Assembly: GCA_016182085.1 (NCBI GenBank)
Contig: JACOYB010000004.1
Coordinates: 339,923 to 403,922, forward strand
Length of the DNA stretch: 64,000 bases
DNA from: Candidatus Magasanikiibacteriota bacterium
Lineage (GTDB): Bacteria > Patescibacteriota > Patescibacteriia > Magasanikbacterales > GWA2-37-8
Direction of reading: 5' to 3'
Part shown: positions 1 to 64,000 of the stretch, piece after piece
How the letters are laid out: every line of letters starts with the position of its first letter
Position numbering within the stretch: position 1 is the first letter of the stretch
Notes under the pieces: generated by a model
Databases searched by the model: none
Told to the model about the DNA's origin: nothing
What the model saw: only the letters and a program-made list of their open reading frames with translations
Made by a program: the position numbers and the translations under genes

Positions 1-1
1 G

Positions 2-1102
2 CAAACTTTAGTATTTGATAAATCTAGAATTTTATACGGATTAAACAAGGCCAAAACCGAAATTAAGGCCAAGGATTTGGCCGTGCTGGTGGAAGGGCAG
101 ATGGATGTGATCGCTTGTCATCAAGCTGGCATGAAAAATGTTGTAGCTTCTTCGGGTACAGCCTTAACACTTGAGCAAATTAAATTATTAAAAAGGTATT
201 CCAACAATATTGCCATTGCCTTTGATGCGGATACAGCCGGACAAAATGCGGCTAAGCGCGGTATAGATATGGCGCTCGAACAGGGGATGAGTATAAAAAT
301 TATCCAAATTCCGGCTGGAGCGGGTAAGGATGCCGATGAATGCATAAAAAAGGATTTGCCTATTTGGTTTAAAGCTGTAGAAACCGCTAAAGAAGTAATG
401 GATTGGTATTTTGCCAGTGCGTTTAATGGAATAGATAAAAACGATCCTAAGCAGAAGCAGAAAGTGGCCGAGACTTTGCTAGCCGAGATCGGACGTTTAC
501 CGTACGCCGTAGAGAAGGATCATTGGCTAAAAAGATTGGCTGAGGAGTTAAACGTTGAGCGAGAGGTATTGGTTGCCGAACTTGGCAGAGTTGCCGCGCA
601 GGCAAAAAAATACACCGACAATAAACCAGATAAAGCGCCGGATGGACTAGTAAAAAAAGAAAATTGGGATGCCCCAGGGAAAATACCGGTGCTGGCAGAG
701 AACTTCTTTGCTTTACTGCTTAAATTTCCGCAGTTATTTTCCCAGTACGCAGACGGCTTAAAGTCGGAGTTTTTTCATAAAACCCGCTTTGCCGGCCTTT
801 ACGAATCCCTAAAAACACACTATAATACTAGCAATCTAGATATAAACGCGATTAGAGATAGTTTAAGCAAGGAAGATCAAGATTCCGTTGATATTTTAGT
901 GTTAAAAACAGATAAGGACTATAGCGCTTTTGGCGCGCCCGAAGCAAAAAAAGAATTGGATTTTTTGTTTAATAAAATTAAAGAAGAGTGGCAAAAAAAT
1001 AGACGCGAGCAGCTGTATGCGCAGCTAAAAGGATCAGAAAAAAATAATGATCTGGAAGCCGTGCAAAAAATCTTGAAAGAAATAGTGGAATTGGATAAGT
1101 AA
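2..1102 (+). CDS. dnaG: DNA primase DnaG, C-terminal part; the 5' end lies upstream of the window
   Basis: In-frame translation from the window edge reads ...YGLNKAKTEIKAKDLAVLVEGQMDVIACHQAGMKNVVASSGTALT..., a TOPRIM signature (EGxMDV...HQAG) followed by a primase C-terminal helical region. It sits directly upstream of rpoD, the classical dnaG-rpoD arrangement. The ORF tracker start at 77 is an internal TTG. Confidence 0.8.
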   Translation, partial: QTLVFDKSRILYGLNKAKTEIKAKDLAVLVEGQMDVIACHQAGMKNVVASSGTALTLEQIKLLKRYSNNIAIAFDADTAGQNAAKRGIDMALEQGMSIKIIQIPAGAGKDADECIKKDLPIWFKAVETAKEVMDWYFASAFNGIDKNDPKQKQKVAETLLAEIGRLPYAVEKDHWLKRLAEELNVEREVLVAELGRVAAQAKKYTDNKPDKAPDGLVKKENWDAPGKIPVLAENFFALLLKFPQLFSQYADGLKSEFFHKTRFAGLYESLKTHYNTSNLDINAIRDSLSKEDQDSVDILVLKTDKDYSAFGAPEAKKELDFLFNKIKEEWQKNRREQLYAQLKGSEKNNDLEAVQKILKEIVELDK

Positions 1103-1148
1103 ATATAAATTAAAATTTTAATCAGTAAGATTTAATATTAATCCCTCT

Positions 1149-2450
1149 ATGGCGGTCAAAAAAAAGGGGACAATTAAAAAATCTTCCAAGCCATTGCGCG
1201 TTAAACATACGCGTAAGCAAAAAGAGAAGAAAAAAGTTTTAGTAAAAAAATCACAAAAAAAATCGGTAAAAAAGTTTCTTCAACCTAAAAAAAACCAGCA
1301 CTTCAAGCAAAAAGGCAAGCATCATAAAAAAAATCAAGAAGAGGAGATTGTAGCCGAGCCTTCGCTTAAAGACATTTGGGCGCTTGTTGCCAAGGGGCGC
1401 ACTCGCGGTTTTATTACCCAAGTAGAAGCTGAGGGTGTTTTTTCTCGTCCGGAACGGTATCTGGATCTTTATGAGGGTTTTATGGATTTGTTAGATAAAA
1501 ATGGTGTAACTGTTGTAGAAACTGCCGGTAACTTGCTTGGCCGCAAAACCGAAAGCAAAAGTCTGCTGCAGCAATTCCAGGGCAAGCAGCCGGATATGGA
1601 CACGCCATTTGATTTGGGGCAAATTTCTTCTGATTCTATACAGATGTATTTGCGTGAAATTGGTAGAATACCGCTGCTTAAATCTGCGGAAGAGATCGCT
1701 CTGGCCAAACGCAAAGAAAGAGGTGATAAAGAAGCGGATAGAAAACTTATAGAAGCCAATTTAAGATTAGTCGTTTCTATTGCCAAAAAATTTGTAGGTA
1801 AATCTTTGTCATTGCTCGATTTAATCCAAGAAGGAAATATTGGCTTGTTTAGAGCCGTAAAAAAGTTTGATTACCGCAAAGGCTTTAAATTTTCTACTTA
1901 CGCTACTTGGTGGATACGCCAGGCTATTACTCGCGCCTTGGCCGACCAGTCGCGCACCATTCGTATTCCGGTGCATATGGTAGAAACTATTAACCGTTTC
2001 CAGCAGGTCCAGCGCCGACTGCTGCAAGATTTGGGCCGCGATCCAACCCCGGAAGAATTGGCCGCCGAAATGGGCGAGGAAGTAGAAAAAATCAATCATA
2101 TTATCAAAATTTCTCAAGACACCGTGTCTTTGGAAATGTCGGTGGGCGATGACGATGATGACGATTCTTCCTTGCAGGATTTTGTGGAAGATATCAAGAA
2201 CATGTCTCCGGATCGCGTGGCCGGTTTGCAAATTTTGCGCGATTATGTAAAAGACGCGATCAAAGATTTGTCGCCGCGCGAGCAAAAGATTTTGGAAATG
2301 AGATTTGGCCTTACCGACGGCGTTACGCACACTTTGGAAGAAGTAGGTAAGGAGTTTGATGTTACCCGCGAACGCATCCGCCAAATTGAAGCCAAAGCTC
2401 TGGAAAAAATCCAGCATATGGATATTATTGCCAAGCTTAAGGACTATTAG
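1149..2450 (+). CDS. rpoD: RNA polymerase primary sigma factor (sigma-70 family) with a Lys-rich basic N-terminal extension
   Basis: Region 2 motif [40 protein letters not shown], region 3, and region 4 [23 protein letters not shown] are all present. The N-terminal roughly 70 aa is extremely K/R-rich ([26 protein letters not shown]...) where acidic region 1.1 normally sits. Confidence 0.93.
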
Positions 2451-2468
2451 GTATAGTTTTATACCGGT

Positions 2469-3653
2469 ATGAGAATAGAACATTTTGCTCCGGAAATGAT
2501 TGTCCCCGAAGATCAAGATCTTGAACATAAAGTAATACATAACGAAGTTATCAGGCACGAAGACGTACAAAAATACGCCGATTTTATAATTAACCATCTT
2601 AAAATTTTTGAAAAAGCTTCGGAGCAGGAAAAAACAGCTTTTATCATAGATGCTCTTAATAACGATAATCTCGTGCAAGAAGTACGGGGTGATATGGAAG
2701 CTGGTCTTTTAGATGAGAGAGAAGTGCTTGACGTGACAAGCAGGGTCAGAAAAGCCCTTGTAGAAGAATTGAAAGGCAAAATTGATAGCGATATATATTT
2801 ACTTATTGAGGATATTAAAAACGCAACCGAATCACCCGATCCAAACCGTAAAAATATTGTGAGTTTGCTCATTGATAAGTATGGCCAGCAAAGAGTGTAT
2901 AAAGAGCAAGAAATACCGGAAAAGTATAAACAAGATCTTAAAGATGCTGTCCTGCTTTTTCAGCAATTAGATCCGCACCCCAACATTGCTCAGAATATTA
3001 AATATGACGAGAAGCAGCACAGTCTAATTTATGAAAAGTTAGATTTTATTTCGCTGGCTCAATATTTAGAAGATGGAAAAAAATCCAGTAGAGATAAATT
3101 TCTCACAGGCCTACAAGTGTTAAGAGATTGCGTAAGAGGGGCAAACTATTTGGCAGAACACGGCTTGGTGTTACAAGATATTGACCCGTTCAATCTTGGC
3201 GTGCAAGAAACAGATTCAGGCGCTAAGAAAGGAGTATTGTTTGATTTATTGTGGTTGGTAAAAAAAGGGGTGCATATGGATTTTCGCATGAGTAAGCCAG
3301 GCTATTTTAGTAGGATAATGTACGATTCTGATCAGCCTGATCCAGATTGTTTAAGTCCTTATGAAATGGTGTATCAATTTGGTCTTTGTTTAGACAAAAT
3401 AAAAGAGACATACTGCGATTCAACTTTTGCAAAGAGAAAATCAAGTCAGGTAGATGCTTTTGATCTTGATAGCCAAGAAGTAAAGATGGTAACCCGCGAT
3501 ATCAGAAATTTATCCACGGACATGCAGGCGCTTCGCAGTAATAAGGTAGGTAGATATAAAAGACGCATAGATTTGAAAGAGGCGGAGGAAAGATTAAATA
3601 AAATTATTGCTGAAACAGAAAAAGTTTTTAACTCTGTGCCTTTCCCTGTATGA
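2469..3653 (+). CDS. hypothetical protein (394 aa) with a weak kinase-like HGLVLQDIDPFNLGV motif
   Basis: Long ORF with host codon usage. Its stop overlaps the murG start (ATGA at 3650-3653). No family was confidently recognised. Confidence 0.6.
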   Translation: MRIEHFAPEMIVPEDQDLEHKVIHNEVIRHEDVQKYADFIINHLKIFEKASEQEKTAFIIDALNNDNLVQEVRGDMEAGLLDEREVLDVTSRVRKALVEELKGKIDSDIYLLIEDIKNATESPDPNRKNIVSLLIDKYGQQRVYKEQEIPEKYKQDLKDAVLLFQQLDPHPNIAQNIKYDEKQHSLIYEKLDFISLAQYLEDGKKSSRDKFLTGLQVLRDCVRGANYLAEHGLVLQDIDPFNLGVQETDSGAKKGVLFDLLWLVKKGVHMDFRMSKPGYFSRIMYDSDQPDPDCLSPYEMVYQFGLCLDKIKETYCDSTFAKRKSSQVDAFDLDSQEVKMVTRDIRNLSTDMQALRSNKVGRYKRRIDLKEAEERLNKIIAETEKVFNSVPFPV

Positions 3654-4723
3654 AAATACTATTTTCCGGCGGCGGAACACTTGGGCCGGTGGTGCCGCTG
3701 CTGGCTATATCCGAAATATACAAAAAACATAACCTCAAGGCGGAATTTTTTTGGGTGGGTACGCAAAACGGTCCGGAAAAAGAATTGATTTCTCAATATA
3801 ATATTCCTTTTTTCACCTTAACTTCCGGAAAATGGCGTCGGTATATTTCTTTGTGGAATATTTTTGATATCTTTAAAATAATCTTTGGTTTTTTTCAGTC
3901 TTTATTTTTATTATGGCAGAAAAAACCGGATATGGTGGTAACAGCCGGAGGATTTGTAAGCGTGCCGCTTCATGCCGCGGCTTTTGTGCTGGGGATACCG
4001 GCGTGGGTGCATCAGCAGGACGCGCAAGTTGGGCTGGCTAATAAAATTATGTCGCATACGGCCAAGAAAATTACCACGGCCTTACGCGACAGCCAGTCGT
4101 TTTTTTCGGAAAATAAAACCGAATGGATTGGTAATCCGGTACGCGATCTGTCTGTAAAAGATGTGTCTGAATCTAGGCAGAAGCTTGGCATACCACCCGG
4201 AGTGCATGTAATTTTGGCTATGGGCGGTGGGACCGGCTCTAGCAGTATAAATAAATTAGTAATGGAAGCATTGCCAGCTTGGCCTAGAGATTGGCATATT
4301 ATTCATTTGGTAGGACGCGAGCGGCCAAGGGCTTTACAAGAAAATGCGACAAAAGTATTTCCTAATTATCATGTGTTTCCATTTTTAAAAGAAGAAATGA
4401 AGGATGCTTATGCCATTGCCGAGGTTGTTATTACCCGAGCCGGTTTTGCCAGTATTACCGAATTGGCAGCCCTGGGCAAGGCGGCGATCCTACTCCCTAT
4501 GTCGCATACTCACCAAGAGGTAAACGCAAGGTTGCTTGCGGAAAATAAAGCAGCTATAGTCTTGGATGAAAGAACGGATAGCGGCTTGAAGCTGGCCAAA
4601 ATCGTAGCCGAACTCATAGAATTTAAAGAGACCAGAGATTACTTGGGTAAACGATTGCAGACGGTTTTACCTCCGGCCAAACCAGAAAAAATCATCCAAA
4701 TTGTGGACAGTCTAGCCTCTTGA
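3650..4723 (+). CDS. murG: undecaprenyldiphospho-muramoylpentapeptide beta-N-acetylglucosaminyltransferase (MurG-like GT28)
   Basis: N-terminus MKILFSGGGTLGPVVPLLAI (GGGTGGH-like motif); C-terminal domain with the ITRAGFASITELAALGKAAILLP donor-binding region typical of MurG/GT28. Confidence 0.7.
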   Translation: MKILFSGGGTLGPVVPLLAISEIYKKHNLKAEFFWVGTQNGPEKELISQYNIPFFTLTSGKWRRYISLWNIFDIFKIIFGFFQSLFLLWQKKPDMVVTAGGFVSVPLHAAAFVLGIPAWVHQQDAQVGLANKIMSHTAKKITTALRDSQSFFSENKTEWIGNPVRDLSVKDVSESRQKLGIPPGVHVILAMGGGTGSSSINKLVMEALPAWPRDWHIIHLVGRERPRALQENATKVFPNYHVFPFLKEEMKDAYAIAEVVITRAGFASITELAALGKAAILLPMSHTHQEVNARLLAENKAAIVLDERTDSGLKLAKIVAELIEFKETRDYLGKRLQTVLPPAKPEKIIQIVDSLAS

Positions 4724-4770
4724 TTTTTTTATTACATTAGTATAGAATAATTAACACTTAGTTAAAATTT

Positions 4771-4843
4771 GGGTCGGTAGCTCAGCTGGTAGAGCAATGC
4801 CCTTTTAAGGCAGTGGTCCTGGGTTCGATCCCCAGCCGACCCA
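4771..4843 (+). tRNA. tRNA-Lys (anticodon TTT)
   Basis: Cloverleaf readable: acceptor GGGTCGG/CCGACCC, D-arm GCTCAGCTGGTAGAGC, anticodon loop CTTTTAA, T-arm GGGTTCGATCCCC. No CCA is encoded. Confidence 0.85.
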
Positions 4844-4903
4844 CGACGCGATGCGTTGTGGTAAAAAGATAAATAGTCTTTATAACACAGTTATATATAA
4901 TTT

Positions 4904-4920
4904 GGGCGTTTAGCTCAGTT
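4904..4920 (+). repeat. 17-nt duplicate of the tRNA-Val 5' end (GGGCGTTTAGCTCAGTT), followed by two perfect mini-hairpins (TCCGCC-AGA-GGCGGA and CCAGCC-TTG-GGCTGG)
   Basis: Exact match to the first 17 nt of the tRNA-Val gene that starts 63 bp downstream. Confidence 0.7.
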
Positions 4921-4966
4921 TCCGCCAGAGGCGGACCAGCCTTGGGCTGGGGTTAGAAAATTAAAA

Positions 4967-5040
4967 GGGCGTTTAGCTCAGTTGGTTAGAGCGCCTCGTT
5001 TACACCGAGGAGGTCTAGGGTTCGAATCCCTAAGCGCCTA
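4967..5040 (+). tRNA. tRNA-Val (anticodon TAC)
   Basis: Acceptor GGGCGTT/AGCGCCT with G-U wobbles, D-arm GCTCAGTTGGTTAGAGC, anticodon stem CCTCG/CGAGG with loop TTTACAC, T-arm TAGGGTTCGAATCCCTA. Confidence 0.85.
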
Positions 5041-5046
5041 CAGTAA

Positions 5047-5086
5047 TAAAAATAACCCCCGATTATCGGGGGTTATTTTTATTACT
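5047..5086 (+). terminator. rho-independent terminator after the tRNA cluster
   Basis: AAAAATAACCCCCGATTATCGGGGGTTATTTTTATT: a 10-bp GC-cored stem followed by a T-run. Confidence 0.75.
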
Positions 5087-5211
5087 TATTTTTTTCTCCC
5101 GGTATCCATAATTTCAATAATTAAAGTTATGGATACGGCGGGAGGAATGGTGGCTGTTTTGTAACCACTCTCCGTATGGGGGTGTGGTTACTGGGTTGCG
5201 GCGTGTGGTCC

Positions 5212-5703
5212 CTAGGGTCGCAGGAAGACCTTCTCGAATTGGCACTTGGGGACGTTCATCCCGAAGCCCGTGATATCGTTGTTCATGAAGGCCTGTACGC
5301 CCTTGAGGCTGCAAAATCGATACCGCTTGCCACCTTCGCCCTGGTAGGTGATGATGGTTCGGCTTGGATTGGTCTTGGCCGTGATCGGGAAGATGCCGTA
5401 GTCGGTGGGCAAGATGCGCACCGTCTCGTCTTCGCCATCGCCATCGCCGTCGGGAAGGATCTCGAAGACCATGGGTTCGGGCAAGGACGGCACATGAATG
5501 GCGTACCTCGCGCCCCACCTGCCTTCGAGTTCCTCGATACCGGGAAGGTCGGAAACAATGATCCGATCGGGGTGAGTGGTCGTTGCGTCGACCGTGAAGG
5601 TGACCGGTGTCGAATCCACGGCGAGAGTGCGGTGGGTGCTCTGGCCGGCGCAGCCGACGAGAACGAGGATGAGAGCAGTGACAGAAACAATTCTGAGCAG
5701 CAT
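5212..5703 (-). CDS. predicted secreted lipoprotein (163 aa) on a roughly 60% GC island; function unknown
   Basis: N-terminus MLLRIVSVTALILVLVGCAGQ is a signal peptide with a lipobox LVGC. Codons are GC3-rich, unlike the host. A GGAG ribosome-binding site lies 9 nt upstream. The overlapping plus-strand and other-frame ORFs look like antisense artefacts. Confidence 0.6.
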   Translation of the reverse strand: MLLRIVSVTALILVLVGCAGQSTHRTLAVDSTPVTFTVDATTTHPDRIIVSDLPGIEELEGRWGARYAIHVPSLPEPMVFEILPDGDGDGEDETVRILPTDYGIFPITAKTNPSRTIITYQGEGGKRYRFCSLKGVQAFMNNDITGFGMNVPKCQFEKVFLRP

Positions 5704-5967
5704 AGCGTGGGCTCCTGTCGTTGACTTCTTGGTCTGCTGTATCCTCTCCCGGATACTGGGTTGCAGGGGATCCTGCCGAGAATTCTAGATAGAGAGACTA
5801 TCCACAATACTCGGCACTTCCCGATTTTAAAGGGCAAATAGGCTGTTTATATAAAATTTAACTTTTGTTTATCTGCTTTTAAGCAAACCATAAAATCCAA
5901 CTTTTGTCAAGTTTAGGCAGTTAATCCGTTTGTATGATATAATTTATAGTAAGCAATTAAAATTATT

Positions 5968-7149
5968 ATGTCCAGAGGTTTTGAAAATAAAAAAATCATT
6001 TTACATCAAGGAGTTTATAAAAGACCGGTATCGGTAGGCGACGCGATTTTTATGATTACGGGCATGAGTATTGGCGCCGGGATGTTGGGTATTCCCTATG
6101 TAGTGGCCCAAGTTGGTTTAAAAATCGGCATTGTCTATATTTTAGTACTGGGACTGGTGATGTTGTGTTTAAATTTAATGCTCGGAGATATAGCTGTGCG
6201 CACCAATGAACCTTTGCAAATTCCGGGACTGGTTGGCAGGTATTTAGGCAAGGGGCCAAAATATATTATCAATATTTTAGTTGTTTTCGGTTCATATAGC
6301 ACGCTGCTCGCCTATATATCGGGTGAGGGGCAGGCGCTAACAGCTTTATTTGGAGGGAGCCCAGTAGTTTGGAGTTTGGTATTTTGGACTATTGGGAGCG
6401 CTATAGTATGGCGAGGGCTGCAAACAATCAAAAGCGTAGAAAAGGTGTTGAGCCTTATCGTTATGAGTATAGTTATCGGAGTTTCTTTTTATATTCTACG
6501 GGATTTTGACATGACAGCCTGGGCCTATACCGATGTAAGTAAGATTTTCTTGCCGTACGGTGTGATTTTGTTCGCGTTAAACGCCACGCCAGCCATTATA
6601 GAAGCACATGCTTTATTGCCAAAAGATCAAAAAAGTTTTAAGAGAGCACTTATTATCGGCTCGCTTATACCCATGACCATTTATATTATTTTTGCTATAG
6701 CCGTAGTTGGGGCAACCGGACTGCAGACCACAGAGGTGGCAACTATTGGTTTGGGAGAGAAATTTGGCAAAGGGATCCTAGTTTTAAGTAATATTTTTGC
6801 GGTTCTGGCCATGAGCGCGGGTTTTATCGGTTCAGGAATTGCATTAAAACAAAATTTTGTTTGGGATAATAAAATACCTAAGATAATAGCAGAATTTTTA
6901 GTAATCTCGGTTCCTATTTTTTTGTTTTTACTGGGGCTGCGACACTTTATTGTAATTTTAAGCGTAGCTGGAGGATTGGTAATCGGCGTAGAAGCGGTGT
7001 TCCTTGTGTTAACCTGCTGGCAGGCTAGAAGAAAAGGCTATGTTAATGCCTCTGAATACGGCCTTCATCACTTTTGGCTTCTTGCCATTCCGGTTTTTTT
7101 GATTTTTAGCTGGGTAACGGTACAAAGCATGCTTAATTTTGTTAAATAA
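5968..7149 (+). CDS. amino-acid permease, HAAAP (Trp/Tyr permease Mtr/TnaB/TyrP-like) family
   Basis: About 11 predicted TM helices. The N-terminal ITGMSIGAGMLGIPY motif matches the GTAIGAGMLALP signature of aromatic amino-acid permeases. Confidence 0.6.
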   Translation: MSRGFENKKIILHQGVYKRPVSVGDAIFMITGMSIGAGMLGIPYVVAQVGLKIGIVYILVLGLVMLCLNLMLGDIAVRTNEPLQIPGLVGRYLGKGPKYIINILVVFGSYSTLLAYISGEGQALTALFGGSPVVWSLVFWTIGSAIVWRGLQTIKSVEKVLSLIVMSIVIGVSFYILRDFDMTAWAYTDVSKIFLPYGVILFALNATPAIIEAHALLPKDQKSFKRALIIGSLIPMTIYIIFAIAVVGATGLQTTEVATIGLGEKFGKGILVLSNIFAVLAMSAGFIGSGIALKQNFVWDNKIPKIIAEFLVISVPIFLFLLGLRHFIVILSVAGGLVIGVEAVFLVLTCWQARRKGYVNASEYGLHHFWLLAIPVFLIFSWVTVQSMLNFVK

Positions 7150-7170
7150 AAATCTCTAGTGAAGAAAAAA

Positions 7171-8910
7171 TTAAGGTACCACCTTTGAACCCAGAGAGAA
7201 GCCCCTATCATTTCTGTTTAGAATATTATTTATAGGAGTATGGGAAAGATTAAATTTCTTACCAACAAAGCTGTCTGTGGCTGAAAAGGATAGGGAGTTG
7301 GTTAATTGTATGTTTTTTCCTATCTGAGATGCGGTTGGTGTGACTGCCACTTCAAAATACAAACCAGTTTGGCTGTTGGCTGGTAATGAGTCATAGCTCC
7401 AAGAAATAGTTCGGCTAGAGTTGTTATATTTGAGCTGCGGGCCAATTGTGGTGCTTTGTTTTCCGCTAAATTCAACCCCGTCTGGGAGAGAAGTGGAAAA
7501 ACTTGGATTGTCCACGGCGTTAGTAGTATTGATTACCTTTACAAATATCCAGTATTTAGTCATTTTTCCGACTTGAGGCGGCAGGGATCCGCGACCAAGC
7601 TGGTCACCTTCGTTTGTATAATAACGGGCTTCAATACTATTAAAATTAAGCTCGGTTGCCAGCGGCAGGCTAACGCGGCTGCCCTCCTGGCTAAATGCTT
7701 GGTCGCTAATTTCAGGAGCCTCAGCTTTCATTATCGGAAATATTTCCAGTTTGGCATTTTCAGTTTGCGGTAAGTTAAATTTTGGAAGTAGATATATTTT
7801 TACTCCAAATACATCGTTACTCTCCGGGTTTCCATTGCTTAAGCTGGTTCTGGATTGTCCGTCAAAGAATACGCCATTTGCTTCGGTTTTAGCGTGGTTT
7901 TCTTGAGCAGTTTTTTTCCAGTCTACGATACCCTGTAGGTTTGAGGTTAAATGAAGAGAAAGGTTTTGCAGTTTAATACCGCTGTTATTTTTCCAGCTTG
8001 CCTCAACTGGGATGATTTGTCCCGGCTCAGCATAAGGGGGTGGGCTTATTAACTTGACCGCAGAATTTATTTGCGGTGAAAAAATTTGAAATTCCTGTAT
8101 GTTTTTGGTTTGGAAAATTTTTGAGTTTTGGTACGAAATAGCGGTGGCTATTTCAAAGGTGTGGTATCCTGTTTGGCTGGGCGCAGTAAATTGTCCTTCT
8201 ATGGTTTTTGAGCCATTTGGTGGAATAGAGACAAGGTCTTCGTTTAGCATAACTTCATCGCGTTTGCTGGTTAAGATATATATATCTTTAATTTCGCGAT
8301 TACCGGAATTTTTTATAGTATAGGAAAATTTAATGGGCGCGCGAGCAAAAGCAGATGATGGAAATTTCAAGTAGCCGGAAAGAACGCTTTCTGGAAGTTT
8401 GGTAATTAATGATGACAGTTTTTGTTCGCGGCTGCTTTTATTTTCCGGTCGATAGGATAAGTTGGCGATAATAAGGGCATCTTCATTTGGTTCGGTCCAA
8501 AATGATCCGTATACGCTTGCTTGGCCGGAAGCGCCGGCACCTAATTCCTTAACCGAGGTAAAAATTGATTGGTCAGAGAAAACGTCAGTTGGTGTTTTGT
8601 CGCGATTTATAATAAATCCTTCCGGTAAACGGAGGCCCAGCGACGCTTCTTTTAGGTTTATTTTACTGTGGTTGGTATAGCTTACGGTAACGATAACTTC
8701 CTCACCGCTTTTTATTCTTTCATTCCCCAAAGTCATTGATAGTTCAATGAGGCCGGTCAAGCTTGGTTTCCAAAAAAATAAAAATAAATTGCCGGCGATC
8801 ATTGCAAGTGTCAAGGAAAGCAAGGCTAAATCAAAAACAAATAGTTTTTTAGCGCTACGGTACACTCCGTGGTATCTGTTCAGATAGTGATGATGTAGAA
8901 ATTTTAACAT
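7171..8910 (-). CDS. hypothetical membrane-anchored protein with a large extracytoplasmic domain (579 aa)
   Basis: Single N-terminal TM helix (LALLSLTLAMIAGNLFLFFW), then a long Ser/Asn/Thr-rich beta-type region with host codon usage. Confidence 0.6.
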   Translation of the reverse strand: MLKFLHHHYLNRYHGVYRSAKKLFVFDLALLSLTLAMIAGNLFLFFWKPSLTGLIELSMTLGNERIKSGEEVIVTVSYTNHSKINLKEASLGLRLPEGFIINRDKTPTDVFSDQSIFTSVKELGAGASGQASVYGSFWTEPNEDALIIANLSYRPENKSSREQKLSSLITKLPESVLSGYLKFPSSAFARAPIKFSYTIKNSGNREIKDIYILTSKRDEVMLNEDLVSIPPNGSKTIEGQFTAPSQTGYHTFEIATAISYQNSKIFQTKNIQEFQIFSPQINSAVKLISPPPYAEPGQIIPVEASWKNNSGIKLQNLSLHLTSNLQGIVDWKKTAQENHAKTEANGVFFDGQSRTSLSNGNPESNDVFGVKIYLLPKFNLPQTENAKLEIFPIMKAEAPEISDQAFSQEGSRVSLPLATELNFNSIEARYYTNEGDQLGRGSLPPQVGKMTKYWIFVKVINTTNAVDNPSFSTSLPDGVEFSGKQSTTIGPQLKYNNSSRTISWSYDSLPANSQTGLYFEVAVTPTASQIGKNIQLTNSLSFSATDSFVGKKFNLSHTPINNILNRNDRGFSLGSKVVP

Positions 8911-9011
8911 ATATTGAGCGGTATTGTTGCATTATATTATATAACTTTTACTTTGTTTTAACAACTTTTTATGTTTTTATTAAACATAAAACCCTCTGTA
9001 GATCGAGGGTT

Positions 9012-9374
9012 TTAGGCTGTGTTTTTGTCTGAAGATTTTTCTCGGGTTTCTGTATTATTTTTTATTTCCTTGTCATGGTTGTTTACAATTTTAGGATTAG
9101 GGGAGTAAAGAGGGTTTTTTATTTTCCAGTTTCCGATAAATTGTCCGATGCCTTTATTTTCCAGTTTGTTTTTAATTGTCGTGTGTCTTTGAGACCATTT
9201 AACAAGGCTTTCAAAGTTTAGTTTATACCTACCCGCTACAACGATATAGATGATCTCCTTAGAAGTGATGGCTCGCCTGATTGTTTGGGCGTTTACGCCA
9301 AACAACTTAGCAGCCTCTGAAACTGAGACCCTAATTACTTCCTTTGGTTTTTCCGTGAGCAAGTTCTGATCCAT
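9012..9374 (-). CDS. helix-turn-helix DNA-binding protein (MerR/excisionase-like HTH)
   Basis: VSVSEAAKLFGVNAQTIRRAI helix-turn-helix near the N-terminus. The gene is divergent from an ECF sigma gene, and its upstream region holds three palindromic operator-like sites. Confidence 0.6.
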   Translation of the reverse strand: MDQNLLTEKPKEVIRVSVSEAAKLFGVNAQTIRRAITSKEIIYIVVAGRYKLNFESLVKWSQRHTTIKNKLENKGIGQFIGNWKIKNPLYSPNPKIVNNHDKEIKNNTETREKSSDKNTA

Positions 9375-9390
9375 AGAGCTGATTTAAGTT

Positions 9391-9412
9391 TTGTATATAC
9401 TTATGTATACAA
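9391..9412. promoter_or_regulatory. degenerate copy of the palindromic operator (TTGTATATACTTATGTATACAA)
   Basis: Imperfect version of the 22-bp palindrome found twice downstream; 17 bp upstream of the HTH gene start. Confidence 0.5.
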
Positions 9413-9478
9413 TCCTAGCATAAATTTACAATTTTGTCAATATTTAAGTTACATCCCCTGTACCTTTAAATAGCTAAT

Positions 9479-9500
9479 TTGTATACACTAGTGTATACAA
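9479..9500. promoter_or_regulatory. perfect 22-bp palindrome TTGTATACACTAGTGTATACAA (operator candidate)
   Basis: Exact dyad symmetry centred on ACTAGT; an identical copy lies 82 bp away. Confidence 0.6.
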
Positions 9501-9560
9501 ATTAAGTAAAAAAACCGCATGGTTAAGGCGCTTTGTGTAGTATTTCAGCATTATTTTATT

Positions 9561-9582
9561 TTGTATACACTAGTGTATACAA
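9561..9582. promoter_or_regulatory. second perfect copy of TTGTATACACTAGTGTATACAA, extended to ATTTTGTATACACTAGTGTATACAAAAT
   Basis: Identical to the 9479-9500 copy; lies in the HTH / ECF-sigma divergent intergenic region. Confidence 0.6.
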
Positions 9583-9734
9583 AATAATTAAATTTGTCAC
9601 AGCCTATCAGAGTCGGAGTTTTTTTTGAAATCAGCTCTTAAATATGTCTTAAAATTCAGGGTTTTTAATTTGACTTTTACCTATTATATTGTTATGATGT
9701 GTATCACTGAAATTATGGTAATAGAGGCAAAAGA

Positions 9735-10370
9735 TTGCAAAACTGTAACACTTTCCTTATTCCTACGTCTACTATAATGTCTAGAAGTAAAATCTCCGAA
9801 AAAATCCTCTTATTCAAGCTTCATACCCGGAAAGACCCGGAAGCTTTCGCAAAGTTATACGATATCTATGCTAGACGAATCTATAGCTTTATTTTTTTTA
9901 AAGTCGGTAACAGAGAAGAAGCGGAAGATATAACGTCAGAAGTTTTCTTAAAGGCCTGGCGTTACATAAATGAAAAAAAGAACATAGAAAGTTTCAGCGG
10001 ATTATTATATAAGCTGGCGCGCAATTCCATAATTGACCTTTACAGATCCAAAGCAAGCCAAAAAGAACTTTTGTCGGTAGATCAAGAAATTGAAGCTGAA
10101 CAAAAATTGGGAAGCACGGCCGTATGGGAAGCTGGCTTTGAAAAAAAGATTGGAGATAAAATTGAAGTGCAAAAAATAATTTTGGCGCTGCAGAAATTAA
10201 AACATGAATATAGAGAAGTGGTAACGCTCAGATATGTTGATGAGTTAGAGATAAGCGAGATAGCGGAAATTACCGGTAAAGGCCATATCTCAATCCGCGT
10301 TACATTGCACCGAGGTTTAAAAAAACTGAAACAAATTTTAGATCAAAATAAAAAATCCGAGAAACAATAA
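9735..10370 (+). CDS. ECF-type RNA polymerase sigma factor (sigma-70 regions 2 and 4)
   Basis: Region 2 EDITSEVFLKAWRYI...LARNSIIDLYR; region 4 EVVTLRYVDELEISEIAEITGKGHISIRVTLHRGLKKLK. The tracker start is a TTG at 9735; an alternative ATG at 9777 (MSRSKIS) directly follows a TATAAT box. Confidence 0.8.
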   Translation: MQNCNTFLIPTSTIMSRSKISEKILLFKLHTRKDPEAFAKLYDIYARRIYSFIFFKVGNREEAEDITSEVFLKAWRYINEKKNIESFSGLLYKLARNSIIDLYRSKASQKELLSVDQEIEAEQKLGSTAVWEAGFEKKIGDKIEVQKIILALQKLKHEYREVVTLRYVDELEISEIAEITGKGHISIRVTLHRGLKKLKQILDQNKKSEKQ

Positions 10371-10383
10371 GACTTAAGACTGT

Positions 10384-11724
10384 ATGTCAAAGGAAATAAT
10401 CAGACAATTAAAATCTTTGAAGCATACCGAAACTGGTCCGAGTGAAGCGTGGTTGAAAAAAAACCGCGAGCTTTTGTTGTCTCAAATTTCAAACACTATT
10501 TCGTCAAAAGAAAAAGAACATGTTAAATTAAATTCTGAAAATTTGTGGCAGGCCATGTCAATATTTCTGCCAAAGTCCGTTGTGTATACGGTAGTAAGAC
10601 CCGTCATGGTGGTGGTGCTTATTGCGGTGATGGGCGTAGGCAGTTGGGTTGCCACCGTAAGCGCGTCGTATGAATCATTGCCGGGTGAATGGCTGTATTC
10701 TGCCAAACGCGCTACGGAAAAAATTCAGGTAGCCGGGGCAGATGCGGTGGGAGACAAAAATAACGTGGCCAAGCTTCATTCCGAGTTTGCTTTAAAGAGA
10801 GCGGTGGAAATGAAAAAAATAATTTCTAAAGGCAGTCCAAACAATATAGAGGTAGCCGCTAAAACCGTAAATGATCTTAAAGATGAGATTAAAAGTATAA
10901 ATAATAACCTGGAAGAGTTGAAAGTAACGGCAGATTCCGGCGCGGAAGTGGTAAAAAATATCAATCAAAATGCCCAAGAAATAAAGGATGTTTTAAAAGA
11001 AGTAAAAGTAAATTTGCTGGTTAGTAACGATGATGTAAAGGCGAGCGATCTGTCTTCTCAGGTTTCAGAAGTAAAAAATTTAGTAAAGGATACGGCAGTT
11101 AAAGCGGTTGAAGTGATGGTAGAAAAGCATTTACAAGGCGACGCGAGCGTTTCCAAAGATGATGTTAAACAGGCTATTAACGACCAGTTGCAATCCGCTA
11201 TCAAAGACGCCGCCGATTCCAAACAAAGCATTGCTGAAGTAAATAAAGTAATCGGGGTGGTAAAAACAGAAGTTGCGGGGATTGCTCAAGATGCCAAGAC
11301 TGCGGCTGTGGTGAGCAGCACTCAGGCGTTGTCTGAAAAAGTAGAAGCTACCTCCAAGCAAACCCAAGCCGCTGTAAACACTTCGCAGCAATTTAATACG
11401 GAAACGGGAAAAACTGTAACCGAAGGACAAGAATTTCTATCTCAAGATAATTTAACGCAGGCAGTAAATAAAGTAAGAGAAGCAAATGCCGTAACCGCTC
11501 AAGCGGAAAAAATCACGGATGATACATTAAAGGCAGTGCAAAATATTTTACCGGTTGTAGCGGTTGCATCTGAAGGGGTGGCCATTACGAGCAGTAGTAT
11601 TATAATCGTAACTACTACTCCCATAACGAGCAGCTCAGGAAAAATTATTACTGTTTCCACAACTATAAAAGTAACTACATCCACTATTCCGGTAGTAATG
11701 CCAAAATCAACCAGTACGTTTTAG
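10384..11724 (+). CDS. membrane-anchored coiled-coil protein; candidate anti-sigma factor by position only
   Basis: Immediately downstream of the ECF sigma gene. About 60 aa cytoplasmic N-terminus, one TM helix (VVRPVMVVVLIAVMGVGSWVATV), a long coiled-coil-like extracytoplasmic region and a Thr/Ser/Ile-rich tail. Confidence 0.4.
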   Translation: MSKEIIRQLKSLKHTETGPSEAWLKKNRELLLSQISNTISSKEKEHVKLNSENLWQAMSIFLPKSVVYTVVRPVMVVVLIAVMGVGSWVATVSASYESLPGEWLYSAKRATEKIQVAGADAVGDKNNVAKLHSEFALKRAVEMKKIISKGSPNNIEVAAKTVNDLKDEIKSINNNLEELKVTADSGAEVVKNINQNAQEIKDVLKEVKVNLLVSNDDVKASDLSSQVSEVKNLVKDTAVKAVEVMVEKHLQGDASVSKDDVKQAINDQLQSAIKDAADSKQSIAEVNKVIGVVKTEVAGIAQDAKTAAVVSSTQALSEKVEATSKQTQAAVNTSQQFNTETGKTVTEGQEFLSQDNLTQAVNKVREANAVTAQAEKITDDTLKAVQNILPVVAVASEGVAITSSSIIIVTTTPITSSSGKIITVSTTIKVTTSTIPVVMPKSTSTF

Positions 11725-11758
11725 TACTTTAAAACCAAAACTATAAAAAATAATTCCT

Positions 11759-11812
11759 ATATCTCTTTCCTGCTTGAAATGAAAAGTTTCATGGCAGACA
11801 GGAGAGAGATAT
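11759..11812 (+). other. nested stem-loop in the long 5' leader of the surface-protein gene
   Basis: TATATCTCTTTCCTG...CAGGAGAGAGATAT forms a 14-bp arm with one mismatch, enclosing the inner palindrome ATGAAAAGTTTCAT. Confidence 0.4.
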
Positions 11813-12006
11813 GCCCGGTAATTACCTGAATTAATTTAGGAAAATGCCGAGCCTTAGGAAATCGTTAATCACGGTTTTTGCAAAAGGTCGAGGGCTTGTA
11901 AAAGCTCGCCAAACCATTGTATCCCGACCAATCGGGAAAAAGTTTAGTCCACTTACTTCTGACGTTAGTTGGATGCGCAGCGGGCTAAATAAATTTATTT
12001 TAATTT

Positions 12007-15000
12007 ATGACTGATGTATTAAAATCCGTAAAAAAAATCTTTACGGTTAGCGTTGTCGGCGCCACCATGTTGTGGTCCGTTGGCGTTTCGGCTTTGTTGC
12101 CATCTGTTGCTGACGCAGCAGTTTGTCCAACACTTGCCGCCGGTGACATGATCAAGGTATCTGGTAAACCAGCTATCTATTCTGTCGACAAAATGAGTAA
12201 AGTTCTATATTTCCCTTCCGGTGATGAATTCAAGAGCTGGAATGAAACTAACTCCTATGGTGGTTACGTAACTGTAACTCAGGAATGTTTTGATTCCTTG
12301 CCAGTTCCTAGCACATACCCAGGCGCAGTAAACTACCGCGCCGGTTCATACGTTGTAAAGAGACCTTCCTCTGATCAATTGTATGTTGTTGAGCCAGGAA
12401 ATAAATTAGCAAAAATTTCTACAACTGATGCTGCCGCTTTATATGGCGCTAGCTACAAAGTAATGACTGTTGCCGACGCTTTCTGGCCTCACTATGTAAA
12501 TAGAGGAGCCGATATTGCCGGTATGGTTCATGAAGGTATGCTCGTAAGTAAAGATGGTAAAACATGGCTTGTAGATGCCGGTAATGTACTTCGTGAAGTA
12601 ACAGCTACTGGTATGACCGCTAACAGATTCAAATCTGCTTTCGTTCATGCTGTACCTGCTTCCTACTTGACAGCTACTACCGTTGGTTCTCCAGTTACTG
12701 CCCTAGAATCTGTTCTGTCTAACAGAACTCAAGATGGTGCTATCACCACTCCAGGTCCAGTAGTTGGTGGCAACCTAAATGTTACTTTAGCCGCTGATAA
12801 TCCAGCTGCTGGTAACATTGCTGACGGTTCTGCTTACAACAGCGTCTTAAAATTAAACTTAAGCGCTAGCGCAGCTACTCAAGTTACCGGATTAACCTTA
12901 ACCAAGACTGGTCTTATTTCTAATACAAATATCTCCGGTGTTAGCGTTTGGGATTCTCAGGGTAACCGCAAAGGCGATGTAATGACTTCCTTAACTTCAG
13001 ATAATAAAATAACTGTAAGTTTTGGATCAAGTCCATTACTCGTAGGAGCTGGTAGCAGCGAATCTTTAACTGTTAAAGTTAATATCGCTCCTGCTGCTAA
13101 CTCTGGACTCGTAGGCTTTAGTCTAGCTGCCGCTGCTGATGTTGTAAGTAATGGTACTGTTGCCGGATCATTCCCAATCGTTGGTAACCAAATGGCTATC
13201 ATTGATGGTAATGCTTCCTTAGCTTCTACTACTATTTCTGGTCAATCAGTAGGTGGTTCCGCTTCTCAACCTGCTAGCACTGCTTCCGGTAACTTAAATA
13301 TTGGCGATCTACAAAAAGAAGTTGCCAAATTTAGATTCACCGAACAGACTGGCAATGAAGATGTGTCTATCTCTAGAATTACTTTCTACGTAGCTGGTAC
13401 TATTCAAGATACCGACCTAGCTAACTGGAGTGTTTACGCTCCAAGCGGAGAAAAACTTGGTATGACAGCCGCAATGAGCAATCGTTACGTAACTGTTAAC
13501 TTTACCACTCCTTATGTAGTACCTAAGAGCACAAACCGTGATCTTACTGTAAAAGTTGATGTTGTAAACGGTTCAACCCGCAACTTCAATGTTCATATTC
13601 AGAGTGATTACGATGTATTGATTAAAGGTGTTACTACCGGATTCTACATCTTGCCTGGTTCCTTCTCAGACACAACTAGTACAACTGGTTGGTTCAACAT
13701 GGGTTCAGGTACACTAACAGTTAACAAGGCCGTCACTTCTCCTTCTCTAAACATTTCTTCTGGCGCACAAAGTATTGTGTTAGCTAAATTTGATGTTAAA
13801 GCTGTAGGTGAGAACATGGAATTGCGCAAGATGGGTCTTGGTGTAAACCAGGCCGCCGGTTCCAAGACTAAATTAACTGGCAATGTAATTGTTCGTGACG
13901 CAACAGATGGAACTGTATACTTGACTATAGCTGCTTCCGGTGCTGCTGTGTACGGTAGTGCAACACAATATACCTTATCCAGTTACTTGAATCTTAACTC
14001 AAATCAGACAAAGACCCTTGAAGTAGTTGGTAGTGTTGATTCTACTGCAACTTCTGGTGTAAGCTATCAGGTACAAATTGGTAACTTCTATGGTAAGAGA
14101 CTTTCTACTTTAGACTTTGCTGACAACTTGCCAACTTCTGGCAACACCTCTACAGCTGCCAACCAATTAACAGTAAGCGCAACTTCGCTCACTTGTTACA
14201 AGGATACAGCTATGGGTAGTGTTACCCGTGCTCCAGGTGCTACTACCGTAATTGGTCAGTACATCTGTACAGCTGGTACATCTGAAGATGTTCGTTTGAC
14301 AAACGTTGGCGTAGCCTTTGGTCTTGTTTCCGGTATGGCTTCCAACATGTTCCAGAACTTAACACTTTGGAACGGATCTACTCAATTGGGCACATCTTTA
14401 AGCACTGTTGCAAGTACATCAAACAACTTCAACTTTGACTTAACTGTTCCAAAGAGTCAGACTGTAACCTTGCAACTCAAGGCACTCGTTGTAACCGGAG
14501 CTTCCGGAGTCGTAACCACATCTTTCTCCAGCTATAACTATACTGGTAAAGACAGCGGTACAAGCGGAACTGGAAGTATCGTAGCTGGTCAACAGATTAC
14601 TGTTGGCGCTGGTAACTTAAATGTTACTGCCGTATCCGATGCTACTACCCTTTCAAAGGTGTATGGTCCTAACCAGACTGGCGTACAATTAGGTAAATGG
14701 AAACTTGCAGCTGCTAATGATAATGTTACTTTGAGTAAATTAACATTACAGTCTGTATACTCCAACTTAAGTGGCGCTGTTACAACTCTTGGTACATATG
14801 GCAGCTTGTCATTGTATGATGGCTCAACCTTACTGGCCTCTGCTAGCTATGTAAATGGCGATGTAGTGTTCACTGGTTTCAGCTCCACAATTACAATGGA
14901 TAGTTATAAAGTTTACACTTTGAAAGGCACCACAAATGGTTCCGGTGTAATTACTAATAACACCTCCACTGCTTTCGTAGTAAAGAGCGACAGCAATACT

Positions 15001-15705
15001 GACATGGAAGCTAGATCCGACGCTGGTTCACTCCTTGGTACTGCAGATATCAACTACAACACTGCAAGTAACGCAGGTAGCGCTGAATCCAGAATTGGTA
15101 CATCTACAGCTTACTTGTTCCATGACGCATACCCAACTATGACTGCTGTGTCACTTGGAAGTGCATTACTTTTGGATAGCCAAGCTAAGATCCTCAAATA
15201 CACAGTAACCAACTCTGGTGCTCGTGACTTGAGATTGTCCAGCACAACTGTAAACCTAAGCGTTTCCGGTTTAACTGGTTCTGGTGCTAACCTTGGTAGT
15301 GTTTCTGACTTCAGATTGTATGAAGACAATGGTTCTGGTGGTTTGGGCACATACTTGGCCAACACTTCTACCATTTCTATCAGCAGTACAACTCCTAACG
15401 CAGTAGCTTTGATCTTCGGTGTAGGAAATGATCAGAATAGTCTCTTTGACAACCTTGTGGTTGCTCCAGGAGCTAGTCGAACATTTATCGTAACCGCAGA
15501 CACTACTGACATGCTTGACGGTAAGACTACCGGAAGTGTAACACTTTCCGCTAAGATTGCCGGTTCAACTGGTTGGAGCGGTACAGCCTGGAACACAGGT
15601 AACTTGTTATACTTCTACACTCCAGTCGCAGGAAGTGAACAAGGCGCCTTCTCCCACTCAGACTCCTATGATGTATCAGGTACTTCATTGACCTACACAT
15701 TATAA
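12007..15705 (+). CDS. giant secreted surface protein (1232 aa), Thr/Ser/Gly/Asn-rich beta-rich; putative S-layer or adhesin-like envelope protein
   Basis: Signal peptide MTDVLKSVKKIFTVSVVGATMLWSVGVSALLPSVADA. Low-complexity beta-strand-like composition throughout. A roughly 280-nt leader upstream and a strong terminator downstream. Confidence 0.7.
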   Translation: MTDVLKSVKKIFTVSVVGATMLWSVGVSALLPSVADAAVCPTLAAGDMIKVSGKPAIYSVDKMSKVLYFPSGDEFKSWNETNSYGGYVTVTQECFDSLPVPSTYPGAVNYRAGSYVVKRPSSDQLYVVEPGNKLAKISTTDAAALYGASYKVMTVADAFWPHYVNRGADIAGMVHEGMLVSKDGKTWLVDAGNVLREVTATGMTANRFKSAFVHAVPASYLTATTVGSPVTALESVLSNRTQDGAITTPGPVVGGNLNVTLAADNPAAGNIADGSAYNSVLKLNLSASAATQVTGLTLTKTGLISNTNISGVSVWDSQGNRKGDVMTSLTSDNKITVSFGSSPLLVGAGSSESLTVKVNIAPAANSGLVGFSLAAAADVVSNGTVAGSFPIVGNQMAIIDGNASLASTTISGQSVGGSASQPASTASGNLNIGDLQKEVAKFRFTEQTGNEDVSISRITFYVAGTIQDTDLANWSVYAPSGEKLGMTAAMSNRYVTVNFTTPYVVPKSTNRDLTVKVDVVNGSTRNFNVHIQSDYDVLIKGVTTGFYILPGSFSDTTSTTGWFNMGSGTLTVNKAVTSPSLNISSGAQSIVLAKFDVKAVGENMELRKMGLGVNQAAGSKTKLTGNVIVRDATDGTVYLTIAASGAAVYGSATQYTLSSYLNLNSNQTKTLEVVGSVDSTATSGVSYQVQIGNFYGKRLSTLDFADNLPTSGNTSTAANQLTVSATSLTCYKDTAMGSVTRAPGATTVIGQYICTAGTSEDVRLTNVGVAFGLVSGMASNMFQNLTLWNGSTQLGTSLSTVASTSNNFNFDLTVPKSQTVTLQLKALVVTGASGVVTTSFSSYNYTGKDSGTSGTGSIVAGQQITVGAGNLNVTAVSDATTLSKVYGPNQTGVQLGKWKLAAANDNVTLSKLTLQSVYSNLSGAVTTLGTYGSLSLYDGSTLLASASYVNGDVVFTGFSSTITMDSYKVYTLKGTTNGSGVITNNTSTAFVVKSDSNTDMEARSDAGSLLGTADINYNTASNAGSAESRIGTSTAYLFHDAYPTMTAVSLGSALLLDSQAKILKYTVTNSGARDLRLSSTTVNLSVSGLTGSGANLGSVSDFRLYEDNGSGGLGTYLANTSTISISSTTPNAVALIFGVGNDQNSLFDNLVVAPGASRTFIVTADTTDMLDGKTTGSVTLSAKIAGSTGWSGTAWNTGNLLYFYTPVAGSEQGAFSHSDSYDVSGTSLTYTL

Positions 15706-15746
15706 TCTGAGATAAAGGCATAAATCTGTAAAAAGTTTACAGAGCA

Positions 15747-15780
15747 AAACCCGCCCGCAAGGGCGGGTTTTTGTTTTTAA
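15747..15780 (+). terminator. rho-independent terminator after the surface-protein gene
   Basis: AAAACCCGCCCGCAAGGGCGGGTTTTTGTTTTT. Confidence 0.8.
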
Positions 15781-15855
15781 TTATTTTTTCTTTTTTTATT
15801 TTTAATCCTTTTCTCTTTGTAGTTGTTTTATTTAGTAAAAACATTTTCCCGTCTT

Positions 15856-16345
15856 TTATCACCCCATTTTGTCAGCAAAAACACACCTCCCTTACCCCCT
15901 TTCTTTTAAAAGAAAGGGGGTGGAAAGAAATCGCTCGCGGTGGAAAGATTCAGAAAATTTAGGATTCGTTATTCGTTAATTTTCAAAACTCGCCAGCTTA
16001 TTATAAAAGCTGTCTCAAACATTGAAAATTTACTTTGGCCGCCTTAAGGCGGCCAAAGCTAACACTCAAACTCATCTCTAAATTTAACTTCGTCCTTTCC
16101 AAAGCGAGCCCGGACAATCGACGGACACCGTTGTTGTCCAACGGTCGATAACCGAGCATATGGCGAGTGATGCTACTGGCCACGGTGAGGGTAAGCGGTG
16201 CCTTCTTTAAGGCACGGGCAGTCATAAGGTAGCTTGCTGATTGACTGCCCGAGTGAACCCTAAACCGATTGGCAGTAGCGAAATGAGACATCAGCGAGGC
16301 AGTTTTGGGGCATCACCCCGTTTTGCTGACAAAATGGGGTGATAA
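15856..16345. mobile_element. 490-bp element bounded by perfect 25-bp terminal inverted repeats (TTATCACCCCATTTTGTCAGCAAAA), with a GC-enriched, hairpin-dense interior; MITE-like or structured ncRNA locus
   Basis: Left repeat 15856-15880 and its exact reverse complement at 16321-16345. The interior holds perfect hairpins: CCCCCTTTCTTTTAAAAGAAAGGGGG (15895-15920), CTTTGGCCGCCTTAAGGCGGCCAAAG (16033-16058), GTGCCTTCTTTAAGGCAC, GGGCAGTCA...TGACTGCCC, and ATCGACGG...CCGTCGAT. Interior GC is about 50% against a 38% background. No target-site duplication was seen. Confidence 0.45.
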
Positions 16346-16420
16346 GGGTTGGCAAGTGGTTTTTTATTAAAGAAAGCGGCTATAGAAGTATTGCAAAAGA
16401 TGAAAAGGAAAGCTCTTAGC

Positions 16421-16449
16421 TTGACAAATGACCTATTTTATTGTATATT
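16421..16449 (+). promoter_or_regulatory. sigma-70-type promoter of typA (TTGACA, 17-nt spacer, TATATT)
   Basis: cTTGACAaatgacctattttattgTATATT, about 50 nt upstream of the typA ATG. Confidence 0.55.
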
Positions 16450-16499
16450 GCCTGCACATTCTGCCGCGATTGGCAGAATTTTAAATTAGAAATACTTGT

Positions 16500-18305
16500 A
16501 TGAACATCCGCAACGTTGCCATCATCGCCCACGTAGACCACGGAAAGACCACACTTGTGGATGCTTTGTTGCGTCAATCCAAAACTAAATTATCCAAAGA
16601 ACAAGATAGTCAGATTACAATCATGGATAGTAATGATTTGGAACGTGAACGCGGTATTACGATTTTTTCCAAAAATGCTTCCGTAGAATGGAAAGATACA
16701 AAAATAAATATCATTGATACCCCGGGACACGCTGACTTTGGCGGGGAAGTAGAAAGAGTTTTGAAATTAGCTGATGGTTGTTTGTTGCTTGTAGACGCCA
16801 AAGAAGGCCCAATGCCTCAGACCAGATTTGTGCTCAAAAAAGCTTTGCAAATGGGGCATAAAGTAATTGTAGTTATAAATAAAATTGATAAACCAGGCGC
16901 CAGACCAAATTGGGTGCTAGACAAAACTTTTGATTTGTTTGTGGAACTTGGAGCCAGCGACGAAGTGGCTGAATTCCCAGTTATTTATGCTTCCGCCAAA
17001 AATGGTAAGGCCGGTATGGCACCGGATCTAGAAGCAATGACCGACATTACTCCTGTTTTTGATACGGTGTTAAAATTTATTCCTGAACCAAAAGTAGATC
17101 CAAATGCGCCGTTGCAAATACTCATTACTACTATTACCGGCGATAATTTTAAAGGTAGAATTGCGACTGGCAGAATCTATAACGGCACAATCAAAACTGG
17201 CCAAGATATAATGCATATAAATAGAGAAGGCGTAATGAAAAAATGCCGCGTTATGGCGCTCATGACATTTTTTGGTTTAGAAAGAATAGAAGTTCAAGAA
17301 GCGTTTGCCGGAGATGTGGTGGCTATTGCCGGTATTGGAGATATAAACATCGGTGAAACTGTGGCTGATGTTGCCAGCCCGGTTGCTTTGCCGCTTCTTA
17401 CCATAGAAGAACCAACTGTTAAAATGACTTTTAGTGTAAATAATTCTCCGTTTGCCGGAAAAGAAGGGGAATTTACCACTTCCAGACAGATTCGCGATAG
17501 ATTATTTAAAGAACTAGAAACAGACATGGCTCTAAAGGTGGCCGATGGTACCGAAGGCAATTGGATTGTTTCTGGCCGCGGTGAATTGCATTTAGCAATA
17601 CTTATCGAACGTCTGCGCCGAGAAGGATTTGAATTCCAGATTTCTCGTCCGCAAGTTATTATTAAAGAAGTTGATGGTCAAAAAATGACTCCTTATGAAC
17701 AAGTGTTTGTGGAAGTTCCCGAAGCTCATTCTGGAGCGGTAATCCAAAAGTTGGGCAGCCGCCACGGAGAATTACGAGAAATGAGAACCGAAAATGGCAT
17801 AGTTTTCTTAGAGTTTATTATTCCAACCCGCGGGTTGTTTGGTTATCGTACCGAATTTTTGACCGACACCAGAGGTTTGGGAATTATCAATACAATTTTT
17901 TATCAGTACATGCCGGATCCGGCCAATTGGCGCGAACGCGATCAAGGATCGCTTGTGGCTCACGAAACTGGTGTTACCAATTTGTATGGACTTCTTAATG
18001 TGCAAGACAGAGGAGTTATGTTTATTGGCCCTGGTGTGCAGGTTTACAAAGGCCAGGTAGTGGGTCAAAATGCGCGCAGTGAAGATATATCTGTAAATGT
18101 ATGTAAAGAAAAACAACTCTCTAACATGCGTTCCAAAGGCGATGGCGTGAGCGAACATTTTAACGCGCCAAAAGTTATGGATTTGGAAGAAGCGATGGAA
18201 TATATCGGTGATGATGAACTTGTAGAAATTACTCCAAAAAGCATTCGCATCAGAAAAGTTATCTTGGATGAAAGCGAAGCCAAACGAAAAGCACGGGGAA
18301 TGTAA
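16500..18305 (+). CDS. typA: translational GTPase TypA/BipA
   Basis: N-terminus MNIRNVAIIAHVDHGKTTLVDALL with G1-G5 motifs, an EF-G-like domain architecture, and a length of 601 aa. Confidence 0.92.
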   Translation: MNIRNVAIIAHVDHGKTTLVDALLRQSKTKLSKEQDSQITIMDSNDLERERGITIFSKNASVEWKDTKINIIDTPGHADFGGEVERVLKLADGCLLLVDAKEGPMPQTRFVLKKALQMGHKVIVVINKIDKPGARPNWVLDKTFDLFVELGASDEVAEFPVIYASAKNGKAGMAPDLEAMTDITPVFDTVLKFIPEPKVDPNAPLQILITTITGDNFKGRIATGRIYNGTIKTGQDIMHINREGVMKKCRVMALMTFFGLERIEVQEAFAGDVVAIAGIGDINIGETVADVASPVALPLLTIEEPTVKMTFSVNNSPFAGKEGEFTTSRQIRDRLFKELETDMALKVADGTEGNWIVSGRGELHLAILIERLRREGFEFQISRPQVIIKEVDGQKMTPYEQVFVEVPEAHSGAVIQKLGSRHGELREMRTENGIVFLEFIIPTRGLFGYRTEFLTDTRGLGIINTIFYQYMPDPANWRERDQGSLVAHETGVTNLYGLLNVQDRGVMFIGPGVQVYKGQVVGQNARSEDISVNVCKEKQLSNMRSKGDGVSEHFNAPKVMDLEEAMEYIGDDELVEITPKSIRIRKVILDESEAKRKARGM

Positions 18306-18414
18306 GATCAGTCCTTAAAGTTTATAAAGTTACGGATATTTTGACGGACAATTATTTTTTTGTTAAAGTTTATTAACTTGTGACTTTATAGACTTTTGAC
18401 TTTTCAAACTTCAA

Positions 18415-18486
18415 TGGCCCCATCGTCTATCAGTTAGGACACGACCTTCTCAAGGTTGAGAGACGGGTGCGATTCCCGTTGGGGCT
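18415..18486 (+). tRNA. tRNA-Glu (anticodon CTC)
   Basis: Acceptor GGCCCCA/TGGGGCT. The D-arm TCGTCTA...AGGACAC resembles bacterial tRNA-Glu. Anticodon stem CGACC/GGTTG with loop TTCTCAA; T-arm ACGGG-TGCGATT-CCCGT. The T-loop is slightly non-canonical. Confidence 0.7.
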
Positions 18487-18487
18487 A

Positions 18488-18524
18488 CAAATATAAAAGA
18501 CACCGTTTTGGTGTCTTTTATATT
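18488..18524. terminator. perfect palindromic (bidirectional) terminator hairpin
   Basis: AAATATAAAAGACACCGTTTTGGTGTCTTTTATATTT. The flanks extend into an imperfect 35-bp inverted repeat that includes an inverted copy of the tRNA T-arm (CAACGGGAATCGCAG, 18536-18550). Confidence 0.7.
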
Positions 18525-18526
18525 TG

Positions 18527-18660
18527 TTAGGGTCCACAACGGGAATCGCAGGGAAAGGGTGAAAACGGAAGTTTTCACTTGCTGAGGAAAGTCCACGAAA
18601 ACCCGAAGGTTTTCGTGAGAGCCCGCTTGCGGGCGAGCGATGCCCTAGTTGGGGCTACAA
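18527..18660 (+). ncRNA. candidate structured RNA / integration-scar segment: three perfect tetraloop hairpins plus a GAGGAAAGUCC motif, ending in a degenerate copy of the tRNA-Glu T-arm and 3' acceptor
   Basis: Hairpins GTGAAAAC-GGAA-GTTTTCAC (18558-18577), CACGAAAACC-CGAA-GGTTTTCGTG (18593-18616) and GCCCGC-TT-GCGGGC (18620-18633); GAGGAAAGTCC at 18584-18594. GTTGGGGCTACAA at 18647-18659 directly repeats the tRNA 3' end at 18477-18489. Confidence 0.35.
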
Positions 18661-18704
18661 CTCCACAAACCGAACACTTCTGGTCGTTTCTGGAGATAAG
18701 TTGA

Positions 18705-18735
18705 TAAAAGCCATCTTAGATGAGATGGCTTTTAT
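18705..18735 (+). terminator. terminator-like hairpin AAAAGCCATCTTAGATGAGATGGCTTTT
   Basis: Perfect 10-bp stem, 8-nt loop, followed by a T-rich tract. Confidence 0.55.
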
Positions 18736-18772
18736 GATTTATCGAAGAACGTCAATTCTATTATATGGCGAT

Positions 18773-18801
18773 CTTGACAAAACGCTCATTTTATGGTATT
18801 A
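18773..18801 (+). promoter_or_regulatory. near-consensus sigma-70 promoter with extended -10 (TTGACA, 17 nt, TGgTATTAT) driving the GC-rich membrane-protein ORF
   Basis: cTTGACAaaacgctcattttaTGgTATTAT, then a CCTCAGC...GCTGAGG leader hairpin and a GGAGG ribosome-binding site 6 nt before the ATG at 18870. Confidence 0.6.
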
Positions 18802-18869
18802 TCGACTGTTTCCTCAGCCTAGCAGCTTTATGGCTTTTAAGCTGAGGAAATCAATCCTCGGAGGTTCCC

Positions 18870-19505
18870 ATGGAAAACGTCTGGGTCGGTATCGTTCTGT
18901 TCGCTCTCGCTGCCACCTGCCTCGCTCTCGTCGAGATCGAGTCGGAGGGCAAGCACGGGTGGGCAGAGAAGTTGCCCACCTGGTACCGCACCAAGGGCCG
19001 ACTGGCGCGGATCTACGCCATCATCATGGCGAAGAAGCCGCTCACCGGCTATCACCTCTGGATGTTCTTCTTCCCGATCTTCTTCTTCCACTTCCAGTTC
19101 GCCTTCGCGTCCTGGTCGCTGGAGAAGGAGCTGCTCACCTGGGCGGTCTATTTCGCCTGGTGTGTGCTGTGGGACTACCACTGGTTCGTCATGAACCCCG
19201 CCTATAAGGGCAGGTTCAAGAAGGACTACGTCTGGTGGCATGCGAAGAGCGCTTGGGTGTTCGACTGGTTTCCGGTCGACTACCTGGTGGGCACGGGCTT
19301 CTCGTTCGTGCTCGCAGCCGGAGCAGCCTTGGTCGCTGGCAACAGCGGCGTGTTGCTCAACCACTTCTATGTGGTGGCGGGTTGGTGGGGCTATACGGCG
19401 ATCCTCAAGATCATCGTGAGTCCATACTACCATCGCTGGCATATCAAGATGCATCATTGGTCGCGTGACCAACGCGACCAAGTCGACATCTTCCACCAGG
19501 ACTAA
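18870..19505 (+). CDS. Trp-rich polytopic membrane protein (211 aa) of unknown function on a roughly 60% GC island
   Basis: Strong GC3 codon bias unlike the host. Four to five hydrophobic segments, W-rich (WDYHWFVMNPAYKGRFKKDYVWWHAKSAWVFDWFPVDY), GGAGG ribosome-binding site. The overlapping antisense ORFs look spurious. Confidence 0.6.
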   Translation: MENVWVGIVLFALAATCLALVEIESEGKHGWAEKLPTWYRTKGRLARIYAIIMAKKPLTGYHLWMFFFPIFFFHFQFAFASWSLEKELLTWAVYFAWCVLWDYHWFVMNPAYKGRFKKDYVWWHAKSAWVFDWFPVDYLVGTGFSFVLAAGAALVAGNSGVLLNHFYVVAGWWGYTAILKIIVSPYYHRWHIKMHHWSRDQRDQVDIFHQD

Positions 19506-19575
19506 ACCCTCACGGACGCGCCACCGCAAGGCGTCTGATGGGACACAAAGAAAGGAGCAGTACTTGCGGTCTCAT

Positions 19576-19609
19576 CAAAAACAACTTTCACCCGAAGGTT
19601 GTTTTTGTT
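19576..19609 (+). terminator. rho-independent terminator after the GC-rich membrane-protein gene
   Basis: AAAAACAACTTTCACCCGAAGGTTGTTTTTGTTT. Confidence 0.65.
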
Positions 19610-19929
19610 TATGTTATATTTGAGAGGTGGTAAGTAAGTAGACAGTAGAGAGGAGTCGTGATATTATGGCGGTAATATTAGTTTTTTATTACTACTTAAT
19701 AACATAGGTCCAAACACCAGCCACCTCTCCTTTATCTCCTGAACTAAGGTGTGCCAGAAAAAAGACAAGTAGGCTACACCAAAAACTAAAAAACCGTTCG
19801 CAAATTCCTCCTGCTTTACCTCTAAGTTAATATTTAGAAATAAAGCAGATGGGCGAACGGTTTTTTGTTTCCCACCTATTTTTTAAAGGTGGGCCGCGAA
19901 TGTACATGGTTCCTCCTGTGAACGGTTGT

Positions 19930-21072
19930 TCAGCGAACGGCGAGGGTGTTCCCGCCGAACTCGATGCCCAGCGGACTGATCACGACCTTCTTCTCGCTGC
20001 TCGCCTCGATGTGGCCGGCGACGTAGGCCTGGAACGGCTGGCCCTGCGCTGCCTCGAGCACCTTGCTCACGTCCTCGGGGGCAACGTAGATCGCGAAGCC
20101 CGCACCCATGTTGAAGGTGCTATAGGCTTCCTTGTCGCTGACCGGTCCGTGCTGCTGGATGAAGCGGAAGATCGGCGACGGGTTGGGCGGCAGCTCGTCG
20201 ATCACGTAGGTGAAGTTGCCCTCCGCGCGCATGAGCTTGCGCCAGCCGTGCCCCGTCACGTTGACGGCGTAGTGGATGTCGATCCCAGTCATCTGGCACG
20301 AACGGATGAGCTCGACATAGATGTGCGTCGGGTCGAGCAGCATCTCGCCGTACGTCTGGCGCATGTTGACCTGGGTGAGGTAGCCGTCCGGAAGCTTCTT
20401 GGCGATCTTGCGCGCGAGCGTGTATCCGTTGGCGTGGACTCCCGAGCTCGTGAACATCACGATGACGTCGCCGTCCTTGATGCGGCCCGGGTTGATGACC
20501 TTCTCCTTGGGTGCGATGATGCCCGTGGCCGAACCCGAGAGGACGGCCGTGAGCGGCAGGACGATACCCTGGAGCGTCGGTGTCTCGCCTCCGCCCCAGA
20601 CGCAGCCGGCCTGGAGGCAGGCGCGCTTCGTCCCCTCAACCAAGTCATGGCAGCGACGGTCGTTCTTGAACCAGTCCGAGTCGCCGACAGCGAGGTGCTG
20701 GGCGTAGGAGACCGGCAGCGCGCCGAGCGTGATCATGTCATTGACTGCCATCGCCACGTTGCACTGGGCAACCTGGTCGTAGAAGGTTCTCGTGCGGCCA
20801 GCGAAGCTGATGCCGTCCACGAGCTGGAGCATGGCGTCGGCCACCAAGTTCTTGGTGCCGAGGCCTTCCTCGACGTGGGCGATGTAGCCCCAGGGCGTCT
20901 CGATGAGGAACGCGCTCTCACCACGGCTCCACCCGACCACCTTGAATCCGAACCGGTCGGCACACCGATCCGTATCCCGGGCGGCAAGCTGCGCCACCCG
21001 CTTGAACGGATCCATGGTGTCGTAGTTAACGCCGGTAGCGGCGTAGGTCAGACCCTTTTTGGAGTCACTCAT
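19930..21072 (-). CDS. purM: PurM-family protein (phosphoribosylformylglycinamidine cyclo-ligase / AIR synthase-like), divergent, about 62% GC
   Basis: Blocks alignable to E. coli PurM: GVNYDTMDPFKR (GVDIDAGNALVER), EGLGTK (DGVGTK), VAMAVNDMITLGALP (VAMCVNDLVVQGAEP), CLQAGCVWGGGET (CLQSGCSLVGGET), DGDVIVMFTSSGVHANGYTLARKI ([24 protein letters not shown]) and YSTFNMGAGFAIYV (YRTFNCGVGMIIAL). The start is taken at MSDSKKG (ATG 21070-21072) because the upstream in-frame extension is AT-rich host-like sequence. The gene is convergent with the membrane-protein ORF. Confidence 0.65.
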   Translation of the reverse strand: MSDSKKGLTYAATGVNYDTMDPFKRVAQLAARDTDRCADRFGFKVVGWSRGESAFLIETPWGYIAHVEEGLGTKNLVADAMLQLVDGISFAGRTRTFYDQVAQCNVAMAVNDMITLGALPVSYAQHLAVGDSDWFKNDRRCHDLVEGTKRACLQAGCVWGGGETPTLQGIVLPLTAVLSGSATGIIAPKEKVINPGRIKDGDVIVMFTSSGVHANGYTLARKIAKKLPDGYLTQVNMRQTYGEMLLDPTHIYVELIRSCQMTGIDIHYAVNVTGHGWRKLMRAEGNFTYVIDELPPNPSPIFRFIQQHGPVSDKEAYSTFNMGAGFAIYVAPEDVSKVLEAAQGQPFQAYVAGHIEASSEKKVVISPLGIEFGGNTLAVR

Positions 21073-21259
21073 TGATGTTTTCTCCCGAAAAGTTGTTGGG
21101 TTTCGTAAGCAAAAACTATCATAAAGGGAGAAATAATTCAAGGGTTTTTAGAAACTGCGTAGTTTGCAATTTTGAATATTTTATTTATTATTTTTGACAT
21201 CCTACAAAAAACCTGTCATTCTAATTTTATCAACAATTGTAGAAAGAAGTGGGGGAACC

Positions 21260-21727
21260 ATGAAACGCACACTGCTGTATCAAATATGGATTCTGTTTTT
21301 GATCTACACCGTGTGGTCTTTGGCCAGTGAGGCAGTGTTTACCGGGGTGGCAGATATAATCCGGGATTATCAGGCGGGTAGACCGTTCAACTCTCATCTG
21401 CCTTGTCGTACCAGTCTTTGGAGTATCCTGGTCTATGGCGTTCCGGCCAGCTTGGGTTTTACTTTCGTTGACAGGCTGGTACCTGGATTCTTCAAGTGGC
21501 ACTGGGCTAAGCGGGGATTCATCTATACCATCGGCACATTTGCCTCTGAATACGCTTGGGGTGATTTTCTGGAATGGCTCACAGGGAGTTGTCCGTGGCA
21601 ATACAGAGATTCGTCAATTGCCCTGCTGCGCTATATCAATCCCGAGTACTTTCTGTTGTGGTTCATGTTCGGCTTTTCTTTGGAGTGGATTAGGGTAAAA
21701 CTCCTTCCAAGGATAATCGGCATCTAG
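21260..21727 (+). CDS. hypothetical polytopic membrane protein (about 156 aa), intermediate GC (about 49%)
   Basis: MKRTLLYQIWILFLIYTVWSLA... with several hydrophobic segments. A GGGGGAA ribosome-binding site precedes the ATG at 21260. The tracker's 21194 start would cross AT-rich intergenic sequence. Confidence 0.5.
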   Translation: MKRTLLYQIWILFLIYTVWSLASEAVFTGVADIIRDYQAGRPFNSHLPCRTSLWSILVYGVPASLGFTFVDRLVPGFFKWHWAKRGFIYTIGTFASEYAWGDFLEWLTGSCPWQYRDSSIALLRYINPEYFLLWFMFGFSLEWIRVKLLPRIIGI

Positions 21728-21756
21728 GCCTAAATCTTGGAATGATAAGGAGCACC

Positions 21757-21793
21757 CCCGCGTATGTTAGTGATACGCGGGTTGTTGTTTTTA
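21757..21793 (+). terminator. rho-independent terminator
   Basis: CCCCCGCGTATGTTAGTGATACGCGGG followed by TTGTTGTTTTT. Confidence 0.7.
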
Positions 21794-21885
21794 TAATTAG
21801 ATTTTATTTTTTAAATAAAGTAATCCATTGACAATTACCTAAAAAATTGTTAGCCTAATTTTTACAAAACCACAAGGAGTTCCTA

Positions 21886-22827
21886 ATGGAAATGGAGCCG
21901 ATCAGCGACTGGGAAGGTCGCATCCTCGGCGGCCGTTACCAGCTCAAAGAGTGGATTCATAAAGGCAGTATGGGCCATGTGTTCAAGGCTTGGGACTGCC
22001 AAAACCAATTCTGGGTGGTAGTTAAGGCTATTGATAAAAAACACGAACTGGTCCAACGGCTAAAACGTGAAGCGGATACGCTCAGGCGTCTCAACGACCC
22101 GCGGATCGTGCGTCTGCTTGACTGTGGGATAGATAAGGATCTTTATTTTCTAGTGTTGGAATACCTGGAAGGTAAAGATTTGGGGATGTGTATTGATACG
22201 CACGATCTCGTCTTGACCCAAGAGTTTTGCATTTCCATAGGGGTGCAAATACTGGAAGGTGTTGAGCCAATGCACACCGCCGGAGTAGTGCATCGCGATA
22301 TCAAACCCGCAAATGTGTTCCTGGTTTCAGGTCAAGTAAAAATTCTTGACTTTGGTTTGGTCAAGCTTGTGAACCGCCCCGGTCCGCGCCGGAGAATGCT
22401 GACCAACTATCCGGTTGTGATTGGTACGCTGGGGTATCTTTCGCCGGAACAAATGCGAGGTGAAGAGGTTGATTGCCGTTCCGATTTGTATGCGTGCGGT
22501 ATTGTGCTCTACGAACTCCTTACGGGCGAGCTGCCTTTTTACAAAACCGGAGAGCTTGAGTATAAGGCGTGGAAAAAAGCTGCGGCGCGAGAATACTGGG
22601 AGCGGCCATTACGTCCGTTTCCAAGCATCTTTCGCGTTCCGAAGCGTGTTCAGGAAGTTGTCTGGAAAGCGCTGGCAGTTGATCCGGCCAATCGTTATCA
22701 GACAGCCCAAGAGATGCGCCTCGCGCTCTTGGCAGCGAGACCGTTCTCGTTTAAGCGGTTTGTGAAGGAGGCTGTTGGAACAATTGGAGGAAAAACCAGA
22801 AATGCTTGGAGGGCAATCTGGTCTTAG
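21886..22827 (+). CDS. Hanks-type Ser/Thr protein kinase (catalytic domain only, 313 aa), about 50% GC
   Basis: GSMGHVF glycine loop, VVVKAI, HRDIKPANVFL catalytic loop, DFGLVK, GTLGYLSPEQ activation segment. Confidence 0.8.
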   Translation: MEMEPISDWEGRILGGRYQLKEWIHKGSMGHVFKAWDCQNQFWVVVKAIDKKHELVQRLKREADTLRRLNDPRIVRLLDCGIDKDLYFLVLEYLEGKDLGMCIDTHDLVLTQEFCISIGVQILEGVEPMHTAGVVHRDIKPANVFLVSGQVKILDFGLVKLVNRPGPRRRMLTNYPVVIGTLGYLSPEQMRGEEVDCRSDLYACGIVLYELLTGELPFYKTGELEYKAWKKAAAREYWERPLRPFPSIFRVPKRVQEVVWKALAVDPANRYQTAQEMRLALLAARPFSFKRFVKEAVGTIGGKTRNAWRAIWS

Positions 22828-22925
22828 TCGTGGCCCCCTGTATCTGCAGGTGGCCTTTGCATTTTAGATTGACCAACAGTACTTTTTTTTGTATACTATT
22901 TTTTCAAAGTTACTACATTAAATCT

Positions 22926-23972
22926 ATGATTTCCGGATTCTGGAAACAACTGAAAAAACCCATTTTTGTACTCGCGCCGATGGCCAATGTGACCGACGCT
23001 GCTTTTCGGCAGATTATTGCCAAATACGGCAAACCCGATGTGATGTTTACCGAATTTGTTTCTTGCGACGGATTAGTATCCCGAGGCAAAGAAAAATTAT
23101 TGGTAGATTTTATGTATACCGAAGCCGAACGCCCGATCGTGGCCCAAATTTTTGGTTCCAAACCGGAAAATTTTTATAAAACAGCTCTCTTAATTCAAGA
23201 GCTTGGTTTTGACGGGATAGATATAAATATGGGTTGTCCGGATAGAAATGTAGAAAAACAAGGTGCCGGCGCTTGCTTGATGAAAAATCCGCTGTTGGCG
23301 CAAGAAATTATAAAAGCTACTCAGCGCGGCGCGGGAAAGCTGCCAGTCTCTGTAAAAACTCGTATCGGTTATAACAAAAATACATTGTCCGATTGGCTGC
23401 CGTATCTGCTTGAAACCGAACTAGCAGCAATTACGGTTCACGCCCGTACCCGAAAAGAAATGTCTCTAGTGCCAGCCAACTGGGAGACAGTGCGTGATGC
23501 CGTAGCAATTCGTGATAAATATGATAGTTCAGAAAACAGGACTTTAATTTTGGGAAACGGCGATGTAAAAAATTTCGCCGAAGCAAATGAAAGAGTAAAA
23601 GAAACAGGTGCTGACGGCGTAATGATCGGCCGCGGTATTTTTGGCAATCCATGGTTGTTCGCCAATTGTCATTCTGAGCGGAGCAAAGCGGAGTCGAAGA
23701 ATCCCTTACACTCGGGTTTAAGGGATCCCTCCATTACAGTCGGGATGACATCGAGTGTTGAAGAAAAATTACGAGTAATGGTAGAACATACATATCTGTT
23801 TGAAAAAATTTTGGGGGAGCATAAAAATTTTGATATCATGAAAAAACATTACAAGGCCTATGTGAATGGTTTTGACGGCGCTAAAGAATTGCGAATCAAG
23901 CTGATGGAAGGCGCGAAAACCGCGGCGGATGTAGAGAAAATTATAACGGAATTCTTACAAAATTTGGATTGA
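22926..23972 (+). CDS. dus: tRNA-dihydrouridine synthase (Dus family) carrying an in-frame palindromic-element insertion
   Basis: FVLAPMANVTDAAFRQII, GIDINMGCP and GRGIFGNPWLF motifs. Start taken at the ATG at 22926 (MISGFWKQ); the tracker's 22806 start is an upstream extension. Residues about 246-275 (ANCHSERSKAESKNPLHSGLRDPSITVGMT) are encoded by a repeat-family copy. Confidence 0.85.
   Translation: MISGFWKQLKKPIFVLAPMANVTDAAFRQIIAKYGKPDVMFTEFVSCDGLVSRGKEKLLVDFMYTEAERPIVAQIFGSKPENFYKTALLIQELGFDGIDINMGCPDRNVEKQGAGACLMKNPLLAQEIIKATQRGAGKLPVSVKTRIGYNKNTLSDWLPYLLETELAAITVHARTRKEMSLVPANWETVRDAVAIRDKYDSSENRTLILGNGDVKNFAEANERVKETGADGVMIGRGIFGNPWLFANCHSERSKAESKNPLHSGLRDPSITVGMTSSVEEKLRVMVEHTYLFEKILGEHKNFDIMKKHYKAYVNGFDGAKELRIKLMEGAKTAADVEKIITEFLQNLD
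23666..23750. repeat. palindromic TGTCATyCyGAG...GGGATGACA element, copy A, inside the dus coding sequence and in frame
   Basis: TTGTCATTCTGAGCGGAGCAAAGCGGAGTCGAAGAATCCCTTACACTCGGGTTTAAGGGATCCCTCCATTACAGTCGGGATGACA. Confidence 0.7.
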
Positions 23973-24013
23973 TTTTTTTGTTTGTTGAGACTACTATAGT
24001 GTATAGTGTCCAA

Positions 24014-24106
24014 TTGTCATTCCGACCAAAGTGGAGGAATCCCTTAAACATAGCTTATTGTAGTAATTAAGTGTAAGGGATCCCTCGGCTACGCTCGGGA
24101 TGACAA
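24014..24106. repeat. palindromic element, copy B (intergenic, overlaps the annotated start of the PLD-family gene)
   Basis: TTGTCATTCCGACCAAAGTGGAGGAATCCCTTAAAC...TAAGGGATCCCTCGGCTACGCTCGGGATGACAA. Confidence 0.7.
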
Positions 24107-25215
24107 ACCATATGGAATTCAGTCATAAATTTTACAACACAACCGCTTTGGCCTGGGAAGGAATGCGCCAAGCAATTTTGGATGCCAAAAGTTCTGTGTA
24201 TTGGGAGATTTTTGCCCTTGTGGATGATTTAGCCGGTAAGCCGTTTATAGACTTGTTGTGCGCCAAGGCTCAGGCTGGACTAGACGTAAAACTTATTACC
24301 GACGCGATCGGCAGTTTTTATTTATCCAAAGATGCTATAAACCGTCTCAAAAAATCCGGTGTTAAATTTTTTATGTTCAACAACCTTCGTCCGGAACTGG
24401 CGTTGCAAAATTGGCTGCGCCGTGTCTGGCATCGCACGCACCGTAAAGTGCTTATTATAGATAGAGAAGTTGTATTTATTGGCGGTGTAAACGTGGCGCA
24501 ATATGCCGCTCTTTGGCATGATTTGCATTTGCGCTTGACCGGTAAAATTGTAATACCAATTTTATTTAGTTTTGCCAAGTCATATATTAAAGCCGGCGGG
24601 GATAAAAAAGATGTGGCCGATTTGCTTCGTCCGAAAATTTTTCCCAACCTCGAAGAAATCAAAGAAAAAATAAATTTTATTTTTCATTCCCCCTGGCGCG
24701 ATACGGTACGCTCGCCGTTTAAAAATTTTTACAAACAAGCGCTGGGTACGGCCAAAGAAAAGTTTAATCTACTCACGCCATACTATGTGCCGGACCGTCA
24801 TTTTTTGGAGTTAGTATCTCAGGCCAAAAAACGAGGCGTGAATGTTAATATTATGATTCCTTGGAGAACCGACGAACGCGTCATGCGTTATTTTGCCTCT
24901 ATGCTGTATGGTGTTTCATCCAAAGCCGGAGCTGTATTTTATTTTTTAAAGAATATGAATCACGGCAAAGCCGTAAGCGTGGATAATAAATTAGGCATGG
25001 TTGGCAGCGCCAATTTAACGCCGCGCAGTTTTTATATTAATCACGAAGCAGGCGTTACATTTTCAGATGAGCACATGGTGGAAGAATTAAATAATATTTT
25101 GGATGATTGGAAAAAAGAAGCTATGCCGCTTTCGGAAATAAACATAGGAAAGAAAGTAGGATGGACAAAGAGATTTAAAGACTGGTGGATGAATAAAATA
25201 CGCGATTATGTCTAA
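24100..25215 (+). CDS. phospholipase D superfamily protein with two HKD motifs (cardiolipin synthase-like)
   Basis: HRKVLIIDREVVFIGGVNV and NHGKAVSVDNKLGMVGSANL fit HxKxxxxD...GSxN twice. The true start may be the ATG at 24112 (MEFSHKF), since 24100-24106 belongs to repeat copy B. Confidence 0.7.
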   Translation: MTNHMEFSHKFYNTTALAWEGMRQAILDAKSSVYWEIFALVDDLAGKPFIDLLCAKAQAGLDVKLITDAIGSFYLSKDAINRLKKSGVKFFMFNNLRPELALQNWLRRVWHRTHRKVLIIDREVVFIGGVNVAQYAALWHDLHLRLTGKIVIPILFSFAKSYIKAGGDKKDVADLLRPKIFPNLEEIKEKINFIFHSPWRDTVRSPFKNFYKQALGTAKEKFNLLTPYYVPDRHFLELVSQAKKRGVNVNIMIPWRTDERVMRYFASMLYGVSSKAGAVFYFLKNMNHGKAVSVDNKLGMVGSANLTPRSFYINHEAGVTFSDEHMVEELNNILDDWKKEAMPLSEINIGKKVGWTKRFKDWWMNKIRDYV

Positions 25216-26449
25216 AAACTTCGGAGCATTTAACATGCCGCTGGCCGAGCGAATGCGCCCTAAAAATTTTAATGAGTTTGTCGGGCAATCAGATATCGTC
25301 GGGCAGGGAAAATTACTAAGAAAGCTGATAGAAAATGATCAGCTTTCTTCTATTATTTTTTGGGGGCCGCCCGGAGTAGGCAAGACAACCCTGGCGCAGA
25401 TTATGGCCGCGCAAACCAAATCTCGGTTTGTTTTGCTCTCCGCGGTTTCAAGTGGTAAGGAAGAATTAATGAAAATAATCAAGGAAGCAAAGAAAGTTTT
25501 GGAAGAACAAAATCAAAAAACTATTTTATTTATAGACGAAATTCATAGGTGGAACAAAGCCCAGCAGGACGCGTTATTGCCAGTGGTAGAAAAGGGGATA
25601 GTAATTCTTATTGGCGCCACCACCGAAAATCCGTCTTTTGAAATTATTGGCGCGCTTCTGTCTCGCTCCCGGGTTTTTATTTTAAAATATTTAAGCGAAG
25701 AAGATGTTGTCGCGATTATTAAAAATGCGTTAAAAGATAAAGAAAACGGTTTAGGAAATTTGAAAATCAATATAGAAAAGAAAACGATTGAACTTCTGGC
25801 TGAACTTGCCGGAGGGGATGCTAGAACCGCTTTAAATGGTTTGGAGTTGGCTGTAAAGGCTAAAGGCAGCAATAAAATAATTACTATTTCAAACGAAGAT
25901 ATAAAAGAAGCGTTGCAGCGCACGCATTTGGTCTTTGATAAACAAGGCGAGGAATTTTATAATCTAATTTCCGCGCTGCATAAATCCATGCGGGGTTCCA
26001 ATGCCGACGCGGCTTTGTATTGGCTGGCGCGCATGCTGGAGGGTGGGGCGGATCCGTTATATATTGCCCGCCGCGTAGTGCGGTTTGCCAGTGAAGATAT
26101 TGGCATGGCCAACAGCGAAGCCTTGGTGCAGGCAAATGCTGCTTTTGAAGCGTGTGATAGGCTGGGAATGCCCGAATGCAGTGTGCATTTGGCTCAGGCG
26201 GTGGTCTATTGCGCCAAATCTACTAAATCTAATTTGTTGTATCGGGCCTATGGAGAGGCGGCTAAAGACGCGCGAAACACATCGCATTTGGGCGTGCCAA
26301 TTCACTTGCGCAATGCGCCAACCAAATTTATGAAAAGTATCGGCTATGGCAAAGATTATAAATATTCTCCGGATTTTGATTATAAAGAGAGTCAGGATTA
26401 TCTTCCGCCGGAGTTAAAAGAAAAGAAGTATTTAACCAAAAATTCATAG
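25208..26449 (+). CDS. rarA: replication-associated recombination protein A (AAA+ ATPase RarA/MgsA)
   Basis: FVGQSDIVGQGKLLRKLIENDQLSSIIFWGPPGVGKTTLA Walker A, the IDEIHRWNKAQQDALLP sensor region, and a C-terminal MgsA helical domain. Overlaps the upstream gene by 8 nt. Confidence 0.85.
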   Translation: MSKNFGAFNMPLAERMRPKNFNEFVGQSDIVGQGKLLRKLIENDQLSSIIFWGPPGVGKTTLAQIMAAQTKSRFVLLSAVSSGKEELMKIIKEAKKVLEEQNQKTILFIDEIHRWNKAQQDALLPVVEKGIVILIGATTENPSFEIIGALLSRSRVFILKYLSEEDVVAIIKNALKDKENGLGNLKINIEKKTIELLAELAGGDARTALNGLELAVKAKGSNKIITISNEDIKEALQRTHLVFDKQGEEFYNLISALHKSMRGSNADAALYWLARMLEGGADPLYIARRVVRFASEDIGMANSEALVQANAAFEACDRLGMPECSVHLAQAVVYCAKSTKSNLLYRAYGEAAKDARNTSHLGVPIHLRNAPTKFMKSIGYGKDYKYSPDFDYKESQDYLPPELKEKKYLTKNS

Positions 26450-26551
26450 CTATCTTGACAATAGTTTATTTAGTGTCATAGTATACTGCGTTGTCAGACA
26501 AAGCTCAGAGATCCACAGACCCGGGTTCAATCCGGGAGAAGAGAGTTTGTC

Positions 26552-26953
26552 ATGTTGAAAGTCAAATGGCGTTCTGATGATGGTCAGGGCGAAGTTTGCC
26601 CTGATTCTGGCGGTCCTGTCACCCCCGACATGGTTGAAGAAATGGTCAGGGCGGCCATTGCCTTCGTGGCCAACCTTCGGTTCGTGGCCAAGCCTCAGAA
26701 GGTTTCAAAGGTTTCAGCCGTCTTTTTCATGGTGAGCAAGCCTCAAGACGTCATGGAAAAGCAGCGTAAGGTACTGCGGCAAAACAAGAAGCTGGGTACA
26801 GCTGATCCAGAGCCTTACCCTGTCTACGGATGGATTGAAGTCGCCGCGGATTCCAACCTGGCGAACATCATGTCCAAGTTCGCCCATGAGAAGGATCGGG
26901 TTGAACGTAGCACGGTATTTACCACCTTTATGATCCAGGCCATGAAGGTGTAG
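26552..26953 (+). CDS. hypothetical protein (133 aa) on a roughly 52% GC segment
   Basis: ORF with GC3-rich codons, preceded by TTGACA / TAGTAT promoter-like boxes, a tRNA T-arm-like hairpin CCCGGGTTCAATCCGGG and a purine-rich ribosome-binding site. No family recognised. Confidence 0.45.
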   Translation: MLKVKWRSDDGQGEVCPDSGGPVTPDMVEEMVRAAIAFVANLRFVAKPQKVSKVSAVFFMVSKPQDVMEKQRKVLRQNKKLGTADPEPYPVYGWIEVAADSNLANIMSKFAHEKDRVERSTVFTTFMIQAMKV

Positions 26954-27098
26954 AAAATCCTGGATAAGCATAATTTGTGTAGGAGGTCTGCAGCGTGCGG
27001 GCCAGAGCGGTTGGGCACGCGTGTTGTCTGGGAACGGTATCGTGCCGTTCCCTATACTAACAATTATTTGTACCTTGTAAAAATAATTGAGGAATAAA

Positions 27099-27128
27099 AA
27101 ATCACCTAACTTAGGTGGTTTTTTATTG
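27099..27128. terminator. bidirectional terminator hairpin AAAAAATCACCTAACTTAGGTGGTTTTTT
   Basis: Stem flanked by an A-run and a T-run. Confidence 0.7.
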
Positions 27129-27198
27129 GCGGCAATTTACTGGACTTTTTTGATGCGGGTGATAGAATTTATAGATAACTATTTTACCGTTAATTATT

Positions 27199-28434
27199 AT
27201 GAGTCATAATGATCCGTTTGTTGGAGCTTTAAAGCAGCTAGAAAAACTAAAAAATTTAATAAATTTGGAGGAAAATATCTATCAGCAATTACAATCGCCG
27301 CAAAAATTTTTGGAAGTATCTATTCCCGTAAAAATGGATAATGGGCAGATACGAGTTTTTAAAGGCTTTCGTTCTCAGTACAGCAACGCGCGCGGACCGT
27401 ATAAAGGCGGTATCCGTTTCCACCCGCAAGTAAATGAATCCGAAGTAAAAGCGCTTAGTATGTGGATGGCTCTAAAAACGGCCGTGGTGGGTATCCCGCT
27501 TGGCGGCGGTAAAGGCGGGGTAATTGTAAATCCAAAAGAGTTATCGGCAAGTGAGTTAGAAAAATTATCTAGGGGCTATATTCAAGCGATTCATAAACTA
27601 ATCGGCCCGAATGTGGATGTGCCGGCACCGGACGTGTATACAGATCCCAAAATAATGGGCTGGATGCTTGACGAGTATGAAAAATTAACCGGCGGGGGCA
27701 ATCCTGGGGTAATTACCGGCAAACCGCTTAGTATTGGCGGTTCCAAAGCGCGCAGCTATTCCACGGCCCAGGGCGGTTTTTATGTGCTGCAAGAGGCGGT
27801 GAAAAAAATGAGTTTGCATAATGTGCGCGTAGCGGTTCAGGGTTTTGGCAATGCTGGCGCTACCATGGCAAATATTCTGGCAAAAAATGGCTATAAAGTT
27901 GTAGCGGTTTCAGATTCTAAAGGCGGAATATATAATAGTGAAGGCTTGGACATGACAACGCTTTCGGTTCATAAAGAAAAAACCGGTTCGGTGGCTAGCT
28001 TTTTTGGTGCGCAAAACATTGATGGAAATATTTTATTCCAGGAAGTTGATATTTTGGTTTTGGCGGCATTGGAAAACAGCGTAACCCTAGAAAACGCCGA
28101 ACAAATTAAGGCCCAATTGATTATAGAGTTAGCCAACGGTCCGATAACCCACGAGGCGGATGAAATTCTGGATAAAGCTGGAAAAGTTGTAGTGCCTGAT
28201 ATTTTAGCCAATGCCGGCGGGGTGGTCGTGAGTTATTTTGAGCAAGTGCAAAACGCCTATAATTATTATTGGGAAGAAAAAGATGTTTTGGAAAAATTGG
28301 CAAAAATTATGACCCAGTCTTTTGACGAGGTTTGGAGAAAGAAAGAAAAATATAATACGAATATGCGTACCGGCGCGTATGCGCTCGCAGTAGAACGAAT
28401 TGGGCAGGCAATGAAAGATAGGGGTTGGATATAA
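27199..28434 (+). CDS. gdhA: glutamate dehydrogenase (Glu/Leu/Phe/Val dehydrogenase family)
   Basis: KGGIRFHP, GGGKGGV catalytic glycine-rich region, and a Rossmann motif VAVQGFGNAGA. Confidence 0.88.
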   Translation: MSHNDPFVGALKQLEKLKNLINLEENIYQQLQSPQKFLEVSIPVKMDNGQIRVFKGFRSQYSNARGPYKGGIRFHPQVNESEVKALSMWMALKTAVVGIPLGGGKGGVIVNPKELSASELEKLSRGYIQAIHKLIGPNVDVPAPDVYTDPKIMGWMLDEYEKLTGGGNPGVITGKPLSIGGSKARSYSTAQGGFYVLQEAVKKMSLHNVRVAVQGFGNAGATMANILAKNGYKVVAVSDSKGGIYNSEGLDMTTLSVHKEKTGSVASFFGAQNIDGNILFQEVDILVLAALENSVTLENAEQIKAQLIIELANGPITHEADEILDKAGKVVVPDILANAGGVVVSYFEQVQNAYNYYWEEKDVLEKLAKIMTQSFDEVWRKKEKYNTNMRTGAYALAVERIGQAMKDRGWI

Positions 28435-28477
28435 ATAACTTGTGGCTAAAAAGTAGCTATGCTATAATTTAACCTAT

Positions 28478-29206
28478 ATGTTAAGCTATTTTTGGGCGAC
28501 TTATTTGTATCAACCGTTATTTAACGCCCTGATTTGGATTTATTTAAATATTGCCGAGCGGAATATGGGGTGGGCTGTAGTGTGGCTCACTATTTTTTTG
28601 CGTATCATTCTGTTGCCGCTTACCATCATTTCCGAACGTGACGCGGCTAAACAAAAAGACGTGGAAGCGCAAGCAATTCAAGCGGCCAAAGCCTTTAAAA
28701 ATGATCTGGTAGCCCAAAAAGAAGAAATCAGGAAAATAATGAAAAAGCACCATGTGTCTCCCTGGGCAAAAGTGGTGGTATTAGGTTTTCAAGTGCTCGT
28801 TTTTTTGCTTTTGTACCAGGTCTTTATCCGCGGCATAACTGGCGAAAGAATTATCAAACTATTGTATCCGTGGATTGATTTCCCGGGGAAGATTAACGTG
28901 GATTTTTACGGATTTAATATCGGCAATTATCACGATACATTTTGGGCGGGAATTGTGGCCATTTATCTTTTCTTTTCTATTTATTTGGGAGAATTTTCCA
29001 GTCGCGGCAAGAAAGATCAGTCAAGAATTACGTTTTTATTCCTATTTCCCTTGTTTACCTTTATAGTGCTGTGGTTTTTGCCGATGGTAAAATCATTATT
29101 TATTTTGACAACCATGATATTTTCTGATATAATTTCTATTATCAGAAGAATGATTTTTCCGGAGAAAAAGGCGGAAGCGCCGGCCAAAACAGCTGCTAAA
29201 AAGTAA
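28478..29206 (+). CDS. yidC: membrane protein insertase YidC/Oxa1 family (short form)
   Basis: LYQPLFNAL...MGWAVVWLTIFLRIILLPLTI and MKKHHVSPWAKVVVLGFQVLVFLLLYQVF match the conserved YidC TM2/TM3 blocks. Confidence 0.75.
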   Translation: MLSYFWATYLYQPLFNALIWIYLNIAERNMGWAVVWLTIFLRIILLPLTIISERDAAKQKDVEAQAIQAAKAFKNDLVAQKEEIRKIMKKHHVSPWAKVVVLGFQVLVFLLLYQVFIRGITGERIIKLLYPWIDFPGKINVDFYGFNIGNYHDTFWAGIVAIYLFFSIYLGEFSSRGKKDQSRITFLFLFPLFTFIVLWFLPMVKSLFILTTMIFSDIISIIRRMIFPEKKAEAPAKTAAKK

Positions 29207-29220
29207 AATTAAAATAACCA

Positions 29221-29278
29221 ATGTCATCCTGAACAAGTTTTCGGGATCTAGATGCCGAAAACTTGTTCGGCATGACAA
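29221..29278. repeat. palindromic element, copy C
   Basis: ATGTCATCCTGAACAAGTTTTCGGGATCTAGATGCCGAAAACTTGTTCGGCATGACAA; arms are near-perfect reverse complements. Confidence 0.7.
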
Positions 29279-29293
29279 TTAACAGTAAAATCT

Positions 29294-29860
29294 ATGTCCG
29301 GAGATTCAATGGATAAATTAATGTATTCCTTTGTAATGGACGATGTTTTGAAAGGCCTGTTTATCAGTGTTCCGCCCGGATACGTGGCTTGTGTGTATGA
29401 TTTAGGCAGGGGAGTCTTAAAAAAAGTATTAACACCGGGACTTCATCTTAAAATTCCTTTTTGGCAAAAAGCAAAATTATTTAATACCCAGACGCTAGAA
29501 TATAGCATTTCCAGACAATTCAACGCTGAGCATGAAAGAGCGTTGGGTGATATTCCAATTGCGGCCGGTACAAAAGACGGCCAGCGAGTAGGGGTAGAAG
29601 GCACAATTCTGTTGCGTTTAGATGTTCATCAAGTACCTTCTATTTGGCAAACCATTGGTGAGGATTTTGTGGCCAAAATTGTCCGCCCGACTATTCGCAG
29701 CCGTGTACGTATGGTATTTAGCAAGTTTGATTATCAAGAAATAGTGGGAGCAAAAAGAGACGCGGTGGAAATGGAGCTTAAAAACGAGTTGGAACGCATA
29801 TTTTATGCCCGCGGTATTTATGTGGAAAATGTACTCTTAAGCGAGATAGGTAAGATTTAA
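29294..29860 (+). CDS. SPFH/band-7 domain protein (stomatin/HflC-like)
   Basis: PGYVACVYDLGRGVLKKVLTPGLHLKIPFWQKAKLFNTQ followed by an SPFH core. Confidence 0.65.
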   Translation: MSGDSMDKLMYSFVMDDVLKGLFISVPPGYVACVYDLGRGVLKKVLTPGLHLKIPFWQKAKLFNTQTLEYSISRQFNAEHERALGDIPIAAGTKDGQRVGVEGTILLRLDVHQVPSIWQTIGEDFVAKIVRPTIRSRVRMVFSKFDYQEIVGAKRDAVEMELKNELERIFYARGIYVENVLLSEIGKI

Positions 29861-29946
29861 TTTAGTGAAGAAATGCGGGAAAATATAAAATAATAGATGT
29901 AAAAAAGGCCCTTGACGGGGCTTTTTTGGTATGTTATTATCACTCA

Positions 29947-29973
29947 TAAGGAAAGAGTGATAAACATCAATTG
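29947..29973 (+). promoter_or_regulatory. CIRCE-like HrcA operator variant TTATCACTC-N9-GAGTGATAA
   Basis: Perfect 9-bp inverted repeat with a 9-nt spacer, 6 bp upstream of the hrcA ATG. The consensus is TTAGCACTC-N9-GAGTGCTAA. Confidence 0.7.
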
Positions 29974-29978
29974 TCTAT

Positions 29979-30659
29979 ATGGATAACCGCAAAGATAAAT
30001 TACTGACTTTGGTTATAGAAAGCTATATTAAAAATGCCGAACCAATCGGCTCAAAATTTTTAGTTTCGTTCGGTGATTTGGATTTTAGCGAAGCCACCGT
30101 ACGCAATGAACTGCGCGCTTTAGAAGAAGAAGGATACCTTACGCATCCGCATACCTCGGCCGGCAGAATTCCAACCGAAAAAGGTTATCGTCATTACGTA
30201 AATCAATTAAATTTGGAAAAAAGCAGCATTCCAAGAAATGATTATAAAACCCTAGCCGACTCTTTTTCTGAAAATCAAGATTATGAATTGTCTGTAAAAA
30301 ATTTGGCCAAAGCCGCTGTGGAACTCTCCAACGAAACAGTTATTATCGCTTTTTCCTCGGAAAAAGTGTATTATACCGGCTTGTCAAACTTATTTAATAA
30401 ATCAGAATTCGGTGATTTAAATGCCGTAACAAACATTTCGGAAGTTTTTGATAATTGCGAACAGTATCTGGAGAATTTTTTGGATAAAGTGGAAAATTCT
30501 CCGCGGTATTTCATTGGCAGCGAGAACCCGTTTGATGAAATGTTAAGCGTGATATCGGCTCGATTTGGCAAGGAAGGCATGGTCGCGCTACTCGGTCCAA
30601 AAAGAATGGATTATAGATATAATTTCGGTTTGATTAAAAAATTGCTAGAGATAATCTAG
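29979..30659 (+). CDS. hrcA: heat-inducible transcription repressor HrcA
   Basis: N-terminal winged helix KFLVSFGDLDFSEATVRNELRALEEEGYLTHPHTSAGRIPTEKGYRHYV. Confidence 0.85.
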   Translation: MDNRKDKLLTLVIESYIKNAEPIGSKFLVSFGDLDFSEATVRNELRALEEEGYLTHPHTSAGRIPTEKGYRHYVNQLNLEKSSIPRNDYKTLADSFSENQDYELSVKNLAKAAVELSNETVIIAFSSEKVYYTGLSNLFNKSEFGDLNAVTNISEVFDNCEQYLENFLDKVENSPRYFIGSENPFDEMLSVISARFGKEGMVALLGPKRMDYRYNFGLIKKLLEII

Positions 30660-30704
30660 GGAGTAGGGCATAGTGAGTGATGAATAGTCAATAACTAAAA
30701 ATAT

Positions 30705-31220
30705 ATGGACGAAGATAATAAAACACAAAACGAAAACCAAGAAGGTGCTGGCAATCCCGCTTGCGAAAATTGCGAAAAGCTAAAAGCCGAAGTGGAAGAG
30801 TATAAGGCTGGTTGGCAGCGAGCGCTCGCGGACTACAAAAATTTACAGAAAGAGACGGTTGATATGCGCGGCGTGTGGGCCAAAGCCAGCGAGCAATATA
30901 TTTTGGAAGAATTTATACCGGTATACGAAAATTTTAAAAAGGCCTTTGCTCATCGGGATGCCATGACTGATGAAAATGGTTGGAAACAATGGGCCGAGGG
31001 TATAGGTTTTATCAAAAAACAATTTGGAGATATATTGAAAAACTATCAAGTTGAAGAAATAAAAACGGTTGGCGAGAAGTTTGATCCTCGTGTCCATGAA
31101 GCAATTGGCGAAGAGTCCAGTGAAGGCGAGTCAAATTTAGTGCTTAAAGAAGTAGAAGGCGGTTATAAAAGAGGGGATAAGATAATTAAAGCGGCACGAG
31201 TAATTATAAGCAAAGCTTGA
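30705..31220 (+). CDS. grpE: nucleotide exchange factor GrpE
   Basis: Coiled-coil N-terminus and the RALADYKNLQKE...GDKIIKAARVIISKA C-terminal beta domain; positioned between hrcA and dnaK. Confidence 0.75.
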   Translation: MDEDNKTQNENQEGAGNPACENCEKLKAEVEEYKAGWQRALADYKNLQKETVDMRGVWAKASEQYILEEFIPVYENFKKAFAHRDAMTDENGWKQWAEGIGFIKKQFGDILKNYQVEEIKTVGEKFDPRVHEAIGEESSEGESNLVLKEVEGGYKRGDKIIKAARVIISKA

Positions 31221-31441
31221 AATTACGCCCGCCCGCAACGCTATGCTTGCATTAGCGGGTAGGTCGGGCTTCAAAAAAGAAAATTCTTTTCTTTTTATTC
31301 ACCTCGGGGGATATCACCGATGTTGTTAGTACGTTTTTTGGCGGGGATGAAAAGGGAAGCCTGGTTCTTTCAGCCCCTCTTTTTGAAGCGGATAGCCATT
31401 ATGAAGAGTATAAAAAAGTTCTGCAGAAAGCCGAAGATATA

Positions 31442-32035
31442 GTGAATCAGGTTGGTCCGGAAGATTTGGTAGGTTTGGTTAAACACGGCACGGTTGATAT
31501 TACGGTGCTGGCTCGTTTATTTGAAAAGTATATTAAAGAAAATAAATTTGAAAATAATTTTAAAAAATTAGTTGAAGCCTTAACCGAATTAAAGCATTTT
31601 GATTCTGATGATTTTGATTTAAGCAACGAACTGACGGCTGAAACCAAACCCATCAAAGTGTATCCGGTTCTCATGAAATTTAAATCGCTCTTACAAAATA
31701 AAACAATTGAATCTTTGATTGACAAATCCAGTATCCACACTTCGGTGATTCAAGAATTTTTGCGGGCTGCGATTAGAGGTGATATTACGGTGAGCCAGCA
31801 GCTGCAAAATAAGGCCAAGGAAACGCTGGCGAAATTGCCGGATCGCGACATATTGTCTGAAACAGAGTTAATTATTATGGAAGTAAAAGATTATAAAGGC
31901 CTTCAATCTTTAATTGAAAGCGAAATGTTAGATATATATCAATTAAGATCGCTGGCGATGCTGTACCAAGAGGGTAAAAGAAAAGACCCCGGTGGCTGCT
32001 TTACTAAGATTACTCAAGCTCTAAAATTCAGATAA
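31442..32035 (+). CDS. hypothetical protein (197 aa) inserted between grpE and dnaK
   Basis: GTG-initiated ORF with host codon usage and charged helical character; no family recognised. Confidence 0.5.
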   Translation: MNQVGPEDLVGLVKHGTVDITVLARLFEKYIKENKFENNFKKLVEALTELKHFDSDDFDLSNELTAETKPIKVYPVLMKFKSLLQNKTIESLIDKSSIHTSVIQEFLRAAIRGDITVSQQLQNKAKETLAKLPDRDILSETELIIMEVKDYKGLQSLIESEMLDIYQLRSLAMLYQEGKRKDPGGCFTKITQALKFR

Positions 32036-32069
32036 TGCATAATTCAATTAATAATTTACATTTATTTAT

Positions 32070-33971
32070 ATGTCAAAAGTACTCGGAATTGATCTTGGAA
32101 CTACCAATAGCTGCGTGGCCATCATTGAAGGCGGTCAGCCAAAGGTTTTAGAAAATAAAGAAGGAAATCGCACCACTCCATCGATTGTGGCAATTTCCAA
32201 AACCGGTGAACGCTTGGTTGGGCAGTTGGCCAAACGCCAATCTGTTACCAATCCGCAAAATACATTATATTCCGTAAAGCGTCTGATTGGCCGCCGTTTT
32301 GAAGATACCGAAGTGCAGCGGGATCTGTCTTTACTTCCATATAAAATTGTAAAAAGCGAAGACAAGGTAAAAATAGAAATGCAGGGTAAAGAATATACGC
32401 CGCAGGAAATTTCGGCTATGGTACTGCAAAAATTAAAAGCAGATGCCGAAGAAAAATTAGGCACAACAATTACCGAAGCCGTAATTACCGTGCCGGCCTA
32501 TTTTGATGATTCACAGCGCCAGGCTACCAAAGATGCAGGCACAATTGCCGGTTTAAATGTTTTGCGTATTATCAACGAGCCAACTGCCGCTGCTTTGGCC
32601 TACGGATTTGATAAGAAAAAAGATCAAAAAATCGCTGTCTATGACTTGGGTGGCGGCACATTTGATATTTCTATTTTGGAAGTAAGCGCCGATACGGTAC
32701 AGGTGTTGTCTACTAACGGTGATACTCATCTAGGCGGTGACGATTTTGATCAGGTTGTTATTTCTTGGATTCTGGAAGAATTCAAGAAAGATCAAGGTAT
32801 AAATTTAAGCAAAGACCCGTTAGCTTTGCAGCGTATTAAGGAGGCCGCGGAAAAAGCAAAAATAGAACTTTCTACAGCTCAAGAAACCGAAATCAACCAG
32901 CCTTTTATTACCTCTGATTCTTCGGGTCCAAAACATTTGGTAATGAAATTGACACGAGCCAAGTTGGAAGAATTGGTCGGGGATTTGATAGATAAAACCC
33001 TAGCGCCAGTACGCAAAGCCCTGGAAGATGCGAAGTTAAAACCGGAAGATTTACACGAAATAGTTATGGTTGGGGGTATGACTCGCATGCCGCTTGTGCT
33101 GCAAACCGTAGAAAAGTTTTTTGGCAAAAAACCGAATATCAGCGTTAATCCGGATGAAGTAGTGGCAATTGGCGCGGCGGTGCAAGCCGGTGTCTTAAAG
33201 GGCGAGGTGCATGACGTGTTGCTTTTGGATGTTATCCCGTTGTCATTTGGGCTTGAAACTATGGGTGGAGTGATGACCAAGCTTATTGAACGCAATACCA
33301 CGATTCCTACGTCTAAAAGCCAGGTGTTTTCAACTGCCGCCGACAACCAGCCAGCCGTAGAAATAAATGTTTTGCAAGGTGAACGTCCAATGGCTGCGGA
33401 TAACAAAACTTTGGGCAGATTTATTCTTGACGGCATTCCGCCGGCTCCGCGCGGCGTACCGCAAGTTGAAGTGACTTTTGATATTGACGCCAACGGCATT
33501 TTAAATGTTAAGGCAAAAGACAAAGCTACGAATAAAGAACAGTCAATTCGCATTGAAGCTTCTACCGGCTTATCTAAAGAAGAAATAGAAAAAATGAAAC
33601 AAGATGCCGAAGTGCATGCGGTTGAAGATAAAAAGAAGCAAGAACTTATTGAGGCAAAAAATATTGCCGATACGATGGTGTATACCACCGAAAAAATGAT
33701 GAAAGAAGTGGAAGAAAAGAAAGTTGCCATAACCGAAGATGAAAAAAATAAAGTAAACGAAGCTCTAAAAGCGCTTAAAGAAGTGAAAGATAAAGACGAT
33801 GTTGATTTGATTAAAAAAGCATCGGAAGAATTATCCAAGGCAGCGCAAGTTGTTGGCACCAAAATGTACTCCGCCCAAGGCGGACAGGCAAGCGGACAAG
33901 CTGCTCCGGATACGGAAGAGAAAAAGGATAGCGGTGAACAGGGGCCGATTGAAGGTGAAGTCGTAAAATAG
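32070..33971 (+). CDS. dnaK: molecular chaperone DnaK (Hsp70)
   Basis: [38 protein letters not shown], and a 633-aa length. Confidence 0.97.
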
Positions 33972-34028
33972 TATAATATGATAATCCACGGGCGCAAGTC
34001 CGTGGTGTTATCTTAATTTGTTTTTTGT

Positions 34029-34493
34029 ATGCCGGAAGATTTAAACATGGAATCAGCGGTGTTGGAGGAAGAAAATAAGCAAAAGCTAAAACTGTTTAAA
34101 GAGGAAATTAAAAAGATAAAAGAATTTAACGACACTCTTCGAGAGGTAAAAGATGTTGAAAATCTACAATTGGAGGAACGCGAGATTTGGGAAAATTATA
34201 AAAAATCCTTTATGGAGATGGATGTGTTTTTTTCAACTTTTACGCTTGAACTGTATGAAGAAAAAAAAGATGAGTTAGAAAATATTTTTACAAACCTAAA
34301 AAACGCCGGCTATATAAGAAAAAATCGCGGTCAAAAGGATAGGGATGAATTTATAGCATGGGTAAGAAATCGCGTCGGAGGGTTTAATATGTATTTAGAA
34401 AATCTTTTAACATCGGATGATGCATATAGATCGGAAGATTTAGCAGCAATTAAAAATAATATTTTAGAAGAAAAGAAAAAAATTTCGTTATAG
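34029..34493 (+). CDS. hypothetical highly charged coiled-coil protein (154 aa) between dnaK and dnaJ
   Basis: E/K-rich ORF; no family recognised. Confidence 0.5.
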   Translation: MPEDLNMESAVLEEENKQKLKLFKEEIKKIKEFNDTLREVKDVENLQLEEREIWENYKKSFMEMDVFFSTFTLELYEEKKDELENIFTNLKNAGYIRKNRGQKDRDEFIAWVRNRVGGFNMYLENLLTSDDAYRSEDLAAIKNNILEEKKKISL

Positions 34494-34499
34494 CGACCT

Positions 34500-35582
34500 A
34501 TGTCCAAAGACTATTATAAAATTCTCGGCATTGAAAAAAATGCTTCAGCTGATGAGATAAAAAAAGCCTTTAAAAAAGCGGCCATGCAACACCACCCGGA
34601 TAGGCCGGGCGGGAATGAAGCCAAATTTAAAGAAGTAAATGAAGCCTATCAAGTGCTCAGCGATGCCCAGAAACGCCAGCGTTATGATCAATTTGGCGCT
34701 GATTTTGAGCAACAGGGCGGTTTTGGGCAGGGCACGAATTGGGAGGATGTGATGAGCGCATTTAGAGGCGGAGGTTTTTCCCAAGGCGGTTTCTCTGGCG
34801 GAGATTTCGGAGATATTTTTGGCGATTTATTTGGCGGAGGGCGAAGCCGAGGTCCCGCCAGAGGCCATGATATACAGGTAGATGTGGAAATAGATTTTAA
34901 AGAAGCCGCATTCGGCGTGGAAAAGGAAATCAACTTACGGAAGCAAAATAAATGTGATGTTTGTAAGGGTAGCGGCGGTGAACCTGGCAGTAAAATGGAA
35001 ACTTGCACAACCTGCAATGGCCGAGGACAAGTAACGCAAACTCAGCGCACTTTTTTGGGTGCCATGCAAACGGTGGCAACTTGCGGAGATTGTCATGGTT
35101 TAGGCAAAAAACCTTCTAAAAAATGCAAGCATTGCGGCGGTTCGGGAGTAGTGCAGAGCAGCTCAGCTATTAAAATTAAAATTCCCGGGGGCATTGATGA
35201 TGGCCAGTCAATTAGGCTTGATGGCCAAGGTGAAACGGCCCCGCATGGCGGAAGCGCTGGAAGTTTATATGTGCGCGTGCGAGTTAAGCCTTTAAAAGGT
35301 TTCACGCGTGACGGGTATGACGTATATACCGAAGAAGAAATCAGCTATCCACAGGCAGTTTTAGGTGATAAGATTGATGTGGAAACCCTAGACGGCAGGG
35401 TAACGCTGGTTGTGCCTGAAGGCGTGGAATCCGGGCAGCTTATCAGAATAAAGCATAAGGGTGTACAATACTTGGAAAGAAACGCCCGCGGCGATCAGTA
35501 TGTAAAAATAAAAATACGGGTGCCAAAAAAATTAAGTAAAGAAGCCAAAAAGAAGCTGGAAGAATTGAAAGAAGAGTTATAA
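34500..35582 (+). CDS. dnaJ: molecular chaperone DnaJ
   Basis: J-domain [31 protein letters not shown], a G/F-rich linker, and four CxxCxGxG zinc-finger repeats. Confidence 0.93.
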
Positions 35583-35603
35583 TATTCGCAGCAATTCTTA
35601 TTT

Positions 35604-36116
35604 TTGCTTATGAGTAGAAAAAAAACAAAAAAAGAATTTGAAGATTTCTATAACTCCCATATTGACAAAGTATACCGCTTTGTTTTTTTTCGCGTAAATT
35701 GCGACAAAGATCTGGCGCAAGATTTGGTGTCAGAAATATTTATTAAAGCCGTGGAGCATTTTGCGGATTACGACCCAGCCATAAGTAAGACGGCCTGGAT
35801 TATGACCATAACCAGAAATCACTTGGCCAATCATTGGCGGGATAGAAAGCCTACCCTAGCTATCCCCGAGGATGAAACCGGTTTGGCCGAGGGCTTTTGG
35901 CTGCACTCGGCAATTGGGCTGTTTAAGAAGGAGGAGGCCAAACAGGAGCTGAATAGCCTTCTAGAGGGGCTGGATAAGGATAGCCGGGAAATTGTAACCT
36001 TTCACTATATTTTAGGGTATAGTTATGCAGAGATAGCGGAAATGAAGAATATGACCGAAACTGCGGTAAAAGTCGCTGCTCACCGTATTATTAAAAAACT
36101 TTACGCGAATATATAG
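35604..36116 (+). CDS. ECF-type RNA polymerase sigma factor
   Basis: Region 2 VYRFVFFRVN...DLVSEIFIKAVEHF...ITRNHLANHWRD; region 4 SREIVTFHYILGYSYAEIAEMKNMTETAVKVAAHRIIKKL. Confidence 0.8.
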   Translation: MLMSRKKTKKEFEDFYNSHIDKVYRFVFFRVNCDKDLAQDLVSEIFIKAVEHFADYDPAISKTAWIMTITRNHLANHWRDRKPTLAIPEDETGLAEGFWLHSAIGLFKKEEAKQELNSLLEGLDKDSREIVTFHYILGYSYAEIAEMKNMTETAVKVAAHRIIKKLYANI

Positions 36117-36144
36117 CAGCCCGGCATATTCGCCTGAACTCAAT

Positions 36145-36969
36145 ATGAAATTTAAAACTAGGTATAATCTTTGGAAATTGAAACGAAGCGCCAGTCCCAG
36201 CTTTGTTTTTAAAGCTGTGTTACGAAAAGATTTGCGTAAAGCCTGGGATGCCGCGCATGGCTCTCCCCATTGGTATGAGTTCCCGTTAATTCATAAAGCC
36301 GTATCAATGGCGGTGGTGGCGCTGCTTTTAACTGGCGCGGGCGGAGCTTACGCGTATAATAGTCCTGAAGTTACGGAAGGTACGCCCCTTTATTCCATTA
36401 AAGAAGCTTTGGAAAATGTGGAAGAAATAACCAGGATTACTCCCGAAGCCAAAGCAAAATTTTATCTGAAGAAAATAGAACGTCGTGAAGCCGAGCGGGA
36501 AGTGATCAAAGAGCGCTTATTGCCGGAAATACAATCTGAAATTGAAAGAATAGAGGTTGAGATCGCGTCAGGTACAAAATCTGAAATAGAAGTAGAAGTG
36601 CAGGAAAAAACAAAAATTAAGGCCGCGGAACGCAAAATTCGCAAGACTGAAAAATCCATAGAAAAAGCTGAGGCACAGTTGGAGAAGACGCAAAAAATAT
36701 TTGAAAAATCCAAATCAAAAAATGTTAAATTACTTCAAGAAGTAAGAAGCAGAATAGAACGAAGTCAGCAGCGCCGAAGGATGCAGGCGGAAATAAAAGC
36801 CGAAACCAAGTTTGAATCTAATATTGAAGAAGGCGTGGTGCCGCCCGAAGAGTCAGAAGTAAGCGGCACAGAGCGTATTGAGCTGCAACCAGCAACACAG
36901 ACAGAGGCAAACACTCAAGAATCCCAACAAGAACAAAGGTCGTTAAAAAGCACTTTTAATTTAAATTAA
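36145..36969 (+). CDS. membrane-anchored coiled-coil protein; candidate anti-sigma factor by position
   Basis: TM helix AVSMAVVALLLTGAGGAYA followed by an E/K/R-rich coiled coil; directly downstream of the ECF sigma gene. Confidence 0.4.
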   Translation: MKFKTRYNLWKLKRSASPSFVFKAVLRKDLRKAWDAAHGSPHWYEFPLIHKAVSMAVVALLLTGAGGAYAYNSPEVTEGTPLYSIKEALENVEEITRITPEAKAKFYLKKIERREAEREVIKERLLPEIQSEIERIEVEIASGTKSEIEVEVQEKTKIKAAERKIRKTEKSIEKAEAQLEKTQKIFEKSKSKNVKLLQEVRSRIERSQQRRRMQAEIKAETKFESNIEEGVVPPEESEVSGTERIELQPATQTEANTQESQQEQRSLKSTFNLN

Positions 36970-36988
36970 TTATAAATATATAATTAGT

Positions 36989-37864
36989 ATGCAAAAAAAT
37001 CTTATAGTATCTTTAGTCGCGGTAATGGCTCTGGTATCTTTTGCTCCGGCCCTAACCTTGGCTCGTGAAGACAATGGTGGCAGGGGAGAAGATAAAAAAG
37101 AGCTGGTGGAAATAAAAAAGGAACTTAAAGCAGAAGTAAAATTAGAAAGAGAAGACCTTAAGGCACGCCTAAAAGAGTTAGCCCGATCCCTCAGGTTTGC
37201 TCCTCGAGCGCTTACCATTACCGGTACGCTTGTAGCTATGAGTTCCACCACCCCAACCTCAACCGAAATCACCCTTGATGTTACAAGAGTAACACCGGTT
37301 AGATCTAAAAAAATTCCTACCTCAACGCTGCCATATCCGGAAAAGGGTACAAGAATCGTATTAAAACTTAATGAGAAAACTACTTTGGTAAGAGCTTATG
37401 GCGGGAAGATGAAACTATCAGAAATGAATGTAGGCGATAAGCTTCATATCGTAGCGAAGTTTAAACAGGATGGCACCTTGGACGTAAAAATCGTAAAAGA
37501 TAATTCTCTCCATGTTTTACGTAATAAGAAAGGCATGGTAGAAAGCGTCAATGCGTCCAACTCCTCATTTGTTCTAAAACAGGAAAAGAGAACAGTTACC
37601 GTATATGCAAATAGTCAGACTAAATTTTATATGAAAGGCGCGGCTACCCCGCCAACCTTTGCTAATCTGCAAGTTGGTGACAAGGTAAGCGTGGGAGGTA
37701 TTATAAATATTGATCTTAAGACTGTTGCCGCCAGTTCGGTAACGATACAAAAAAGACCGGTAGTTGTGCCTGCTCCAGGACCAACTTCTACGCCTCCATC
37801 ACCAACTAGTACGCCTACTCCAACTACTACCCCCACCCCGACCACTACTCCTTCATCAACCTAA
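36989..37864 (+). CDS. secreted protein with a C-terminal Thr/Pro-rich tail
   Basis: Signal peptide MQKNLIVSLVAVMALVSFAPALTLA; C-terminus PGPTSTPPSPTSTPTPTTTPTPTTTPSST. Confidence 0.55.
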   Translation: MQKNLIVSLVAVMALVSFAPALTLAREDNGGRGEDKKELVEIKKELKAEVKLEREDLKARLKELARSLRFAPRALTITGTLVAMSSTTPTSTEITLDVTRVTPVRSKKIPTSTLPYPEKGTRIVLKLNEKTTLVRAYGGKMKLSEMNVGDKLHIVAKFKQDGTLDVKIVKDNSLHVLRNKKGMVESVNASNSSFVLKQEKRTVTVYANSQTKFYMKGAATPPTFANLQVGDKVSVGGIINIDLKTVAASSVTIQKRPVVVPAPGPTSTPPSPTSTPTPTTTPTPTTTPSST

Positions 37865-37877
37865 ATAACTTCAGAAC

Positions 37878-37908
37878 AAAAACATCCCGACTTAGTCGGG
37901 ATGTTTTT
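37878..37908. terminator. bidirectional terminator AAAAACATCCCGACTTAGTCGGGATGTTTTT (near-identical copy at 61699-61727)
   Basis: 9-bp stem flanked by A- and T-runs, lying between convergent genes. Confidence 0.8.
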
Positions 37909-37918
37909 TTAATTTAAT

Positions 37919-38320
37919 TTACAACCTGTCATCCAAAGCCTTGTTTACCCATCTATCGGCTTCCTTGTTATTCTCACGTCTGGTATGTTTGAAGGTTGTT
38001 TTTTTAAAACCGCTGGCCAGATTAAAAGCCATAATAAATAATTTTTGCAGGCCCGGCTCCCGGACTTTGTATTGTCTGTTCATTTGTTTGGTTACGAGTT
38101 CGCTGTCTAAAATACATTCAACTTCAGTCGCGCCCAATTCCTTGGCTTTTTGCAGCGCGGAAATTAAAGCCGAATACTCAGCGTAGTTATTGGTTTGTTT
38201 TCCCAGCTATTGGCCATAGCCGGCAATAGTGTTGCCACTTGTGTCTTTTATGACCACGCCGAGAGCTGCCGGTCCGGGATTGCCTCTTGCGCCTCCGTCT
38301 GTGTATGATATAAGTTTCAT
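37919..38320 (-). pseudogene. rnhA: ribonuclease HI interrupted by a single in-frame TAG
   Basis: The minus strand translates as MKLISYTDGGARGNPGPAALGVVIKDTSGNTIAGYGQ, then TAG at 38207-38209, then LGKQTNNYAEYSALISALQKAKELGATEVECILDSELVTKQ...KHTRRENNKEADRWVNKALDD. This is a full-length RNase H fold (DGG...GNPGP, TNNxAEY, D...ADxLA). The tracker only reports the 72-aa C-terminal fragment. Confidence 0.7.
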
Positions 38321-38407
38321 ATTTGAAATGAGTGAATGAAGTAGACAGTGAAATATTTATAGATCGCTGCGAATGAGAATATATGCGGCGTAGCTCCTAT
38401 ATAATAT

Positions 38408-39826
38408 TTAGTAGTTTAGTTTCCAAATGCCCGGTTTATTTTTATCTTCAGGTATGAAATAAAATATTTTATTTTCAGAATCAGCCGCTGATTTTTTTAT
38501 TTTTTCATTTATGATTTCATGGCCAACGAGGTAGTAAGGAAATAAAGCCGCGGTCTTATCAGCCCAAGTAAGTCCCAAGGTGTTATGCTCATCGAGCGGC
38601 ACGACTTGTTCCAGATGCTCTCCAGATCGGCTGAGAAGGTATGGTTCCTCGTTTTGGCTATAGCTCCACAGTTCTAGCGGCGACCATAATAGCCACCAGT
38701 TGTTAAATTTTGATATAAAAAATTTATCAGCTTGAATTTTATATTTATAATTTCTACCCGTCAAAATCATTTTTGAATTTTTTTCTGTTTTTATCAGCGC
38801 CGTTTCTTGTCGAGCAATTAAAATGTGTACCTTGGTTTCTGAAGTTATGTCGCCACCCGCAACATCTAAATCCTCGGGAGTTAAGCGATTAAATTCGGAG
38901 CTAAACCCAAGGGTATTTTTAATAATCACATACTCTTGTTTTGATATGTCGTTTTGGATTGTCCATAACTGGCCATTTTCCATATGCCAATCCACATATT
39001 TATTTTCGGTTATTACCTGAGATTTACTCGTAATAGGCGAGTAGGCATATATATTTTCGCCAGTGCCATAGTAGAGCTGCGGTTCAATGGTATTAGACCA
39101 CTGGACTTTTTTAATGCCGGATAGTATTTGCGTCAAATCAGTCAGCCGAGATGGGTTGGATGCGTTAACAACCAACAGGCTGGCATAGCCGTTTTCCGCG
39201 GCGGCAGTTATGAGGGCGTAATTATTCTTTTCCGCCCAAATTATATCCAGAGGTTTGCGGGTATTGATTGTAGATATTAATATATTTTGTCCCAGGTTAT
39301 TATTTCGCAACCAAATTTCCGTGTCGTTTCCTTTTATCAGGGAATACAATATGAACTGGCCATTGTAAGAAAGGAAAAAATTATCTATTTTTTCGTTAAC
39401 TAATAATTGGGGTTTGTTTTTTTTAAGCAGGCGTATGTCTTTTATGTAGTAGGTCTGCTTGTTTTTTACTTCAATTTCCTTGGTCCAGTCCAGATATCCC
39501 GAAGCGGCAATGCGTAAGTTATATTTTGCCGGAACGATGTTGTTTAATCTGATGGGTAATTTTTCCTGTAGCCGTATGCCGTTTAAGTAGACCTCGGTGT
39601 CTTCGGGTTCTATATCAATATTTATAGACCCGGTTTCTTTAAGCAGTCCGTTATGCCAATCATAGCGGTATCCGGCCGTATAGAGGATGATGGTCGGGGA
39701 AATAATAAAAAATAATACGACACATAGAACAAGCAAGGTTAAACGTATCGGACGGGTAAATTTTGTGCCGGGATATTCCATGTAATTATATAATAATTGA
39801 ATCTTGCCACTTTTGACTTGAAGCAA
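38408..39826 (-). CDS. hypothetical membrane-anchored protein (472 aa)
   Basis: N-terminal TM helix LTLLVLCVVLFFIISPTIILYTAGY, then a large beta-rich extracytoplasmic region; host composition. Confidence 0.6.
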   Translation of the reverse strand: MLQVKSGKIQLLYNYMEYPGTKFTRPIRLTLLVLCVVLFFIISPTIILYTAGYRYDWHNGLLKETGSINIDIEPEDTEVYLNGIRLQEKLPIRLNNIVPAKYNLRIAASGYLDWTKEIEVKNKQTYYIKDIRLLKKNKPQLLVNEKIDNFFLSYNGQFILYSLIKGNDTEIWLRNNNLGQNILISTINTRKPLDIIWAEKNNYALITAAAENGYASLLVVNASNPSRLTDLTQILSGIKKVQWSNTIEPQLYYGTGENIYAYSPITSKSQVITENKYVDWHMENGQLWTIQNDISKQEYVIIKNTLGFSSEFNRLTPEDLDVAGGDITSETKVHILIARQETALIKTEKNSKMILTGRNYKYKIQADKFFISKFNNWWLLWSPLELWSYSQNEEPYLLSRSGEHLEQVVPLDEHNTLGLTWADKTAALFPYYLVGHEIINEKIKKSAADSENKIFYFIPEDKNKPGIWKLNY

Positions 39827-39946
39827 AATTTATACTATAATTAGTAATCATTACGAAGCGAGTAGAATGGCTTTTTACAGTCATTTTTGAGCCAGTGCTG
39901 AATTATATCCTAGATATACTAACAAAAAACATGGAATAGTCAAAGT

Positions 39947-41242
39947 ATGTCCTATTTGCTTATAAACGGCGGTAAAAAACTCCACGGAGAAATTATCAAC
40001 CAATCATCTAAGAATTCAGCCGTGGCGATTTTATGCGCCTCACTTTTGATACGAGGTAAAACCGTATTATCAGATGTTCCTCAAATTGAAGAAGTGAACC
40101 GTATCTTAGAATTACTTGCCAGTTTGGGGGTTAAGATAGAGCAGCCAGAACCCGGTAAGGTAATTTTGGATACAAGCGCTAAACTAATATTTGGCCATAT
40201 AGACAGACACGCTTCCGAGGTTACCAGATCATCACTATTGCTTTTAGGCGCGCTCGCTTCTTATCCGGTTAGTTATAATTTATATAAATCAGGCGGATGC
40301 CGTTTGGGAGAACGCACCGTTCGCCCTCATTTATACGCGTTGCAAAATTTCGGGGTAGCCGTTAGTTCTAAAGAAAAATTTTATTTGGTAAAAAATAGCG
40401 GTTTGCGCGCCGGAGAAATAGTTATGTATGAATCAGGCGATACGCCAACTGAAAATGCGATTATGGCCGCGGTCCTGGCTCCGGGCACTACCACTATTCG
40501 TATGGCATCGGCAAATTATATGGTACAGGATTTGTGTCATTTTTTGGTTGCCGCCGGCGCTAAAATAAAAGGTATTGGCACGACCACGCTCGTTATTGAA
40601 GGCGTGCCGTCCTTAAAATCAAAAGTTGCCTATTCTATCATGCCAGATCCGATTGCGGCTATGACCTTTATTAGCACGGCCATAGTTACCGGTTCAAATC
40701 TTACGATCAAACATTGTCCGATGGATTTTTTGGATCTAGAATTATACAAGTTGGCCACCATGGGGCAGAAATTTGTCATTAAAAATGAATCGCACAGTAA
40801 ATTTCGCATGGCTTCCATAGAAATAATTCCATCCAAACTCAAAGCGCTGCCCGATAAAATCTATGGCCGTCCGTTTCCCGGATTAAATTTAGACAACCTG
40901 CCGCTGTTTGTGCCAATTTTGGCAAAAGCCAAAGGCAAGACCTTGGTGCATGATTGGGCGTATGAGAATAGATCGGTATATTATTTGGAATTACAGAAAT
41001 TAGGAGTTAAAATAAACTCATTGGATCTGCATCGTGTTTGGGTGGAGGGGCCGACAATTTTTAAACCCAATGACGTGATGGCTCCGCCAGCGCTGAGGCC
41101 CGCCGTATGCATCCTTATAGGAATGTTGGCTGCCAAGGGAAAATCAAAACTTAGAAATACGTATGTTATTGATCGCGGATACGAAAATTTATACGAAGTT
41201 TTAAATAAGGTTGGCGCTGACATTAAAGTAATTACATCATAA
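39947..41242 (+). CDS. murA: UDP-N-acetylglucosamine 1-carboxyvinyltransferase (EPT family)
   Basis: EPSP-synthase/MurA fold motifs MSYLLINGGKKLHGEI, NSAVAILCASLL, and the catalytic Cys context GGCRLGERTVRPH. Confidence 0.85.
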   Translation: MSYLLINGGKKLHGEIINQSSKNSAVAILCASLLIRGKTVLSDVPQIEEVNRILELLASLGVKIEQPEPGKVILDTSAKLIFGHIDRHASEVTRSSLLLLGALASYPVSYNLYKSGGCRLGERTVRPHLYALQNFGVAVSSKEKFYLVKNSGLRAGEIVMYESGDTPTENAIMAAVLAPGTTTIRMASANYMVQDLCHFLVAAGAKIKGIGTTTLVIEGVPSLKSKVAYSIMPDPIAAMTFISTAIVTGSNLTIKHCPMDFLDLELYKLATMGQKFVIKNESHSKFRMASIEIIPSKLKALPDKIYGRPFPGLNLDNLPLFVPILAKAKGKTLVHDWAYENRSVYYLELQKLGVKINSLDLHRVWVEGPTIFKPNDVMAPPALRPAVCILIGMLAAKGKSKLRNTYVIDRGYENLYEVLNKVGADIKVITS

Positions 41243-41247
41243 TTTTT

Positions 41248-42510
41248 ATGCCAGATATTTCTCCAGTCAAAATGAGAGCTCAAAAATACGCAGGCGTCTA
41301 TTTATCGGTAATACTTTTTATTATCTCTTTTGGCATGGGCGTGATTGTGGGAAAGACGTGGTATATACAAAAACAAATAACGGATGCGGACGGCAATGTG
41401 CGAGTGGATAAAGTGCTTAACTTAAACAGAACGACAAATAAATCAGCGGTTGAATTTGATCAGTTTTGGGATGTTTGGGATGCGATTAAAACAAAATACG
41501 TAAAACAACCGGTAACGGACACGGAAATGTTTTATGGCGCGATCCAAGGGCTGGTAACATCATTAGGCGATCCATATTCGTTATATTTCCCTCCTCAGCA
41601 GGCCGAAGAATTTGCCAAAGATTTATCCGGAGAGCTAGAAGGCATTGGCGCGGAAATAGGCATAAAGAATAATGAGCTCGTAGTAGTTTCACCCTTACCG
41701 GATTCTCCCGCGCAAAAAGCCGGGCTGCGACCGGGGGATAAGATTTTAGAGATAGATAAAGAAAGCACGTTTGGCATGGATGTAAATACCGCCGTAAGCA
41801 AAATACGGGGTAAGGCAAATACCAAAGTAGTTCTGACAATTACCAGAAACGGCTTAAGCAAAGCGAAAGAGGTGGAGATTACGAGAATGAAAATAATCAT
41901 TCCTTCAGTTTTATTTTCATTTAAACCGAATGACATTGCTTATTTGCGCATCATGCAATTTAATGATGATACAACGCGTGAATTAAATAAATATATAAAA
42001 CAAATAAAATTCCGTTCAGCTAAGGGCATAGTATTGGATTTGCGAAATAACCCCGGCGGATATTTGAATACTTCAATTGAAATGGCTAGTCAATGGATAG
42101 AAGACGGTTTGGTCGTAAGTGAAAAGGGCAGGGACGGGTTAAACAACGAACATGAGACCGTGGGGCCGCATTTATTGTCCGAAATAAAGACCGTAGTTCT
42201 GGTAAATAAAGGTTCGGCCTCAGCTTCAGAAATTGTTGCCGGCGCGCTCCAGGATACCAAAAAAGCTGTTTTAGTGGGCGAACAAACGTACGGTAAAGGT
42301 TCGGTTCAAGATTTTGAAACGTTCTCGGATGGTTCGGCTTTGAAATTAACTGTGGCCGAATGGTTTACCCCAAACGGAAAAAATATAAACAAAGAAGGAA
42401 TTAAACCCGATATAGAAATTAAAGAAGATTGGGAAAAGGAAGCGGTAGGCGAAGACAAAGTATTAGATTTTGCTCTGGATCTTTTTGCTTCCTCTACGTT
42501 TAAATGGTAA
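41248..42510 (+). CDS. ctpA: C-terminal processing (tail-specific) peptidase, S41 family, with PDZ domain
   Basis: N-terminal TM helix, PDZ GIGAEIGIKNNELVVVSPLPDSPAQKAGLRPGDKILEID, and S41 core LRNNPGGYLN...GSASASEIVAGALQD. Confidence 0.82.
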   Translation: MPDISPVKMRAQKYAGVYLSVILFIISFGMGVIVGKTWYIQKQITDADGNVRVDKVLNLNRTTNKSAVEFDQFWDVWDAIKTKYVKQPVTDTEMFYGAIQGLVTSLGDPYSLYFPPQQAEEFAKDLSGELEGIGAEIGIKNNELVVVSPLPDSPAQKAGLRPGDKILEIDKESTFGMDVNTAVSKIRGKANTKVVLTITRNGLSKAKEVEITRMKIIIPSVLFSFKPNDIAYLRIMQFNDDTTRELNKYIKQIKFRSAKGIVLDLRNNPGGYLNTSIEMASQWIEDGLVVSEKGRDGLNNEHETVGPHLLSEIKTVVLVNKGSASASEIVAGALQDTKKAVLVGEQTYGKGSVQDFETFSDGSALKLTVAEWFTPNGKNINKEGIKPDIEIKEDWEKEAVGEDKVLDFALDLFASSTFKW

Positions 42511-42579
42511 GGAATTTAATTTTACTTCTTCTCAGTTAAGAAAAGGCGTTTTTAACTTTTTTAGGTCCTATATATACCC

Positions 42580-42608
42580 TTGACAAAAGGGTGATTTTAT
42601 GATATATT
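42580..42608 (+). promoter_or_regulatory. near-consensus sigma-70 promoter with extended -10 (TTGACA, 17 nt, TGaTATATT) upstream of the GC-rich ORF
   Basis: cTTGACAaaagggtgattttaTGaTATATT, followed by a roughly 100-nt AT-rich leader and an AGGAGG ribosome-binding site 7 nt before the ATG at 42719. Confidence 0.55.
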
Positions 42609-42718
42609 TATCTGTTATTTTTATCTAAAAATACATTCAGTGGCCTGTCGATTAACTGTAGTAAATTCTTACTATAGATAACCGGCACACCAACCAACAA
42701 AGCCGGAAGGAGGCCCTC

Positions 42719-43366
42719 ATGGGCAGAACGAACCAAACGATCAAGATTCTGGGCACCACGGGCTTCCTGAGCTGCAGCTACGGCCGAGATCCTCAGTGGA
42801 GCACCATGATCGAGATCGATGACCCCGAGGAGCTCGACTGGCAGGACATTCCGCCCGAGCTGAAGTTCGAGGGCAAGAAGCTCATCGTGTGCGTCAAGAT
42901 CGGTAGCCGTAGCAACCATGCGTTCACGAGCGCGGAGCTGCGCCAGATCGGACAGGAGCTCCGCTGGACGAAGAACAACCCGCTCGGCGCCCAGCTCAAG
43001 GAGCTTCGCGAGCGTCGTGATTTCCTCAAGCAGCAGTACGACCAGGACAAGGCTGGCAACTCCAGTCGTCTCCTGCTCACCTTCCGCAAGGGAGGGCCGC
43101 GGAACGAGCTCCAGGCGTCGGATGAGACCGAACCCGGTCGCCGATTCCATCGAGTGTTCGTCCTCGATCGCTACACCCTCGAGCGTGGCAACGTCAAGGA
43201 GGGCGCGACCTACTCCTGCTCCATTAAGCAGGTACTGAAGCAGAACGATCCGCAGGGCAATTTCCAGGGCTTCATGCTCCTCCTCGTCTCGGTCGGGCAC
43301 GAACACTTCGATCCCGACCAGCGGATCCAGAAGTTCGAGGCTGCCATCGCCGCGGGTGCCAAGTAG
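42719..43366 (+). CDS. hypothetical soluble protein (215 aa) on a roughly 62% GC island
   Basis: Strong GC3 bias and AGGAGG ribosome-binding site; no TM segment; no family recognised. The overlapping 278-aa minus-strand ORF looks antisense. Confidence 0.55.
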   Translation: MGRTNQTIKILGTTGFLSCSYGRDPQWSTMIEIDDPEELDWQDIPPELKFEGKKLIVCVKIGSRSNHAFTSAELRQIGQELRWTKNNPLGAQLKELRERRDFLKQQYDQDKAGNSSRLLLTFRKGGPRNELQASDETEPGRRFHRVFVLDRYTLERGNVKEGATYSCSIKQVLKQNDPQGNFQGFMLLLVSVGHEHFDPDQRIQKFEAAIAAGAK

Positions 43367-43502
43367 TTCGTGCGTCACTGAGCAACTCGGTCGCACCATG
43401 CGACCCGAGCGACTCAGACAACTACATCCGAGCCGCTCACACAATCTAATAACTATTTGTTACATTGTGTGAGCTCGGATGTATAGAGAAAACAAAATAT
43501 TT

Positions 43503-43537
43503 AAAAAGCCCTCCAACGTTACGTCGGAGGGCTTTTT
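43503..43537. terminator. bidirectional terminator AAAAAGCCCTCCAACGTTACGTCGGAGGGCTTTTT
   Basis: Serves the GC-rich ORF (+) and era (-). Preceded by two long imperfect inverted repeats (43374-43417 and 43426-43481). Confidence 0.75.
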
Positions 43538-43558
43538 AGTTGGCTATTATACAGTCAG

Positions 43559-44443
43559 CTAAATTTTTTCTTCCCAGCGCCTGTCGGTTTCTACTTCCAG
43601 TTCCAAGAAAACTTTTTTATTGAGCGCGGCTTCCAGTTCTTTGCGTGCGGCAATGCCGATTTCTTTTATAGAGCGCCCGCCAGTGCCGATGATCATTTTT
43701 TTGTAGCGGCTGTCATAAGTATAGACTATTGCTTTGATTACATATACATCGGGTTTTTCTTCTATTTCCGGCACTTCTACATGAGTGGAATATGGCACTT
43801 CTTGGCGCAGAGCTTTAAATATTTTTTCTCGGATTATTTCCGCCACCCAGAACTTTCTGTTTATATTGGTAAGCTGATCCGAAGGGTAAGTTGGCTGTCC
43901 TTCGGGCAAGAGTTCAAAGACTTTATCTTTTAGAGGCTGGATATGTCGGTTTTCTTCGGCCGATACTTCAAATACAGCCGTAAATTGATCGCCAAGAGCC
44001 AAATAATCATCAAGATATAATTTTTCGTGTTTGGGTAAATCGGCTTTGTTAATTACGAGCAGTTTTGGTATATCCAAATTTCGTACCATGGCGAGCGTGG
44101 CGCGCTCTTCTACACCCAAAGATTTACTGGGATCGGCTACATACATTACGATGTCTATCCCTTCCAAGGCTTCGTGGGCGCGTTGGATCAGTTTGCCCGA
44201 CAGCGGATTGCCTTTATCTTTAAAAATTCCCGGCGTATCCACAAAAACGGCTTGGCCTTGCGCGGTATTTAAAACTCCATGTATAATGTCTCTGGTGGTT
44301 TGTGGTTTGTCTGTGACGGCGGCAATTTTGGTCCCGACCAGGGTATTGAGCAGGGCAGATTTACCCACGTTAGAACGGCCGATCAAGGTAACAAAACCGG
44401 ATTTAAAAACAGGCGCGGAAGGTTGGTTTTTTTCTTTTGCCAT
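43559..44443 (-). CDS. era: GTPase Era
   Basis: SGFVTLIGRSNVGKSALLNTLVGTKIAAVTDKPQTTR (G1), DTPG, NKAD, and a C-terminal KH domain. Confidence 0.9.
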   Translation of the reverse strand: MAKEKNQPSAPVFKSGFVTLIGRSNVGKSALLNTLVGTKIAAVTDKPQTTRDIIHGVLNTAQGQAVFVDTPGIFKDKGNPLSGKLIQRAHEALEGIDIVMYVADPSKSLGVEERATLAMVRNLDIPKLLVINKADLPKHEKLYLDDYLALGDQFTAVFEVSAEENRHIQPLKDKVFELLPEGQPTYPSDQLTNINRKFWVAEIIREKIFKALRQEVPYSTHVEVPEIEEKPDVYVIKAIVYTYDSRYKKMIIGTGGRSIKEIGIAARKELEAALNKKVFLELEVETDRRWEEKI

Positions 44444-44622
44444 AAGTTGCAGAATTAATGAATTTTGTTATTATATAGCAAATCACGCTTAAAATCAAGG
44501 TTGGTTTATATGGGCTAAAGCCGCATATAAACTCATTCGCTCGGAAATATCCAGTATAAATATTTTTAGCTCGCAAGCGATCAAAAATATTTTCCTGTCT
44601 ATCTCACTCACTCATTTCGTTT

Positions 44623-45063
44623 ATGAAAGTAATTTTGATTCAAAATGTGCCAAATTTTGGCAAGATTGATGATATAAAAGAAGTATCCGAAGGGTATGCT
44701 CGGAATTTTTTGTTTGCCAAAAATTTGGCTGTAGCCGCCTCGCCAAATATTTTAAAAGAAATAGAGGCGCGCCGAAATCGCAAGTTGAAAAATACGGAAA
44801 ACGAATTGCGCGAGCAGCAAGCGATTGCCCAGCGGCTGGACGGCCGAGAATTTACGCTTAAAGAAAAAACCAGTGCCGCCGGCGCGTTATATGCGGCAGT
44901 TGGTCCGCAAAAAATTTTGGAAATACTCAAAAAATCAGGATTTACCATAGATAAAGATAAAATAGCGATGAAACCGATAAAAGAAGCGGGGGAGTACAAG
45001 GCTAAAATTAAATTTTCCTACGGCCTGGAAGCGGAAATAATTGTTAATGTTATTAAGCTTTGA
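44623..45063 (+). CDS. rplI: 50S ribosomal protein L9
   Basis: MKVILIQNVPNFGKIDDIKEVSEGYARNFLFAKNLA, and a 146-aa length. Confidence 0.88.
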   Translation: MKVILIQNVPNFGKIDDIKEVSEGYARNFLFAKNLAVAASPNILKEIEARRNRKLKNTENELREQQAIAQRLDGREFTLKEKTSAAGALYAAVGPQKILEILKKSGFTIDKDKIAMKPIKEAGEYKAKIKFSYGLEAEIIVNVIKL

Positions 45064-45089
45064 TTCAGAACCTGCGTGAAATTTTTTGT

Positions 45090-45175
45090 TTGTCATTCTG
45101 AGCAAAGCGAAGAATCTCTGTCCAGCTGATCAAGATAGTACTGATAGAGATCCTTCATTTCATTCAGGATGACAA
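45090..45175. repeat. palindromic element, copy D
   Basis: TTGTCATTCTGAGCAAAGCGAAGAATCTCTGTCC...GAGATCCTTCATTTCATTCAGGATGACAA; about 29-nt arms are imperfect reverse complements. Confidence 0.7.
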
Positions 45176-45212
45176 ATGTGTTTATAAAACAGTATTAAAC
45201 AAGTTATAAATT

Positions 45213-46844
45213 ATGCAAAAAACAAAGTATATTTTTGTAATTGGGGGCGTGTTAAGCGGTGTCGGAAAAGGTGTAACAACTGCGTCTATTGGCCGCATTT
45301 TTAAAAATAGAGGTTTTAAAGTTTCCGCGATTAAAATTGATCCGTATATCAATGTGGATGCCGGCACTATGAACCCGGTAGAACACGGCGAGGTGTTTGT
45401 GACCGAAGACGGAGATGAAACCGACCAAGACCTGGGAAACTATGAACGATTTTTGGAAACTGATATTTATTCCTATAATTACATGACTACCGGACGGGTA
45501 TATTTAAGCGTGATTGAGAAAGAAAGAGGCATGCAGTATAAAGGCAAATGCGTGGAAGTGGTGCCGCATATTCCCATGGAAGTCATACATCGTATAAAAA
45601 ATGCCGCGGCTAAAACCAAAGCCGAAATAATGGTAATTGAGATCGGAGGCACGGCCGGGGAATATCAAAACATCCTCTTTTTGGAAGCGGCGCGCATGAT
45701 GAAGCTGGAAAACCCTGGTGATGTGGCTTTTGTACTCGTAAGTTATTTGCCAGTGCCCGGACACTTGGGAGAAATGAAAACCAAACCAACTCAGTATGCC
45801 TCTAGAACTTTAAACGCAAGCGGTATCCAAGCTGATTTTATTGTAGCTCGCGGTCCGGCCGCGCTGGATAAGCCCAGACGAGAAAAATTAGCAGTGCTGT
45901 GCGGGTTGCGCAACGAAGATGATGTGATTGCTGCGCCAGATGTTAAAAGTATTTATGAAATACCGCAGGTACTGGAAAAACAAAAGTTTGCCGAGTCAAT
46001 AATGAAACGGTTAAATATAAAATCACGCAAGGTAGTTGAAAAAAATTGGGATAAATTTGTAAATAAAATAGACAAAATTACGACTTCAGTAAAAATTGCC
46101 GTGATTGGCAAGTATTTTGCCACTGGTGATTATACCTTGGCCGATTCCTATATTTCGGTAATTAACGCCATTAAGCACGCGGCCTGGCACAATGGCGTAA
46201 ACGCGGAAATGACTTGGATTGATTCGGAAGAGTATGAGAAACACCCTGAGAAAATTAAAGAATTGGGTAATTACGATGCGGTGATTGTTCCGGGTGGATT
46301 TGGCACAAGAGGCATAGAGGGTATAATTTCAACAATTAAGTATGCTCGTGAACACAATCTGCCATATTTAGGTTTGTGTTATGGTATGCAGCTCGCAACT
46401 ATAGAATTTTCCCGTAATGTATTGGGTTATAAAGACGCGCACACCGTGGAATGCAATCCAAAAAGCAAGAATTTGATTATAAATATTAATTTAACTCAAG
46501 CGGAAAATATAAAAAATAATCGGTATGGCGGCACGATGCGTCTCGGCGCCTATGATTGCGTGCTAAAACAAGGAAGCATTTCCCGTAATTTATATGGCGC
46601 GGAAAAGATCAGCGAACGCCATCGTCATCGTTATGAATTTGATAACAAATATAGAGATGAGATGGAACAAAAAGGCATGATCGTAACAGGTGTCAATCCG
46701 CAATCAAATTTAGTGGAAATTATTGAAATAAAAAATCATCCATATTTTGTCGGAGTGCAATTTCATCCTGAGTTTAAATCAAGATTTTTAGAGCCACACC
46801 CATTGTTTGTTGGGTTGGTGAAAGCAGCTTTGAAGAATAAATAA
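45213..46844 (+). CDS. pyrG: CTP synthase
   Basis: MQKTKYIFVIGGVLSGVGKGVTTASIG, and a C-terminal glutamine amidotransferase domain with GLCYGMQ and HPEF. Confidence 0.95.
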   Translation: MQKTKYIFVIGGVLSGVGKGVTTASIGRIFKNRGFKVSAIKIDPYINVDAGTMNPVEHGEVFVTEDGDETDQDLGNYERFLETDIYSYNYMTTGRVYLSVIEKERGMQYKGKCVEVVPHIPMEVIHRIKNAAAKTKAEIMVIEIGGTAGEYQNILFLEAARMMKLENPGDVAFVLVSYLPVPGHLGEMKTKPTQYASRTLNASGIQADFIVARGPAALDKPRREKLAVLCGLRNEDDVIAAPDVKSIYEIPQVLEKQKFAESIMKRLNIKSRKVVEKNWDKFVNKIDKITTSVKIAVIGKYFATGDYTLADSYISVINAIKHAAWHNGVNAEMTWIDSEEYEKHPEKIKELGNYDAVIVPGGFGTRGIEGIISTIKYAREHNLPYLGLCYGMQLATIEFSRNVLGYKDAHTVECNPKSKNLIININLTQAENIKNNRYGGTMRLGAYDCVLKQGSISRNLYGAEKISERHRHRYEFDNKYRDEMEQKGMIVTGVNPQSNLVEIIEIKNHPYFVGVQFHPEFKSRFLEPHPLFVGLVKAALKNK

Positions 46845-46851
46845 ACTGACT

Positions 46852-48261
46852 TTATCTTCCAGCCATTCTCAAAATCGTGTTTATCGTCCGCATGAGAATA
46901 GATATATCCAATGTGAAGTTGCGATTTTTAATATAATATAAATCGTATTCAAGTTTGCGCAAATTCTCTTCTATAGTTCCGTAGTAAGAATTGTTTATCT
47001 GGGCCCAGCCGGTAAGTCCGGGTTTTATTAAATGACGCAGTGTATAAAAAGGCATCTCTTTAGTAATTTGGGTTACAAATTCCGGACGTTCAGGCCGCGG
47101 CCCGATAAAGGACATTTGGCCTTTTAAAATATTAAAAAATTGGGGGATTTCATCCAGGCGAGTAAGTCGTAAAAATTTTCCTACGGCCGTAATGCGCGGG
47201 TCTTTATTAGATGCAAACTGCGGGCCGTTCGTTTCCGCGCTGCCATCGCTAGAGAGCGCTTTCATCGTGCGATATTTATATACTTTAAAGATCGTGCCGC
47301 CTCTGCCAACTCTATTTTGGGAAAAGAATACAGGGCCTTTGGAGTTGAGTTTTATGGCCAAGGCCAAAAGTGGCAACGTAGCAGCAAAAAATATGCCAAC
47401 TACTATTGCTAACAGATAATCCGTTAAAATTCGGAAGCGATCATAAATTTTTTTCTGTTGTTCCTGCAGATGAGATACGAACCAGCCTTCGGAAAAAGTA
47501 AACGGAGGAATACGGTGCATGACAGATTCGTAAAACGCGGAAAGGCTAACAATGCTGATTTGTTGAAAGAGACTCTGGTACAATTCTTGCAGGAGTTTGT
47601 GATTAGTGCTCATTTGGGGTGATAAAACAATGATATGCAAGCCCCCTTTTGTTTGTTGGTTTATTTCCGCGATTGTTTTGCCAAAAATTATGTTTTTTTC
47701 CTTTAACTCAGAAATAAATTCCTGATTTGCATTTATTTCAGGTTCGGAAATTATGCCAGCTACCGAATATCCTAGCTGAGGTTCTTTCTGAATGTGTTTT
47801 ACGAGCTCTATTACTTCGTTGGTTATGCCGGCAAAAACTATATTATATTTTAAATTAACGATAATAAATCCGTTATAAAAAAATCGCCATGCGGCAATAA
47901 GTCCAAAACCAACAAGAGAAGTAAGAGCCAGAATGGTTTTTGGCGCGACTGACTGATTTGGGTTTATGTAAAAATAAATAATGCCAAACACAATCCAAAC
48001 TAAAGCGCTGACAATGATTTTTTGATAGAAAACCCAAGAATTTTTAGCTTTGGTTGCGTCGTATAAGCCGGCAATAAACATAATTATCGCGGCCAAAAGA
48101 AATAACAAGGTCATGGGGGAGACAAGTTCGGTAAAATTGTGTCCGGGAGTTGTCCGGTATCTTAAAAATATGGCCATGTAGAGGCCAGTATATAGGCCTA
48201 CTAGATCGCCAAATAAGAGCACAACTTGCTTTAAACGATACATATATCGTGATATAATCAA
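46852..48261 (-). CDS. polyprenyl-phosphate glycosyl-1-phosphate transferase (WbaP/bacterial sugar transferase family)
   Basis: N-terminal TM helices; C-terminal RLDEIPQFFNILKGQMSFIGPRPERPEF signature. Confidence 0.82.
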   Translation of the reverse strand: MIISRYMYRLKQVVLLFGDLVGLYTGLYMAIFLRYRTTPGHNFTELVSPMTLLFLLAAIIMFIAGLYDATKAKNSWVFYQKIIVSALVWIVFGIIYFYINPNQSVAPKTILALTSLVGFGLIAAWRFFYNGFIIVNLKYNIVFAGITNEVIELVKHIQKEPQLGYSVAGIISEPEINANQEFISELKEKNIIFGKTIAEINQQTKGGLHIIVLSPQMSTNHKLLQELYQSLFQQISIVSLSAFYESVMHRIPPFTFSEGWFVSHLQEQQKKIYDRFRILTDYLLAIVVGIFFAATLPLLALAIKLNSKGPVFFSQNRVGRGGTIFKVYKYRTMKALSSDGSAETNGPQFASNKDPRITAVGKFLRLTRLDEIPQFFNILKGQMSFIGPRPERPEFVTQITKEMPFYTLRHLIKPGLTGWAQINNSYYGTIEENLRKLEYDLYYIKNRNFTLDISILMRTINTILRMAGR

Positions 48262-48266
48262 TCAAT

Positions 48267-49778
48267 ATGTTTAAATCTTACCTTAGATTAGGCAAAAAAT
48301 CAATAGGATTAGGGCTCATAGCCCTAATTTTTAGCTTGAGTTTTACGAGCGGAGTTTTGGCTAAAATTCCCAACGATCCCAAGTTTCCCTTGCAGTCTGA
48401 CTTTTATGGCCAAATTGGCGCGCCTGAAGCTTGGGAATATACCACCGGAACCAGCAGTGTGGTAGTGGCGGTCATAGATGTTGGTGTAGATATTACGCAC
48501 GAGGATTTAAAAAATAATATTTGGAAAAACTCAAAGGAGCTACCCGGGAACGGTATCGATGACGACAATAATGGTTATGTGGATGATATTCATGGTTGGA
48601 ACTTCGTAGAAAATAATAATGATATTTCGCTTTCGGTTATCAAGGAAGTAGATGATTCCGGGGCCGTAAATCATGGTACCGTGCTTGCGGGGCTTATCGG
48701 GGCCCAAGGGAATAATGAAATATTAGGCGCCGGTTTGAATTGGGATGTAACCATAATGCCAGTGCGTGCTATAGATAATGCTGGCGGCGGAGTGCTTGCA
48801 AATGTGGCCAAGGCTGTGGATTATGCCGTAAATAATGGCGCTTCTATTATTAGTATAAGTTTTGTCGGTTTTGTTACCTATCCGGATTTAACCGATGCGT
48901 TATATAGAGCTTATCAAAAAGGTGTGCTGCCTGTAGTGGCCGCAGGCAATAGCCGTAATGACAGTAGCGGCAATGAAAATCTAACCAAAGTTAAACAATA
49001 TCCTGTTTGCTTGGATTCAGACTCTTCCGAAAATTGGATTTTGGGGGTAGCGTCCGTGGATTTGCAGGATAGGTTAAGCGATTTTGCTGATTATGGGAGT
49101 TGTATAGATATATCCGCTCCAGGAGAGAAGATTTTTAGTACGCAAAAATATGCGCCGCAATATGGATACACCAAAGATTTTGATGGAGCTTGGTATGGCA
49201 CTTCTTTTTCCGCGCCGTTGGTGGCTGGGGCGGCTGCGCTCGTAAAGTCTGTTCGTCCGGATTGGAAGGCAAAAGAATTAATGTCTGCCTTGCTTCGCAG
49301 CGCCGATGATGTTGATGGCTTAAATCCGGGGTTTGCCGGCCAAATGGGCTATGGTCGTTTAAATGTAGGCAAAGCCGTGGTCTTGGCTGTGGAATCAAAA
49401 AATATTCCGCCAATTACTTTTGAAACTAAATTGATAAATCAAAAAAAATCATACGCAATGCGAATTTCGGCAAATGGCAAAGTATTGCAAGATTTTCCCT
49501 TGTTCGGATATTCATCAAAATTTTCAAAATGGATGCTCAAAGATGATTTGTTTGTTTACGCGCGGTTTAGCAATAATAAAATAATTGTGGATGTCTGGGA
49601 TCTATCGGGGAATAAGAAGCTGTCCAACTTTGTGTTGCCGGGTATGACCGGCTTATCTGGCATAGAGGTAGATACGGTCTGGGGAGATAGCCCCAATGCA
49701 ATTTTATTTGCAAAGAAAGGAAAAGTAAATCAAAAAATTATTATAGATATTCCGAGCAAGAGCTGGAAGGTTGAGTAA
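48267..49778 (+). CDS. secreted subtilisin-like serine protease (peptidase S8)
   Basis: Signal peptide; catalytic triad contexts VAVIDVGVD (Asp), HGTVLAGLIGA (His), GTSFSAPLVAGAAAL (Ser). Confidence 0.85.
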   Translation: MFKSYLRLGKKSIGLGLIALIFSLSFTSGVLAKIPNDPKFPLQSDFYGQIGAPEAWEYTTGTSSVVVAVIDVGVDITHEDLKNNIWKNSKELPGNGIDDDNNGYVDDIHGWNFVENNNDISLSVIKEVDDSGAVNHGTVLAGLIGAQGNNEILGAGLNWDVTIMPVRAIDNAGGGVLANVAKAVDYAVNNGASIISISFVGFVTYPDLTDALYRAYQKGVLPVVAAGNSRNDSSGNENLTKVKQYPVCLDSDSSENWILGVASVDLQDRLSDFADYGSCIDISAPGEKIFSTQKYAPQYGYTKDFDGAWYGTSFSAPLVAGAAALVKSVRPDWKAKELMSALLRSADDVDGLNPGFAGQMGYGRLNVGKAVVLAVESKNIPPITFETKLINQKKSYAMRISANGKVLQDFPLFGYSSKFSKWMLKDDLFVYARFSNNKIIVDVWDLSGNKKLSNFVLPGMTGLSGIEVDTVWGDSPNAILFAKKGKVNQKIIIDIPSKSWKVE

Positions 49779-49887
49779 TTAAATACACTATCTATGTAAG
49801 CTGCCTTCCACCGCTCGTTTTGTTTTTAATCTTGCGTGTTGTAAATGGGGGAGGAGAATGCTATAATTTATATATAATTTTCTATTC

Positions 49888-50925
49888 TTGAACAGTATGG
49901 ATACCCCTATTTTTGAGAAAAAAAACGTATTGGTAACCGGCGGCGCCGGATTTATTGGTTCTCATCTTTGCGAACGGCTTTTAAAAGAAGCCAAGGTAAT
50001 TTGTTTAGACGATTTTTCCAATTCAACGCCCGCCAATATCAAACATCTGTTGCAGTATCCGGATTTTGAATTTATAAAATACGATGTCAATCAGCCGATA
50101 AATTTGGATCAATTTGACGAGCTGGATAAATTTAAAGTTAAATTTCAAGGTATTCAGGAAATATATCACTTAGCTTGCCCAACCAGCCCCAATGATTTTG
50201 AAAAGTTAAAAATGAAATCTTTATGGGCCAATTCTTCGTCAATGATTAGTACCTTGGATTTGGCGGTAAAATATAAAGCCAAATATGTTTTTACTTCAAG
50301 TTCGGTAGTCTATGGCAACGCTACCAATGAAAAATACATGTTTAAAGAAACCGATCAGGGTGTGGTGAATCATTTGTCGCCGCGCGCTTGTTATGACGAA
50401 GGCAAGCGTTTTGCCGAAACATGCGTAGCTACATATCGCCAAGTATATGGCATAGATGCAAAAATTGCCCGGATATTTACCACATACGGCCCTCACATGA
50501 AAATTTTTGAAGGTCAAATGATACCCGACTTTATTATCAGCGCCTTGGAAGGAAAAAATCTTACTATAAATGGCGACGAATCGTTTTCCACCTCGCTTTG
50601 TTATGTGACCGATATGGTGGATGGGCTCGTGCGTCTTATGGCCAGCGCGCCGGACGTACAGATTGTAAATTTGGGAGACGATAAGATCGTTAAAATTGCG
50701 GATGTCGCGAGTGCGGTAATTCAAGCTACGAATTCATCTTCTCAAATTGTATTTGAAAAACCGCTGCTATTTTTAACCAGAAAAGGCGCCCCTGATTTGG
50801 CCTACACCAAAGAAAGTTTAGGCTGGCTGCCGCTGGTGCGTCTGCAAGATGGTTTAGGAAAAACCATTGATTATACGATTGCCAATAAAGAAGCGCTCAT
50901 GTTTGATCGCGGTTATCAAGTCTAG
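49888..50925 (+). CDS. NAD-dependent epimerase/dehydratase (UDP-glucuronate decarboxylase / UDP-xylose synthase-like SDR)
   Basis: VLVTGGAGFIGSHLCERLL Rossmann motif; a YxxxK context around CYDEGKRFAE. Confidence 0.8.
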   Translation: MNSMDTPIFEKKNVLVTGGAGFIGSHLCERLLKEAKVICLDDFSNSTPANIKHLLQYPDFEFIKYDVNQPINLDQFDELDKFKVKFQGIQEIYHLACPTSPNDFEKLKMKSLWANSSSMISTLDLAVKYKAKYVFTSSSVVYGNATNEKYMFKETDQGVVNHLSPRACYDEGKRFAETCVATYRQVYGIDAKIARIFTTYGPHMKIFEGQMIPDFIISALEGKNLTINGDESFSTSLCYVTDMVDGLVRLMASAPDVQIVNLGDDKIVKIADVASAVIQATNSSSQIVFEKPLLFLTRKGAPDLAYTKESLGWLPLVRLQDGLGKTIDYTIANKEALMFDRGYQV

Positions 50926-50937
50926 ATAACGTGCAGT

Positions 50938-51621
50938 ATGATTTTTGTGATAGTGCCAGCTTATAATGAAGAAAAAAGTATCGGTCGCGTTTTGGGCGGT
51001 TTTTTTGAAACACAGTTTAAAGACGAAAGTTTAAAAAATATGAAAGTAGTCGTAGTAGATGACGGGTCGATAGATAATACCGTGCAGATTGCAAGTCAGG
51101 CCGGAGCGACAGTGTTGCGGCATGAAATAAATAGAGGGCAGGGCGCGGCGTTGCAAACCGGCAATGAATACGCGCTTGAACAGGGAGCGAGTATTGTAGT
51201 GCATTTTGACGCGGATGGACAGTTTAATCCGGTAGATATAGAATCGGGTTTAATGACTATGAAAAACAAGGGTGTGGATGTGGTGCTTGGCTCTCGTTTT
51301 TTGGACAATCGTTCAAAGATGCCGTGGTCAAAGAAATATCTGCTTTTGCCAATAAGCAGATTTGTTAATCGGTTGCTCACCGGTTTAAAACTAACCGACG
51401 CGCATAATGGATTTAGAATTTTATCGCGTAAGGCGCTCCAAAAAATTAATATTTCCCAAGACAGAATGGCGCATAATTCCGAGATTGTAAAACAGATCAA
51501 GCAACATAATCTGTTGTTTGCCGAACATCCGGTAGAAGTTGTGTATGCCGAATATGGCCAGGGAGTTGGCGGGGGGTTGAAAATTTTACAGGATTTACTA
51601 GCAGCTAAATTTTTGAGGTAA
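50938..51621 (+). CDS. family 2 glycosyltransferase (dolichyl/polyprenyl-phosphate sugar transferase-like)
   Basis: MIFVIVPAYNEEKSIGRVL...VVVDDGSIDNT...FDADGQ (DXD). Confidence 0.8.
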   Translation: MIFVIVPAYNEEKSIGRVLGGFFETQFKDESLKNMKVVVVDDGSIDNTVQIASQAGATVLRHEINRGQGAALQTGNEYALEQGASIVVHFDADGQFNPVDIESGLMTMKNKGVDVVLGSRFLDNRSKMPWSKKYLLLPISRFVNRLLTGLKLTDAHNGFRILSRKALQKINISQDRMAHNSEIVKQIKQHNLLFAEHPVEVVYAEYGQGVGGGLKILQDLLAAKFLR

Positions 51622-51622
51622 T

Positions 51623-51964
51623 ATGTTTGTGATTCAGATAATACTTTTCATCTTTTTTCTCTTTGCTTTTGTAAAGGTGGTTGGTCGTTTTAAGGCCGGA
51701 GAAATTGGAAAAATGACTGCTTTAGGCTGGTGTTTGTTTTGGGTGGCAGCGATGCTCGTGGTGATTTTGCCAAATTCCACTGCTCAGGTGGCAAAACTAG
51801 TCGGTATTGGAAGAGGCGCTGATCTAGTGGTGTATCTAGCCTTGGCAGCTTTATTTTTTATCATGTTCAGGATGATGGTAAAAATTGAGCGATTCGGCAA
51901 AGAAATTACCGCACTCACTAGAAAAATTTCTCTACAAGAAAAAGATAAGCCAACAGCCAAGTAG
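51623..51964 (+). CDS. small two-TM membrane protein commonly paired with GT2 polyprenyl-phosphate transferases (DUF2304-like by context)
   Basis: 113 aa with two hydrophobic helices; start is 2 nt after the GT2 stop. Confidence 0.45.
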   Translation: MFVIQIILFIFFLFAFVKVVGRFKAGEIGKMTALGWCLFWVAAMLVVILPNSTAQVAKLVGIGRGADLVVYLALAALFFIMFRMMVKIERFGKEITALTRKISLQEKDKPTAK

Positions 51965-51965
51965 T

Positions 51966-53147
51966 ATGCGTATAGCTCATGTAGTTTCCACGTTTCCGCC
52001 GCATTTAGGCGGAATGGGCAGTGTTTGCGAGAGCGAAGCCAAGGCGCTGGCTGAACAAGGATATGACGTAACAATTTTTACTTTAAAATACCCGGGTAAA
52101 ATTAATTCTGAAGCAGATAAAAGATTTCCTTTCAAAGTAGTCAGGCTGCGGCCGCTTATTGGATTTGGCGATGCCGGACTGGTTCCTCAACTACTTTGGA
52201 AAATAGGCAAAAATTTCGACCTTGTTCATTTGCATTATCCTTTTTATGGCGGGGCCGAGTGGTTGTCTTTTTTACAGATACCATTAATTATTACGTATCA
52301 CATGGATGCGCAGACAGCCAGTTTAAAGTTTCTGATCCAGAAACTATACGATGCAGTTTGGCCAAAGCGGTTATTTGCTAAAGCTAAAAAAATAATTACG
52401 GTTGACGCGGCATTTAGAAATTCAAAGTTTTTACAAAATGTATCTTCTGGAAAAATCACGGAAATTCGCAATGGCGTTGATACAGGTATTTTTAAGCCGC
52501 AATCGGCAGATTTGGATAAGTTGGGCCTATCTGATTTAAAAGATAAGCAGAGCTTGAAATTACGTCGAGCTTCGAAAGAAGAAAATGAATTTTCTTCTTT
52601 GCTCACCTCTAGTAATTATAAAAAAATAATTTTATTTGTTGGCAATTTATTGCCCTTGAAACGTCTAGATTTATTGATTAGCGCGGTTAAATTATTAAAT
52701 AACCCGGAGGCAGTATTGGTAGTGGTGGGCGGGGGAGATAGCCTGAAAAAATATAAACAAATGGCCAAGGATTTGGGTGTTGGTTCTCAGGTAGTTTTTG
52801 CCGGCGCTTGTGACAATAAGGAAAAATTGGTTCAATATTATAATGCCGCATATTGTGTGGCCGTACCTTCGGATTATGAATCTTTTTCACTAGTAGCTGC
52901 CGAAGCTATGGCTTGCGGCAAGCCGCTTATTTTGAGTGATTTGCCGGTGTTTAAAAATAATTTTAACCAAGCAGTTTTTTTTCAGAAGGGTTCGGTTGAT
53001 AGTTTGAAAGACGCTTTAACGCGAGCATTATCTTTATCAAGCGAAGAAAGAAAGAAAATGGGTGAATGGGGGATAGCCAAAGCAAATACGGATTTTTCTT
53101 GGGATAATCATATTAATAAATTAAAAGCAGTGTATGGGCAAGTTTGA
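51966..53147 (+). CDS. family 4 (GT-B) glycosyltransferase
   Basis: MRIAHVVSTFPPHLGGMGSV N-terminus and the C-terminal EAMACGKPLILSD motif. Start taken at the ATG at 51966 (MRIAHV) rather than the tracker's 51885, which would overlap the preceding gene. Confidence 0.8.
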   Translation: MRIAHVVSTFPPHLGGMGSVCESEAKALAEQGYDVTIFTLKYPGKINSEADKRFPFKVVRLRPLIGFGDAGLVPQLLWKIGKNFDLVHLHYPFYGGAEWLSFLQIPLIITYHMDAQTASLKFLIQKLYDAVWPKRLFAKAKKIITVDAAFRNSKFLQNVSSGKITEIRNGVDTGIFKPQSADLDKLGLSDLKDKQSLKLRRASKEENEFSSLLTSSNYKKIILFVGNLLPLKRLDLLISAVKLLNNPEAVLVVVGGGDSLKKYKQMAKDLGVGSQVVFAGACDNKEKLVQYYNAAYCVAVPSDYESFSLVAAEAMACGKPLILSDLPVFKNNFNQAVFFQKGSVDSLKDALTRALSLSSEERKKMGEWGIAKANTDFSWDNHINKLKAVYGQV

Positions 53148-53955
53148 TTACGAAAAATCAATTTGGGGTCATGGTCGGGCAAGCATCAAGTTAAGCTCGC
53201 CGACCAGTTTTAGGTTGCGCCAAAGTTTGAGTTCAATTAAAGCTCTCGCCGGCGGCGCCAAAGTTATGGAACTTGGCAGTGGCGCGGGGCAGTTTATACG
53301 TGAAATTAAGGCCATCAGACCGGACTTAGAGTGTTATGGGTCTGATATTAGCGAACACGCTATTAACTTAGCCAAACAGGCAAATGACGGCGTGCAATAT
53401 GACTTAAGCGCTGAAAAGAAATTGCCATACGCGGATAATTTTTTTGATGCTATTTTGATTTTTGACGTCTTGGAACATGTGGAAAATCCGGGCGCGATTT
53501 TTTCCGAAGTGCACAGAACTTTAAAAAGCGGAGGGGTCTTTTATGCCTTTGTGCCGTGTGAAGGGGATTTTTTGTCTTTTTGGAATTTACTGCGAAAATT
53601 CGGGGTGGGAGCAAACCTTACAAAAATGTATGCTGGGCATATTAACCGATTTTCCCGCGAAGAATTGGTGGCCACGGTAAAAGCTTTCGGGTTTGAAATT
53701 AAAAAAATTAGATATAGCGAACATATATTAGGACAGTTTTTAGGCCTGGCTTCATTTTTTTCCATGGATAGATTTGCCAAGAAGAATAATCTGCAACAGG
53801 TAAATAATGAGCAGTATTTTTACGATTTAAGCCAAAAGGGCGGAGGAGTGTTGCGGCTGGTAAAAAATTTGGTAAATACGGCGGTGGCGTTAGAGTCTAT
53901 GCTTTTTTCCAGGCTGCCATCGCCAAATGTGCATTTAACAGTTATTAAGAAATAG
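53134..53955 (+). CDS. class I SAM-dependent methyltransferase
   Basis: VMELGSGAGQF (motif I), CYGSDIS, DAILIFDVLEHVENP. Confidence 0.75.
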   Translation: MGKFDYEKSIWGHGRASIKLSSPTSFRLRQSLSSIKALAGGAKVMELGSGAGQFIREIKAIRPDLECYGSDISEHAINLAKQANDGVQYDLSAEKKLPYADNFFDAILIFDVLEHVENPGAIFSEVHRTLKSGGVFYAFVPCEGDFLSFWNLLRKFGVGANLTKMYAGHINRFSREELVATVKAFGFEIKKIRYSEHILGQFLGLASFFSMDRFAKKNNLQQVNNEQYFYDLSQKGGGVLRLVKNLVNTAVALESMLFSRLPSPNVHLTVIKK

Positions 53956-53965
53956 CCAACTAAAC

Positions 53966-54114
53966 TGTCATCCCGAGCGAGCCTCGCGGCGACGCCCGCC
54001 CGTACCGAACGTGTACGTTCGGGCGGGAGGGATCTCTGTCTGTCATTCCCATCGCAATGGGAATCCAGTATCCGGTCAGATTGTGTGGATTCCCGCTTTC
54101 GGCGGGAATGACAA
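53966..54114. repeat. palindromic elements, tandem copies E1 and E2
   Basis: CTGTCATCCCGAGCGAGCCTCGCGG...GGGAGGGATCTCTGTC, then TGTCATTCCCATCGCAATGGGAATCC...GGATTCCCGCTTTCGGCGGGAATGACAA; both are GC-rich hairpin-formers. Confidence 0.65.
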
Positions 54115-54126
54115 ATAAATTTTAAT

Positions 54127-54732
54127 ATGCGCATCATTCATATAATTCCTTCGGCTTTTGAATACTTTAATGATATACGGTCTCAAGCTTTTAAATTATT
54201 AGGCGGCTTGCATAAATTGGGAGTGGAAACAGAAGCGTTTACCTTGCAATATAACCAGCCAAGTAAATCCATGAAAGCCGAAGTTACCGAAGATTCATCT
54301 TCAGTTCATAACTACGCGGGAAATATTAATCTTGATAATTTGGCAGAACATTTTTCTGGTTTTGATATTGCGCATCTCCATTGTCCATTTTTAGGAATGG
54401 CTAGAAAGATAATTGATTGGAAAAAATTACATCCTAATTTTCCTTTGGTTGTAACATATTACCGAGATGTGCGCTTTGAAGATATATTTAGTATTTTTAT
54501 TAAACTATACAATGCTTATTATTTACCAAAAATTTTTACCCTGGCGAGCGTGGTGGTTTGCTATAATTTTGAGTCTTTTAGAAAGACCGCGGGCCTTAGA
54601 TCGTTACATGATAAAAGTAGTTTAGCAATTTTAGATGAGATAGAGCTGGGTGAAGAGGGGGAAAGCTTAAAACCAACAGAGTTGGTTGCGGCAAAAACGC
54701 TTGCGGTGTATAATAGTATCCTTAGAGCTTAA
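54127..54732 (+). CDS. hypothetical protein (201 aa), possibly a degenerate GT-B N-terminal domain
   Basis: MRIIHIIPSAFEYFNDIRSQAFKLLGGLHKLGVE resembles GT4 N-termini; otherwise unrecognised. Confidence 0.45.
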   Translation: MRIIHIIPSAFEYFNDIRSQAFKLLGGLHKLGVETEAFTLQYNQPSKSMKAEVTEDSSSVHNYAGNINLDNLAEHFSGFDIAHLHCPFLGMARKIIDWKKLHPNFPLVVTYYRDVRFEDIFSIFIKLYNAYYLPKIFTLASVVVCYNFESFRKTAGLRSLHDKSSLAILDEIELGEEGESLKPTELVAAKTLAVYNSILRA

Positions 54733-54819
54733 CCTTAATATATATAGTTACACATATATATACTCATTCGCTCGGAAGAAATTAAATGCATTTAATTTCT
54801 TCTCTCACTTATTTCGTAT

Positions 54820-55128
54820 ATGGGAAGATTTAAAAAAGGACTATTTTTAGGAAGTTTAGTTGGCGCGGCGCTTATGTGGTTGAATGCTACCCCAAAGGGG
54901 AAAGAAATGCGAGAAAAAATGATGTCTCAGGCCAATGATTTGTATGGCCAGCTTAAGGAAAGCCTAAAAAAATTAGATGGACCTACCAGAGAAATGTATG
55001 ATGCTTTGGTAGAAAGAGCCGTAGAGGAATACGCAGCCAAAAAAGAGATGGCCATGGAAATAAAAAATCAATTGGTGCGAGAATTAAAGAAACGATGGAA
55101 AGAATTGGAAAAAGAAATTAAAAAATGA
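54820..55128 (+). CDS. small membrane-anchored protein, YtxH-like (DUF948-like)
   Basis: MGRFKKGLFLGSLVGAALMWL TM helix followed by a charged helical tail. Confidence 0.5.
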   Translation: MGRFKKGLFLGSLVGAALMWLNATPKGKEMREKMMSQANDLYGQLKESLKKLDGPTREMYDALVERAVEEYAAKKEMAMEIKNQLVRELKKRWKELEKEIKK

Positions 55129-55141
55129 CCTGCAACAGCGG

Positions 55142-55176
55142 AGTCATCCTGAGCTGGCGTGAAGGATCTTCGTCAA
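55142..55176. repeat. palindromic element, partial copy F
   Basis: AGTCATCCTGAGCTGGCGTGAAGGATCTTCGTCAA; a terminator hairpin ATAGCCTCGAACTAATCGGGGCTATTTTTTTT follows. Confidence 0.5.
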
Positions 55177-55214
55177 ATAAAAAAATAGCCTCGAACTAAT
55201 CGGGGCTATTTTTT

Positions 55215-56993
55215 TTAAATCTTTTTAATATCCTCAATAGTTAGTTGCAGTTCACGATTTCCATTCCATTCATTAACTCCAATAGAAAAAACCATATCAA
55301 TTTTATCGCCGGGTTTTAAGCATTGTTTCCAATCTTCGCCGCAGCGTTTTATATCGCCCAAACCAAAGCCGATCGTTTTTTTAACTAAATGGGAGTTGTG
55401 TTTAACCGTTAGCCGCAAATGTTTGCCGTCCTTTCCTACCGGATCAATATTTAATACGGTTACGGCCTTGGCTAGGTATTTTGGTTCTTCATTGGCTTGG
55501 CCAAATGGCTCAAATTTTTGCAGCAGATCATATAGTTTCCAATTTACTTCATCCAGGTCAACTTCCGCATCCACGGTAATTTGGGGTGTCATATCTACTT
55601 CTGTGGTTTGGGTAGCGGCTTTCTCACTTAGTTTTGTCTTAAATTCTTCCAAAATACTCTTATCCTTTAAGGTAAAGCCGCAAGCTTGCGGGTGCCCGCC
55701 AAATTTGGCAAATACTTCGGGCATACTCTGGAGGGCCAAAATTAAATTAAATTCGCGAATGCTGCGCCCGGACCCAACAATTTCTTTTTCCGTTTCCCCC
55801 ATGACAATAGATGGTCGGTAGTATTCATCTTTTATTTTTCCGGAAATAAGTCCCAAAATACCGGTGGGCCAGCCAGCCCCGAGCACGAACAAGACAGGGT
55901 TATCTTGTTGCGCGCTTTCTTTTATTTGTCTTCTGGCTTCGCTCACATACTGTTCGGTGATTTTTTGGCGGTCTGAATTATTTTTGTTTAGTTGCGCGGC
56001 TAAATCCTCAGCTTCTTTTTCATCCCTAGCCATAAGCAGTGCAAAAGCAAAATTGGCATGATCCATGCGTCCGGCAGCGTTAATTCGGGGAATAAGCTGG
56101 AAACTCATAGTAAATGAATCATAGATTCCACGTTTTGAGTTGCCGTTTTCATCGGCCAAACCAGAAGCAATCAGCAGTTTTTTTAAGCCAATGTTTTTAG
56201 TTTTATTTATTACGGTTAAGCCGTAACGGGTGAGAGTTCTAGATTCGCCCAGCAGCGGTACCATATCGCCGATAGAGGCAATAGCCACCAAATCTAACAT
56301 CCATTTTTCAAATCCTTCAAATGTTTGTCCGTCCGGCAACATCTGATGAGATCGCGCGTATTTGCGCAGTAGTCCTTGAACTAGTTTAAAACCCACAGCT
56401 GCGCCACAAAGCCCTTTGTCCGGGTAAGGTTCGCCTGGCACAAGCGGATGGATGATGGCGTCAGCTTTAGGGGCTTTTTTTGGCACCACATGGTGGTCGG
56501 TAATAATAACTTTCATTTTTTTCTTTTTGGCTTGTGCCACTTCGTTATAATTGCTTATGCCGCAGTCGCAAGTAATAATTAAATTTGTTTTTTTATCGGC
56601 CAAAAATTCTACAGTTCTCGGGTTAAGACCATAACCGTCTGTTTCGCGGTGGGGGATAAACACTTCCACATGCTCCGCCCCTAATTTTTTTAGACAGTTA
56701 ATAATTATGGCTGAAGCGCAGACACCGTCAGCGTCATAATCTCCGTGTACCACAATATTTTCTTGATTTTTTATTGATTTAAAAATTATATCCGTAGCAC
56801 GTTCCATGTCTTGGAATAAAAAAGGATCGTGAATATCTTGGGAATAATCAGGGTTTAAGAATTCGTCAATTTTTTTCTGGTCGCGCAGGTTTCTGTTCCA
56901 AAGCAACCGTGTAATTGTGTTTGGCAGTTCCGGGTGAGCGTTTATGAATTCTTCAGGCGGCGGCGGCAGGACATTCCATTTTTTTACGGACAT
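55215..56993 (-). CDS. recJ: single-stranded-DNA-specific exonuclease RecJ
   Basis: DHH motifs HGDYDADGV and ITDHHV, a DHHA1 domain and a C-terminal OB fold; length 592 aa. Confidence 0.88.
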   Translation of the reverse strand: MSVKKWNVLPPPPEEFINAHPELPNTITRLLWNRNLRDQKKIDEFLNPDYSQDIHDPFLFQDMERATDIIFKSIKNQENIVVHGDYDADGVCASAIIINCLKKLGAEHVEVFIPHRETDGYGLNPRTVEFLADKKTNLIITCDCGISNYNEVAQAKKKKMKVIITDHHVVPKKAPKADAIIHPLVPGEPYPDKGLCGAAVGFKLVQGLLRKYARSHQMLPDGQTFEGFEKWMLDLVAIASIGDMVPLLGESRTLTRYGLTVINKTKNIGLKKLLIASGLADENGNSKRGIYDSFTMSFQLIPRINAAGRMDHANFAFALLMARDEKEAEDLAAQLNKNNSDRQKITEQYVSEARRQIKESAQQDNPVLFVLGAGWPTGILGLISGKIKDEYYRPSIVMGETEKEIVGSGRSIREFNLILALQSMPEVFAKFGGHPQACGFTLKDKSILEEFKTKLSEKAATQTTEVDMTPQITVDAEVDLDEVNWKLYDLLQKFEPFGQANEEPKYLAKAVTVLNIDPVGKDGKHLRLTVKHNSHLVKKTIGFGLGDIKRCGEDWKQCLKPGDKIDMVFSIGVNEWNGNRELQLTIEDIKKI

Positions 56994-56997
56994 ATGA

Positions 56998-57438
56998 TTA
57001 TTTTTCTTTTCTATCTATAAAACTTTTCATGCTGATTTTTTTAAAATCCCAATATGAATCCGCTAAAAACAGGGTAAATAGGATAAATAAGACGTTTAAA
57101 CTTAAGTATTCTTTGGCGGGAATAGGTTGGTCAAAAATTGCGAAAAGTCCAATGCCGAGCAAGATCCATAACGTGAGTGTCTTATTGGTTAAACAGCGTC
57201 TTTCGGAAATGTTAATTTTATTTCTTATTTCCCATATATATACGGCATATAAAATTAAGAGCGGTCCAGCCACATACCACTGAAATTTATGGGGATCCTG
57301 GCCAAAATAGGCGATAAAATAAAAAAATAGCATGATAAAAATCAGCAGAGCCACAAATAGAAAAATTATATCCAACTGATATTTACGAAGAATTAGCATA
57401 CCTAGTTTATTGCAGTATTGGCATGAAACTAAAGGCAA
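56998..57438 (-). CDS. hypothetical polytopic membrane protein (146 aa)
   Basis: Four hydrophobic helices; host composition. Confidence 0.5.
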   Translation of the reverse strand: MPLVSCQYCNKLGMLILRKYQLDIIFLFVALLIFIMLFFYFIAYFGQDPHKFQWYVAGPLLILYAVYIWEIRNKINISERRCLTNKTLTLWILLGIGLFAIFDQPIPAKEYLSLNVLFILFTLFLADSYWDFKKISMKSFIDRKEK

Positions 57439-57507
57439 GCATGGCCAAAATTGCTACAAAGGAAATTACGATCCAGATTCGTTTAATAGTTTTTTGTTTT
57501 ATCATAA

Positions 57508-59310
57508 TTATCTTTTTAATACCGCCAAATAAGTCTCCGGCGGGATATCTATTTTTCCGTGCGCTAACATGCGTTTCTTGCCTTTTTTCTGTTTCTGTAA
57601 TAGTTTTTGTTTGCGAGTATAGTCGCCGCCGCTCATGGTTTCAATTACATCTTTGCGTAAAGCGGACAATCTATCTGCGGCAATTACCTTGCCGCCAATG
57701 GCGGCCTGGATTTTAAGGACAAATTGTTGTCTGGGCAATGACTCCTTTAGGGACTCCACAATTTTTTTGCCTACTTTGTACGCGTAATCTCGCCATACAA
57801 GCGTGGACAGAGCCTCTACCTGTTCTTCTGCCACAATAATATCTAGTCTTACCACATCCGTAGTTTGGTAATCTATAAATTCATAATTCATGGATGCGTA
57901 ACCGGAGGTAACGGTCTTTAGTTTATCATAAAAGTCGGTAATAAGCGATGCGAGCGGTATTTCGTAATGCAGCATGGCGCGCTGGTCGCTGCCGGTGCTT
58001 AAGTACTCGGTATTTATATATTTACCCTTGCGCTCGGAAACGAGTCCCATCACATTACCTACAAAATCTTTTGGAGTAATCACATCAAGTTTCATCCATG
58101 GTTCCAAAATTTCCGTTATGTGTGTTGGGTCCGGCATTTCTTGCGGGCTATGAATAATTTTTTCTTGTCCCGTGTTATTAATAATACGATAAGCCACGCT
58201 CGGTACCGTAATTATTATTTCTAAATTATACTCTCGACTTAATCGTTCTTGGAAAATATCTAGGTGTAATAATCCGAGGAAGCCGCAGCGGAAACCAAAG
58301 CCCAGAGCTAGGGAGTGTTCGGGCTCATAAAAAAGCGAAGCGTCGTTTAGCTTAAGTCTTTCAATCGCATCACGCAATGTTTGGTAATCGTCACCCTCTT
58401 TAGGGAATATCCCGGCATACACCACGGGTTTTACTTCTTTGTAGCCGGGCAGAGCCAGGGTATGAATATTTTTTTCTTCCTCATCTTTTTTGTAAGTGGT
58501 AATTGTGTCACCAACGCGACAGTCGCGCAGTTCTTTTAGTCCGGTAATACAATAGCCAATTTCACCGGTATTTATTTTTTCAGCAGACTGAAATTTTGGT
58601 TTGTAATATCCGACTTCCAAAACTTCGGCCGGAGTTCTGGTGCCGATAAGAAATATTTTGTCTCCTTTTTTTAATTCACCGTCCATAACTCTAACAGAAG
58701 CGATTACGCCTTTATAGTCGTTGTACACAGAATCAAAAATCAAAGCCCTGGTAGGGTTGTTGGTGTCGTATGTTGGCGGTGGAATTCTCTCTATGACTGC
58801 TTCCAGAATTTTATCTACACCCTGGCCAGTTTTACCGGATGCCAAAATAATTTCTTCGGGTTTGCAGCCAAGCAAATGCAAAATCTCATCTCTGGTTTTT
58901 TCCACATTGGCATTTGGCATGTCAATTTTGTTGATTACCGGAATGATAGTGAGGTTTTGCTCAATCGCTAAATATAAATTACCGATAGTTTGCGCCTGCA
59001 CACCCTGGCTCGCGTCAACCAAAAGGATGGCTCCCTCCACGGCCGCGAGTGACCGAGAAACTTCATAGTTAAAATCCACATGCCCTGGGGTATCAATTAA
59101 ATTGATCACATAATCTTTATACGACATTCGCACCGGTGTCAGTTTAATGGTAATACCGCGTTCACGCTCCAGCTCCATGGAGTCTAGCAATTGAGCTTGC
59201 ATGTCCCGTTTTTGGACAGTGCCGGTAAATTCTAAGAGACGATCTGCCAGAGTGCTCTTGCCGTGATCAATGTGAGCTATGATACAAAAATTACGTATAT
59301 GTTGAGTCAT
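57508..59310 (-). CDS. lepA: translation elongation factor 4 (LepA)
   Basis: MTQHIRNFCIIAHIDHGKSTLADRLL, and the LepA-specific C-terminal domain. Confidence 0.95.
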   Translation of the reverse strand: MTQHIRNFCIIAHIDHGKSTLADRLLEFTGTVQKRDMQAQLLDSMELERERGITIKLTPVRMSYKDYVINLIDTPGHVDFNYEVSRSLAAVEGAILLVDASQGVQAQTIGNLYLAIEQNLTIIPVINKIDMPNANVEKTRDEILHLLGCKPEEIILASGKTGQGVDKILEAVIERIPPPTYDTNNPTRALIFDSVYNDYKGVIASVRVMDGELKKGDKIFLIGTRTPAEVLEVGYYKPKFQSAEKINTGEIGYCITGLKELRDCRVGDTITTYKKDEEEKNIHTLALPGYKEVKPVVYAGIFPKEGDDYQTLRDAIERLKLNDASLFYEPEHSLALGFGFRCGFLGLLHLDIFQERLSREYNLEIIITVPSVAYRIINNTGQEKIIHSPQEMPDPTHITEILEPWMKLDVITPKDFVGNVMGLVSERKGKYINTEYLSTGSDQRAMLHYEIPLASLITDFYDKLKTVTSGYASMNYEFIDYQTTDVVRLDIIVAEEQVEALSTLVWRDYAYKVGKKIVESLKESLPRQQFVLKIQAAIGGKVIAADRLSALRKDVIETMSGGDYTRKQKLLQKQKKGKKRMLAHGKIDIPPETYLAVLKR

Positions 59311-59330
59311 AAATAACTGGTGCGGGGGCT

Positions 59331-60953
59331 TTAAGCGTTAGTTTCAATAGATTCTTCCGTTTGAACTTGTTTGGTTTTAAGTAATAAGAAGCGACTGCTA
59401 AGGCCATCTCTAATTTGGAGAAGTTCCGGCACCTTCAAAAGGTAACATATTACAATATAAATTGCCAGGCCAGCCAGGGCAGCTACCAACCCTTGTCCAA
59501 AAATACCCAAAAAATAATCCTGGTTGAAGACGCTAGCCAAAGGTTTTTTGGCATATTGAATCGTAATCGCCATGGCCATAGCCGCGATTATGATGCGATA
59601 CAAAGATGAGAAGATTTTTTCTCCGTCTATTTTTTTCAATATATTTCTCAGCGATATGGTTAAAATAATTAGATTTACCGTAGAACCGACTGAAAAAGCT
59701 AAAGCGAGGCCGGCAACGCCAAATGGCTTCATTAAAATTAAGGCGGCGATAATACTCGTAAGTTCGGAAATTACGCCAACTACAAAAGGAGTTTTAGTAT
59801 TAGATAAGGCATAAAATGCTCTGGCAAGCAGGGGGATAAGCGCTTGGGCAAACAAACTCAAGGCAAATAGCGCCAGCGTATCGGCAGTATGTACGGTCGC
59901 TTCCCAATCAAATTTTCCAGTTCCCAAAACCACCCGCACAATTTGCGCTCTAACCAAAAGAATGATAATCGCGCAGGGAATGATCAAAAATAAAATTTGT
60001 CTGATAGTGGAGGAGAGATTTTTTACAAATTCTTCCATATCATTTTTGGCCGCCGACATTGACAGCACCGGAAAAACGGCCAAAGCAAAGGGGATGCCAA
60101 TTATGCCGATCGGTACAGCCTGTAAATTATTGGCAAAATTAAAAATAGCCACGCTGCCCACGGGCAGCAAAGATGCCAGTACCGTAATGATAACCAAATT
60201 GAGCTGGCTGATAGCCAGGCCCAAAGTTCGTGGCATCATTAGCTTGCCCACTAGTCTGGCATTTTTGTCTTTTAAATTAAAATACCATTGCCATTTGTAA
60301 CCATTGGCGTAGGCGCTGTATGTTTGCAAAGATAAATGCATAAAAGCGCCCAGCACCACGCCCCATGCCAGACCGCTGGTTCCAAGCAAGGGAACAAGCA
60401 TAATCGCGCCAATAATAATTCCCAGGTTATAGAAAATTGGAGCTAGAGAATAGAGAAAGAAAGCCCGCAGGGATTGCAAAATACCGCCAATAACCATGGA
60501 AAGACCGAGCAGGATAGTGGAGCCAAACATGATGCGAGTAAGGGTGATAACCAGCGCTTTGGAGGTGTCGTTAAATCCGGGAGCGATAATTGGCGCGAGT
60601 ATCGGAGTAAAGATAATGCCAAAAAAACTTACAATGAGCAAAGCGATAGCGGTGATATTTAAAATATTATTTGCCAATTTCCAGGCCGGCGATTTGTCTT
60701 CGTTTTGGTTGAATAGTTTGCTAAATGTCGGAATAAAACCTGCGCTTAACGCTCCGATAATCAGTAAATTATAAATCAAATCGGGAATTTTAAACGCGGC
60801 ATAATAGGAATCCATAATCGGACCCGCGCCAAAATAATGAGCAAAGATTCTATCGCGCGCCAGTCCCATAATGCGGCTAATCAAAGTAGCGCCGGAAATA
60901 ATAATAGCGGCCCCAGTGATGGATTTCGATTGACTGTTAAAAACCCTAAGCAT
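59331..60953 (-). CDS. murJ: lipid II flippase MurJ (MviN)
   Basis: ISRIMGLARDRIFAHYFGAGPIMDSYYAAFKIPDLIYNLL, a conserved MurJ N-terminal block; 14 TM helices. Confidence 0.85.
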   Translation of the reverse strand: MLRVFNSQSKSITGAAIIISGATLISRIMGLARDRIFAHYFGAGPIMDSYYAAFKIPDLIYNLLIIGALSAGFIPTFSKLFNQNEDKSPAWKLANNILNITAIALLIVSFFGIIFTPILAPIIAPGFNDTSKALVITLTRIMFGSTILLGLSMVIGGILQSLRAFFLYSLAPIFYNLGIIIGAIMLVPLLGTSGLAWGVVLGAFMHLSLQTYSAYANGYKWQWYFNLKDKNARLVGKLMMPRTLGLAISQLNLVIITVLASLLPVGSVAIFNFANNLQAVPIGIIGIPFALAVFPVLSMSAAKNDMEEFVKNLSSTIRQILFLIIPCAIIILLVRAQIVRVVLGTGKFDWEATVHTADTLALFALSLFAQALIPLLARAFYALSNTKTPFVVGVISELTSIIAALILMKPFGVAGLALAFSVGSTVNLIILTISLRNILKKIDGEKIFSSLYRIIIAAMAMAITIQYAKKPLASVFNQDYFLGIFGQGLVAALAGLAIYIVICYLLKVPELLQIRDGLSSRFLLLKTKQVQTEESIETNA

Positions 60954-60957
60954 ACAT

Positions 60958-61638
60958 TTAGGTGCTGCTAGAAATATCTGTGTTTAAATTTACCGTAAGT
61001 ACCGCGTACTCTGCCCCTTGTCCGGGAGTTCCCTGCACATACATGGATCCGGTAATGTCGTCTTTACTAAAGGAAAATTGTTGTACATTTTTGCCTTCAC
61101 TTTCCACGTCTATTTTATATGATTCTTTTTTTAATTCAGTTTTATAGTAACCAACGATAAAAAACGGATCGGCGTTTAGCCGTCTCCATTCTATCTGCAC
61201 GGTATCACGATGATCGCTCACCGGTGTGCTGATTATTTTCCATAAATTTGTTACGGAAGTGAGTTTGTTCGGATCGGCAGGATTTTGCGAGTCTTTGTCC
61301 AGGCTAATAAGCAGAGGCGATAAAATTATTTTTGGGAAAAAAGCGGCAATTTCTATGCCTCGGTTTTTATATTTTCCGGAAATAAAGGTAATTTTTTCTA
61401 TGCTGTCCGTGTCATAAACCGGAATATCTTTAGGGAAATTTTGCGGAACAGTGTTTAATGTTTCCGGACCGCTGCCCATGGCCAGGCGGATAAAGATTAT
61501 AATTCCGATAATAAGGAATACCAAACAACCGCAACCGGTGAGGCAAGCGCGTTTAATGGCGGAAAAAGCGGAATATTTTTTAGTTAGTTCGCCAATTGGC
61601 GGCTCTACAATCTCAACACTGTTTAAATCACGGCGCAT
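60958..61638 (-). CDS. hypothetical membrane-anchored protein (226 aa)
   Basis: N-terminal TM helix CLVFLIIGIIIFIRLAMG; host composition. Confidence 0.55.
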   Translation of the reverse strand: MRRDLNSVEIVEPPIGELTKKYSAFSAIKRACLTGCGCLVFLIIGIIIFIRLAMGSGPETLNTVPQNFPKDIPVYDTDSIEKITFISGKYKNRGIEIAAFFPKIILSPLLISLDKDSQNPADPNKLTSVTNLWKIISTPVSDHRDTVQIEWRRLNADPFFIVGYYKTELKKESYKIDVESEGKNVQQFSFSKDDITGSMYVQGTPGQGAEYAVLTVNLNTDISSST

Positions 61639-61698
61639 AGAATTTTTCTAAACACTATTGTAACAGAAAAAGTTTAGTTTGGGTAGCCTTTTAAATAC

Positions 61699-61727
61699 AA
61701 AACATCCCGATTTAGTCGGGATGTTTT
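61699..61727. terminator. bidirectional terminator AAAACATCCCGATTTAGTCGGGATGTTTT (near-identical to 37878-37908)
   Basis: One loop substitution relative to the other copy. Confidence 0.8.
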
Positions 61728-61893
61728 AATATAGAGCAAATGGCTCTCGCTATAGTTACAAGATTTATAACGATAGCGAGTAGGAGCCATTTGCGTGCGT
61801 GCCCCTGCCCGCGCCCGCGTGTATGCGACAGGGACTGGAGCACCAGAGCGCCGACGGGGGGTGGTCTAGTAGGCCCGCCCATGCTGCGGAGGT

Positions 61894-62463
61894 TCAGGGC
61901 TGATTTTGCCAGTAACCGTAACAGGATGTCTCCAGCGTCGGCTTGCGGACAGTCTTGGCCGTGTCCGGACAGCTCTGGTGGAACGTCCACAGCGGCGAGG
62001 CTGCGTCGGCTGCCTGGATATCACTTTCAAGATCCAGGTTCGGTAACCACGCTCCGTAGAGGTAGCAGATGCCGGGCTTGTCGTCCGGGCACACGAACTG
62101 CGTCCCGGGAACTTTGGGCGGGTACTTCTCCTCCGTGGCCCGGAGCATGCGGTTGAGCTCATCGATGAGGGCCTTCTGCTTCCGCATGACATGCAGCAGG
62201 TCGGCTTCGAGCGCGTCCTTCTCGTTGATGAGATTGTTCTTCAGATTGATGACATCGTCCTTCGCCTCGACGATCTCGTTCTTCTGCTCGACCGTGTGCA
62301 CCCATAAGAAGGTGGTAACGGTAAAGAGGAAGAAGTTCAAGACGGTGGCCGCAATCATGATGCGCCTCCATTCCTTGAGCCGGCCGTTTTCGGCCGTGAG
62401 ATCCTGGATTTGCTCCTGGGGGGAGCTGGTCGTCGTTTCGCGTGAGGATTCCATGATAGTCAC
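61894..62463 (-). CDS. hypothetical single-pass membrane protein with a coiled coil and Cys-containing C-terminal domain (189 aa) on a roughly 60% GC island
   Basis: TM helix IMIAATVLNFFLFTVTTFLWV; coiled coil LKNNLINEKDALEADLLHVMRKQKALIDELNRML; C-terminal region with 4 Cys. GC3-rich codons. A host-type promoter TTGACAaaacctcatttttatgcAATCAT lies upstream on the minus strand. The plus-strand ORFs over the same DNA are Arg/Pro-rich antisense artefacts. Confidence 0.55.
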   Translation of the reverse strand: MTIMESSRETTTSSPQEQIQDLTAENGRLKEWRRIMIAATVLNFFLFTVTTFLWVHTVEQKNEIVEAKDDVINLKNNLINEKDALEADLLHVMRKQKALIDELNRMLRATEEKYPPKVPGTQFVCPDDKPGICYLYGAWLPNLDLESDIQAADAASPLWTFHQSCPDTAKTVRKPTLETSCYGYWQNQP

Positions 62464-62735
62464 CAGCCTTGTGAGGGTTTCTACTCTAGCGTTTCGGAAT
62501 ACGCCTGAGCATACTTGTGAAAAGAAACCAAAGCAGTTTTTCCGATACCTGCTCTGATAACTAAATGTGCTATATAATAGTTAGCACGCTTAGTTATTAA
62601 AGCAATAATATATGATTGCATAAAAATGAGGTTTTGTCAACAGGTAGACGCCCGTTTTATGTTTGGAAAATTCTTTGTTTCTTTGCTATACTATGTTCAT
62701 ATTTTAGTAGCTTAATAGTTTATTGTTTATCCGTT

Positions 62736-64000
62736 ATGAAGTTGTCTTTTTACGGAGCCGCGGGAGAGGTAACCGGTTCGTGTAACATGTTTACGGTTGA
62801 GGGGAAGAAATTTTTGGTTGACTGCGGCATGTTTCAGGGCGCTCAATTTAATGAAGAAAAAAATAGAGAACCGTTTCCATTTAACCCGGCCGAACTTTCC
62901 GGAGTTATCGTTACCCATGCTCATTTGGATCATGTTGGCAGGTTGCCGTTACTTGTAAAAAATGGATACGAGGGCAGTTTTTTTGCCACGCCACCCACTG
63001 CAGAGCTTACGGAATTACTTTTACAAGACGCGCTGCATATCATGCTGTACAACCATAGCCATGGCGGCGCGCCAGTCTTATATGACTCTACCGATATCGC
63101 CAAAGTGATGGAGCGTTTTAAGACCGTGGATTATAAAGAAAAAACAAAATTATCTCCGGAAGTTTTTTTTACCTTGCATGATGTCGGGCATATTTTTGGT
63201 TCGGCATTTGTTGAAGTAGAAGCGGGGGGAAAAAAGATTGTATTTTCCGGCGATGTGGGCAACGCCAATGTGCCAATTTTAAAAGACACCGAATCATTGC
63301 CCAAAGATATCGATGCGTTAGTTTGCGAATCAACCTATGGCAACCGGTTGCACGAAACAGTAACTAAGCGTTCGGAAATACTGTTAGAGTTAATTTCTAA
63401 AGCTATCGCCCGCGGCGGTACGCTGATGGTTCCGTCTTTTTCTTTTGAGCGCACGCAAGAATTAATTTATGAATTAAATAATTTGGTTGATCGCAAGAAA
63501 TTATTACCTCGCGTGCCGATTTTTTTGGACAGTCCGCTGGCAATTAAAGCCACCAGAGTGTATTTAAAGTATCCGGAGTATTATGACAGAGAAGCAGAGG
63601 TTCTTCGTAAAAGCGGAGATGATTTGTTTGATTTTCCCGGACTTGTTATAACCGAAACGCCGGAAGAATCTAAAAAAATAAATCATACTCCCGGCCCAAA
63701 AATCGTGGTTGCCGGTTCAGGCATGATGAATGGCGGGCGTATTTTGCACCATGCGTTGCGATATCTGTCGGATGAAAAAAGTACGCTGCTCATAATTGGC
63801 TTTCAAGCTGAAGGCACGCTCGGAAGAAAAATTTTAGATGGTCAAACGCCAGTAGATGTAATGGGAGAAAAAGTCCGGGTAAATTGCCAGGTTAAATCCA
63901 TTGGCGCGTTGTCCGCGCACGCGGATCAGGAAAAATTACTTAGTTGGATCGGAAAAGCCAAGCCTAAAAAAGTTTTACTTAATCACGGCGAAAAAAGCGT
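62736..64000 (+). CDS. MBL-fold beta-CASP ribonuclease (RNase J-like), 3' end beyond the window
   Basis: MKLSFYGAAGEVTGSCNMFTVEGKKFLVDCGMFQG, VTHAHLDHVGRLP (HxHxDH), and beta-CASP motifs (CESTYGNRLH, ...SAHADQ). No stop codon before the window edge. Confidence 0.8.
   Translation, partial: MKLSFYGAAGEVTGSCNMFTVEGKKFLVDCGMFQGAQFNEEKNREPFPFNPAELSGVIVTHAHLDHVGRLPLLVKNGYEGSFFATPPTAELTELLLQDALHIMLYNHSHGGAPVLYDSTDIAKVMERFKTVDYKEKTKLSPEVFFTLHDVGHIFGSAFVEVEAGGKKIVFSGDVGNANVPILKDTESLPKDIDALVCESTYGNRLHETVTKRSEILLELISKAIARGGTLMVPSFSFERTQELIYELNNLVDRKKLLPRVPIFLDSPLAIKATRVYLKYPEYYDREAEVLRKSGDDLFDFPGLVITETPEESKKINHTPGPKIVVAGSGMMNGGRILHHALRYLSDEKSTLLIIGFQAEGTLGRKILDGQTPVDVMGEKVRVNCQVKSIGALSAHADQEKLLSWIGKAKPKKVLLNHGEKS

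What the first reader, a model, noticed from the sequence alone, without database searches (positions are those of the whole stretch)
18773..21141. Island 2 core: convergent pair of a Trp-rich membrane protein and a divergent orphan PurM-family enzyme
The two most GC-rich ORFs in the window (about 60-62%) are arranged tail-to-tail with a long, multiply-nested AT-rich hairpin region between them (19576-19893; inverted repeats GAGAGGTGG...CCACCTCTC and AAAAACCGTTCGC...GCGAACGGTTTTT). The PurM-like protein keeps the PurM catalytic blocks but has a remodelled N-terminal region (GWSRGESAFLIETPWGYIAHVEEGLGTK and a 15-aa insertion before the VNDxxxxGAxP block). It is alone: no other purine-biosynthesis gene is nearby, and ultra-small genomes normally lack the pathway. 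An orphan PurM-fold ATP-grasp-like enzyme could instead act as a tailoring or maturation ATPase in the way HypE and SelD do. The adjacent W-rich membrane protein is unrecognised.
Basis: partly seen in the sequence, partly recalled or inferred. Interest (0 to 1): 0.6.

Follow-up and report, generated by a model that had tools for sequence, protein, structure and literature searches.

The report
Two unrelated GC-rich acquired genes
Two GC-rich genes in an AT-rich ultra-small (CPR) bacterial genome are separate events, an intact purine-pathway enzyme (PurM) of a widespread subfamily and an uncharacterised membrane protein on a 1.1-kb insertion beside a tRNA gene, so the pair is mostly ordinary, although its GC-rich codons are not fully explained.

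Summary
The sequence features are real. ORF A (18870-19505, +, 211 aa) and ORF B (19930-21072, -, 380 aa) converge, have GC3 of 0.85 and 0.89 against about 0.40 for the genome, and are separated by a strongly structured AT-rich spacer.

They are not one island. A sister genome (L007, 87-96% nt identity, collinear) has ORF B at the same place but lacks a 1,119-bp segment (18660-19778). That segment carries ORF A with its own promoter and terminator and is flanked by a 7-nt repeat copying the tRNA-Glu 3' end.

ORF B is not a divergent singleton. It belongs to a large PurM subfamily found in CPR, Acidobacteriota, Planctomycetota and Verrucomicrobiota. In other genomes this subfamily occupies the purM slot of pur operons (purB-S-Q-L-F-M-N). 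ORF B keeps 102 of 104 family-conserved residues. No other pur gene lies in the 64-kb window; the rest of the genome could not be checked.

ORF A belongs to a conserved membrane-protein family that is in no Pfam, NCBIfam or PHROG model and matches no solved structure.

Horizontal acquisition is the best explanation for the GC-rich codons. It does not account for three things: the enrichment is confined to synonymous sites, it stops at the ORF boundaries, and it recurs in both families across many CPR genomes.

The parts
18416..18488 (+). tRNA-Glu(CTC). Its 3' end (GTTGGGGCTACAA, 18478-18490) is the sequence repeated at the insertion site.
   Evidence: ARAGORN; Rfam tRNA 51.9 bits; repeat family D13.
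18531..18656 (+). Structured, conserved spacer element (four-way junction). Its closing stem is formed by an inverted copy (18534-18550) and a direct, degenerate copy (18632-18659) of the tRNA-Glu 3' end. It is present in the sister genome too, and its 3' end is the insertion point.
   Evidence: MFE -58.4 kcal/mol, z = -4.75. Conserved in L007 with 2 compensatory and 3 one-sided changes. No Rfam match.
18660..19778 (.). 1,119-bp segment absent from sister genome L007. It is bounded by the 7-nt direct repeat GGCTACA (18653-18659 and 19772-19778). The empty site in L007 reads GTTGGGGCTAC|TACGAAAACTAAAAAACCG.
   Evidence: blastn collinearity break; junction alignments.
18774..18802 (+). Sigma-70-type promoter of the ORF A cassette (TTGACA-17-TATTAT with TG, 11 of 12 matches). 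This is where nucleotide homology to the second copy of the cassette (L002) begins.
   Evidence: Promoter scan; 87% nt identity between window 18774-19611 and L002 301-1139.
18808..18851 (+). 5' leader hairpin of ORF A, conserved in L002.
   Evidence: -27.3 kcal/mol, z = -3.6; inverted repeat I9; homology to L002.
18870..19505 (+). ORF A ('W211'): a 211-aa membrane protein with five predicted helices and 8% Trp. GC3 is 0.85, but GC1, GC2 and amino-acid composition are those of AT-rich genomes.
   Evidence: (pLDDT 87.6, pTM 0.83).
19576..19607 (+). Intrinsic terminator of ORF A (14-bp stem followed by a T-run). Homology to L002 ends here.
   Evidence: Terminator scan.
19604..19747 (.). Long imperfect inverted repeat (cores GAGAGGTGG and CCACCTCTC) enclosing a second promoter-like site at 19639-19667. 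It lies inside the inserted segment but is not shared with L002. Function unknown.
   Evidence: Inverted repeat I1; promoter scan; fold.
19788..19866 (.). Nested hairpin 3' of purM (outer arms 14 nt, 100% complementary; inner arms 19811-19848), with T-runs on both strands, followed by a second hairpin at 19871-19893. 96-97% identical in L007. Probably the purM terminator, possibly bidirectional.
   Evidence: Inverted repeats I12 and I19; identity profile; fold.
19930..21072 (-). ORF B: PurM (FGAM cyclo-ligase / AIR synthetase) of the CPR/Acidobacteriota/PVC subfamily. 380 aa, ATG start at 21072, RBS GGGAGA at 21081-21086, GC3 0.89.
   Evidence: Pfam AIRS and AIRS_C; TIGR00878 182 bits; E. coli PurM 1CLI E = 1e-33; homologues; operon context.

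Best explanation
The finding combines two unrelated, compositionally foreign genes that happen to lie tail to tail next to tRNA-Glu in a Candidatus Magasanikbacteria (CPR) genome.

(1) ORF B is a genuine PurM. It should catalyse the ATP-dependent ring closure of FGAM to AIR. It belongs to a subfamily that is the operon-encoded purM of Vicinamibacterales, Verrucomicrobiota, Planctomycetota and some CPR bacteria. It was already at this locus in the common ancestor of this genome and its sister L007. It is intact and under purifying selection, though weaker than for its neighbours.

(2) ORF A is an uncharacterised five-helix membrane protein. It is carried on a self-contained 1.1-kb unit (promoter, leader, ORF, terminator) that entered at a copy of the tRNA-Glu 3' end after the two genomes split. 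A second copy of the same unit sits beside a tRNA and a serine recombinase in another contig.

(3) The GC-rich codons are best read as the residue of horizontal transfer from GC-richer genomes, now drifting toward AT.

Shown: family membership, operon context in other genomes, the indel, the composition and the structured spacer.
Inferred: enzymatic activity, direction of the indel (gain rather than loss), and foreign origin.
Unknown: whether the rest of the purine pathway exists in this genome, and what ORF A does.
For: PurM identity:
- Pfam AIRS (E = 1.2e-9) and AIRS_C (E = 2.7e-14) match.
- purM is the best NCBIfam model (E = 1.6e-53).
- E. coli PurM 1CLI matches at E = 1.1e-33, with the VND, GGET, SSGxHxNG, TGxG and NxGxG blocks aligned.
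- 102 of 104 positions conserved in at least 90% of the family are kept.
- 35 of 83 related loci have a pur gene within 6 kb.
- Pfam-verified gene orders are purB-purS-purQ-purL-purF-[this PurM]-purN in Vicinamibacterales L034, and purB-PurM-purL-purQ-purE-purC in Doudnabacteria L051.
- PurL lies next to the 61%-identical P0003.

Separate histories:
- L007 is collinear with the window and lacks 18660-19778.
- The cassette is 87% identical over 840 bp to L002, in a different context (tRNA, serine recombinase, methyltransferase).
- ORF A is adjacent to PurM only in this organism.

Selection: PurM dN = 0.135, dS = 0.415, omega = 0.33. The dS lies inside the neighbours' range of 0.07-0.75.

Foreign composition:
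- GC3 is 0.85-0.89 against 0.33-0.44.
- Codon choice is typical of a high-GC genome (AAG, GAG, CAG, CTC, GGC, ATC) and uniform across five GC3-rich ORFs.
- 43 of 57 synonymous differences between the window and L007 are G/C versus A/T. About 7-9% of G/C third positions differ per lineage, the order expected for neutral decay (my estimate).
- Both families have native GC-rich members.
- A preprint reports that 93% of Patescibacteriota lack de novo nucleotide synthesis and that the nucleotide-synthesis genes are scattered phylogenetically (10.64898/2026.06.21.733656).
Against: - No GC-rich donor is sampled. Apart from L007 (78%), the closest PurM relatives (61-64%) are CPR-type, and the window, L007 and L003 form one clade inside the CPR clade.
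- GC1, GC2 and the GARP/FYMINK amino-acid composition of both proteins match AT-rich genomes, not GC-rich ones.
- The GC-rich stretch stops within about 35-70 nt of the ORF ends, and the cassette's own promoter and terminator are AT-rich.
- PurM has the highest GC3 among the ORFs of at least 120 aa in its locus (up to about 20 kb) in 15 of 33 AT-rich loci, and W211 shows the same excess in many AT-rich contigs. This asks for many independent transfers, always from GC-richer donors.
- The score falls below the TIGR00878 trusted cut-off (182 against 236 bits).
- Pathway partners were not found: none in the window, and no PurL on a 410,459-bp contig among the 120 best PurL hits.
- A 7-nt flanking repeat is equally compatible with deletion in L007.
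Confidence: 0.6

Rival explanations
1. Stand-alone PurM-fold enzyme with a function outside purine synthesis. In pathway-less CPR bacteria the protein would be kept for another ATP-dependent reaction, for example processing a host-derived intermediate, supplying AIR for thiamine, or a maturation step.
For: - No pur gene lies in the 64 kb.
- 24 of 34 AT-rich loci have no pur neighbour within 6 kb.
- 93% of Patescibacteriota lack de novo nucleotide synthesis, yet the protein keeps 102 of 104 conserved positions with omega = 0.33.
- No PurL on the same contig appears among the top PurL hits.
Against: - The same subfamily, including close relatives that share the insertion (P0003), sits in pur operons.
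- No residue change sets the pathway-less copies apart.
- Many CPR bacteria do have PurL.
- Pur genes are often dispersed, and about 85% of this contig was not visible.
- No HypE or SelD signal was found.
Confidence: 0.13
2. The GC-rich codons are produced or maintained within CPR genomes, acting on particular genes. Candidates are GC-biased gene conversion at recombination hot spots, or selection for GC-ending (host-like) codons. On this view they are not left over from a GC-rich donor.
For: - The enrichment is confined to third positions; amino-acid composition is unchanged.
- It is limited to the ORF, with native-type AT-rich promoters such as TTGACA-17-TATTAT.
- It recurs in two unrelated families across many AT-rich genomes, and the excess is never negative.
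- A clade of PurM genes only 63-64% identical to each other (window/L007, L003, L175) all have GC3 of 0.83-0.90 in AT-richer contexts.
- Identity between the window and L007 drops sharply inside the ORF (97% to 72% at about 19997), which suggests recombination within the gene.
Against: - No such mechanism is known to push GC3 from 0.4 to 0.9 in bacteria.
- Highly expressed genes here (dnaK, typA) are AT-rich at third positions.
- The window-L007 comparison shows G/C-to-A/T differences at about the neutral rate, not active maintenance.
- The outgroup polarisation test was uninformative because the outgroup is itself GC-saturated.
- Several CPR PurM genes show no excess.
Confidence: 0.17
3. ORF A was ancestral at this site and was deleted in L007 through the 7-nt repeat, rather than gained in the window lineage.
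For: A short direct repeat flanks the segment, and one copy remains in L007. There is no recombinase gene within the 1.1 kb.
Against: The ORF's GC3 of 0.85 is foreign. A near-identical unit lies at a different tRNA-linked site next to a serine recombinase. The site copies a tRNA 3' end, which is typical of integration hot spots.
Confidence: 0.15
4. Assembly or binning artefact: GC-rich reads from another organism were joined into an AT-rich contig.
For: The composition switches abruptly at the ORF borders.
Against: An independent assembler gives an identical 4,950-bp contig spanning both junctions. The sister genome from another study has PurM in the same place. The same pattern appears in unrelated contigs.
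Confidence: 0.02

Closest known systems
PurM, phosphoribosylformylglycinamidine cyclo-ligase (E. coli 1CLI; NCBIfam TIGR00878)
   Same: Two-domain AIRS/AIRS_C architecture, the aligned catalytic blocks, and (for the subfamily) the purM position in purQLFMN-type operons.
   Different: The N-terminal 95 residues carry subfamily-specific motifs: SRGES replaces the Gly-rich loop of E. coli PurM, there is a VEEGLGTK block, and TGHGWRK replaces TGGGF. Some members have a 13-15-aa insertion. The score is below the TIGR00878 cut-off. The gene stands alone in this window.
Phage auxiliary purM genes (PHROG 1207)
   Same: A purM gene carried without the rest of the pathway; the profile matches at E = 5e-34.
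   Different: No copy of this subfamily was found in IMG/VR. There are no phage genes around it, and it is syntenic in two bacterial genomes.
Structural-genomics 'putative PurM' orphans 3MDO and 3KIZ; other PurM-superfamily enzymes ThiL, HypE, SelD
   Same: The same superfamily fold.
   Different: Much weaker matches than to true PurM: 3MDO 5e-14, 3KIZ 3e-8, ThiL 23.8 bits, no HypE or SelD hit.
tRNA-linked genomic islets and 'moron'-type single-gene units
   Same: ORF A has its own promoter and terminator, lies at a repeated tRNA 3' end, is present or absent between sister genomes, and has a second copy beside a serine recombinase.
   Different: Only 1.1 kb, with no integrase inside, a repeat of only 7 nt, and no terminal inverted repeats or attC-like core recognised.
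Uncharacterised Megaviridae protein A0A5J6VJU0 and ~145-aa phage homologues
   Same: The same fold and motifs as ORF A (EIEIEG..GWA..LPTW, KPLTGYH, WF.LNP.Y). Foldseek E = 1.5e-6, TM 0.70/0.76.
   Different: 27-45% identity. The phage versions lack the last two helices. None has a known function.

Membership tests
PurM (FGAM cyclo-ligase) | AIRS N-terminal plus AIRS_C domains | tested here: met
   PF00586 39.0 bits and PF02769 54.1 bits, both above their cut-offs.
PurM (FGAM cyclo-ligase) | Score above the equivalog trusted cut-off of TIGR00878 (236.35 bits) | tested here: not met
   182.1 bits, aligned only from residue 96. The whole subfamily, including operon-encoded members, shares the divergent N-terminus.
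PurM (FGAM cyclo-ligase) | Conserved nucleotide/metal and substrate blocks (DGxGTK, VNDxxxxGAxP, GGET, SSGxHxNG, TGxG, NxGxG) | tested here: met
   Residue-level alignment to 1CLI/9JZW from residue 98. The N-terminal GTK block was aligned to an E. coli sequence recalled from memory, so that part is weaker.
PurM (FGAM cyclo-ligase) | Genomic association with other purine-synthesis genes | tested here: inconclusive
   Met for the subfamily: 35 of 83 loci, with purB-S-Q-L-F-M-N order in L034. Not met in this 64-kb window.
PurM (FGAM cyclo-ligase) | FGAM-to-AIR activity | not testable with these tools
   Needs an enzyme assay or complementation.
HypE / SelD / ThiL (other PurM-superfamily enzymes) | Match to the family model | tested here: not met
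   ThiL 23.8 bits against a cut-off of 184. No HypE or SelD model matched at E <= 0.01.
tRNA-targeting integrative element | Integrase gene plus direct repeats of the tRNA 3' end bounding the element | tested here: not met
   No recombinase lies in 18660-19778. Only a 7-nt repeat is present (13 nt shared with the tRNA end at the left side). A serine recombinase is adjacent to the L002 copy.
Any described protein family, for ORF A | Profile or fold match | tested here: not met

The most novel reading that the evidence does not exclude
GC enrichment that is limited to the ORF and to synonymous sites may be a general feature of certain genes in CPR genomes. The pattern is GC3 of 0.8-0.9, unchanged amino-acid composition, native AT-rich promoters and terminators, and the same high-GC codon dialect in at least five ORFs of this window. 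It recurs for PurM and W211 in many AT-rich CPR genomes. It would reflect either continuous gene flow from GC-rich hosts into episymbionts, or a gene-specific force (biased gene conversion, or selection for host-like codons) that keeps these genes GC-rich. A conserved, pathway-less PurM in CPR bacteria would be part of that picture.
Probability: 0.18. Interest if true: 0.65.

Novelty: new member of a known kind. Interest (0 to 1): 0.33.

Why it matters
As filed, the finding resolves into an already annotated purM gene plus a hypothetical membrane protein, so it is not a new system. Three points have some value.

1. A large PurM subfamily falls below the NCBIfam equivalog cut-off and is often labelled only 'AIR synthase-related'. 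Its operon context shows it is the real purM of several phyla.
2. W211 is a well-conserved membrane-protein family with a confident predicted fold and invariant acidic and histidine residues. It occurs in CPR bacteria, in GC-rich contigs from soil and other metagenomes, in phages and in giant viruses, and it has no annotation at all.
3. GC3-rich single genes in AT-rich episymbiont genomes may record gene flow from GC-rich partners. That is relevant to finding the hosts of uncultured CPR bacteria.

Tried and rejected
- Antisense ORF 19849-21075 (408 aa): its codon-position GC (GC1 0.87) mirrors purM, and it is not among the conserved antisense ORFs in L007 or L003. I treat it as an artefact of GC-rich DNA.
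- RNase P-like motif GAGGAAAGTCC at 18584-18594: Rfam finds nothing there, even at E <= 1.
- Phage origin of purM: there is no relative in IMG/VR.
- Functional link between ORF A and purM: they are adjacent only in this organism.
- Polarising synonymous changes with L003 as outgroup gave 18 G/C-to-A/T against 4 A/T-to-G/C. I rejected this as evidence because a GC-saturated outgroup gives about that ratio by composition alone.
- Allele replacement as the cause of 78% protein identity to L007: dS is within the neighbours' range, so faster protein evolution fits better. A recombination breakpoint near 19997 is still possible.
- Decay of purM: rejected, because 102 of 104 conserved positions are intact.
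- Organism names for the closest homologues: the cluster look-up returned none.
- The literature search found nothing specific on orphan purM in Patescibacteria.
Full report
**What is there**

The window is about 42% GC. Two ORFs converge at 18870-19505 (+, 211 aa, 'W211') and 19930-21072 (-, 380 aa). Their GC is 58.5% and 64.1%. Their GC3 is 0.85 and 0.89, while typA, dnaK and other neighbours have GC3 of 0.33-0.44.

The 424-nt spacer is 41.7% GC. It folds at -148.9 kcal/mol against -102 for shuffles (z = -8.2). An independent Logan assembly is 100% identical across window 17721-22670, so the arrangement is not a mis-join.

- The long TTG-start ORF ending at 21141 is an over-extension. Homologues and the sister genome begin at the ATG at 21072.
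- W211 is not the second most GC-rich ORF. 42719-43366 and 5212-5703 are richer.

**Origin and the sister genome**

The exact PurM-like protein is recorded as a phosphoribosylformylglycinamidine cyclo-ligase from a Candidatus Magasanikbacteria MAG, on a 410,459-bp contig. The scan of GTDB species genomes returned L007. It is collinear with window 8196-29835 at 87-96% nucleotide identity.

L007 has the PurM gene at the same place, followed by the same hairpin region and tRNA-Glu. It lacks window 18660-19778. That 1,119-bp segment holds W211 and most of the 'hairpin region'. It is bounded by GGCTACA on both sides (18653-18659 and 19772-19778).

The left junction is a 13-nt copy of the tRNA-Glu 3' end, GTTGGGGCTACAA. 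So the 'island' is two histories. PurM predates the split of the two genomes, and W211 is an indel.

**The W211 unit**

Window 18774-19611 is 87% identical to a second contig, L002. The shared stretch begins exactly at a strong promoter (TTGACA-17-TATTAT, 11 of 12 matches, with TG). It ends at an intrinsic terminator at 19576-19607, and it includes a leader hairpin (z = -3.6).

In L002 the unit lies about 240 bp downstream of a truncated tRNA, next to a large serine recombinase and an N6/N4 methyltransferase. W211 is therefore a self-contained, portable transcription unit. The remaining part of the insert (19612-19771) carries the GAGAGGTGG/CCACCTCTC repeat and a second promoter-like site. It is not shared with L002 and is unexplained.

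I read the indel as a gain, for three reasons: the foreign composition, the second copy at another tRNA-linked site, and the tRNA-end target. Loss in L007 through the 7-nt repeat is not excluded.

**What W211 is**

It has no match in Pfam, NCBIfam or PHROGs, even at E <= 1 in Pfam and PHROGs. Homologues number at least 178 in the protein collection and 385 in JGI metagenomes. About 30 columns are invariant, including the motifs EIExEG..GWA..PTW, KPLTGYH, WDxxWFxxNP and WWH.

AlphaFold gives a confident helical model with five long predicted membrane helices (pLDDT 87.6, pTM 0.83). It has no Foldseek match in the PDB (best E = 4.7). There is one match in BFVD, an uncharacterised Megaviridae protein (E = 1.5e-6). 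Phage contigs encode ~145-aa minimal versions.

In many CPR contigs the gene sits among recR, dnaB, rmuC, L21 and cysS, which looks vertically kept. In 60-73% GC contigs from soil and other metagenomes it matches its surroundings in composition. Its function is unknown. The invariant acidic and histidine residues suggest a membrane enzyme or ion-binding protein, but that is only an inference.

**What the PurM-like protein is**

- It has AIRS and AIRS_C domains.
- purM is by far the best NCBIfam model (182 bits, E = 1.6e-53), though below the equivalog cut-off of 236. ThiL scores 23.8 bits, and HypE and SelD do not appear.
- E. coli PurM (1CLI) matches at E = 1.1e-33 with the catalytic blocks aligned.
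- It is not a singleton. Thousands of homologues exist, and the best 120 are 56-64% identical and full length.
- An alignment of 27 homologues has about 95 invariant columns. The 13-15-aa insertion is shared by about ten of the 27.
- The GTDB scan found at least 596 species with a relative. They include CPR classes, Vicinamibacterales (57-58%), Syntrophaceae, Planctomycetota and Verrucomicrobiota (49-53%).

Clustering the neighbours showed purL in 21 loci, purF in 12, purN in 11, purQ in 9, purC and purB in 6 each, and purE in 5. In all, 35 of 83 loci have at least one pur gene within 6 kb.

Pfam confirms three gene orders:
- purB-purS-purQ-purL-purF-[this PurM]-purN in Vicinamibacterales L034. 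From my own knowledge, this is the Bacillus subtilis order.
- purB-PurM-purL-purQ-purE-purC in Doudnabacteria L051.
- purB-purK-purE-purC-x-PurM in L073.

P0003, which is 61% identical and has the same insertion, lies next to PurL. The window protein deviates at only 2 of 104 family-conserved positions, which equals the family median. It is therefore a normal member of a genuine PurM subfamily, and FGAM cyclo-ligase is the expected activity.

**Is it an orphan?**

Within the 64 kb, yes. tblastn with all neighbour-derived Pur proteins finds only PurM itself. Among the 120 best relatives of a CPR PurL, none lies on a 410,459-bp contig, whereas one shares its contig length with another PurM. This is weak evidence, because the lists are truncated and the MAG has other contigs.

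A preprint reports that 93% of Patescibacteriota lack de novo nucleotide synthesis and that the relevant genes are scattered phylogenetically. Many CPR bacteria do encode PurL. Whether this genome has the pathway is the main open point.

Against L007 the gene has dN = 0.135, dS = 0.415 and omega = 0.33. Neighbours have dN of 0.013-0.07 and omega of 0.03-0.16, with dS in the same range. This indicates purifying but relaxed selection, with the changes at variable positions.

**The GC-rich codons**

Evidence for foreign origin:
- Codon usage is that of a high-GC genome (AAG, GAG, CAG, CTC>CTG, GGC, ATC, TTC). It is the same in PurM, W211 and three other unannotated ORFs: 5212-5703, 42719-43366 and 61894-62463.
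- Most synonymous differences between the window and L007 are G/C versus A/T (43 of 57). Lineage-specific A/T third positions amount to about 7-9% of G/C sites. This is close to what neutral AT-biased decay would give over this divergence (rough estimate of mine).
- Both gene families have native GC-rich members.

Evidence against a simple transfer:
- No GC-rich donor is sampled. In a neighbour-joining tree the window, L007 and L003 form a clade inside the CPR clade.
- GC1, GC2 and amino-acid composition are those of AT-rich genomes. For PurM, GC1/GC2 are 0.61/0.43 and GARP is 0.29, against 0.64-0.72/0.45-0.51 and 0.32-0.40 in GC-rich genomes. W211 behaves likewise.
- The enrichment stops close to the ORF ends. 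The flanking regulatory DNA that travels with W211 is AT-rich.
- The pattern recurs. PurM has the highest GC3 among the ORFs of at least 120 aa in its locus (up to about 20 kb) in 15 of 33 AT-rich loci. The median GC3 excess is +0.14 where no pur neighbour is present.
- P0002 (64% identical) has GC3 of 0.90 beside a gene at 0.55, and L003 has 0.83 against 0.38.
- W211 shows the same excess in several AT-rich contigs.

I keep horizontal acquisition followed by amelioration as the best explanation. I give a process acting within CPR genomes, or recurrent flow from hosts, a real share of the probability.

**Verdict**

The proposed maturation-ATPase role is unsupported. ORF B is an ordinary, already annotated purM of an under-recognised subfamily. 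ORF A is a conserved protein of unknown function on a small mobile unit. The only surprising element is the ORF-limited, synonymous-only GC enrichment that recurs across CPR genomes, and I could not explain it conclusively.

Noticed in passing
window 18531-18656 (and L007 9826-9958): A ~126-nt conserved element just 3' of tRNA-Glu folds as a four-way junction (z = -4.75). Its closing stem pairs an inverted copy with a direct copy of the tRNA 3' end, and the inverted copy is 94% complementary to the tRNA's own 3' end. Between the two genomes it shows 2 compensatory and 3 wobble changes. There is no Rfam match. It may be a structured RNA or the scar of earlier integration.
   Followed up: partly
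window 18487-18527 vs L007 9959-9997: The perfect 18-bp hairpin right after tRNA-Glu is replaced in the sister genome by a hairpin of unrelated stem sequence at the same position. The architecture is the same but the sequence differs.
   Followed up: no
window 5212-5703 (-), 26552-26953 (+), 42719-43366 (+), 61894-62463 (-): Four more single ORFs have elevated GC3 (0.77, 0.63, 0.83, 0.81) and no Pfam match. They use the same high-GC codon dialect as PurM and W211. 42719-43366 has a promoter about 120 nt upstream that resembles the W211 promoter (TTGACAAAAGGGTGATTTTATGATAT). 26552-26953 is only 65% identical to its L007 orthologue (omega = 0.37).
   Followed up: partly
loci L003, L007, L009, L013, L015, L018, L022, L025, L028, L042, L175 and others: In many AT-rich CPR genomes purM has the highest GC3 among the ORFs of at least 120 aa in its locus (15 of 33 loci, z up to 8). 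Where purL is adjacent it is also elevated (for example L028 0.50 against 0.26, L020 0.60 against 0.30).
   Followed up: partly
window 16500-18305; L008, L016, L036; W211 loci L140-L172: typA/bipA lies within about 7 kb of purM in four separate CPR lineages. It lies convergent to W211 in eight GC-rich contigs (the only soil contigs are among them). This is more often than chance would suggest for small genomes, and it is unexplained.
   Followed up: no
window 15779-16419: A further 641-bp segment just upstream of typA is absent from L007. It contains a 96-aa ORF at 16001-16291 (-).
   Followed up: no
window 19930-19996 vs 19997-20146: Identity to L007 falls from 97% to 72% within the 3' end of purM. 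This suggests a recombination breakpoint inside the gene.
   Followed up: no
window 21886-22827: The Ser/Thr protein kinase next door evolves fast relative to its neighbours (83% identity to L007, omega = 0.33). It has a hypervariable stretch at 22469-22690 and GC3 of 0.54.
   Followed up: no
L031 6155-11113: purL and purM read as one continuous 1,652-codon ORF in this AT-rich contig. This may be a natural PurL-PurM fusion.
   Followed up: no
window 19849-21075 (+): A 408-codon ORF lies antisense to purM. Its codon-position GC mirrors purM's, so it is probably an artefact of GC-rich DNA.
   Followed up: partly
window 21260-21727 (+): The 155-aa membrane protein divergent from purM is 92% identical in L007. 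It has a sub-threshold match to PF06541 (CmpB, 21.9 bits against a cut-off of 25.9) and GC3 of 0.57.
   Followed up: no

Follow-up and report, generated by a model that had tools for sequence, protein, structure and literature searches.

Selfish palindromic repeats that are read in frame are known from textbooks as a peculiarity of Rickettsia. REPINs, which Bertels and Rainey reportedly described in 2011 as two inverted REP units with a short spacer that form a long hairpin and are dispersed as a unit, are classically GTAG-tagged, extragenic, and associated with the RAYT transposase, an IS200/IS605-type tyrosine transposase. Rickettsia palindromic elements (RPEs) are approximately 100-150 bp in length, and nearly half of them lie in the ORFs of many unrelated genes (Ogata et al. 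2000, via PMC10969869). The CGTC-tagged REPs carry an unpaired terminal tag, CGTC, with TGTC or CCTC accepted as variants, a stem of 8-9 bp that starts with A-T, a loop of 4-5 nt, and a short unpaired tail that is mostly CCA (Di Nocera et al. 2013, PMC3733652). Inverted (head-to-head) dimers predominate and are located mostly downstream of coding regions, and some copies are intragenic, including in RNA-modification enzymes (tRNA pseudouridine synthases) (PMC3733652). According to the same authors, the superfamily takes in the Neisseria dRS3 and the R. conorii RPE-4 and RPE-6 repeats; it was found in five phyla, CPR/Patescibacteria and Cyanobacteria not among them, and the survey found no dedicated transposase (PMC3733652). 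The recB genes of Xanthomonas campestris and X. oryzae carry different REPs at about the same position (PMC3733652). Long in-frame inverted repeats also occur in Nematomorpha, within genes of the mitochondrion, some at positions common between species, and a parasitic or conversion-maintained nature has been discussed for them (PMC6649704).

The window analyzed here, a 64-kb stretch of DNA taken from a metagenome-assembled genome (MAG), contains a palindromic repeat within dus, the gene for tRNA-dihydrouridine synthase. The dus gene (22926..23972, plus strand) is an intact ORF of 348 aa, and its product is 100% identical to an NCBI Candidatus Magasanikbacteria protein. Pfam PF01207 (Dus) is matched in a single unbroken stretch over profile positions 2-302 (E 1.5e-64), and PDB entry 1vhn is matched with an E-value of 4.9e-33. 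Apart from the insert, dus is intact, and purifying selection acts on it, as shown by a backbone pN/pS of ~0.16-0.20. An AlphaFold (AF2) model has an overall pLDDT of 89 and superposes on solved Dus structures in Foldseek (1vhn, TMt 0.86; 3b0v, TMt 0.79). The insert is the sole low-pLDDT stretch (39-56), and no structure is predicted within it. It is positioned in the linker that joins the FMN TIM barrel to the helical domain, whose first helix starts at residue 278 of the model. The model and its superposition thus place the insert at a loop site compatible with an otherwise canonical Dus fold, as is the case for RPEs, and the preliminary description of this DNA was right to expect a loop.

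The element itself (23667..23750, plus strand) is 84 nt long and is composed of two TGTC-tagged REP units in inverted orientation, with the core TGTCATTCTGAG...GTCGGGATGACA. It had been described as 85 bp at 23666-23750, directly following the GNPWLF motif. The repeat is present as described, except that the additional base is a flanking T and that the element begins two codons past GNPWLF; the A and N that opened the reported peptide (codons 246-247) belong to the flank. The element is exactly 28 codons, 248-275 of dus, encoding the peptide CHSERSKAESKNPLHSGLRDPSITVGMT, and the stretch NPLHPNLRDPSTTVGMTSSVAEK is found in the translation of the insert-bearing window Dus. Of the six frames in which it could be read, a single one is open, and this is the frame in use, which agrees with the proposal of a frame-preserving insertion.

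The left REP unit (23667..23701, plus strand) has the tag TGTC, a stem of ATTCTGAG/CGAAGAAT with 6/8 positions paired and a tandem G.A mismatch, a loop, and then the tail CCC. A 10-nt tandem duplication (AGCGGAGCAA followed by AGCGGAGTCG) has enlarged this loop to 16 nt. The right unit (23721..23750, minus strand) has the same tag and tail, a stem of ATCCCGAC/GGAGGGAT with 6/8 positions paired, and the loop TGTAAT. The predicted RNA fold of the dus copy reaches -28.4 kcal/mol with a z-score of -2.2, compared to -4.6 to -8.6 for the complete intergenic copies. This hairpin is weak and may be decaying.

Both termini of the repeat are visible in the DNA and paralogs occupy nearby intergenic spacers, which bears out the palindromic repeat first noted in dus. 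The motif TGTCATYCYGA (≤1 mismatch) occurs 14 times in the window, where 2.09 +/- 1.41 are expected and 0/100 shuffles reach 14, and paired termini yield five complete copies and one partial copy. Relatives' loci used for comparison are given L-numbers; L001 is the closest relative, with 86% nucleotide identity. The paralog at 24015..24105 lies between the dus stop codon and the next (PLD-like) gene, belongs to the same subfamily as the dus copy (77% identity, 27 gap positions), folds at -41.5 kcal/mol (z -7.8), and is without a counterpart in L001, L002, and L115. The intergenic copy at 29222..29277 is a near-perfect hairpin of 56 nt (z -8.6) with 7/8 positions paired in its left unit and 8/8 in its right, and is absent from L001. 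The intergenic copy at 45091..45174 (84 nt, z -5.4) is closed in all six frames and has full-length relatives on Planktothrix plasmids. A repeat in a published Planktothrix MITE/REP paper was considered as the same family and rejected, as the paper describes a different repeat. At 53966..54040, a partial or degenerate copy retains the left TGTC unit only (z -1.4) and abuts the intergenic copy at 54041..54113, which has the TGTC tag, 8/8 stems (ATTCCCAT/ATGGGAAT and ATTCCCGC/GCGGGAAT), the loops CGCA (4 nt) and CGAAA (5 nt), the tail CCA, and a z-score of -4.6. An arm of the 54041 copy is 93-97% identical to repeats of Neisseria, Azospirillum, and Sphingopyxis.

Copies of the family are 56-99 nt in length and have inverted termini of at least 12 nt, which are the REP hairpins themselves; in size, for which MITEs span 50-300 bp, as well as in termini and absence of coding capacity, they correspond to MITEs. 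A relaxed two-terminus search of 878 kb gave nine matches versus one in reversed-sequence controls. Coding copies number one of the five to six in the window, that of dus, and none of the three to four in 814 kb of other CPR loci. Rfam returned no family, only three tRNAs, and there was no match in a phage collection. A literature search with terminal-motif strings returned primers only. Inspection by eye of the ORFs in two window-specific segments found no obvious transposase. No target-site duplication is visible at the dus site, and none is callable at 24015 or 29222 in the filled/empty comparison with L001 because the spacers are too diverged.

By the described features, the dus element would be a TGTC-tagged REP dimer of the CGTC-tagged superfamily, with a partial fit of the dus subfamily. 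The TGTC tag is present in 10/10 half-units of the five complete window copies, as well as in the dus copies of L092, L102, L115, and L116. Every unit has A-T at its first stem positions (AT...AT), and stem lengths lie within 8-9 bp. The conserved tandem G.A mismatch limits pairing in the dus stems, making the dus subfamily a weaker fit. Compared to the published 4-5 nt, loops outside the 54041 copy are 3-6 nt, with the left unit of dus as the exception noted above. The tail is CCA in the 54041 copy and in L005 and CTC or CTA in the 45091 and 29222 copies, whereas the dus subfamily has CCC in place of CCA. In all complete copies, the two units form an inverted dimer whose tags face outward, and the copies at 24015, 29222, and 54041 are located in short spacers after genes, as described for the superfamily, which also has occasional intragenic copies. 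The 54041 copy has every published feature of a CGTC-tagged REP.

The comparison to RPEs in the preliminary description holds in part. Given the tag, stem, and dimer features of every half-element and the published tag-level assignment of RPE-4 and RPE-6, it is better than an analogy. As with RPEs, a palindromic repeat is read in frame within a housekeeping gene at a fold-compatible site and adds a few tens of residues. Unlike RPEs, which are in frame in many unrelated genes and have about half of their copies coding, the family has only the dus copy coding in the window, in a different phylum, and that copy appears to have come as a linker cassette rather than as a plain insertion. When 1.84 billion representatives were scanned exhaustively in HMMER with a 32-aa peptide, no further host protein came up. 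Its sole match, P0121, is spurious, being a repeat protein with ~36% identity summed over repeats. Relatives of the family are read in frame within MmeI of Planktothrix and ileS of Sphingopyxis. The copies also have the architecture of a REPIN, two inverted REPs and a spacer in one long hairpin, but the dus element differs from the classical form in being TGTC-tagged and intragenic. The Xanthomonas recB REPs resemble it in that different REPs occupy one position of an orthologous gene; the recB case involves two species, whereas here 19 of 120 homologs and at least nine interiors are involved, along with unrelated hairpin families across the radiation. The Nematomorpha repeats are likewise in frame in conserved genes. 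Those repeats are perfect, code for conserved residues in both arms, and do not form a dispersed family, whereas the dus palindrome is imperfect, lies in a dispensable linker, and is a member of a dispersed family.

The dus site is empty in L001-L007, where the span is 31 aa as opposed to 53 aa in the window. The ortholog alignment thus confirms an insertion, though not a simple one, and the element is a lineage-specific, frame-keeping gain between the TIM barrel and the helical domain. A clean pair is provided by L115 (filled) and L114 (empty), in which the element is the only difference. The preliminary description had ~28 aa added in frame. The frame is kept, but the net gain is +22 aa relative to the 12-codon linker of the nearest relative, which was probably replaced in the window, or +26 aa relative to a short linker type. 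L116 and L092, which have the 28-aa segment, carry the full repeat in their DNA, and orthologs with the 28-aa segment but without the repeat, which had been named as the contrary case, were not encountered. Filled alleles are scattered among empty ones in a linker-masked, unbootstrapped NJ tree.

The codons on either side of the element are informative about its route. The left flank (23661..23666, plus strand; GCC AAT, A246 N247) is that of the short linker type; nothing in the linker of the nearest relative corresponds to it. The right flank (23751..23762, plus strand; TCG AGT GTT GAA, S S V E) agrees with the flanks of filled alleles elsewhere and with a widely found short linker, xxxx-P/S-[ST]-[IV]-x-EKL, and not with L001. 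The remainder of the window dus is L001-like, at 85% identity upstream of the linker and 95% downstream, while the linker flanks match L092, L102, and L088. Many CPR lineages have the short linker type regardless of the element. The "E9" linkers, which are short (AGKTPTIEE is one), were considered as excision footprints; this was rejected, since linkers of that type are widely found in CPR lineages that lack the element.

The element is 92.9% identical to that of L116 and 89.3% to that of L092, whereas the backbones are only 76-78% identical. Third-position identity to L116/L092 is 0.82 in the element versus 0.50-0.55 in the backbone (binomial p ~4e-4 to 8e-4), and pS is 0.10-0.21 in the element versus 0.60-0.67 upstream, a 3-6-fold lower synonymous divergence in the cassette. 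A cassette so much more alike than its backbones points to spread by recombination. Nucleotide-level constraint, or gene conversion from paralogs, could likewise explain the low synonymous divergence. Conversion is disfavored because the dus copies of the window, L116, and L092 have a derived indel in common: the 10-nt duplication and the collapsed loop are absent from the intergenic paralogs, which have an AT-rich, stop-rich central loop that the dus copies lack. The data lean toward the window copy nesting among foreign dus copies rather than among the paralogs of its own genome. In a per-segment nearest-neighbor analysis, the mosaic signal was no more than mild, and no donor allele for the cassette emerged. 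Within the flanking 5' region, neither L092 nor L116 is closer to the window, so a recombination tract, if there was one, would have to be very short or to have eroded since.

These observations bear on a direct jump of the element into the lineage's own linker, with later flank deletions or substitutions restoring the frame and the likeness of the flanks to filled alleles arising by chance. The family appears from sequence comparison to have expanded recently in the window's lineage, which would suit such a jump: of the five indels found over 14.6 kb of synteny with L001, three are copies of the family that only the window has. The right flank TCG AGT GTT also weakly resembles TCG CAG AGT ATT of L001. 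Nevertheless, a manual base count of the alignment finds the right flank matching L092 and L102 at 12/15 nt and L001 at 5/15, and the duplication and loop collapse are common to the dus copies of three lineages. Those copies are 89-93% alike, against 77% with 27 gaps for the paralog 350 nt away, and the short linker type exists without the element in many CPR lineages. Transposition in situ is therefore improbable.

Rather, a non-coding, selfish, REPIN-like doublet that came to be read in frame in the Dus hinge would have arrived as a cassette by recombination and been kept through a selection filter, a reading to which we assign a probability of roughly 75%. The likeliest route would be homologous recombination in which the partner was a foreign dus allele with the element already in place, the conserved codons on both sides (GNPWLF and EKLRVMVEHT) acting as homology arms. 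The element, together with a few flanking codons of the short linker type common elsewhere in CPR, would have replaced the lineage's own 12-codon linker, and it would not have jumped there directly. Selection would act as a filter whose survivors have a length that is a multiple of three and a used frame free of stops. The element would be translated as a floppy 28-residue extension of the Dus hinge, presumably tolerated because this hinge is permissive for length.

On passing the linker, third-position identity to L001 goes up from 0.653 to 0.899 (Fisher p 4e-5), in line with cassette replacement and horizontal spread. Identity to L001 also changes wherever an element boundary is crossed (87.2, 95.0, 90.6, and 96.3% in successive segments). 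These boundary changes could be recombination or a strain-chimeric assembly, and the window is derived from a MAG, in which a chimeric join at a repeat could place the element in dus. The same cassette is nonetheless found in frame in assemblies made independently of this one and from other samples: one in Logan (L116) and two of Hainich groundwater (L089 and L092). An irrelevant repeat in a dus pseudogene fits poorly with the intact ORF, the continuous Pfam match, the low backbone pN/pS, and the confidently predicted fold. Artefact and pseudogene together are considered very improbable.

The position of the element in other filled alleles raises the matter of targeting. A TGTC-tagged element begins at the same codon (LF-x-x-|CH) in all 19 filled alleles among the 120 homologs, with at least nine different interiors, in a protein-based sample that is ascertained on intact ORFs. 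Their right junctions vary (MT|P, MT|TP, MT|TYVP, MT|VG), which suggests separate events. In L083, a distant Dus, the same codon is occupied by another member of the family, whose right end is in a different phase. A first scan for in-ORF inverted repeats gave 91 matches, mostly chance; tightened criteria left nine, of which four are in dus, all in the linker, in ~9% of the sequence. A metagenome scan for the pattern GNPW[LF]FxxCH returned 33 loci, only five of them Dus. Active, site-specific targeting, in which palindromes insert or home by gene conversion at one dus-linker position through recognition of local DNA or a resident element, would account for the common codon and the linker enrichment, and the transfer of short flanks along with the element resembles homing co-conversion. 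On the other hand, no nuclease is encoded within 84 nt, and the flanks of intergenic copies show no common target motif. With only ~4 variable codons in the short linker, viable sites are already strongly restricted by selection alone. Interior turnover at one old insertion, by conversion through common termini, would yield the same left junction, and the sampling of intact ORFs also weighs against targeting. Active targeting is thus regarded as unlikely, though less so than a direct jump in situ.

Palindromic inserts from unrelated families recur at the Dus domain boundary in many CPR lineages, with z-scores down to -12 compared to -0.33 +/- 1.15 for controls, and unrelated in-frame hairpins are present in other CPR Dus linkers and in a topoisomerase I loop. 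This recurrence could mean that the hairpin or peptide was recruited for a function kept by selection, such as translation pausing at the domain boundary or a hinge that alters the tRNA substrate range, and the pN/pS of the element is 0.15 in one pair (window versus L116). The other two pairs give 1.06 and 0.54, and most orthologs, the closest included, are without any insert. In addition, the interiors are unrelated in sequence, the dus-copy hairpin is eroded, and the insert is unstructured in the AF2 model. Recruitment for a function is accordingly a very unlikely account. It is conceivable, though doubtful, that the Dus hinge and the topoisomerase I loop are CPR "landing pads," where unrelated REP-type palindromes repeatedly colonize the same codon and pass between species as short cassettes, in a targeted or homing-like manner rather than by random insertion and selection.

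The preliminary description considered an in-frame palindromic insertion unusual for this lineage. Intragenic REPs are documented in several phyla, making the finding less unusual than was supposed, but our literature search found no report of them for CPR. In-frame TGTC/CGTC-tagged REP dimers now extend to the Candidate Phyla Radiation, a huge and largely uncultured group with tiny genomes. The repeated occupation of one hinge of one enzyme by many different palindromes, and the proposed movement of the occupied hinge between species as a short cassette, can both be tested in existing metagenomes. Caution is warranted in that linker length variation and "novel" peptides in CPR can be repeat DNA read by the ribosome. 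If the landing-pad reading is true, selfish palindromes would regularly generate differences in the length of linkers and loops in reduced genomes.

The window comes from a Candidatus Magasanikbacteria (CPR/Patescibacteria) genome, and its Dus matches an NCBI record of that name at 100% identity. Its ORF (22926-23972) translates intact into 348 aa, matches Pfam Dus in a single continuous stretch (E 1.5e-64) and matches solved Dus structures at the sequence level. The palindromic core of the element, TGTCATTCTGAG...GTCGGGATGACA, lies at 23667-23750, and its 84 nt are exactly codons 248-275, encoding CHSERSKAESKNPLHSGLRDPSITVGMT. The preliminary description of a palindromic repeat in frame within dus was borne out and its interpretation is essentially right; the segment, reported as 85 bp directly after GNPWLF, is present, but its core is 84 nt and begins two codons (A246, N247) further on. 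Of the six reading frames of this copy, only the one in use is open. Compared with two other alleles, the backbone has a pN/pS of ~0.16-0.20, and the host gene is therefore under purifying selection.

An AlphaFold2 model built from a 45-sequence alignment was confident overall (pLDDT 89, pTM 0.88), with the exception of the insert, where the ten-residue block means were 56 (251-260), 39 (261-270) and 69 (271-280) and pLDDT fell below 50 at residues 258-273. The model superposes on the solved structures 1vhn (TMt 0.86) and 3b0v, a Thermus Dus-tRNA complex (TMt 0.79). On one side of the insert the barrel ends, and on the other the C-terminal domain opens with its first helix (H278-296). Within Dus, the element is inserted at the hinge that joins the two domains.

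The linker was compared across 80 orthologous loci fetched from species-representative genomes. The GIFGNPW-to-VEHT span is 31 aa in L001-L007, the nearest relatives at 69-85% aa identity, versus 53 aa in the window. Relative to L001, whose gene is 86% identical in nt, 36 nt encoding NKAVESQSISLQ give way to 102 nt consisting of GCC AAT, the element, and TCG AGT GTT GAA, a net gain of 66 nt. The acquisition was not a plain insertion and reads as a linker replacement; an earlier claim had ~28 aa added by insertion, whereas the net gain over L001 is 22 aa. The flanks of the window cassette match those of four element-bearing alleles (L092, L102, L088 and L116) and also the short linker xxxx-P/S-[ST]-[IVL]-x-EKL, which is present without an element in many CPR lineages. 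One pair of alleles is clean: the empty L114 reads ...GCC GGC AAA ACA CCG... versus ...GCC GGC [TGT CAT ... AGG ATG] ACA CCG... in the filled L115.

The window element is 92.9% identical to that of L116 (a Logan assembly) and 89.3% to that of L092 (a Hainich assembly), with backbones at 76-78%. Identity at third codon positions is 0.82 in the element and 0.50-0.55 in the backbone (binomial p about 4e-4 to 8e-4), and synonymous divergence (pS) is 0.10-0.21 and 0.60-0.67, respectively. By sequence, the window cassette is much nearer to the L116 and L092 cassettes than the host genes are to one another. By contrast, the genome's own paralog, 350 nt downstream, is just 77% identical to the dus copy, with 27 gap positions. 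The dus copies of the window, L116 and L092 have two features that are missing in the paralogs, a derived duplication of 10 nt and a central loop that has collapsed, so these three come from a single source. Upstream of the linker the window and L001 have a third-position identity of 0.653, which jumps to 0.899 on the downstream side (Fisher p 4e-5). In an unbootstrapped neighbour-joining tree with the linker masked, the filled alleles are scattered, each beside empty ones. The simplest reading is that the element-bearing linker cassette passes between dus alleles by homologous recombination, with the near-invariant codons flanking the linker as the probable sites of exchange. No donor of the window cassette was found among the compared alleles.

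In this lineage the family is of recent date: of the five indels across 14.6 kb syntenic with L001, three are family copies found in the window only. Among other CPR loci the family is rare, with 3-4 copies in an unbiased 814-kb sample. From 15201 to 29835, identity to L001 is 87.2% up to the dus element, 95.0% from there to the copy at 24015, 90.6% to the copy at 29222 and 96.3% beyond it. The copies where identity changes may be sites of past recombination or of joins in the assembly. A strain-chimeric assembly could account for changes at every element boundary, but the same in-frame cassette was recovered in independent assemblies, which argues against a pure artefact. Two more segments are window-specific relative to L001, 15779-16419 and the GC-rich (0.48-0.54) 18662-19771, which holds a 211-aa tryptophan-rich, membrane-like ORF at 18870-19505; no obvious transposase was seen in either.

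The terminal motif of the family has 14 matches in the window versus 2.1 expected, a count attained in 0 of 100 shuffles. Five copies in the window are complete, with paired termini (starting at 23667, 24015, 29222, 45091 and 54041), and one, at 53966, is partial. At 53966-54113, within one short spacer, the partial copy and a complete copy belong to different subfamilies and directly abut in a BIME-like cluster. The right terminus of the 24015 copy (GGGATGACAA, 24100-24114) provides a PLD-like gene with an ATG that is in frame and lies four codons ahead of the ortholog start (MTNH-MEFSHKF versus MEF/MDL in L001, L002 and L115). No Rfam family matches the element. A survey of prokaryotic REPs (PMC3733652) defines a CGTC-tagged superfamily with stems of 8-9 bp that almost invariably begin with A-T, loops of 4-5 nt and a short tail, mostly CCA. 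Its members are predominantly head-to-head dimers, lie mostly downstream of genes, lack a dedicated transposase, and include Neisseria dRS3 and R. conorii RPE-6 and RPE-4 (PMC3733652). All parsed half-elements open with TGTC then AT, and every copy is an inverted dimer whose tags point outward. The copy at 54041 agrees with the CGTC-REP description throughout (stems 8/8 paired, loops of 4 and 5 nt, CCA tail); the fit is looser for the dus subfamily, with 6/8 stems carrying a conserved tandem G.A mismatch, a CCC tail and a left loop enlarged to 16 nt. Given the tags and the dimer layout, the best description of the element is a pair of TGTC-tagged REP units arranged as an inverted, REPIN-like dimer.

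The likeness to Rickettsia palindromic elements (RPEs), as judged from the tags, is apt at the level of repeat class (TGTC/CGTC-tagged REPs). The RPE-like behaviour first proposed holds at the dus locus and for the repeat class, but is unsupported genome-wide; only one of the 5-6 window copies, that in dus, is coding. An index-free HMMER search of 1.84 billion representative proteins clustered at 50% identity, with this short query, found no genuine second host protein for the element peptide.

The element has relatives in more than one phylum. Full-length matches (72-77% identity) occur on Planktothrix agardhii plasmids. One gene there, of MmeI-type restriction-modification (L118, from NZ_LR882964.1, 503-5185 of the locus, minus strand; also L119, AP017994.1), encodes 1,560 aa and contains at least three full TGTC...GACA elements and stray right-terminus fragments, all of them read in frame, as VILSETKDLSGVV..RDSSQAQND, with the terminus in its other open phase. 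The gene adjoins DISARM drmD. On Sphingopyxis indica plasmid pMC4 (locus L120, ~351-428), an annotated ileS CDS of 1,023 aa contains a complete element (CGTCATCCCCGCGAAAGCGGGGATCCAG...CTGGATTCCCGCTTTCGCGGGAATGACA), one end of which has a CGTC tag.

A strict scan of 878 kb found nine in-ORF palindromes, four in the dus linker. Two of the five non-dus members are in topoisomerase I (topA), in frame at one identical loop in two CPR lineages (L075, 1020-1077, and L079, 1626-1669, both minus strand; ...ANIN[insert]F.MPDF). They are near-perfect, with 28/25 and 21/21 paired (z -7.1 and -8.8, respectively). L026 and L059 carry other inserts at that loop, and at least four orthologs (L023, L032, L045 and L064; 47-aa span) are empty there. 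In L008 (2968-3031), a DnaX-like (DNA polymerase III tau/gamma) ORF also reads through a 27/24-paired palindrome in frame (...SSVEERKREPSPPQRRGQGE...).

Among the 120 closest homologs, 19 have a TGTC-tagged element at the identical Dus codon (LF-x-x|CH...); the interiors of these elements are of at least nine unrelated kinds, and their right junctions differ. The distant Dus L083 has yet another family member at this codon. Many other CPR dus genes (L032/L035, L025/L029/L064, L036, L048/L068, L063, L071, L033 and L052) carry large, unrelated, strongly hairpin-forming inserts at the same hinge (z -4.6 to -12.0; 102 control coding windows, -0.33 +/- 1.15), some with common peptides, such as NNFL[EL]KI[FL]S and EDTS[ND]FELPEGPTPVLGGRAQGR. 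Family copies also directly follow the dus stop in L013 (1588-1681), L012 (about 6973-7005) and the window, and one lies 7 nt before the dus start in L117 (about 1340-1376). The C-terminal extensions of homologs P0051 and P0076 run into an element (TNCHPESPFSG; ILPAHPESRGIPPPI). P0079, P0104 and P0119 have a second, ~20-aa insertion after KYSK (YGDTNLEY..RVGG; alignment A1 columns about 95-120), and P0104 has a third, FGNFSRGGVTPPLRD. The recurrence at the hinge may reflect selection where the permissive stretch is very short, or it may be a real target preference.

The element is a member of an already described repeat class, with intragenic copies known in several phyla; no report of such intragenic repeats in CPR was found in the literature. 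The contribution of the present analysis is the cassette-type acquisition, as read from these alleles, together with the finding that the Dus hinge is occupied repeatedly.

Follow-up and report, generated by a model that had tools for sequence, protein, structure and literature searches.

The hairpin-forming loci dispersed over a 64-kb stretch (the window) of a contig at least 410 kb long from a tiny-genome Candidatus Magasanikbacteria bacterium are probably non-coding, non-autonomous REP-type palindromic repeats of the CGTC/TGTC-tagged REP superfamily. This family has already been described and is very widespread, and it includes dRS3/NIME of Neisseria and RPE-4 and RPE-6 of Rickettsia. All six loci of the original prediction were real and lay within 1 nt of where it had placed them, and its central claim, that hairpin-forming repeats of the REP/BIME type are dispersed here as a family, was upheld. 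The window contained five inverted dimers (A, B, C, D and E2) and two single units (E1 and F) in four separate regions spanning 31 kb, and no identical pair of copies, which would mark recent transposition, was found in it.

Architecture and conservation of the repeat unit

The basic unit was a mini-hairpin of about 28 nt composed of a TGTC tag, a stem starting with AT, a loop and a 3-nt tail, with stems of either the ATTCY/RGAAT or the ATCCY/RGGAT type, and a typical copy consisted of two inverted units, tags outward, around a short spacer. In most units of the window, a perfect 5-bp stem was followed by tandem G.A/A.G and a further 2 bp, the loops ranged from 3 to more than 20 nt, and the tails were CTC or CCC. 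The GATC previously taken for a central core is created at the junction of the tail G with the ATCC stem of one type of unit; E2 lacks it. Among elements in general, loop and spacer lengths were highly variable, and the consensus was free of stops in two of the three frames on each strand.

Pairing within the unit was strongly conserved. In 159 elements, the left-unit halves lying outside the search pattern were ATTCT/AGAAT in 111, ATTCC/GGAAT in 32 and mismatched in 4, and the right-unit halves were of the two paired types in 114 and 25 versus 4 mismatched. In alignment A2, the unit model had 95.7% of its cells paired versus 86.7% for one long hairpin; moreover, pair 37-78 of the long hairpin was unpaired in 58 of 60 sequences, and pair 94-104 showed 16 double changes from G-C to A-U. 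The covariation supports unit hairpins over one long hairpin, and across phyla compensatory changes preserve a separate Watson-Crick stem in every unit, so that the conserved secondary structure expected of such a family was indeed seen.

A covariance model (R1), trained on 60 elements from other organisms and phyla and none from the window, recovered D (E = 9e-18), B (7e-16), A (5e-14; 4.8e-14 unrounded) and E2 (3e-6), as well as the short copy C (about 4e-5) and, weakly, the single unit F (5e-4, match 55142-55207). Nothing beyond these six was found at E <1 over the 64 kb, and the single unit E1 was missed by this dimer-based model. The complete copies folded as hairpins far better than shuffles, with RNA fold z-scores of -9.2 for C, -6.7 (-6.65) for B, -5.1 for D, -4.5 for E2 and -2.3 for A. 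The terminal 8-mers alone were not enriched over shuffles; the non-random feature of the elements is the paired architecture, not these short ends.

Location of the copies and gene context

The usual site of the window copies was the short spacer between co-directional housekeeping genes, and five of the seven followed a stop codon by 10-42 nt within strings of co-directional genes. Only copy A (23667-23750, plus strand) was intragenic. This 84-nt inverted dimer of two TGTC-tagged units has its left unit at 23667-23705 (tag TGTC, ATTCT...AGAAT, tail CCC) and its right unit at 23722-23750 (TGTC-ATCCC...GGGAT-CCC on the minus strand). It lies in frame within dus (22926-23972, plus strand), which encodes a tRNA-dihydrouridine synthase of 348 aa, identical to P0001 and matching at 100% an NCBI Candidatus Magasanikbacteria Dus that carries PF01207. 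Copy A is translated as a 28-aa insert, CHSERSKAESKNPLHSGLRDPSITVGMT (Dus residues 248-275), placed by alignment to PDB 1VHN after the last TIM-barrel motif, GNPWLF. In the AF2 model of Dus (pLDDT 88), the sole stretch below 50 was residues 257-273, inside the insert, which lies in the disordered inter-domain linker, in line with a tolerated insertion.

Copy B (24015-24105, plus strand), a 91-nt inverted dimer 264 nt from A and with it the most similar pair of the window, occupies the spacer between dus and the PLD-family gene (PLDc_2, 24112-25215, plus strand); its units read TGTC-ATTCCGACCAAAGTGGAGGAAT-CCC on the left and TGTC-ATCCCGAGCGTAGCCGAGGGAT-CCC on the right (minus strand). It had been said to overlap the start codon of the PLD gene, and the first ATG of that ORF (24100) does lie inside it. 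The starts of relatives, however, align with the ATG at 24112, which is 6 nt downstream of the end of copy B, and judged by this alignment the real start is probably free of overlap.

Copy C (29222-29277, plus strand) is a short dimer of 56 nt with no spacer and with stems ATCCTG/CGGGAT and ATGCCG/CGGCAT, located between yidC (28478-29206) and a Band_7/SPFH gene (29294-29860). Copy D (45091-45174, plus strand), an 84-nt inverted dimer between rplI (44623-45063) and pyrG (45213-46844), was the window copy nearest to the cross-phylum consensus, with units TGTC-ATTCTGAGCAAAGCGAAGAAT-CTC and, on the minus strand, TGTC-ATCCTGAATGAAATGAAGGAT-CTC.

The stretch 53966-54114, formerly read as a tandem pair, consists of the single unit E1, an orphan TGTC (54037-54040) and the dimer E2 of another subtype. 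E1 (53966-54036, plus strand; TGTC-ATCCC...GGGAT-CTC) begins 10 nt past the stop of a methyltransferase gene (53134-53955), holds a nested GC-rich palindrome in its long loop (53975-54028), and folds locally rather than as a dimer (z -1.4). E2 (54041-54113, plus strand) is of the dRS3/CGTC-1 type, with perfect 8-bp stems in its units TGTC-ATTCCCAT-CGCA-ATGGGAAT-CCA and, on the minus strand, TGTC-ATTCCCGC-CGAAA-GCGGGAAT-CCA, and ends 13 nt before an ORF at 54127. Copy F (55142-55170, plus strand; AGTC-ATCCTGAGCTGGCGTGAAGGAT-CTT), once described as partial, is a full single unit flanked by the ytxH stop (55128) and a bidirectional intrinsic terminator (55179-55215).

Distribution and relation to known repeats

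Closely related Magasanikbacteria genomes differ by the gain or loss of copies. The closest relative (L001, Dus 90% identical) had zero copies in 16.8 kb, and another (L002) had three, of which only the one in dus was shared with the window. The site of copy B was empty in both (overlapping genes in L001, a 33-nt gap in L002), and that of copy C was empty in L001 and held a short unit-like GTCATTCTAAAACAAATTTAGGATG in L002. Our own scan found related copies in relatives, tailed-phage contigs (with enrichment in one lineage) and more than 20 phylum-level groups, which speaks against the local duplication that would have undone the original prediction. Tandem arrays or clusters were seen at L011 and L023, and intragenic copies were present in pheT, purL, murB and AFG1 of other phyla and in PglX and MmeI of Planktothrix.

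The dus insert, missing in L001 and present in L002, was patchy on the Dus tree, a rough neighbour-joining tree on which 13 or more changes of state were needed. The inserts were invariably in the same frame with short-linker flanks, the linker site held different subtypes from genome to genome without a change of frame, and the element-bearing linker allele was found in different Dus clades. In one locus (L153), a full dimer was followed by a leftover terminus, GGAATGACA. Comparison of filled with empty sites showed that AAA ACA was replaced rather than cleanly interrupted, and no target duplication was found in it; homologous recombination of the element-bearing allele, rather than transposition, could therefore explain the patchiness. 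These data indicate that dus is a recurrently occupied site, which is a modest new point.

The closest known system is the CGTC REPs, families CGTC-1 to -4. As defined by Di Nocera, De Gregorio & Rocco (2013, BMC Genomics 14:522; PMC3733652), these have a CGTC, often TGTC, tag, stems of 8-9 bp starting with AT, loops of 4-5 nt and a tail of about CCA; they occur mainly as inverted dimers and sometimes within genes, and no transposase is known for them. CGTC-1 is equated there with dRS3 and RPE-6, and RPE-4 belongs to CGTC-4. The window copies share the tag, the A-T/T-A stem start, the short loop, the 3-nt tail (CCA in E2), the mostly dimeric form and the lack of an adjacent transposase, and E2 fits this architecture exactly. 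The in-frame copies also encode the same peptides, since the Dus inserts translate into those listed by Di Nocera et al. 2013 (VIPAKAGI, DSRLRGND, RHSELVSGS, here as CHSER..., and ...GMT). Unlike the published families, however, most window units have the interrupted stem, wider loop range and CTC or CCC tails described above, and the hosts here are Patescibacteria, more than 20 phylum-level groups and tailed-phage contigs.

The left unit of E2 matches the dRS3 consensus ATTCCC-N8-GGGAAT (PMC1797815), and both its units match ATTCCC-N8/9-GGGAAT. The layout of dRS3, spacer and inverted dRS3 and the clustering into arrays (E1 with E2; L011, L023) recall the NIMEs, which were stated in 2007 to be specific to Neisseria (PMC1797815), but the other copies have ATTCY or ATCCY stems and longer loops, and the window lacks long arrays, a filamentous prophage and an IS110/Piv-type gene. 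As with Rickettsia RPE-4/RPE-6, a palindromic repeat sits in frame in a housekeeping gene and lengthens the protein by a peptide at a place where this is tolerated, and one RPE lies in a tRNA-modification gene and ends in ...GMT; here, in contrast, the host is a CPR bacterium rather than a member of the Rickettsiales, the dimer subtype is different and only one of seven copies is intragenic. The REP/BIME/REPIN repeats of E. coli and Pseudomonas share the tagged hairpin unit, tandem arrays, intergenic sites after genes, a presumed single-strand DNA substrate and two compensated-pair unit types alternating in inverted dimers (Y/Z versus ATTC/ATCC), but their tag is GTAG/GTGG rather than TGTC, and no RAYT/Y1 HUH gene was found near any copy. 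Integron attC sites, which also lie just past stop codons, are likewise imperfect palindromes, conserved at the ends and variable in the centre, whereas the window copies lack RYYYAAC/GTTRRRY core sites and IntI, their neighbours are syntenic housekeeping genes rather than cassettes, and one copy is intragenic.

Alternative explanations and mode of spread

It is unlikely that the units have been selected as places where a host or phage protein binds or recombines duplex or cruciform DNA; examples would be a recombinase target for allele exchange (dRS3/NIME-like) and nucleoid or gyrase sites (BIME-like). The dyad symmetry of each unit (ATTCY-N-RGAAT) suits a dimeric binder, dRS3 serves as an integration target of Neisseria filamentous phage and a proposed recombinase site (PMC1797815), and both the spread of the dus allele across clades and the enrichment in one phage lineage are compatible with this view. 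However, the scanned ORFs of the window included no recombinase, integrase or IS110-type gene, and no such gene was enriched in 147 element-bearing loci; near relatives carry from zero to several copies, which is ill-suited to a required chromosomal function, and loop and spacer lengths are highly variable.

A primary role in RNA, as selected terminators, attenuators or 3'-end mRNA stabilisers, is also rather improbable. It would fit the stable hairpins (-28 to -40 kcal/mol), the plus-strand folds being 1.7-4 kcal/mol stabler than the minus-strand folds, the position of most copies shortly past stop codons and the known stabilisation of mRNA by E. coli REPs (PMC6006769). Nevertheless, a 3' T-run is absent from every copy and none was called terminator-like, although the true terminators nearby at 55179-55215 and 29902-29927 were called. 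Orientation relative to neighbouring genes was random (++ 27, -- 31, +- 13, -+ 14; 173 copies, many phyla), and a strand-specific terminator or stabiliser role, which had been suggested for these elements, is thus not indicated, although individual copies may have one. Furthermore, one copy is intragenic, B and E2 stop 6 and 13 nt short of start codons, L001 lacks copies at the same operon junctions, and what is conserved is the mini-hairpin of the unit on either strand rather than a fold specific to one strand.

A classical MITE nature of the copies, with an origin by internal deletion from a DDE IS with TG...CA TIRs like Correia or ERIC, is very improbable despite their TGTCAT...ATGACA (5'-TG/CA-3') termini, lengths of 56-91 nt and dispersal. 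Correia (NEMIS) and ERIC are also small, dispersed, co-transcribable inverted-repeat elements that form RNA hairpins, but their TIRs are long, their internal sequence is fixed and they show target-site duplications (TA for Correia), whereas the elements here are dimers of autonomous tagged hairpins around a freely varying spacer. Single units occur (E1, F), the arms fold independently with their own indels and compensatory pairs, no target-site duplication was found at any copy, no IS with matching ends was found in 1.1 Mb of loci, and the published family has no associated transposase (PMC3733652); the earlier analogy with ERIC and Correia was therefore wrong. Chance or purely local duplication, for which the unenriched 8-mers and the closeness of A and B might speak, was rejected on the related copies in relatives, phages and more than 20 phyla, the within-unit pairing, the four separate regions across 31 kb and R1 E-values reaching 9e-18.

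As tagged REP-type repeats, the units would work as DNA, folded into single-strand hairpins or into cruciforms, and a structure-specific enzyme reading tag and hairpin would copy or move them in trans. A RAYT-like HUH nuclease encoded elsewhere, or another type of enzyme, is a candidate. No transposase Pfam family was found among 47 window ORFs scanned, and no association with a TnpA(REP)/IS200-like gene was seen, as no Y1/RAYT transposase occurred in the window or in the 1.1 Mb of element-bearing loci. The mechanism is thus drawn by analogy with RAYT/REP. New copies may preferentially land at or beside resident ones, which would explain the E1/E2 cluster, the tandem arrays elsewhere and the multi-subtype dus linker site, and near-neutral sites would let copies persist, with any effects on mRNA being secondary. 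What is modestly new is that this family extends to Patescibacteria, to more than 20 phyla and to tailed phages.

Copies in the window and the structure of the repeat unit

The sequences at the six loci of the original prediction agreed with its description of a dispersed, hairpin-forming family. Complete elements with the ends TGTCATyCyGA...TCrGrATGACA were found at 23667-23750 (copy A), 24015-24105 (copy B), 29222-29277 (copy C), 45091-45174 (copy D) and 54041-54113 (copy E2), and two further copies with one end only were found at 53966-54036 (E1) and 55142-55170 (F). When compared with dinucleotide shuffles, the complete copies had folding z-scores of -4.5 to -9.2, with copy A at -2.3. The terminal 8-mers by themselves were not enriched in the window, and the signal is therefore the paired architecture. 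As an independent significance test, a covariance model of the dimer trained on 60 elements from other organisms was searched against the window with filters off; it recovered D (E 9e-18), B (7e-16), A (5e-14), E2 (3e-6), C (4e-5) and F (5e-4), and no other match at E < 1. The high density that had been claimed held in that approximately 12 units in 64 kb are on par with REP-rich genomes, but the distribution is uneven and a close relative has zero copies. Rfam at the gathering threshold matched only 3 tRNAs in the window, gave no match between 23600 and 24160 even at E<=10, and returned only noise when searched with an array of elements. A literature search by raw sequence strings returned primer matches only.

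Each arm of the element is itself a small palindrome consisting of a TGTC tag, a stem of the form ATTCY...RGAAT or ATCCY...RGGAT, and a 3-nt tail. The tag was TGTC in 11 of the 12 window units and AGTC in F, and AT began the stem of every unit. Five copies were dimers, inverted with the tags outward, versus two single units. The stems of the E2 and C units were perfect over 8 bp, and those of the other copies had 9 positions, namely 5 perfect bp, a G.A/A.G interruption and 2 bp. The modal unit length across phyla was 21 nt, with a GAA triloop in the consensus unit; the E2 loops were 4 and 5 nt, and long loops with nested hairpins were found in the left unit of A and in E1. The unpaired tails were CCA twice in E2 and CCC, CTC, CTA or CTT in the remaining window units, CTC being the most frequent tail across phyla. 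E2 was the cleanest dimer, with a left unit of TGTC-ATTCCCAT-CGCA-ATGGGAAT-CCA and a partner unit of TGTC-ATTCCCGC-CGAAA-GCGGGAAT-CCA. The supposed GATC core turned out to be the junction of tail and stem, and E2 has no GATC.

Covariation gave clean support for the tagged unit hairpin as the structure under selection. Among 159 different elements taken from IMG/VR and GTDB loci, the halves left free by the search pattern paired within their own unit. The left units were ATTCT/AGAAT in 111 elements and ATTCC/GGAAT in 32, with 4 mismatched, and the right units were ATCCT/AGGAT in 114 and ATCCC/GGGAT in 25, again with 4 mismatched. In the element alignment, 95.7% of cells were paired under the unit ("cloverleaf") model versus 86.7% under a single long hairpin, and two pairs, 37-78 and 94-104, discriminated between the models. 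The long-hairpin pair 37-78 was an unpaired A.C in 58 of the 60 sequences, whereas columns 37 and 78 formed U-A and C-G pairs within their own units. Pair 94-104 showed 16 double changes from G-C to A-U, which under the long-hairpin model are seen as one-sided G-U only. Moreover, loop expansions were independent between the arms. Unit-internal pairing and independent loop expansion thus indicate that the conserved structure is the unit, on either strand. A strand-specific RNA role had been considered on account of the plus-strand G.U wobbles and was dropped as a general rule, as 173 copies had no orientation bias; what the long hairpin showed as a "wobble" and an "A.C mismatch" was one compensated pair inside each unit, so that the apparent wobble was a by-product of the unit-level structure.

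Nested in the loop of E1 (53975-54028) is a GC-rich palindrome, CCCGCCCGTACCGAACGTGTACGTTCGGGCGGG, against a genomic GC content of roughly 40%, and an orphan TGTC tag at 54037-54040 separates E1 from E2. These features suggest that one element was inserted beside or into another.

Relationship to CGTC-tagged REPs

The window repeats belong to the CGTC-tagged REP superfamily and represent a host-range extension of a kind already known; membership is clear for E2, and the other copies belong at the superfamily level. As described by Di Nocera, De Gregorio and Rocco (2013, PMC3733652), the CGTC REPs have a stem of 8-9 bp with A-T and T-A as first pairs, a loop of 4-5 nt and a 3-nt tail that is mostly CCA; inverted dimers prevail, intragenic copies are known, and the repeats are described without association to transposase genes. 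The same paper places them in five phyla, equating CGTC-1 with Neisseria dRS3 and Rickettsia RPE-6, and CGTC-4 with RPE-4. The window copies share the tag, the 3-nt tail, the majority of inverted dimers and the transposase-free flanks, whereas the units besides E2 differ from the published families in the tandem G.A interruption of the stem and in more variable loops. The Dus inserts found in this study (CHSPKKGNPDN...DSRSGGND..GMT and CHSER...GMT) give the same translations as the intragenic peptides listed in Additional file 3 of that paper (VIPAKAGI, SFPRKRES, DSRLRGND, RHSELVSGS and WIPWSNHGMT; PMC3733652).

The Neisseria dRS3/NIME repeat is a 20-bp unit, ATTCCCNNNNNNNNGGGAAT, with the consensus ATTCCC-N8-GGGAAT, arranged in inverted pairs around an RS spacer of 19-214 bp (PMC1797815). 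This form was found only in E2, whose units are ATTCCC-ATCGCAAT-GGGAAT, an exact match to the consensus on the left, and ATTCCC-GCCGAAAGC-GGGAAT (N9), separated by a spacer of 24 nt; A, B, C, D and F have other stems. The analogy to REP/BIME was correct, while that to ERIC and Correia elements pointed to the wrong kind of repeat, lacking as the copies do the terminal inverted repeats plus duplication of MITEs. No target-site duplication was found in flank composition or between filled and empty dus sites, and no parent IS for a classical MITE was found among the ORFs of 147 element-bearing loci. A further difference separates the window units (TGTC) from the REPs and REPINs mobilized by RAYTs, in which the tag 5' of the hairpin is GTAG or GTGG.

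The dus linker, gene context and turnover

The Dus protein (22926-23972, plus strand) matched, at 100% identity, an NCBI protein of a Candidatus Magasanikbacteria MAG (Patescibacteria/CPR) encoded on a 410-kb contig. Copy A contributes 84 nt that are read through in frame and add 28 residues following the GNPWLF motif, and alignment to PDB 1VHN placed the insert in the linker from the TIM barrel to the C-terminal helical domain. In the AlphaFold model (pLDDT 88.4, pTM 0.87), the sole stretch below 50 was residues 257-273, within the insert. Among 120 homologues, the linker occurred in four forms, namely a 12-aa majority, an 8-aa form (AGKTPTIE), a 19-aa form and an occupied form. The occupied alleles always had flanks of the 8-aa type and always the same frame (CH...MT), their inserts differed in subtype and length, and the occupied state requires at least 13 changes on a rough NJ tree. 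An empty site (locus L151) reads GCC GGC AAA ACA CCG, a filled site (L152) reads GCC GGC TGT CAT...AGG ATG ACA CCG, and a third dus gene (L153) carries a complete CGTC-1 dimer and, behind it, a leftover ...GGAATGACA terminus. We read the linker as one old site at which elements were replaced or re-inserted beside resident ends, with the occupied allele further spread by recombination; repeated site-specific insertion at the linker is also conceivable. The 12-aa linker of the near relative L001 was considered as a decayed element, and its DNA similarity was judged coincidental since most homologues have a conserved linker of that type.

Intragenic copies were also found in pheT, purL, murB and an AFG1 ATPase gene of other phyla, and the 2013 paper likewise reports copies in other genes (PMC3733652). 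In addition, Magasanikbacteria dus genes contained in-frame palindromic inserts at two additional sites (columns 105-129 and 295-305 of the Dus alignment), as in the dus gene of GCA_030650025.1 (L155 10001-11155, P0104). One was a perfect GTAG-type hairpin, GTAGGGGCGGGGTCACCCCGCCCCTAC (SRGGVTPPLR), and the other was CCCGCCGTAGCTCGTCGGAGGCGAGCGTAGGCGGG, inside a KYSK...GG insert. Three different elements were present in one dus gene.

Besides dus, the window holds ordinary housekeeping genes, including dnaG, rpoD, murG, ECF sigma factors, typA, a Ser/Thr kinase gene, a PLD-family gene, mgsA, gdh, yidC, a Band_7 gene, hrcA-grpE-dnaK-dnaJ, era, rplI, pyrG, glycosyltransferase genes, recJ, lepA and murJ. 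The elements occupy most of the short spacers between co-directional genes, with B between dus and the PLD gene, C between yidC and the Band_7 gene, D between rplI and pyrG, and E1/E2 between a methyltransferase gene and ORF 54127; F follows ytxH and is followed by a terminator and the convergent recJ. The overlap of copy B with the PLD start codon is probably an artefact of taking the first in-frame ATG, as the starts of relatives align with the ATG at 24112. In the syntenic relative L001 (Dus 90% identical), zero copies were found in 16.8 kb; dus and the PLD gene overlap there, and the yidC-Band_7 gap is empty. The relative L002 (Dus 81% identical) had only the dus copy in common with the window; its two other copies lie elsewhere, and its site C holds a short remnant resembling a unit.

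Other repeats were observed nearby. An imperfect 55-nt inverted repeat at 15826-15880 and 16321-16375, with arms 440 nt apart, lies in the 800-nt gap between a 1232-aa gene and typA/bipA, a gap that measures 159 nt in L001 and 300 nt in L002; the enclosed minus-strand ORF (16004-16291) had no Pfam match, and the repeat may be a separate MITE-like insertion. Upstream of a small HTH_17 (excisionase-type) gene (9015-9374, minus strand) lie two copies of the perfect palindrome TTTGTATACACTAGTGTATACAAA (9475-9505 and 9556-9586, 82 nt apart), which look like operators. An upstream motif, ATATAnACTCATTCGCTCGGAA ... CTCACTCAyTCATTTCGTaTATG, at 44500-44625, 54735-54822 and, on the minus strand, 38290-38415, extends into the start codons of rplI, ytxH and one minus-strand ORF and may constitute a promoter and a pyrimidine-rich leader without a Shine-Dalgarno sequence.

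Function, mobilization and distribution

A role as terminators or mRNA stabilizers, which had been proposed from the position of most copies after stop codons, was unsupported. A terminator scan called none of the 7 copies terminator-like, although it called real terminators nearby; the 3' flanks (AACCAT, ATTAAC, AATGTG and AATAAA) contained no T-run. Orientation to neighbouring genes was random across 173 copies (++ 27, -- 31, +- 13, -+ 14), and B and E2 adjoin start codons. The absence of T-runs, the random orientation, the copies at start codons and the copy-free relatives together argue against a primary RNA role, and the best-supported reading is that the elements are REP-type DNA, either selfish or near-neutral. 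Two promoter-like matches (9-10/12; 54108-54137, and 24020-23993 on the minus strand) have the element end ATGACA as their -35-like hexamer; weak outward promoters could arise by chance from element ends. At 37879-37907 and 61699-61727 stand two hairpins of nearly the same sequence (AAAACATCCCGAyTTAGTCGGGATGTTTT, with A and T runs on either side), whose stem has a 9-mer, CATCCCGAC, in common with the element ends. They were treated as ordinary terminators rather than family members despite this 9-mer, and look like bidirectional terminators; the sharing may be coincidence or the trace of a collapsed element.

The suggested association with a RAYT was not found in the window or in 1.1 Mb of element-bearing loci. 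A RAYT/TIRYT/IS200 profile HMM, built from the sequences in Additional file 5 of the 2013 paper, found nothing at E<=1 in the window and 155 element-bearing loci (1.1 Mb), and no RAYT (Y1 HUH) gene flanked by repeats, i.e. a REPtron, was found in them. The window has 55 ORFs of at least 90 aa; Pfam searches of 47 of them revealed no transposase, integrase or recombinase, and the others were assigned by read-off, homology or synteny. When 913 ORFs from 147 loci were clustered all against all, neither a transposase cluster nor a gene family enriched beside the elements emerged. The elements would function as cruciforms or folded single strands and, by analogy with RAYTs and GTAG-REPs (PMC6006769), would be mobilized by a trans-acting enzyme that recognizes tag plus hairpin.

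A pattern scan for dimer ends matched 27 stretches in IMG/VR and at least 120 in GTDB contigs, with one genome per species and taxa taken from record titles. Among the matches listed, the TGTC dimer occurred in Patescibacteria (Magasanik-, Wolfe-, Roizman- and Saccharibacteria, and Parcubacteria), Chloroflexota, Acidobacteriota, Nitrospirota, Nitrospinota, Bacteroidota, Ignavibacteria, Chlorobi, Bacillota, Planctomycetota, Verrucomicrobiota, Kiritimatiellae, Omnitrophota, Elusimicrobiota, Gemmatimonadota, Deinococcota, Melainabacteria, Bdellovibrionota, Desulfobacterota/Deltaproteobacteria, and Alpha-, Beta- and Gammaproteobacteria. The IMG/VR matches (L004-L030, e.g. L013 5956-14186, L021 and L028) were genuine tailed-phage contigs, with the major head protein phrog_212 common to 15 of the 27 and a portal protein as well; the dimers are frequent in this phage lineage, to which L013, L021 and L028 belong. 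Some contigs had 4-5 dimers in 12-14 kb or a tandem arrangement, and arrays with spacers of roughly 10 nt were found at L011 8545-8970 and L023 8923-9530; L023 looks bacterial, with ABC-F and cspA as neighbours. The repeats may pass from host to host by way of phages; a cultured-phage collection gave no match. Consensus copies (~78% identity) also lie within annotated PglX (BREX methyltransferase) and MmeI-type restriction-modification genes on Planktothrix agardhii plasmids (NZ_LR882951.1 15372-15448; NZ_LR882964.1 15455-15531; AP017994.1 8089-8165), which adds a cyanobacterium to the organisms with intragenic insertions. None of the papers mentioning CPR or Patescibacteria in the limited literature collection searched describes these repeats.

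The same 12-nt ends and compensated unit stems recurred across many of these phyla, several proteobacterial classes among them, and in one tailed-phage lineage. It is doubtful that TGTC and CGTC units form a single, essentially pan-bacterial superfamily; if they do, the mobilizing activity would be either universally conserved, for instance an enzyme of replication or repair that works on tagged hairpins, or transported by phages from one phylum to another. Such an activity could be sought in a minimal CPR genome, which has several polymorphic copies and very few candidate enzymes, and the dus linker, naturally polymorphic and repeatedly occupied, could serve for studying insertion or replacement. 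Unit-level covariation, the recurrently occupied linker and phage carriage are useful side results. For annotation, the repeats account for odd inserts of 20-30 aa and spurious small ORFs (CHSER..., VILSEAK..., SFRAK... and ...RMT) in CPR and many other genomes. These findings extend the reach of the repeat family to the streamlined, host-dependent Patescibacteria, to many more phyla and to phages.
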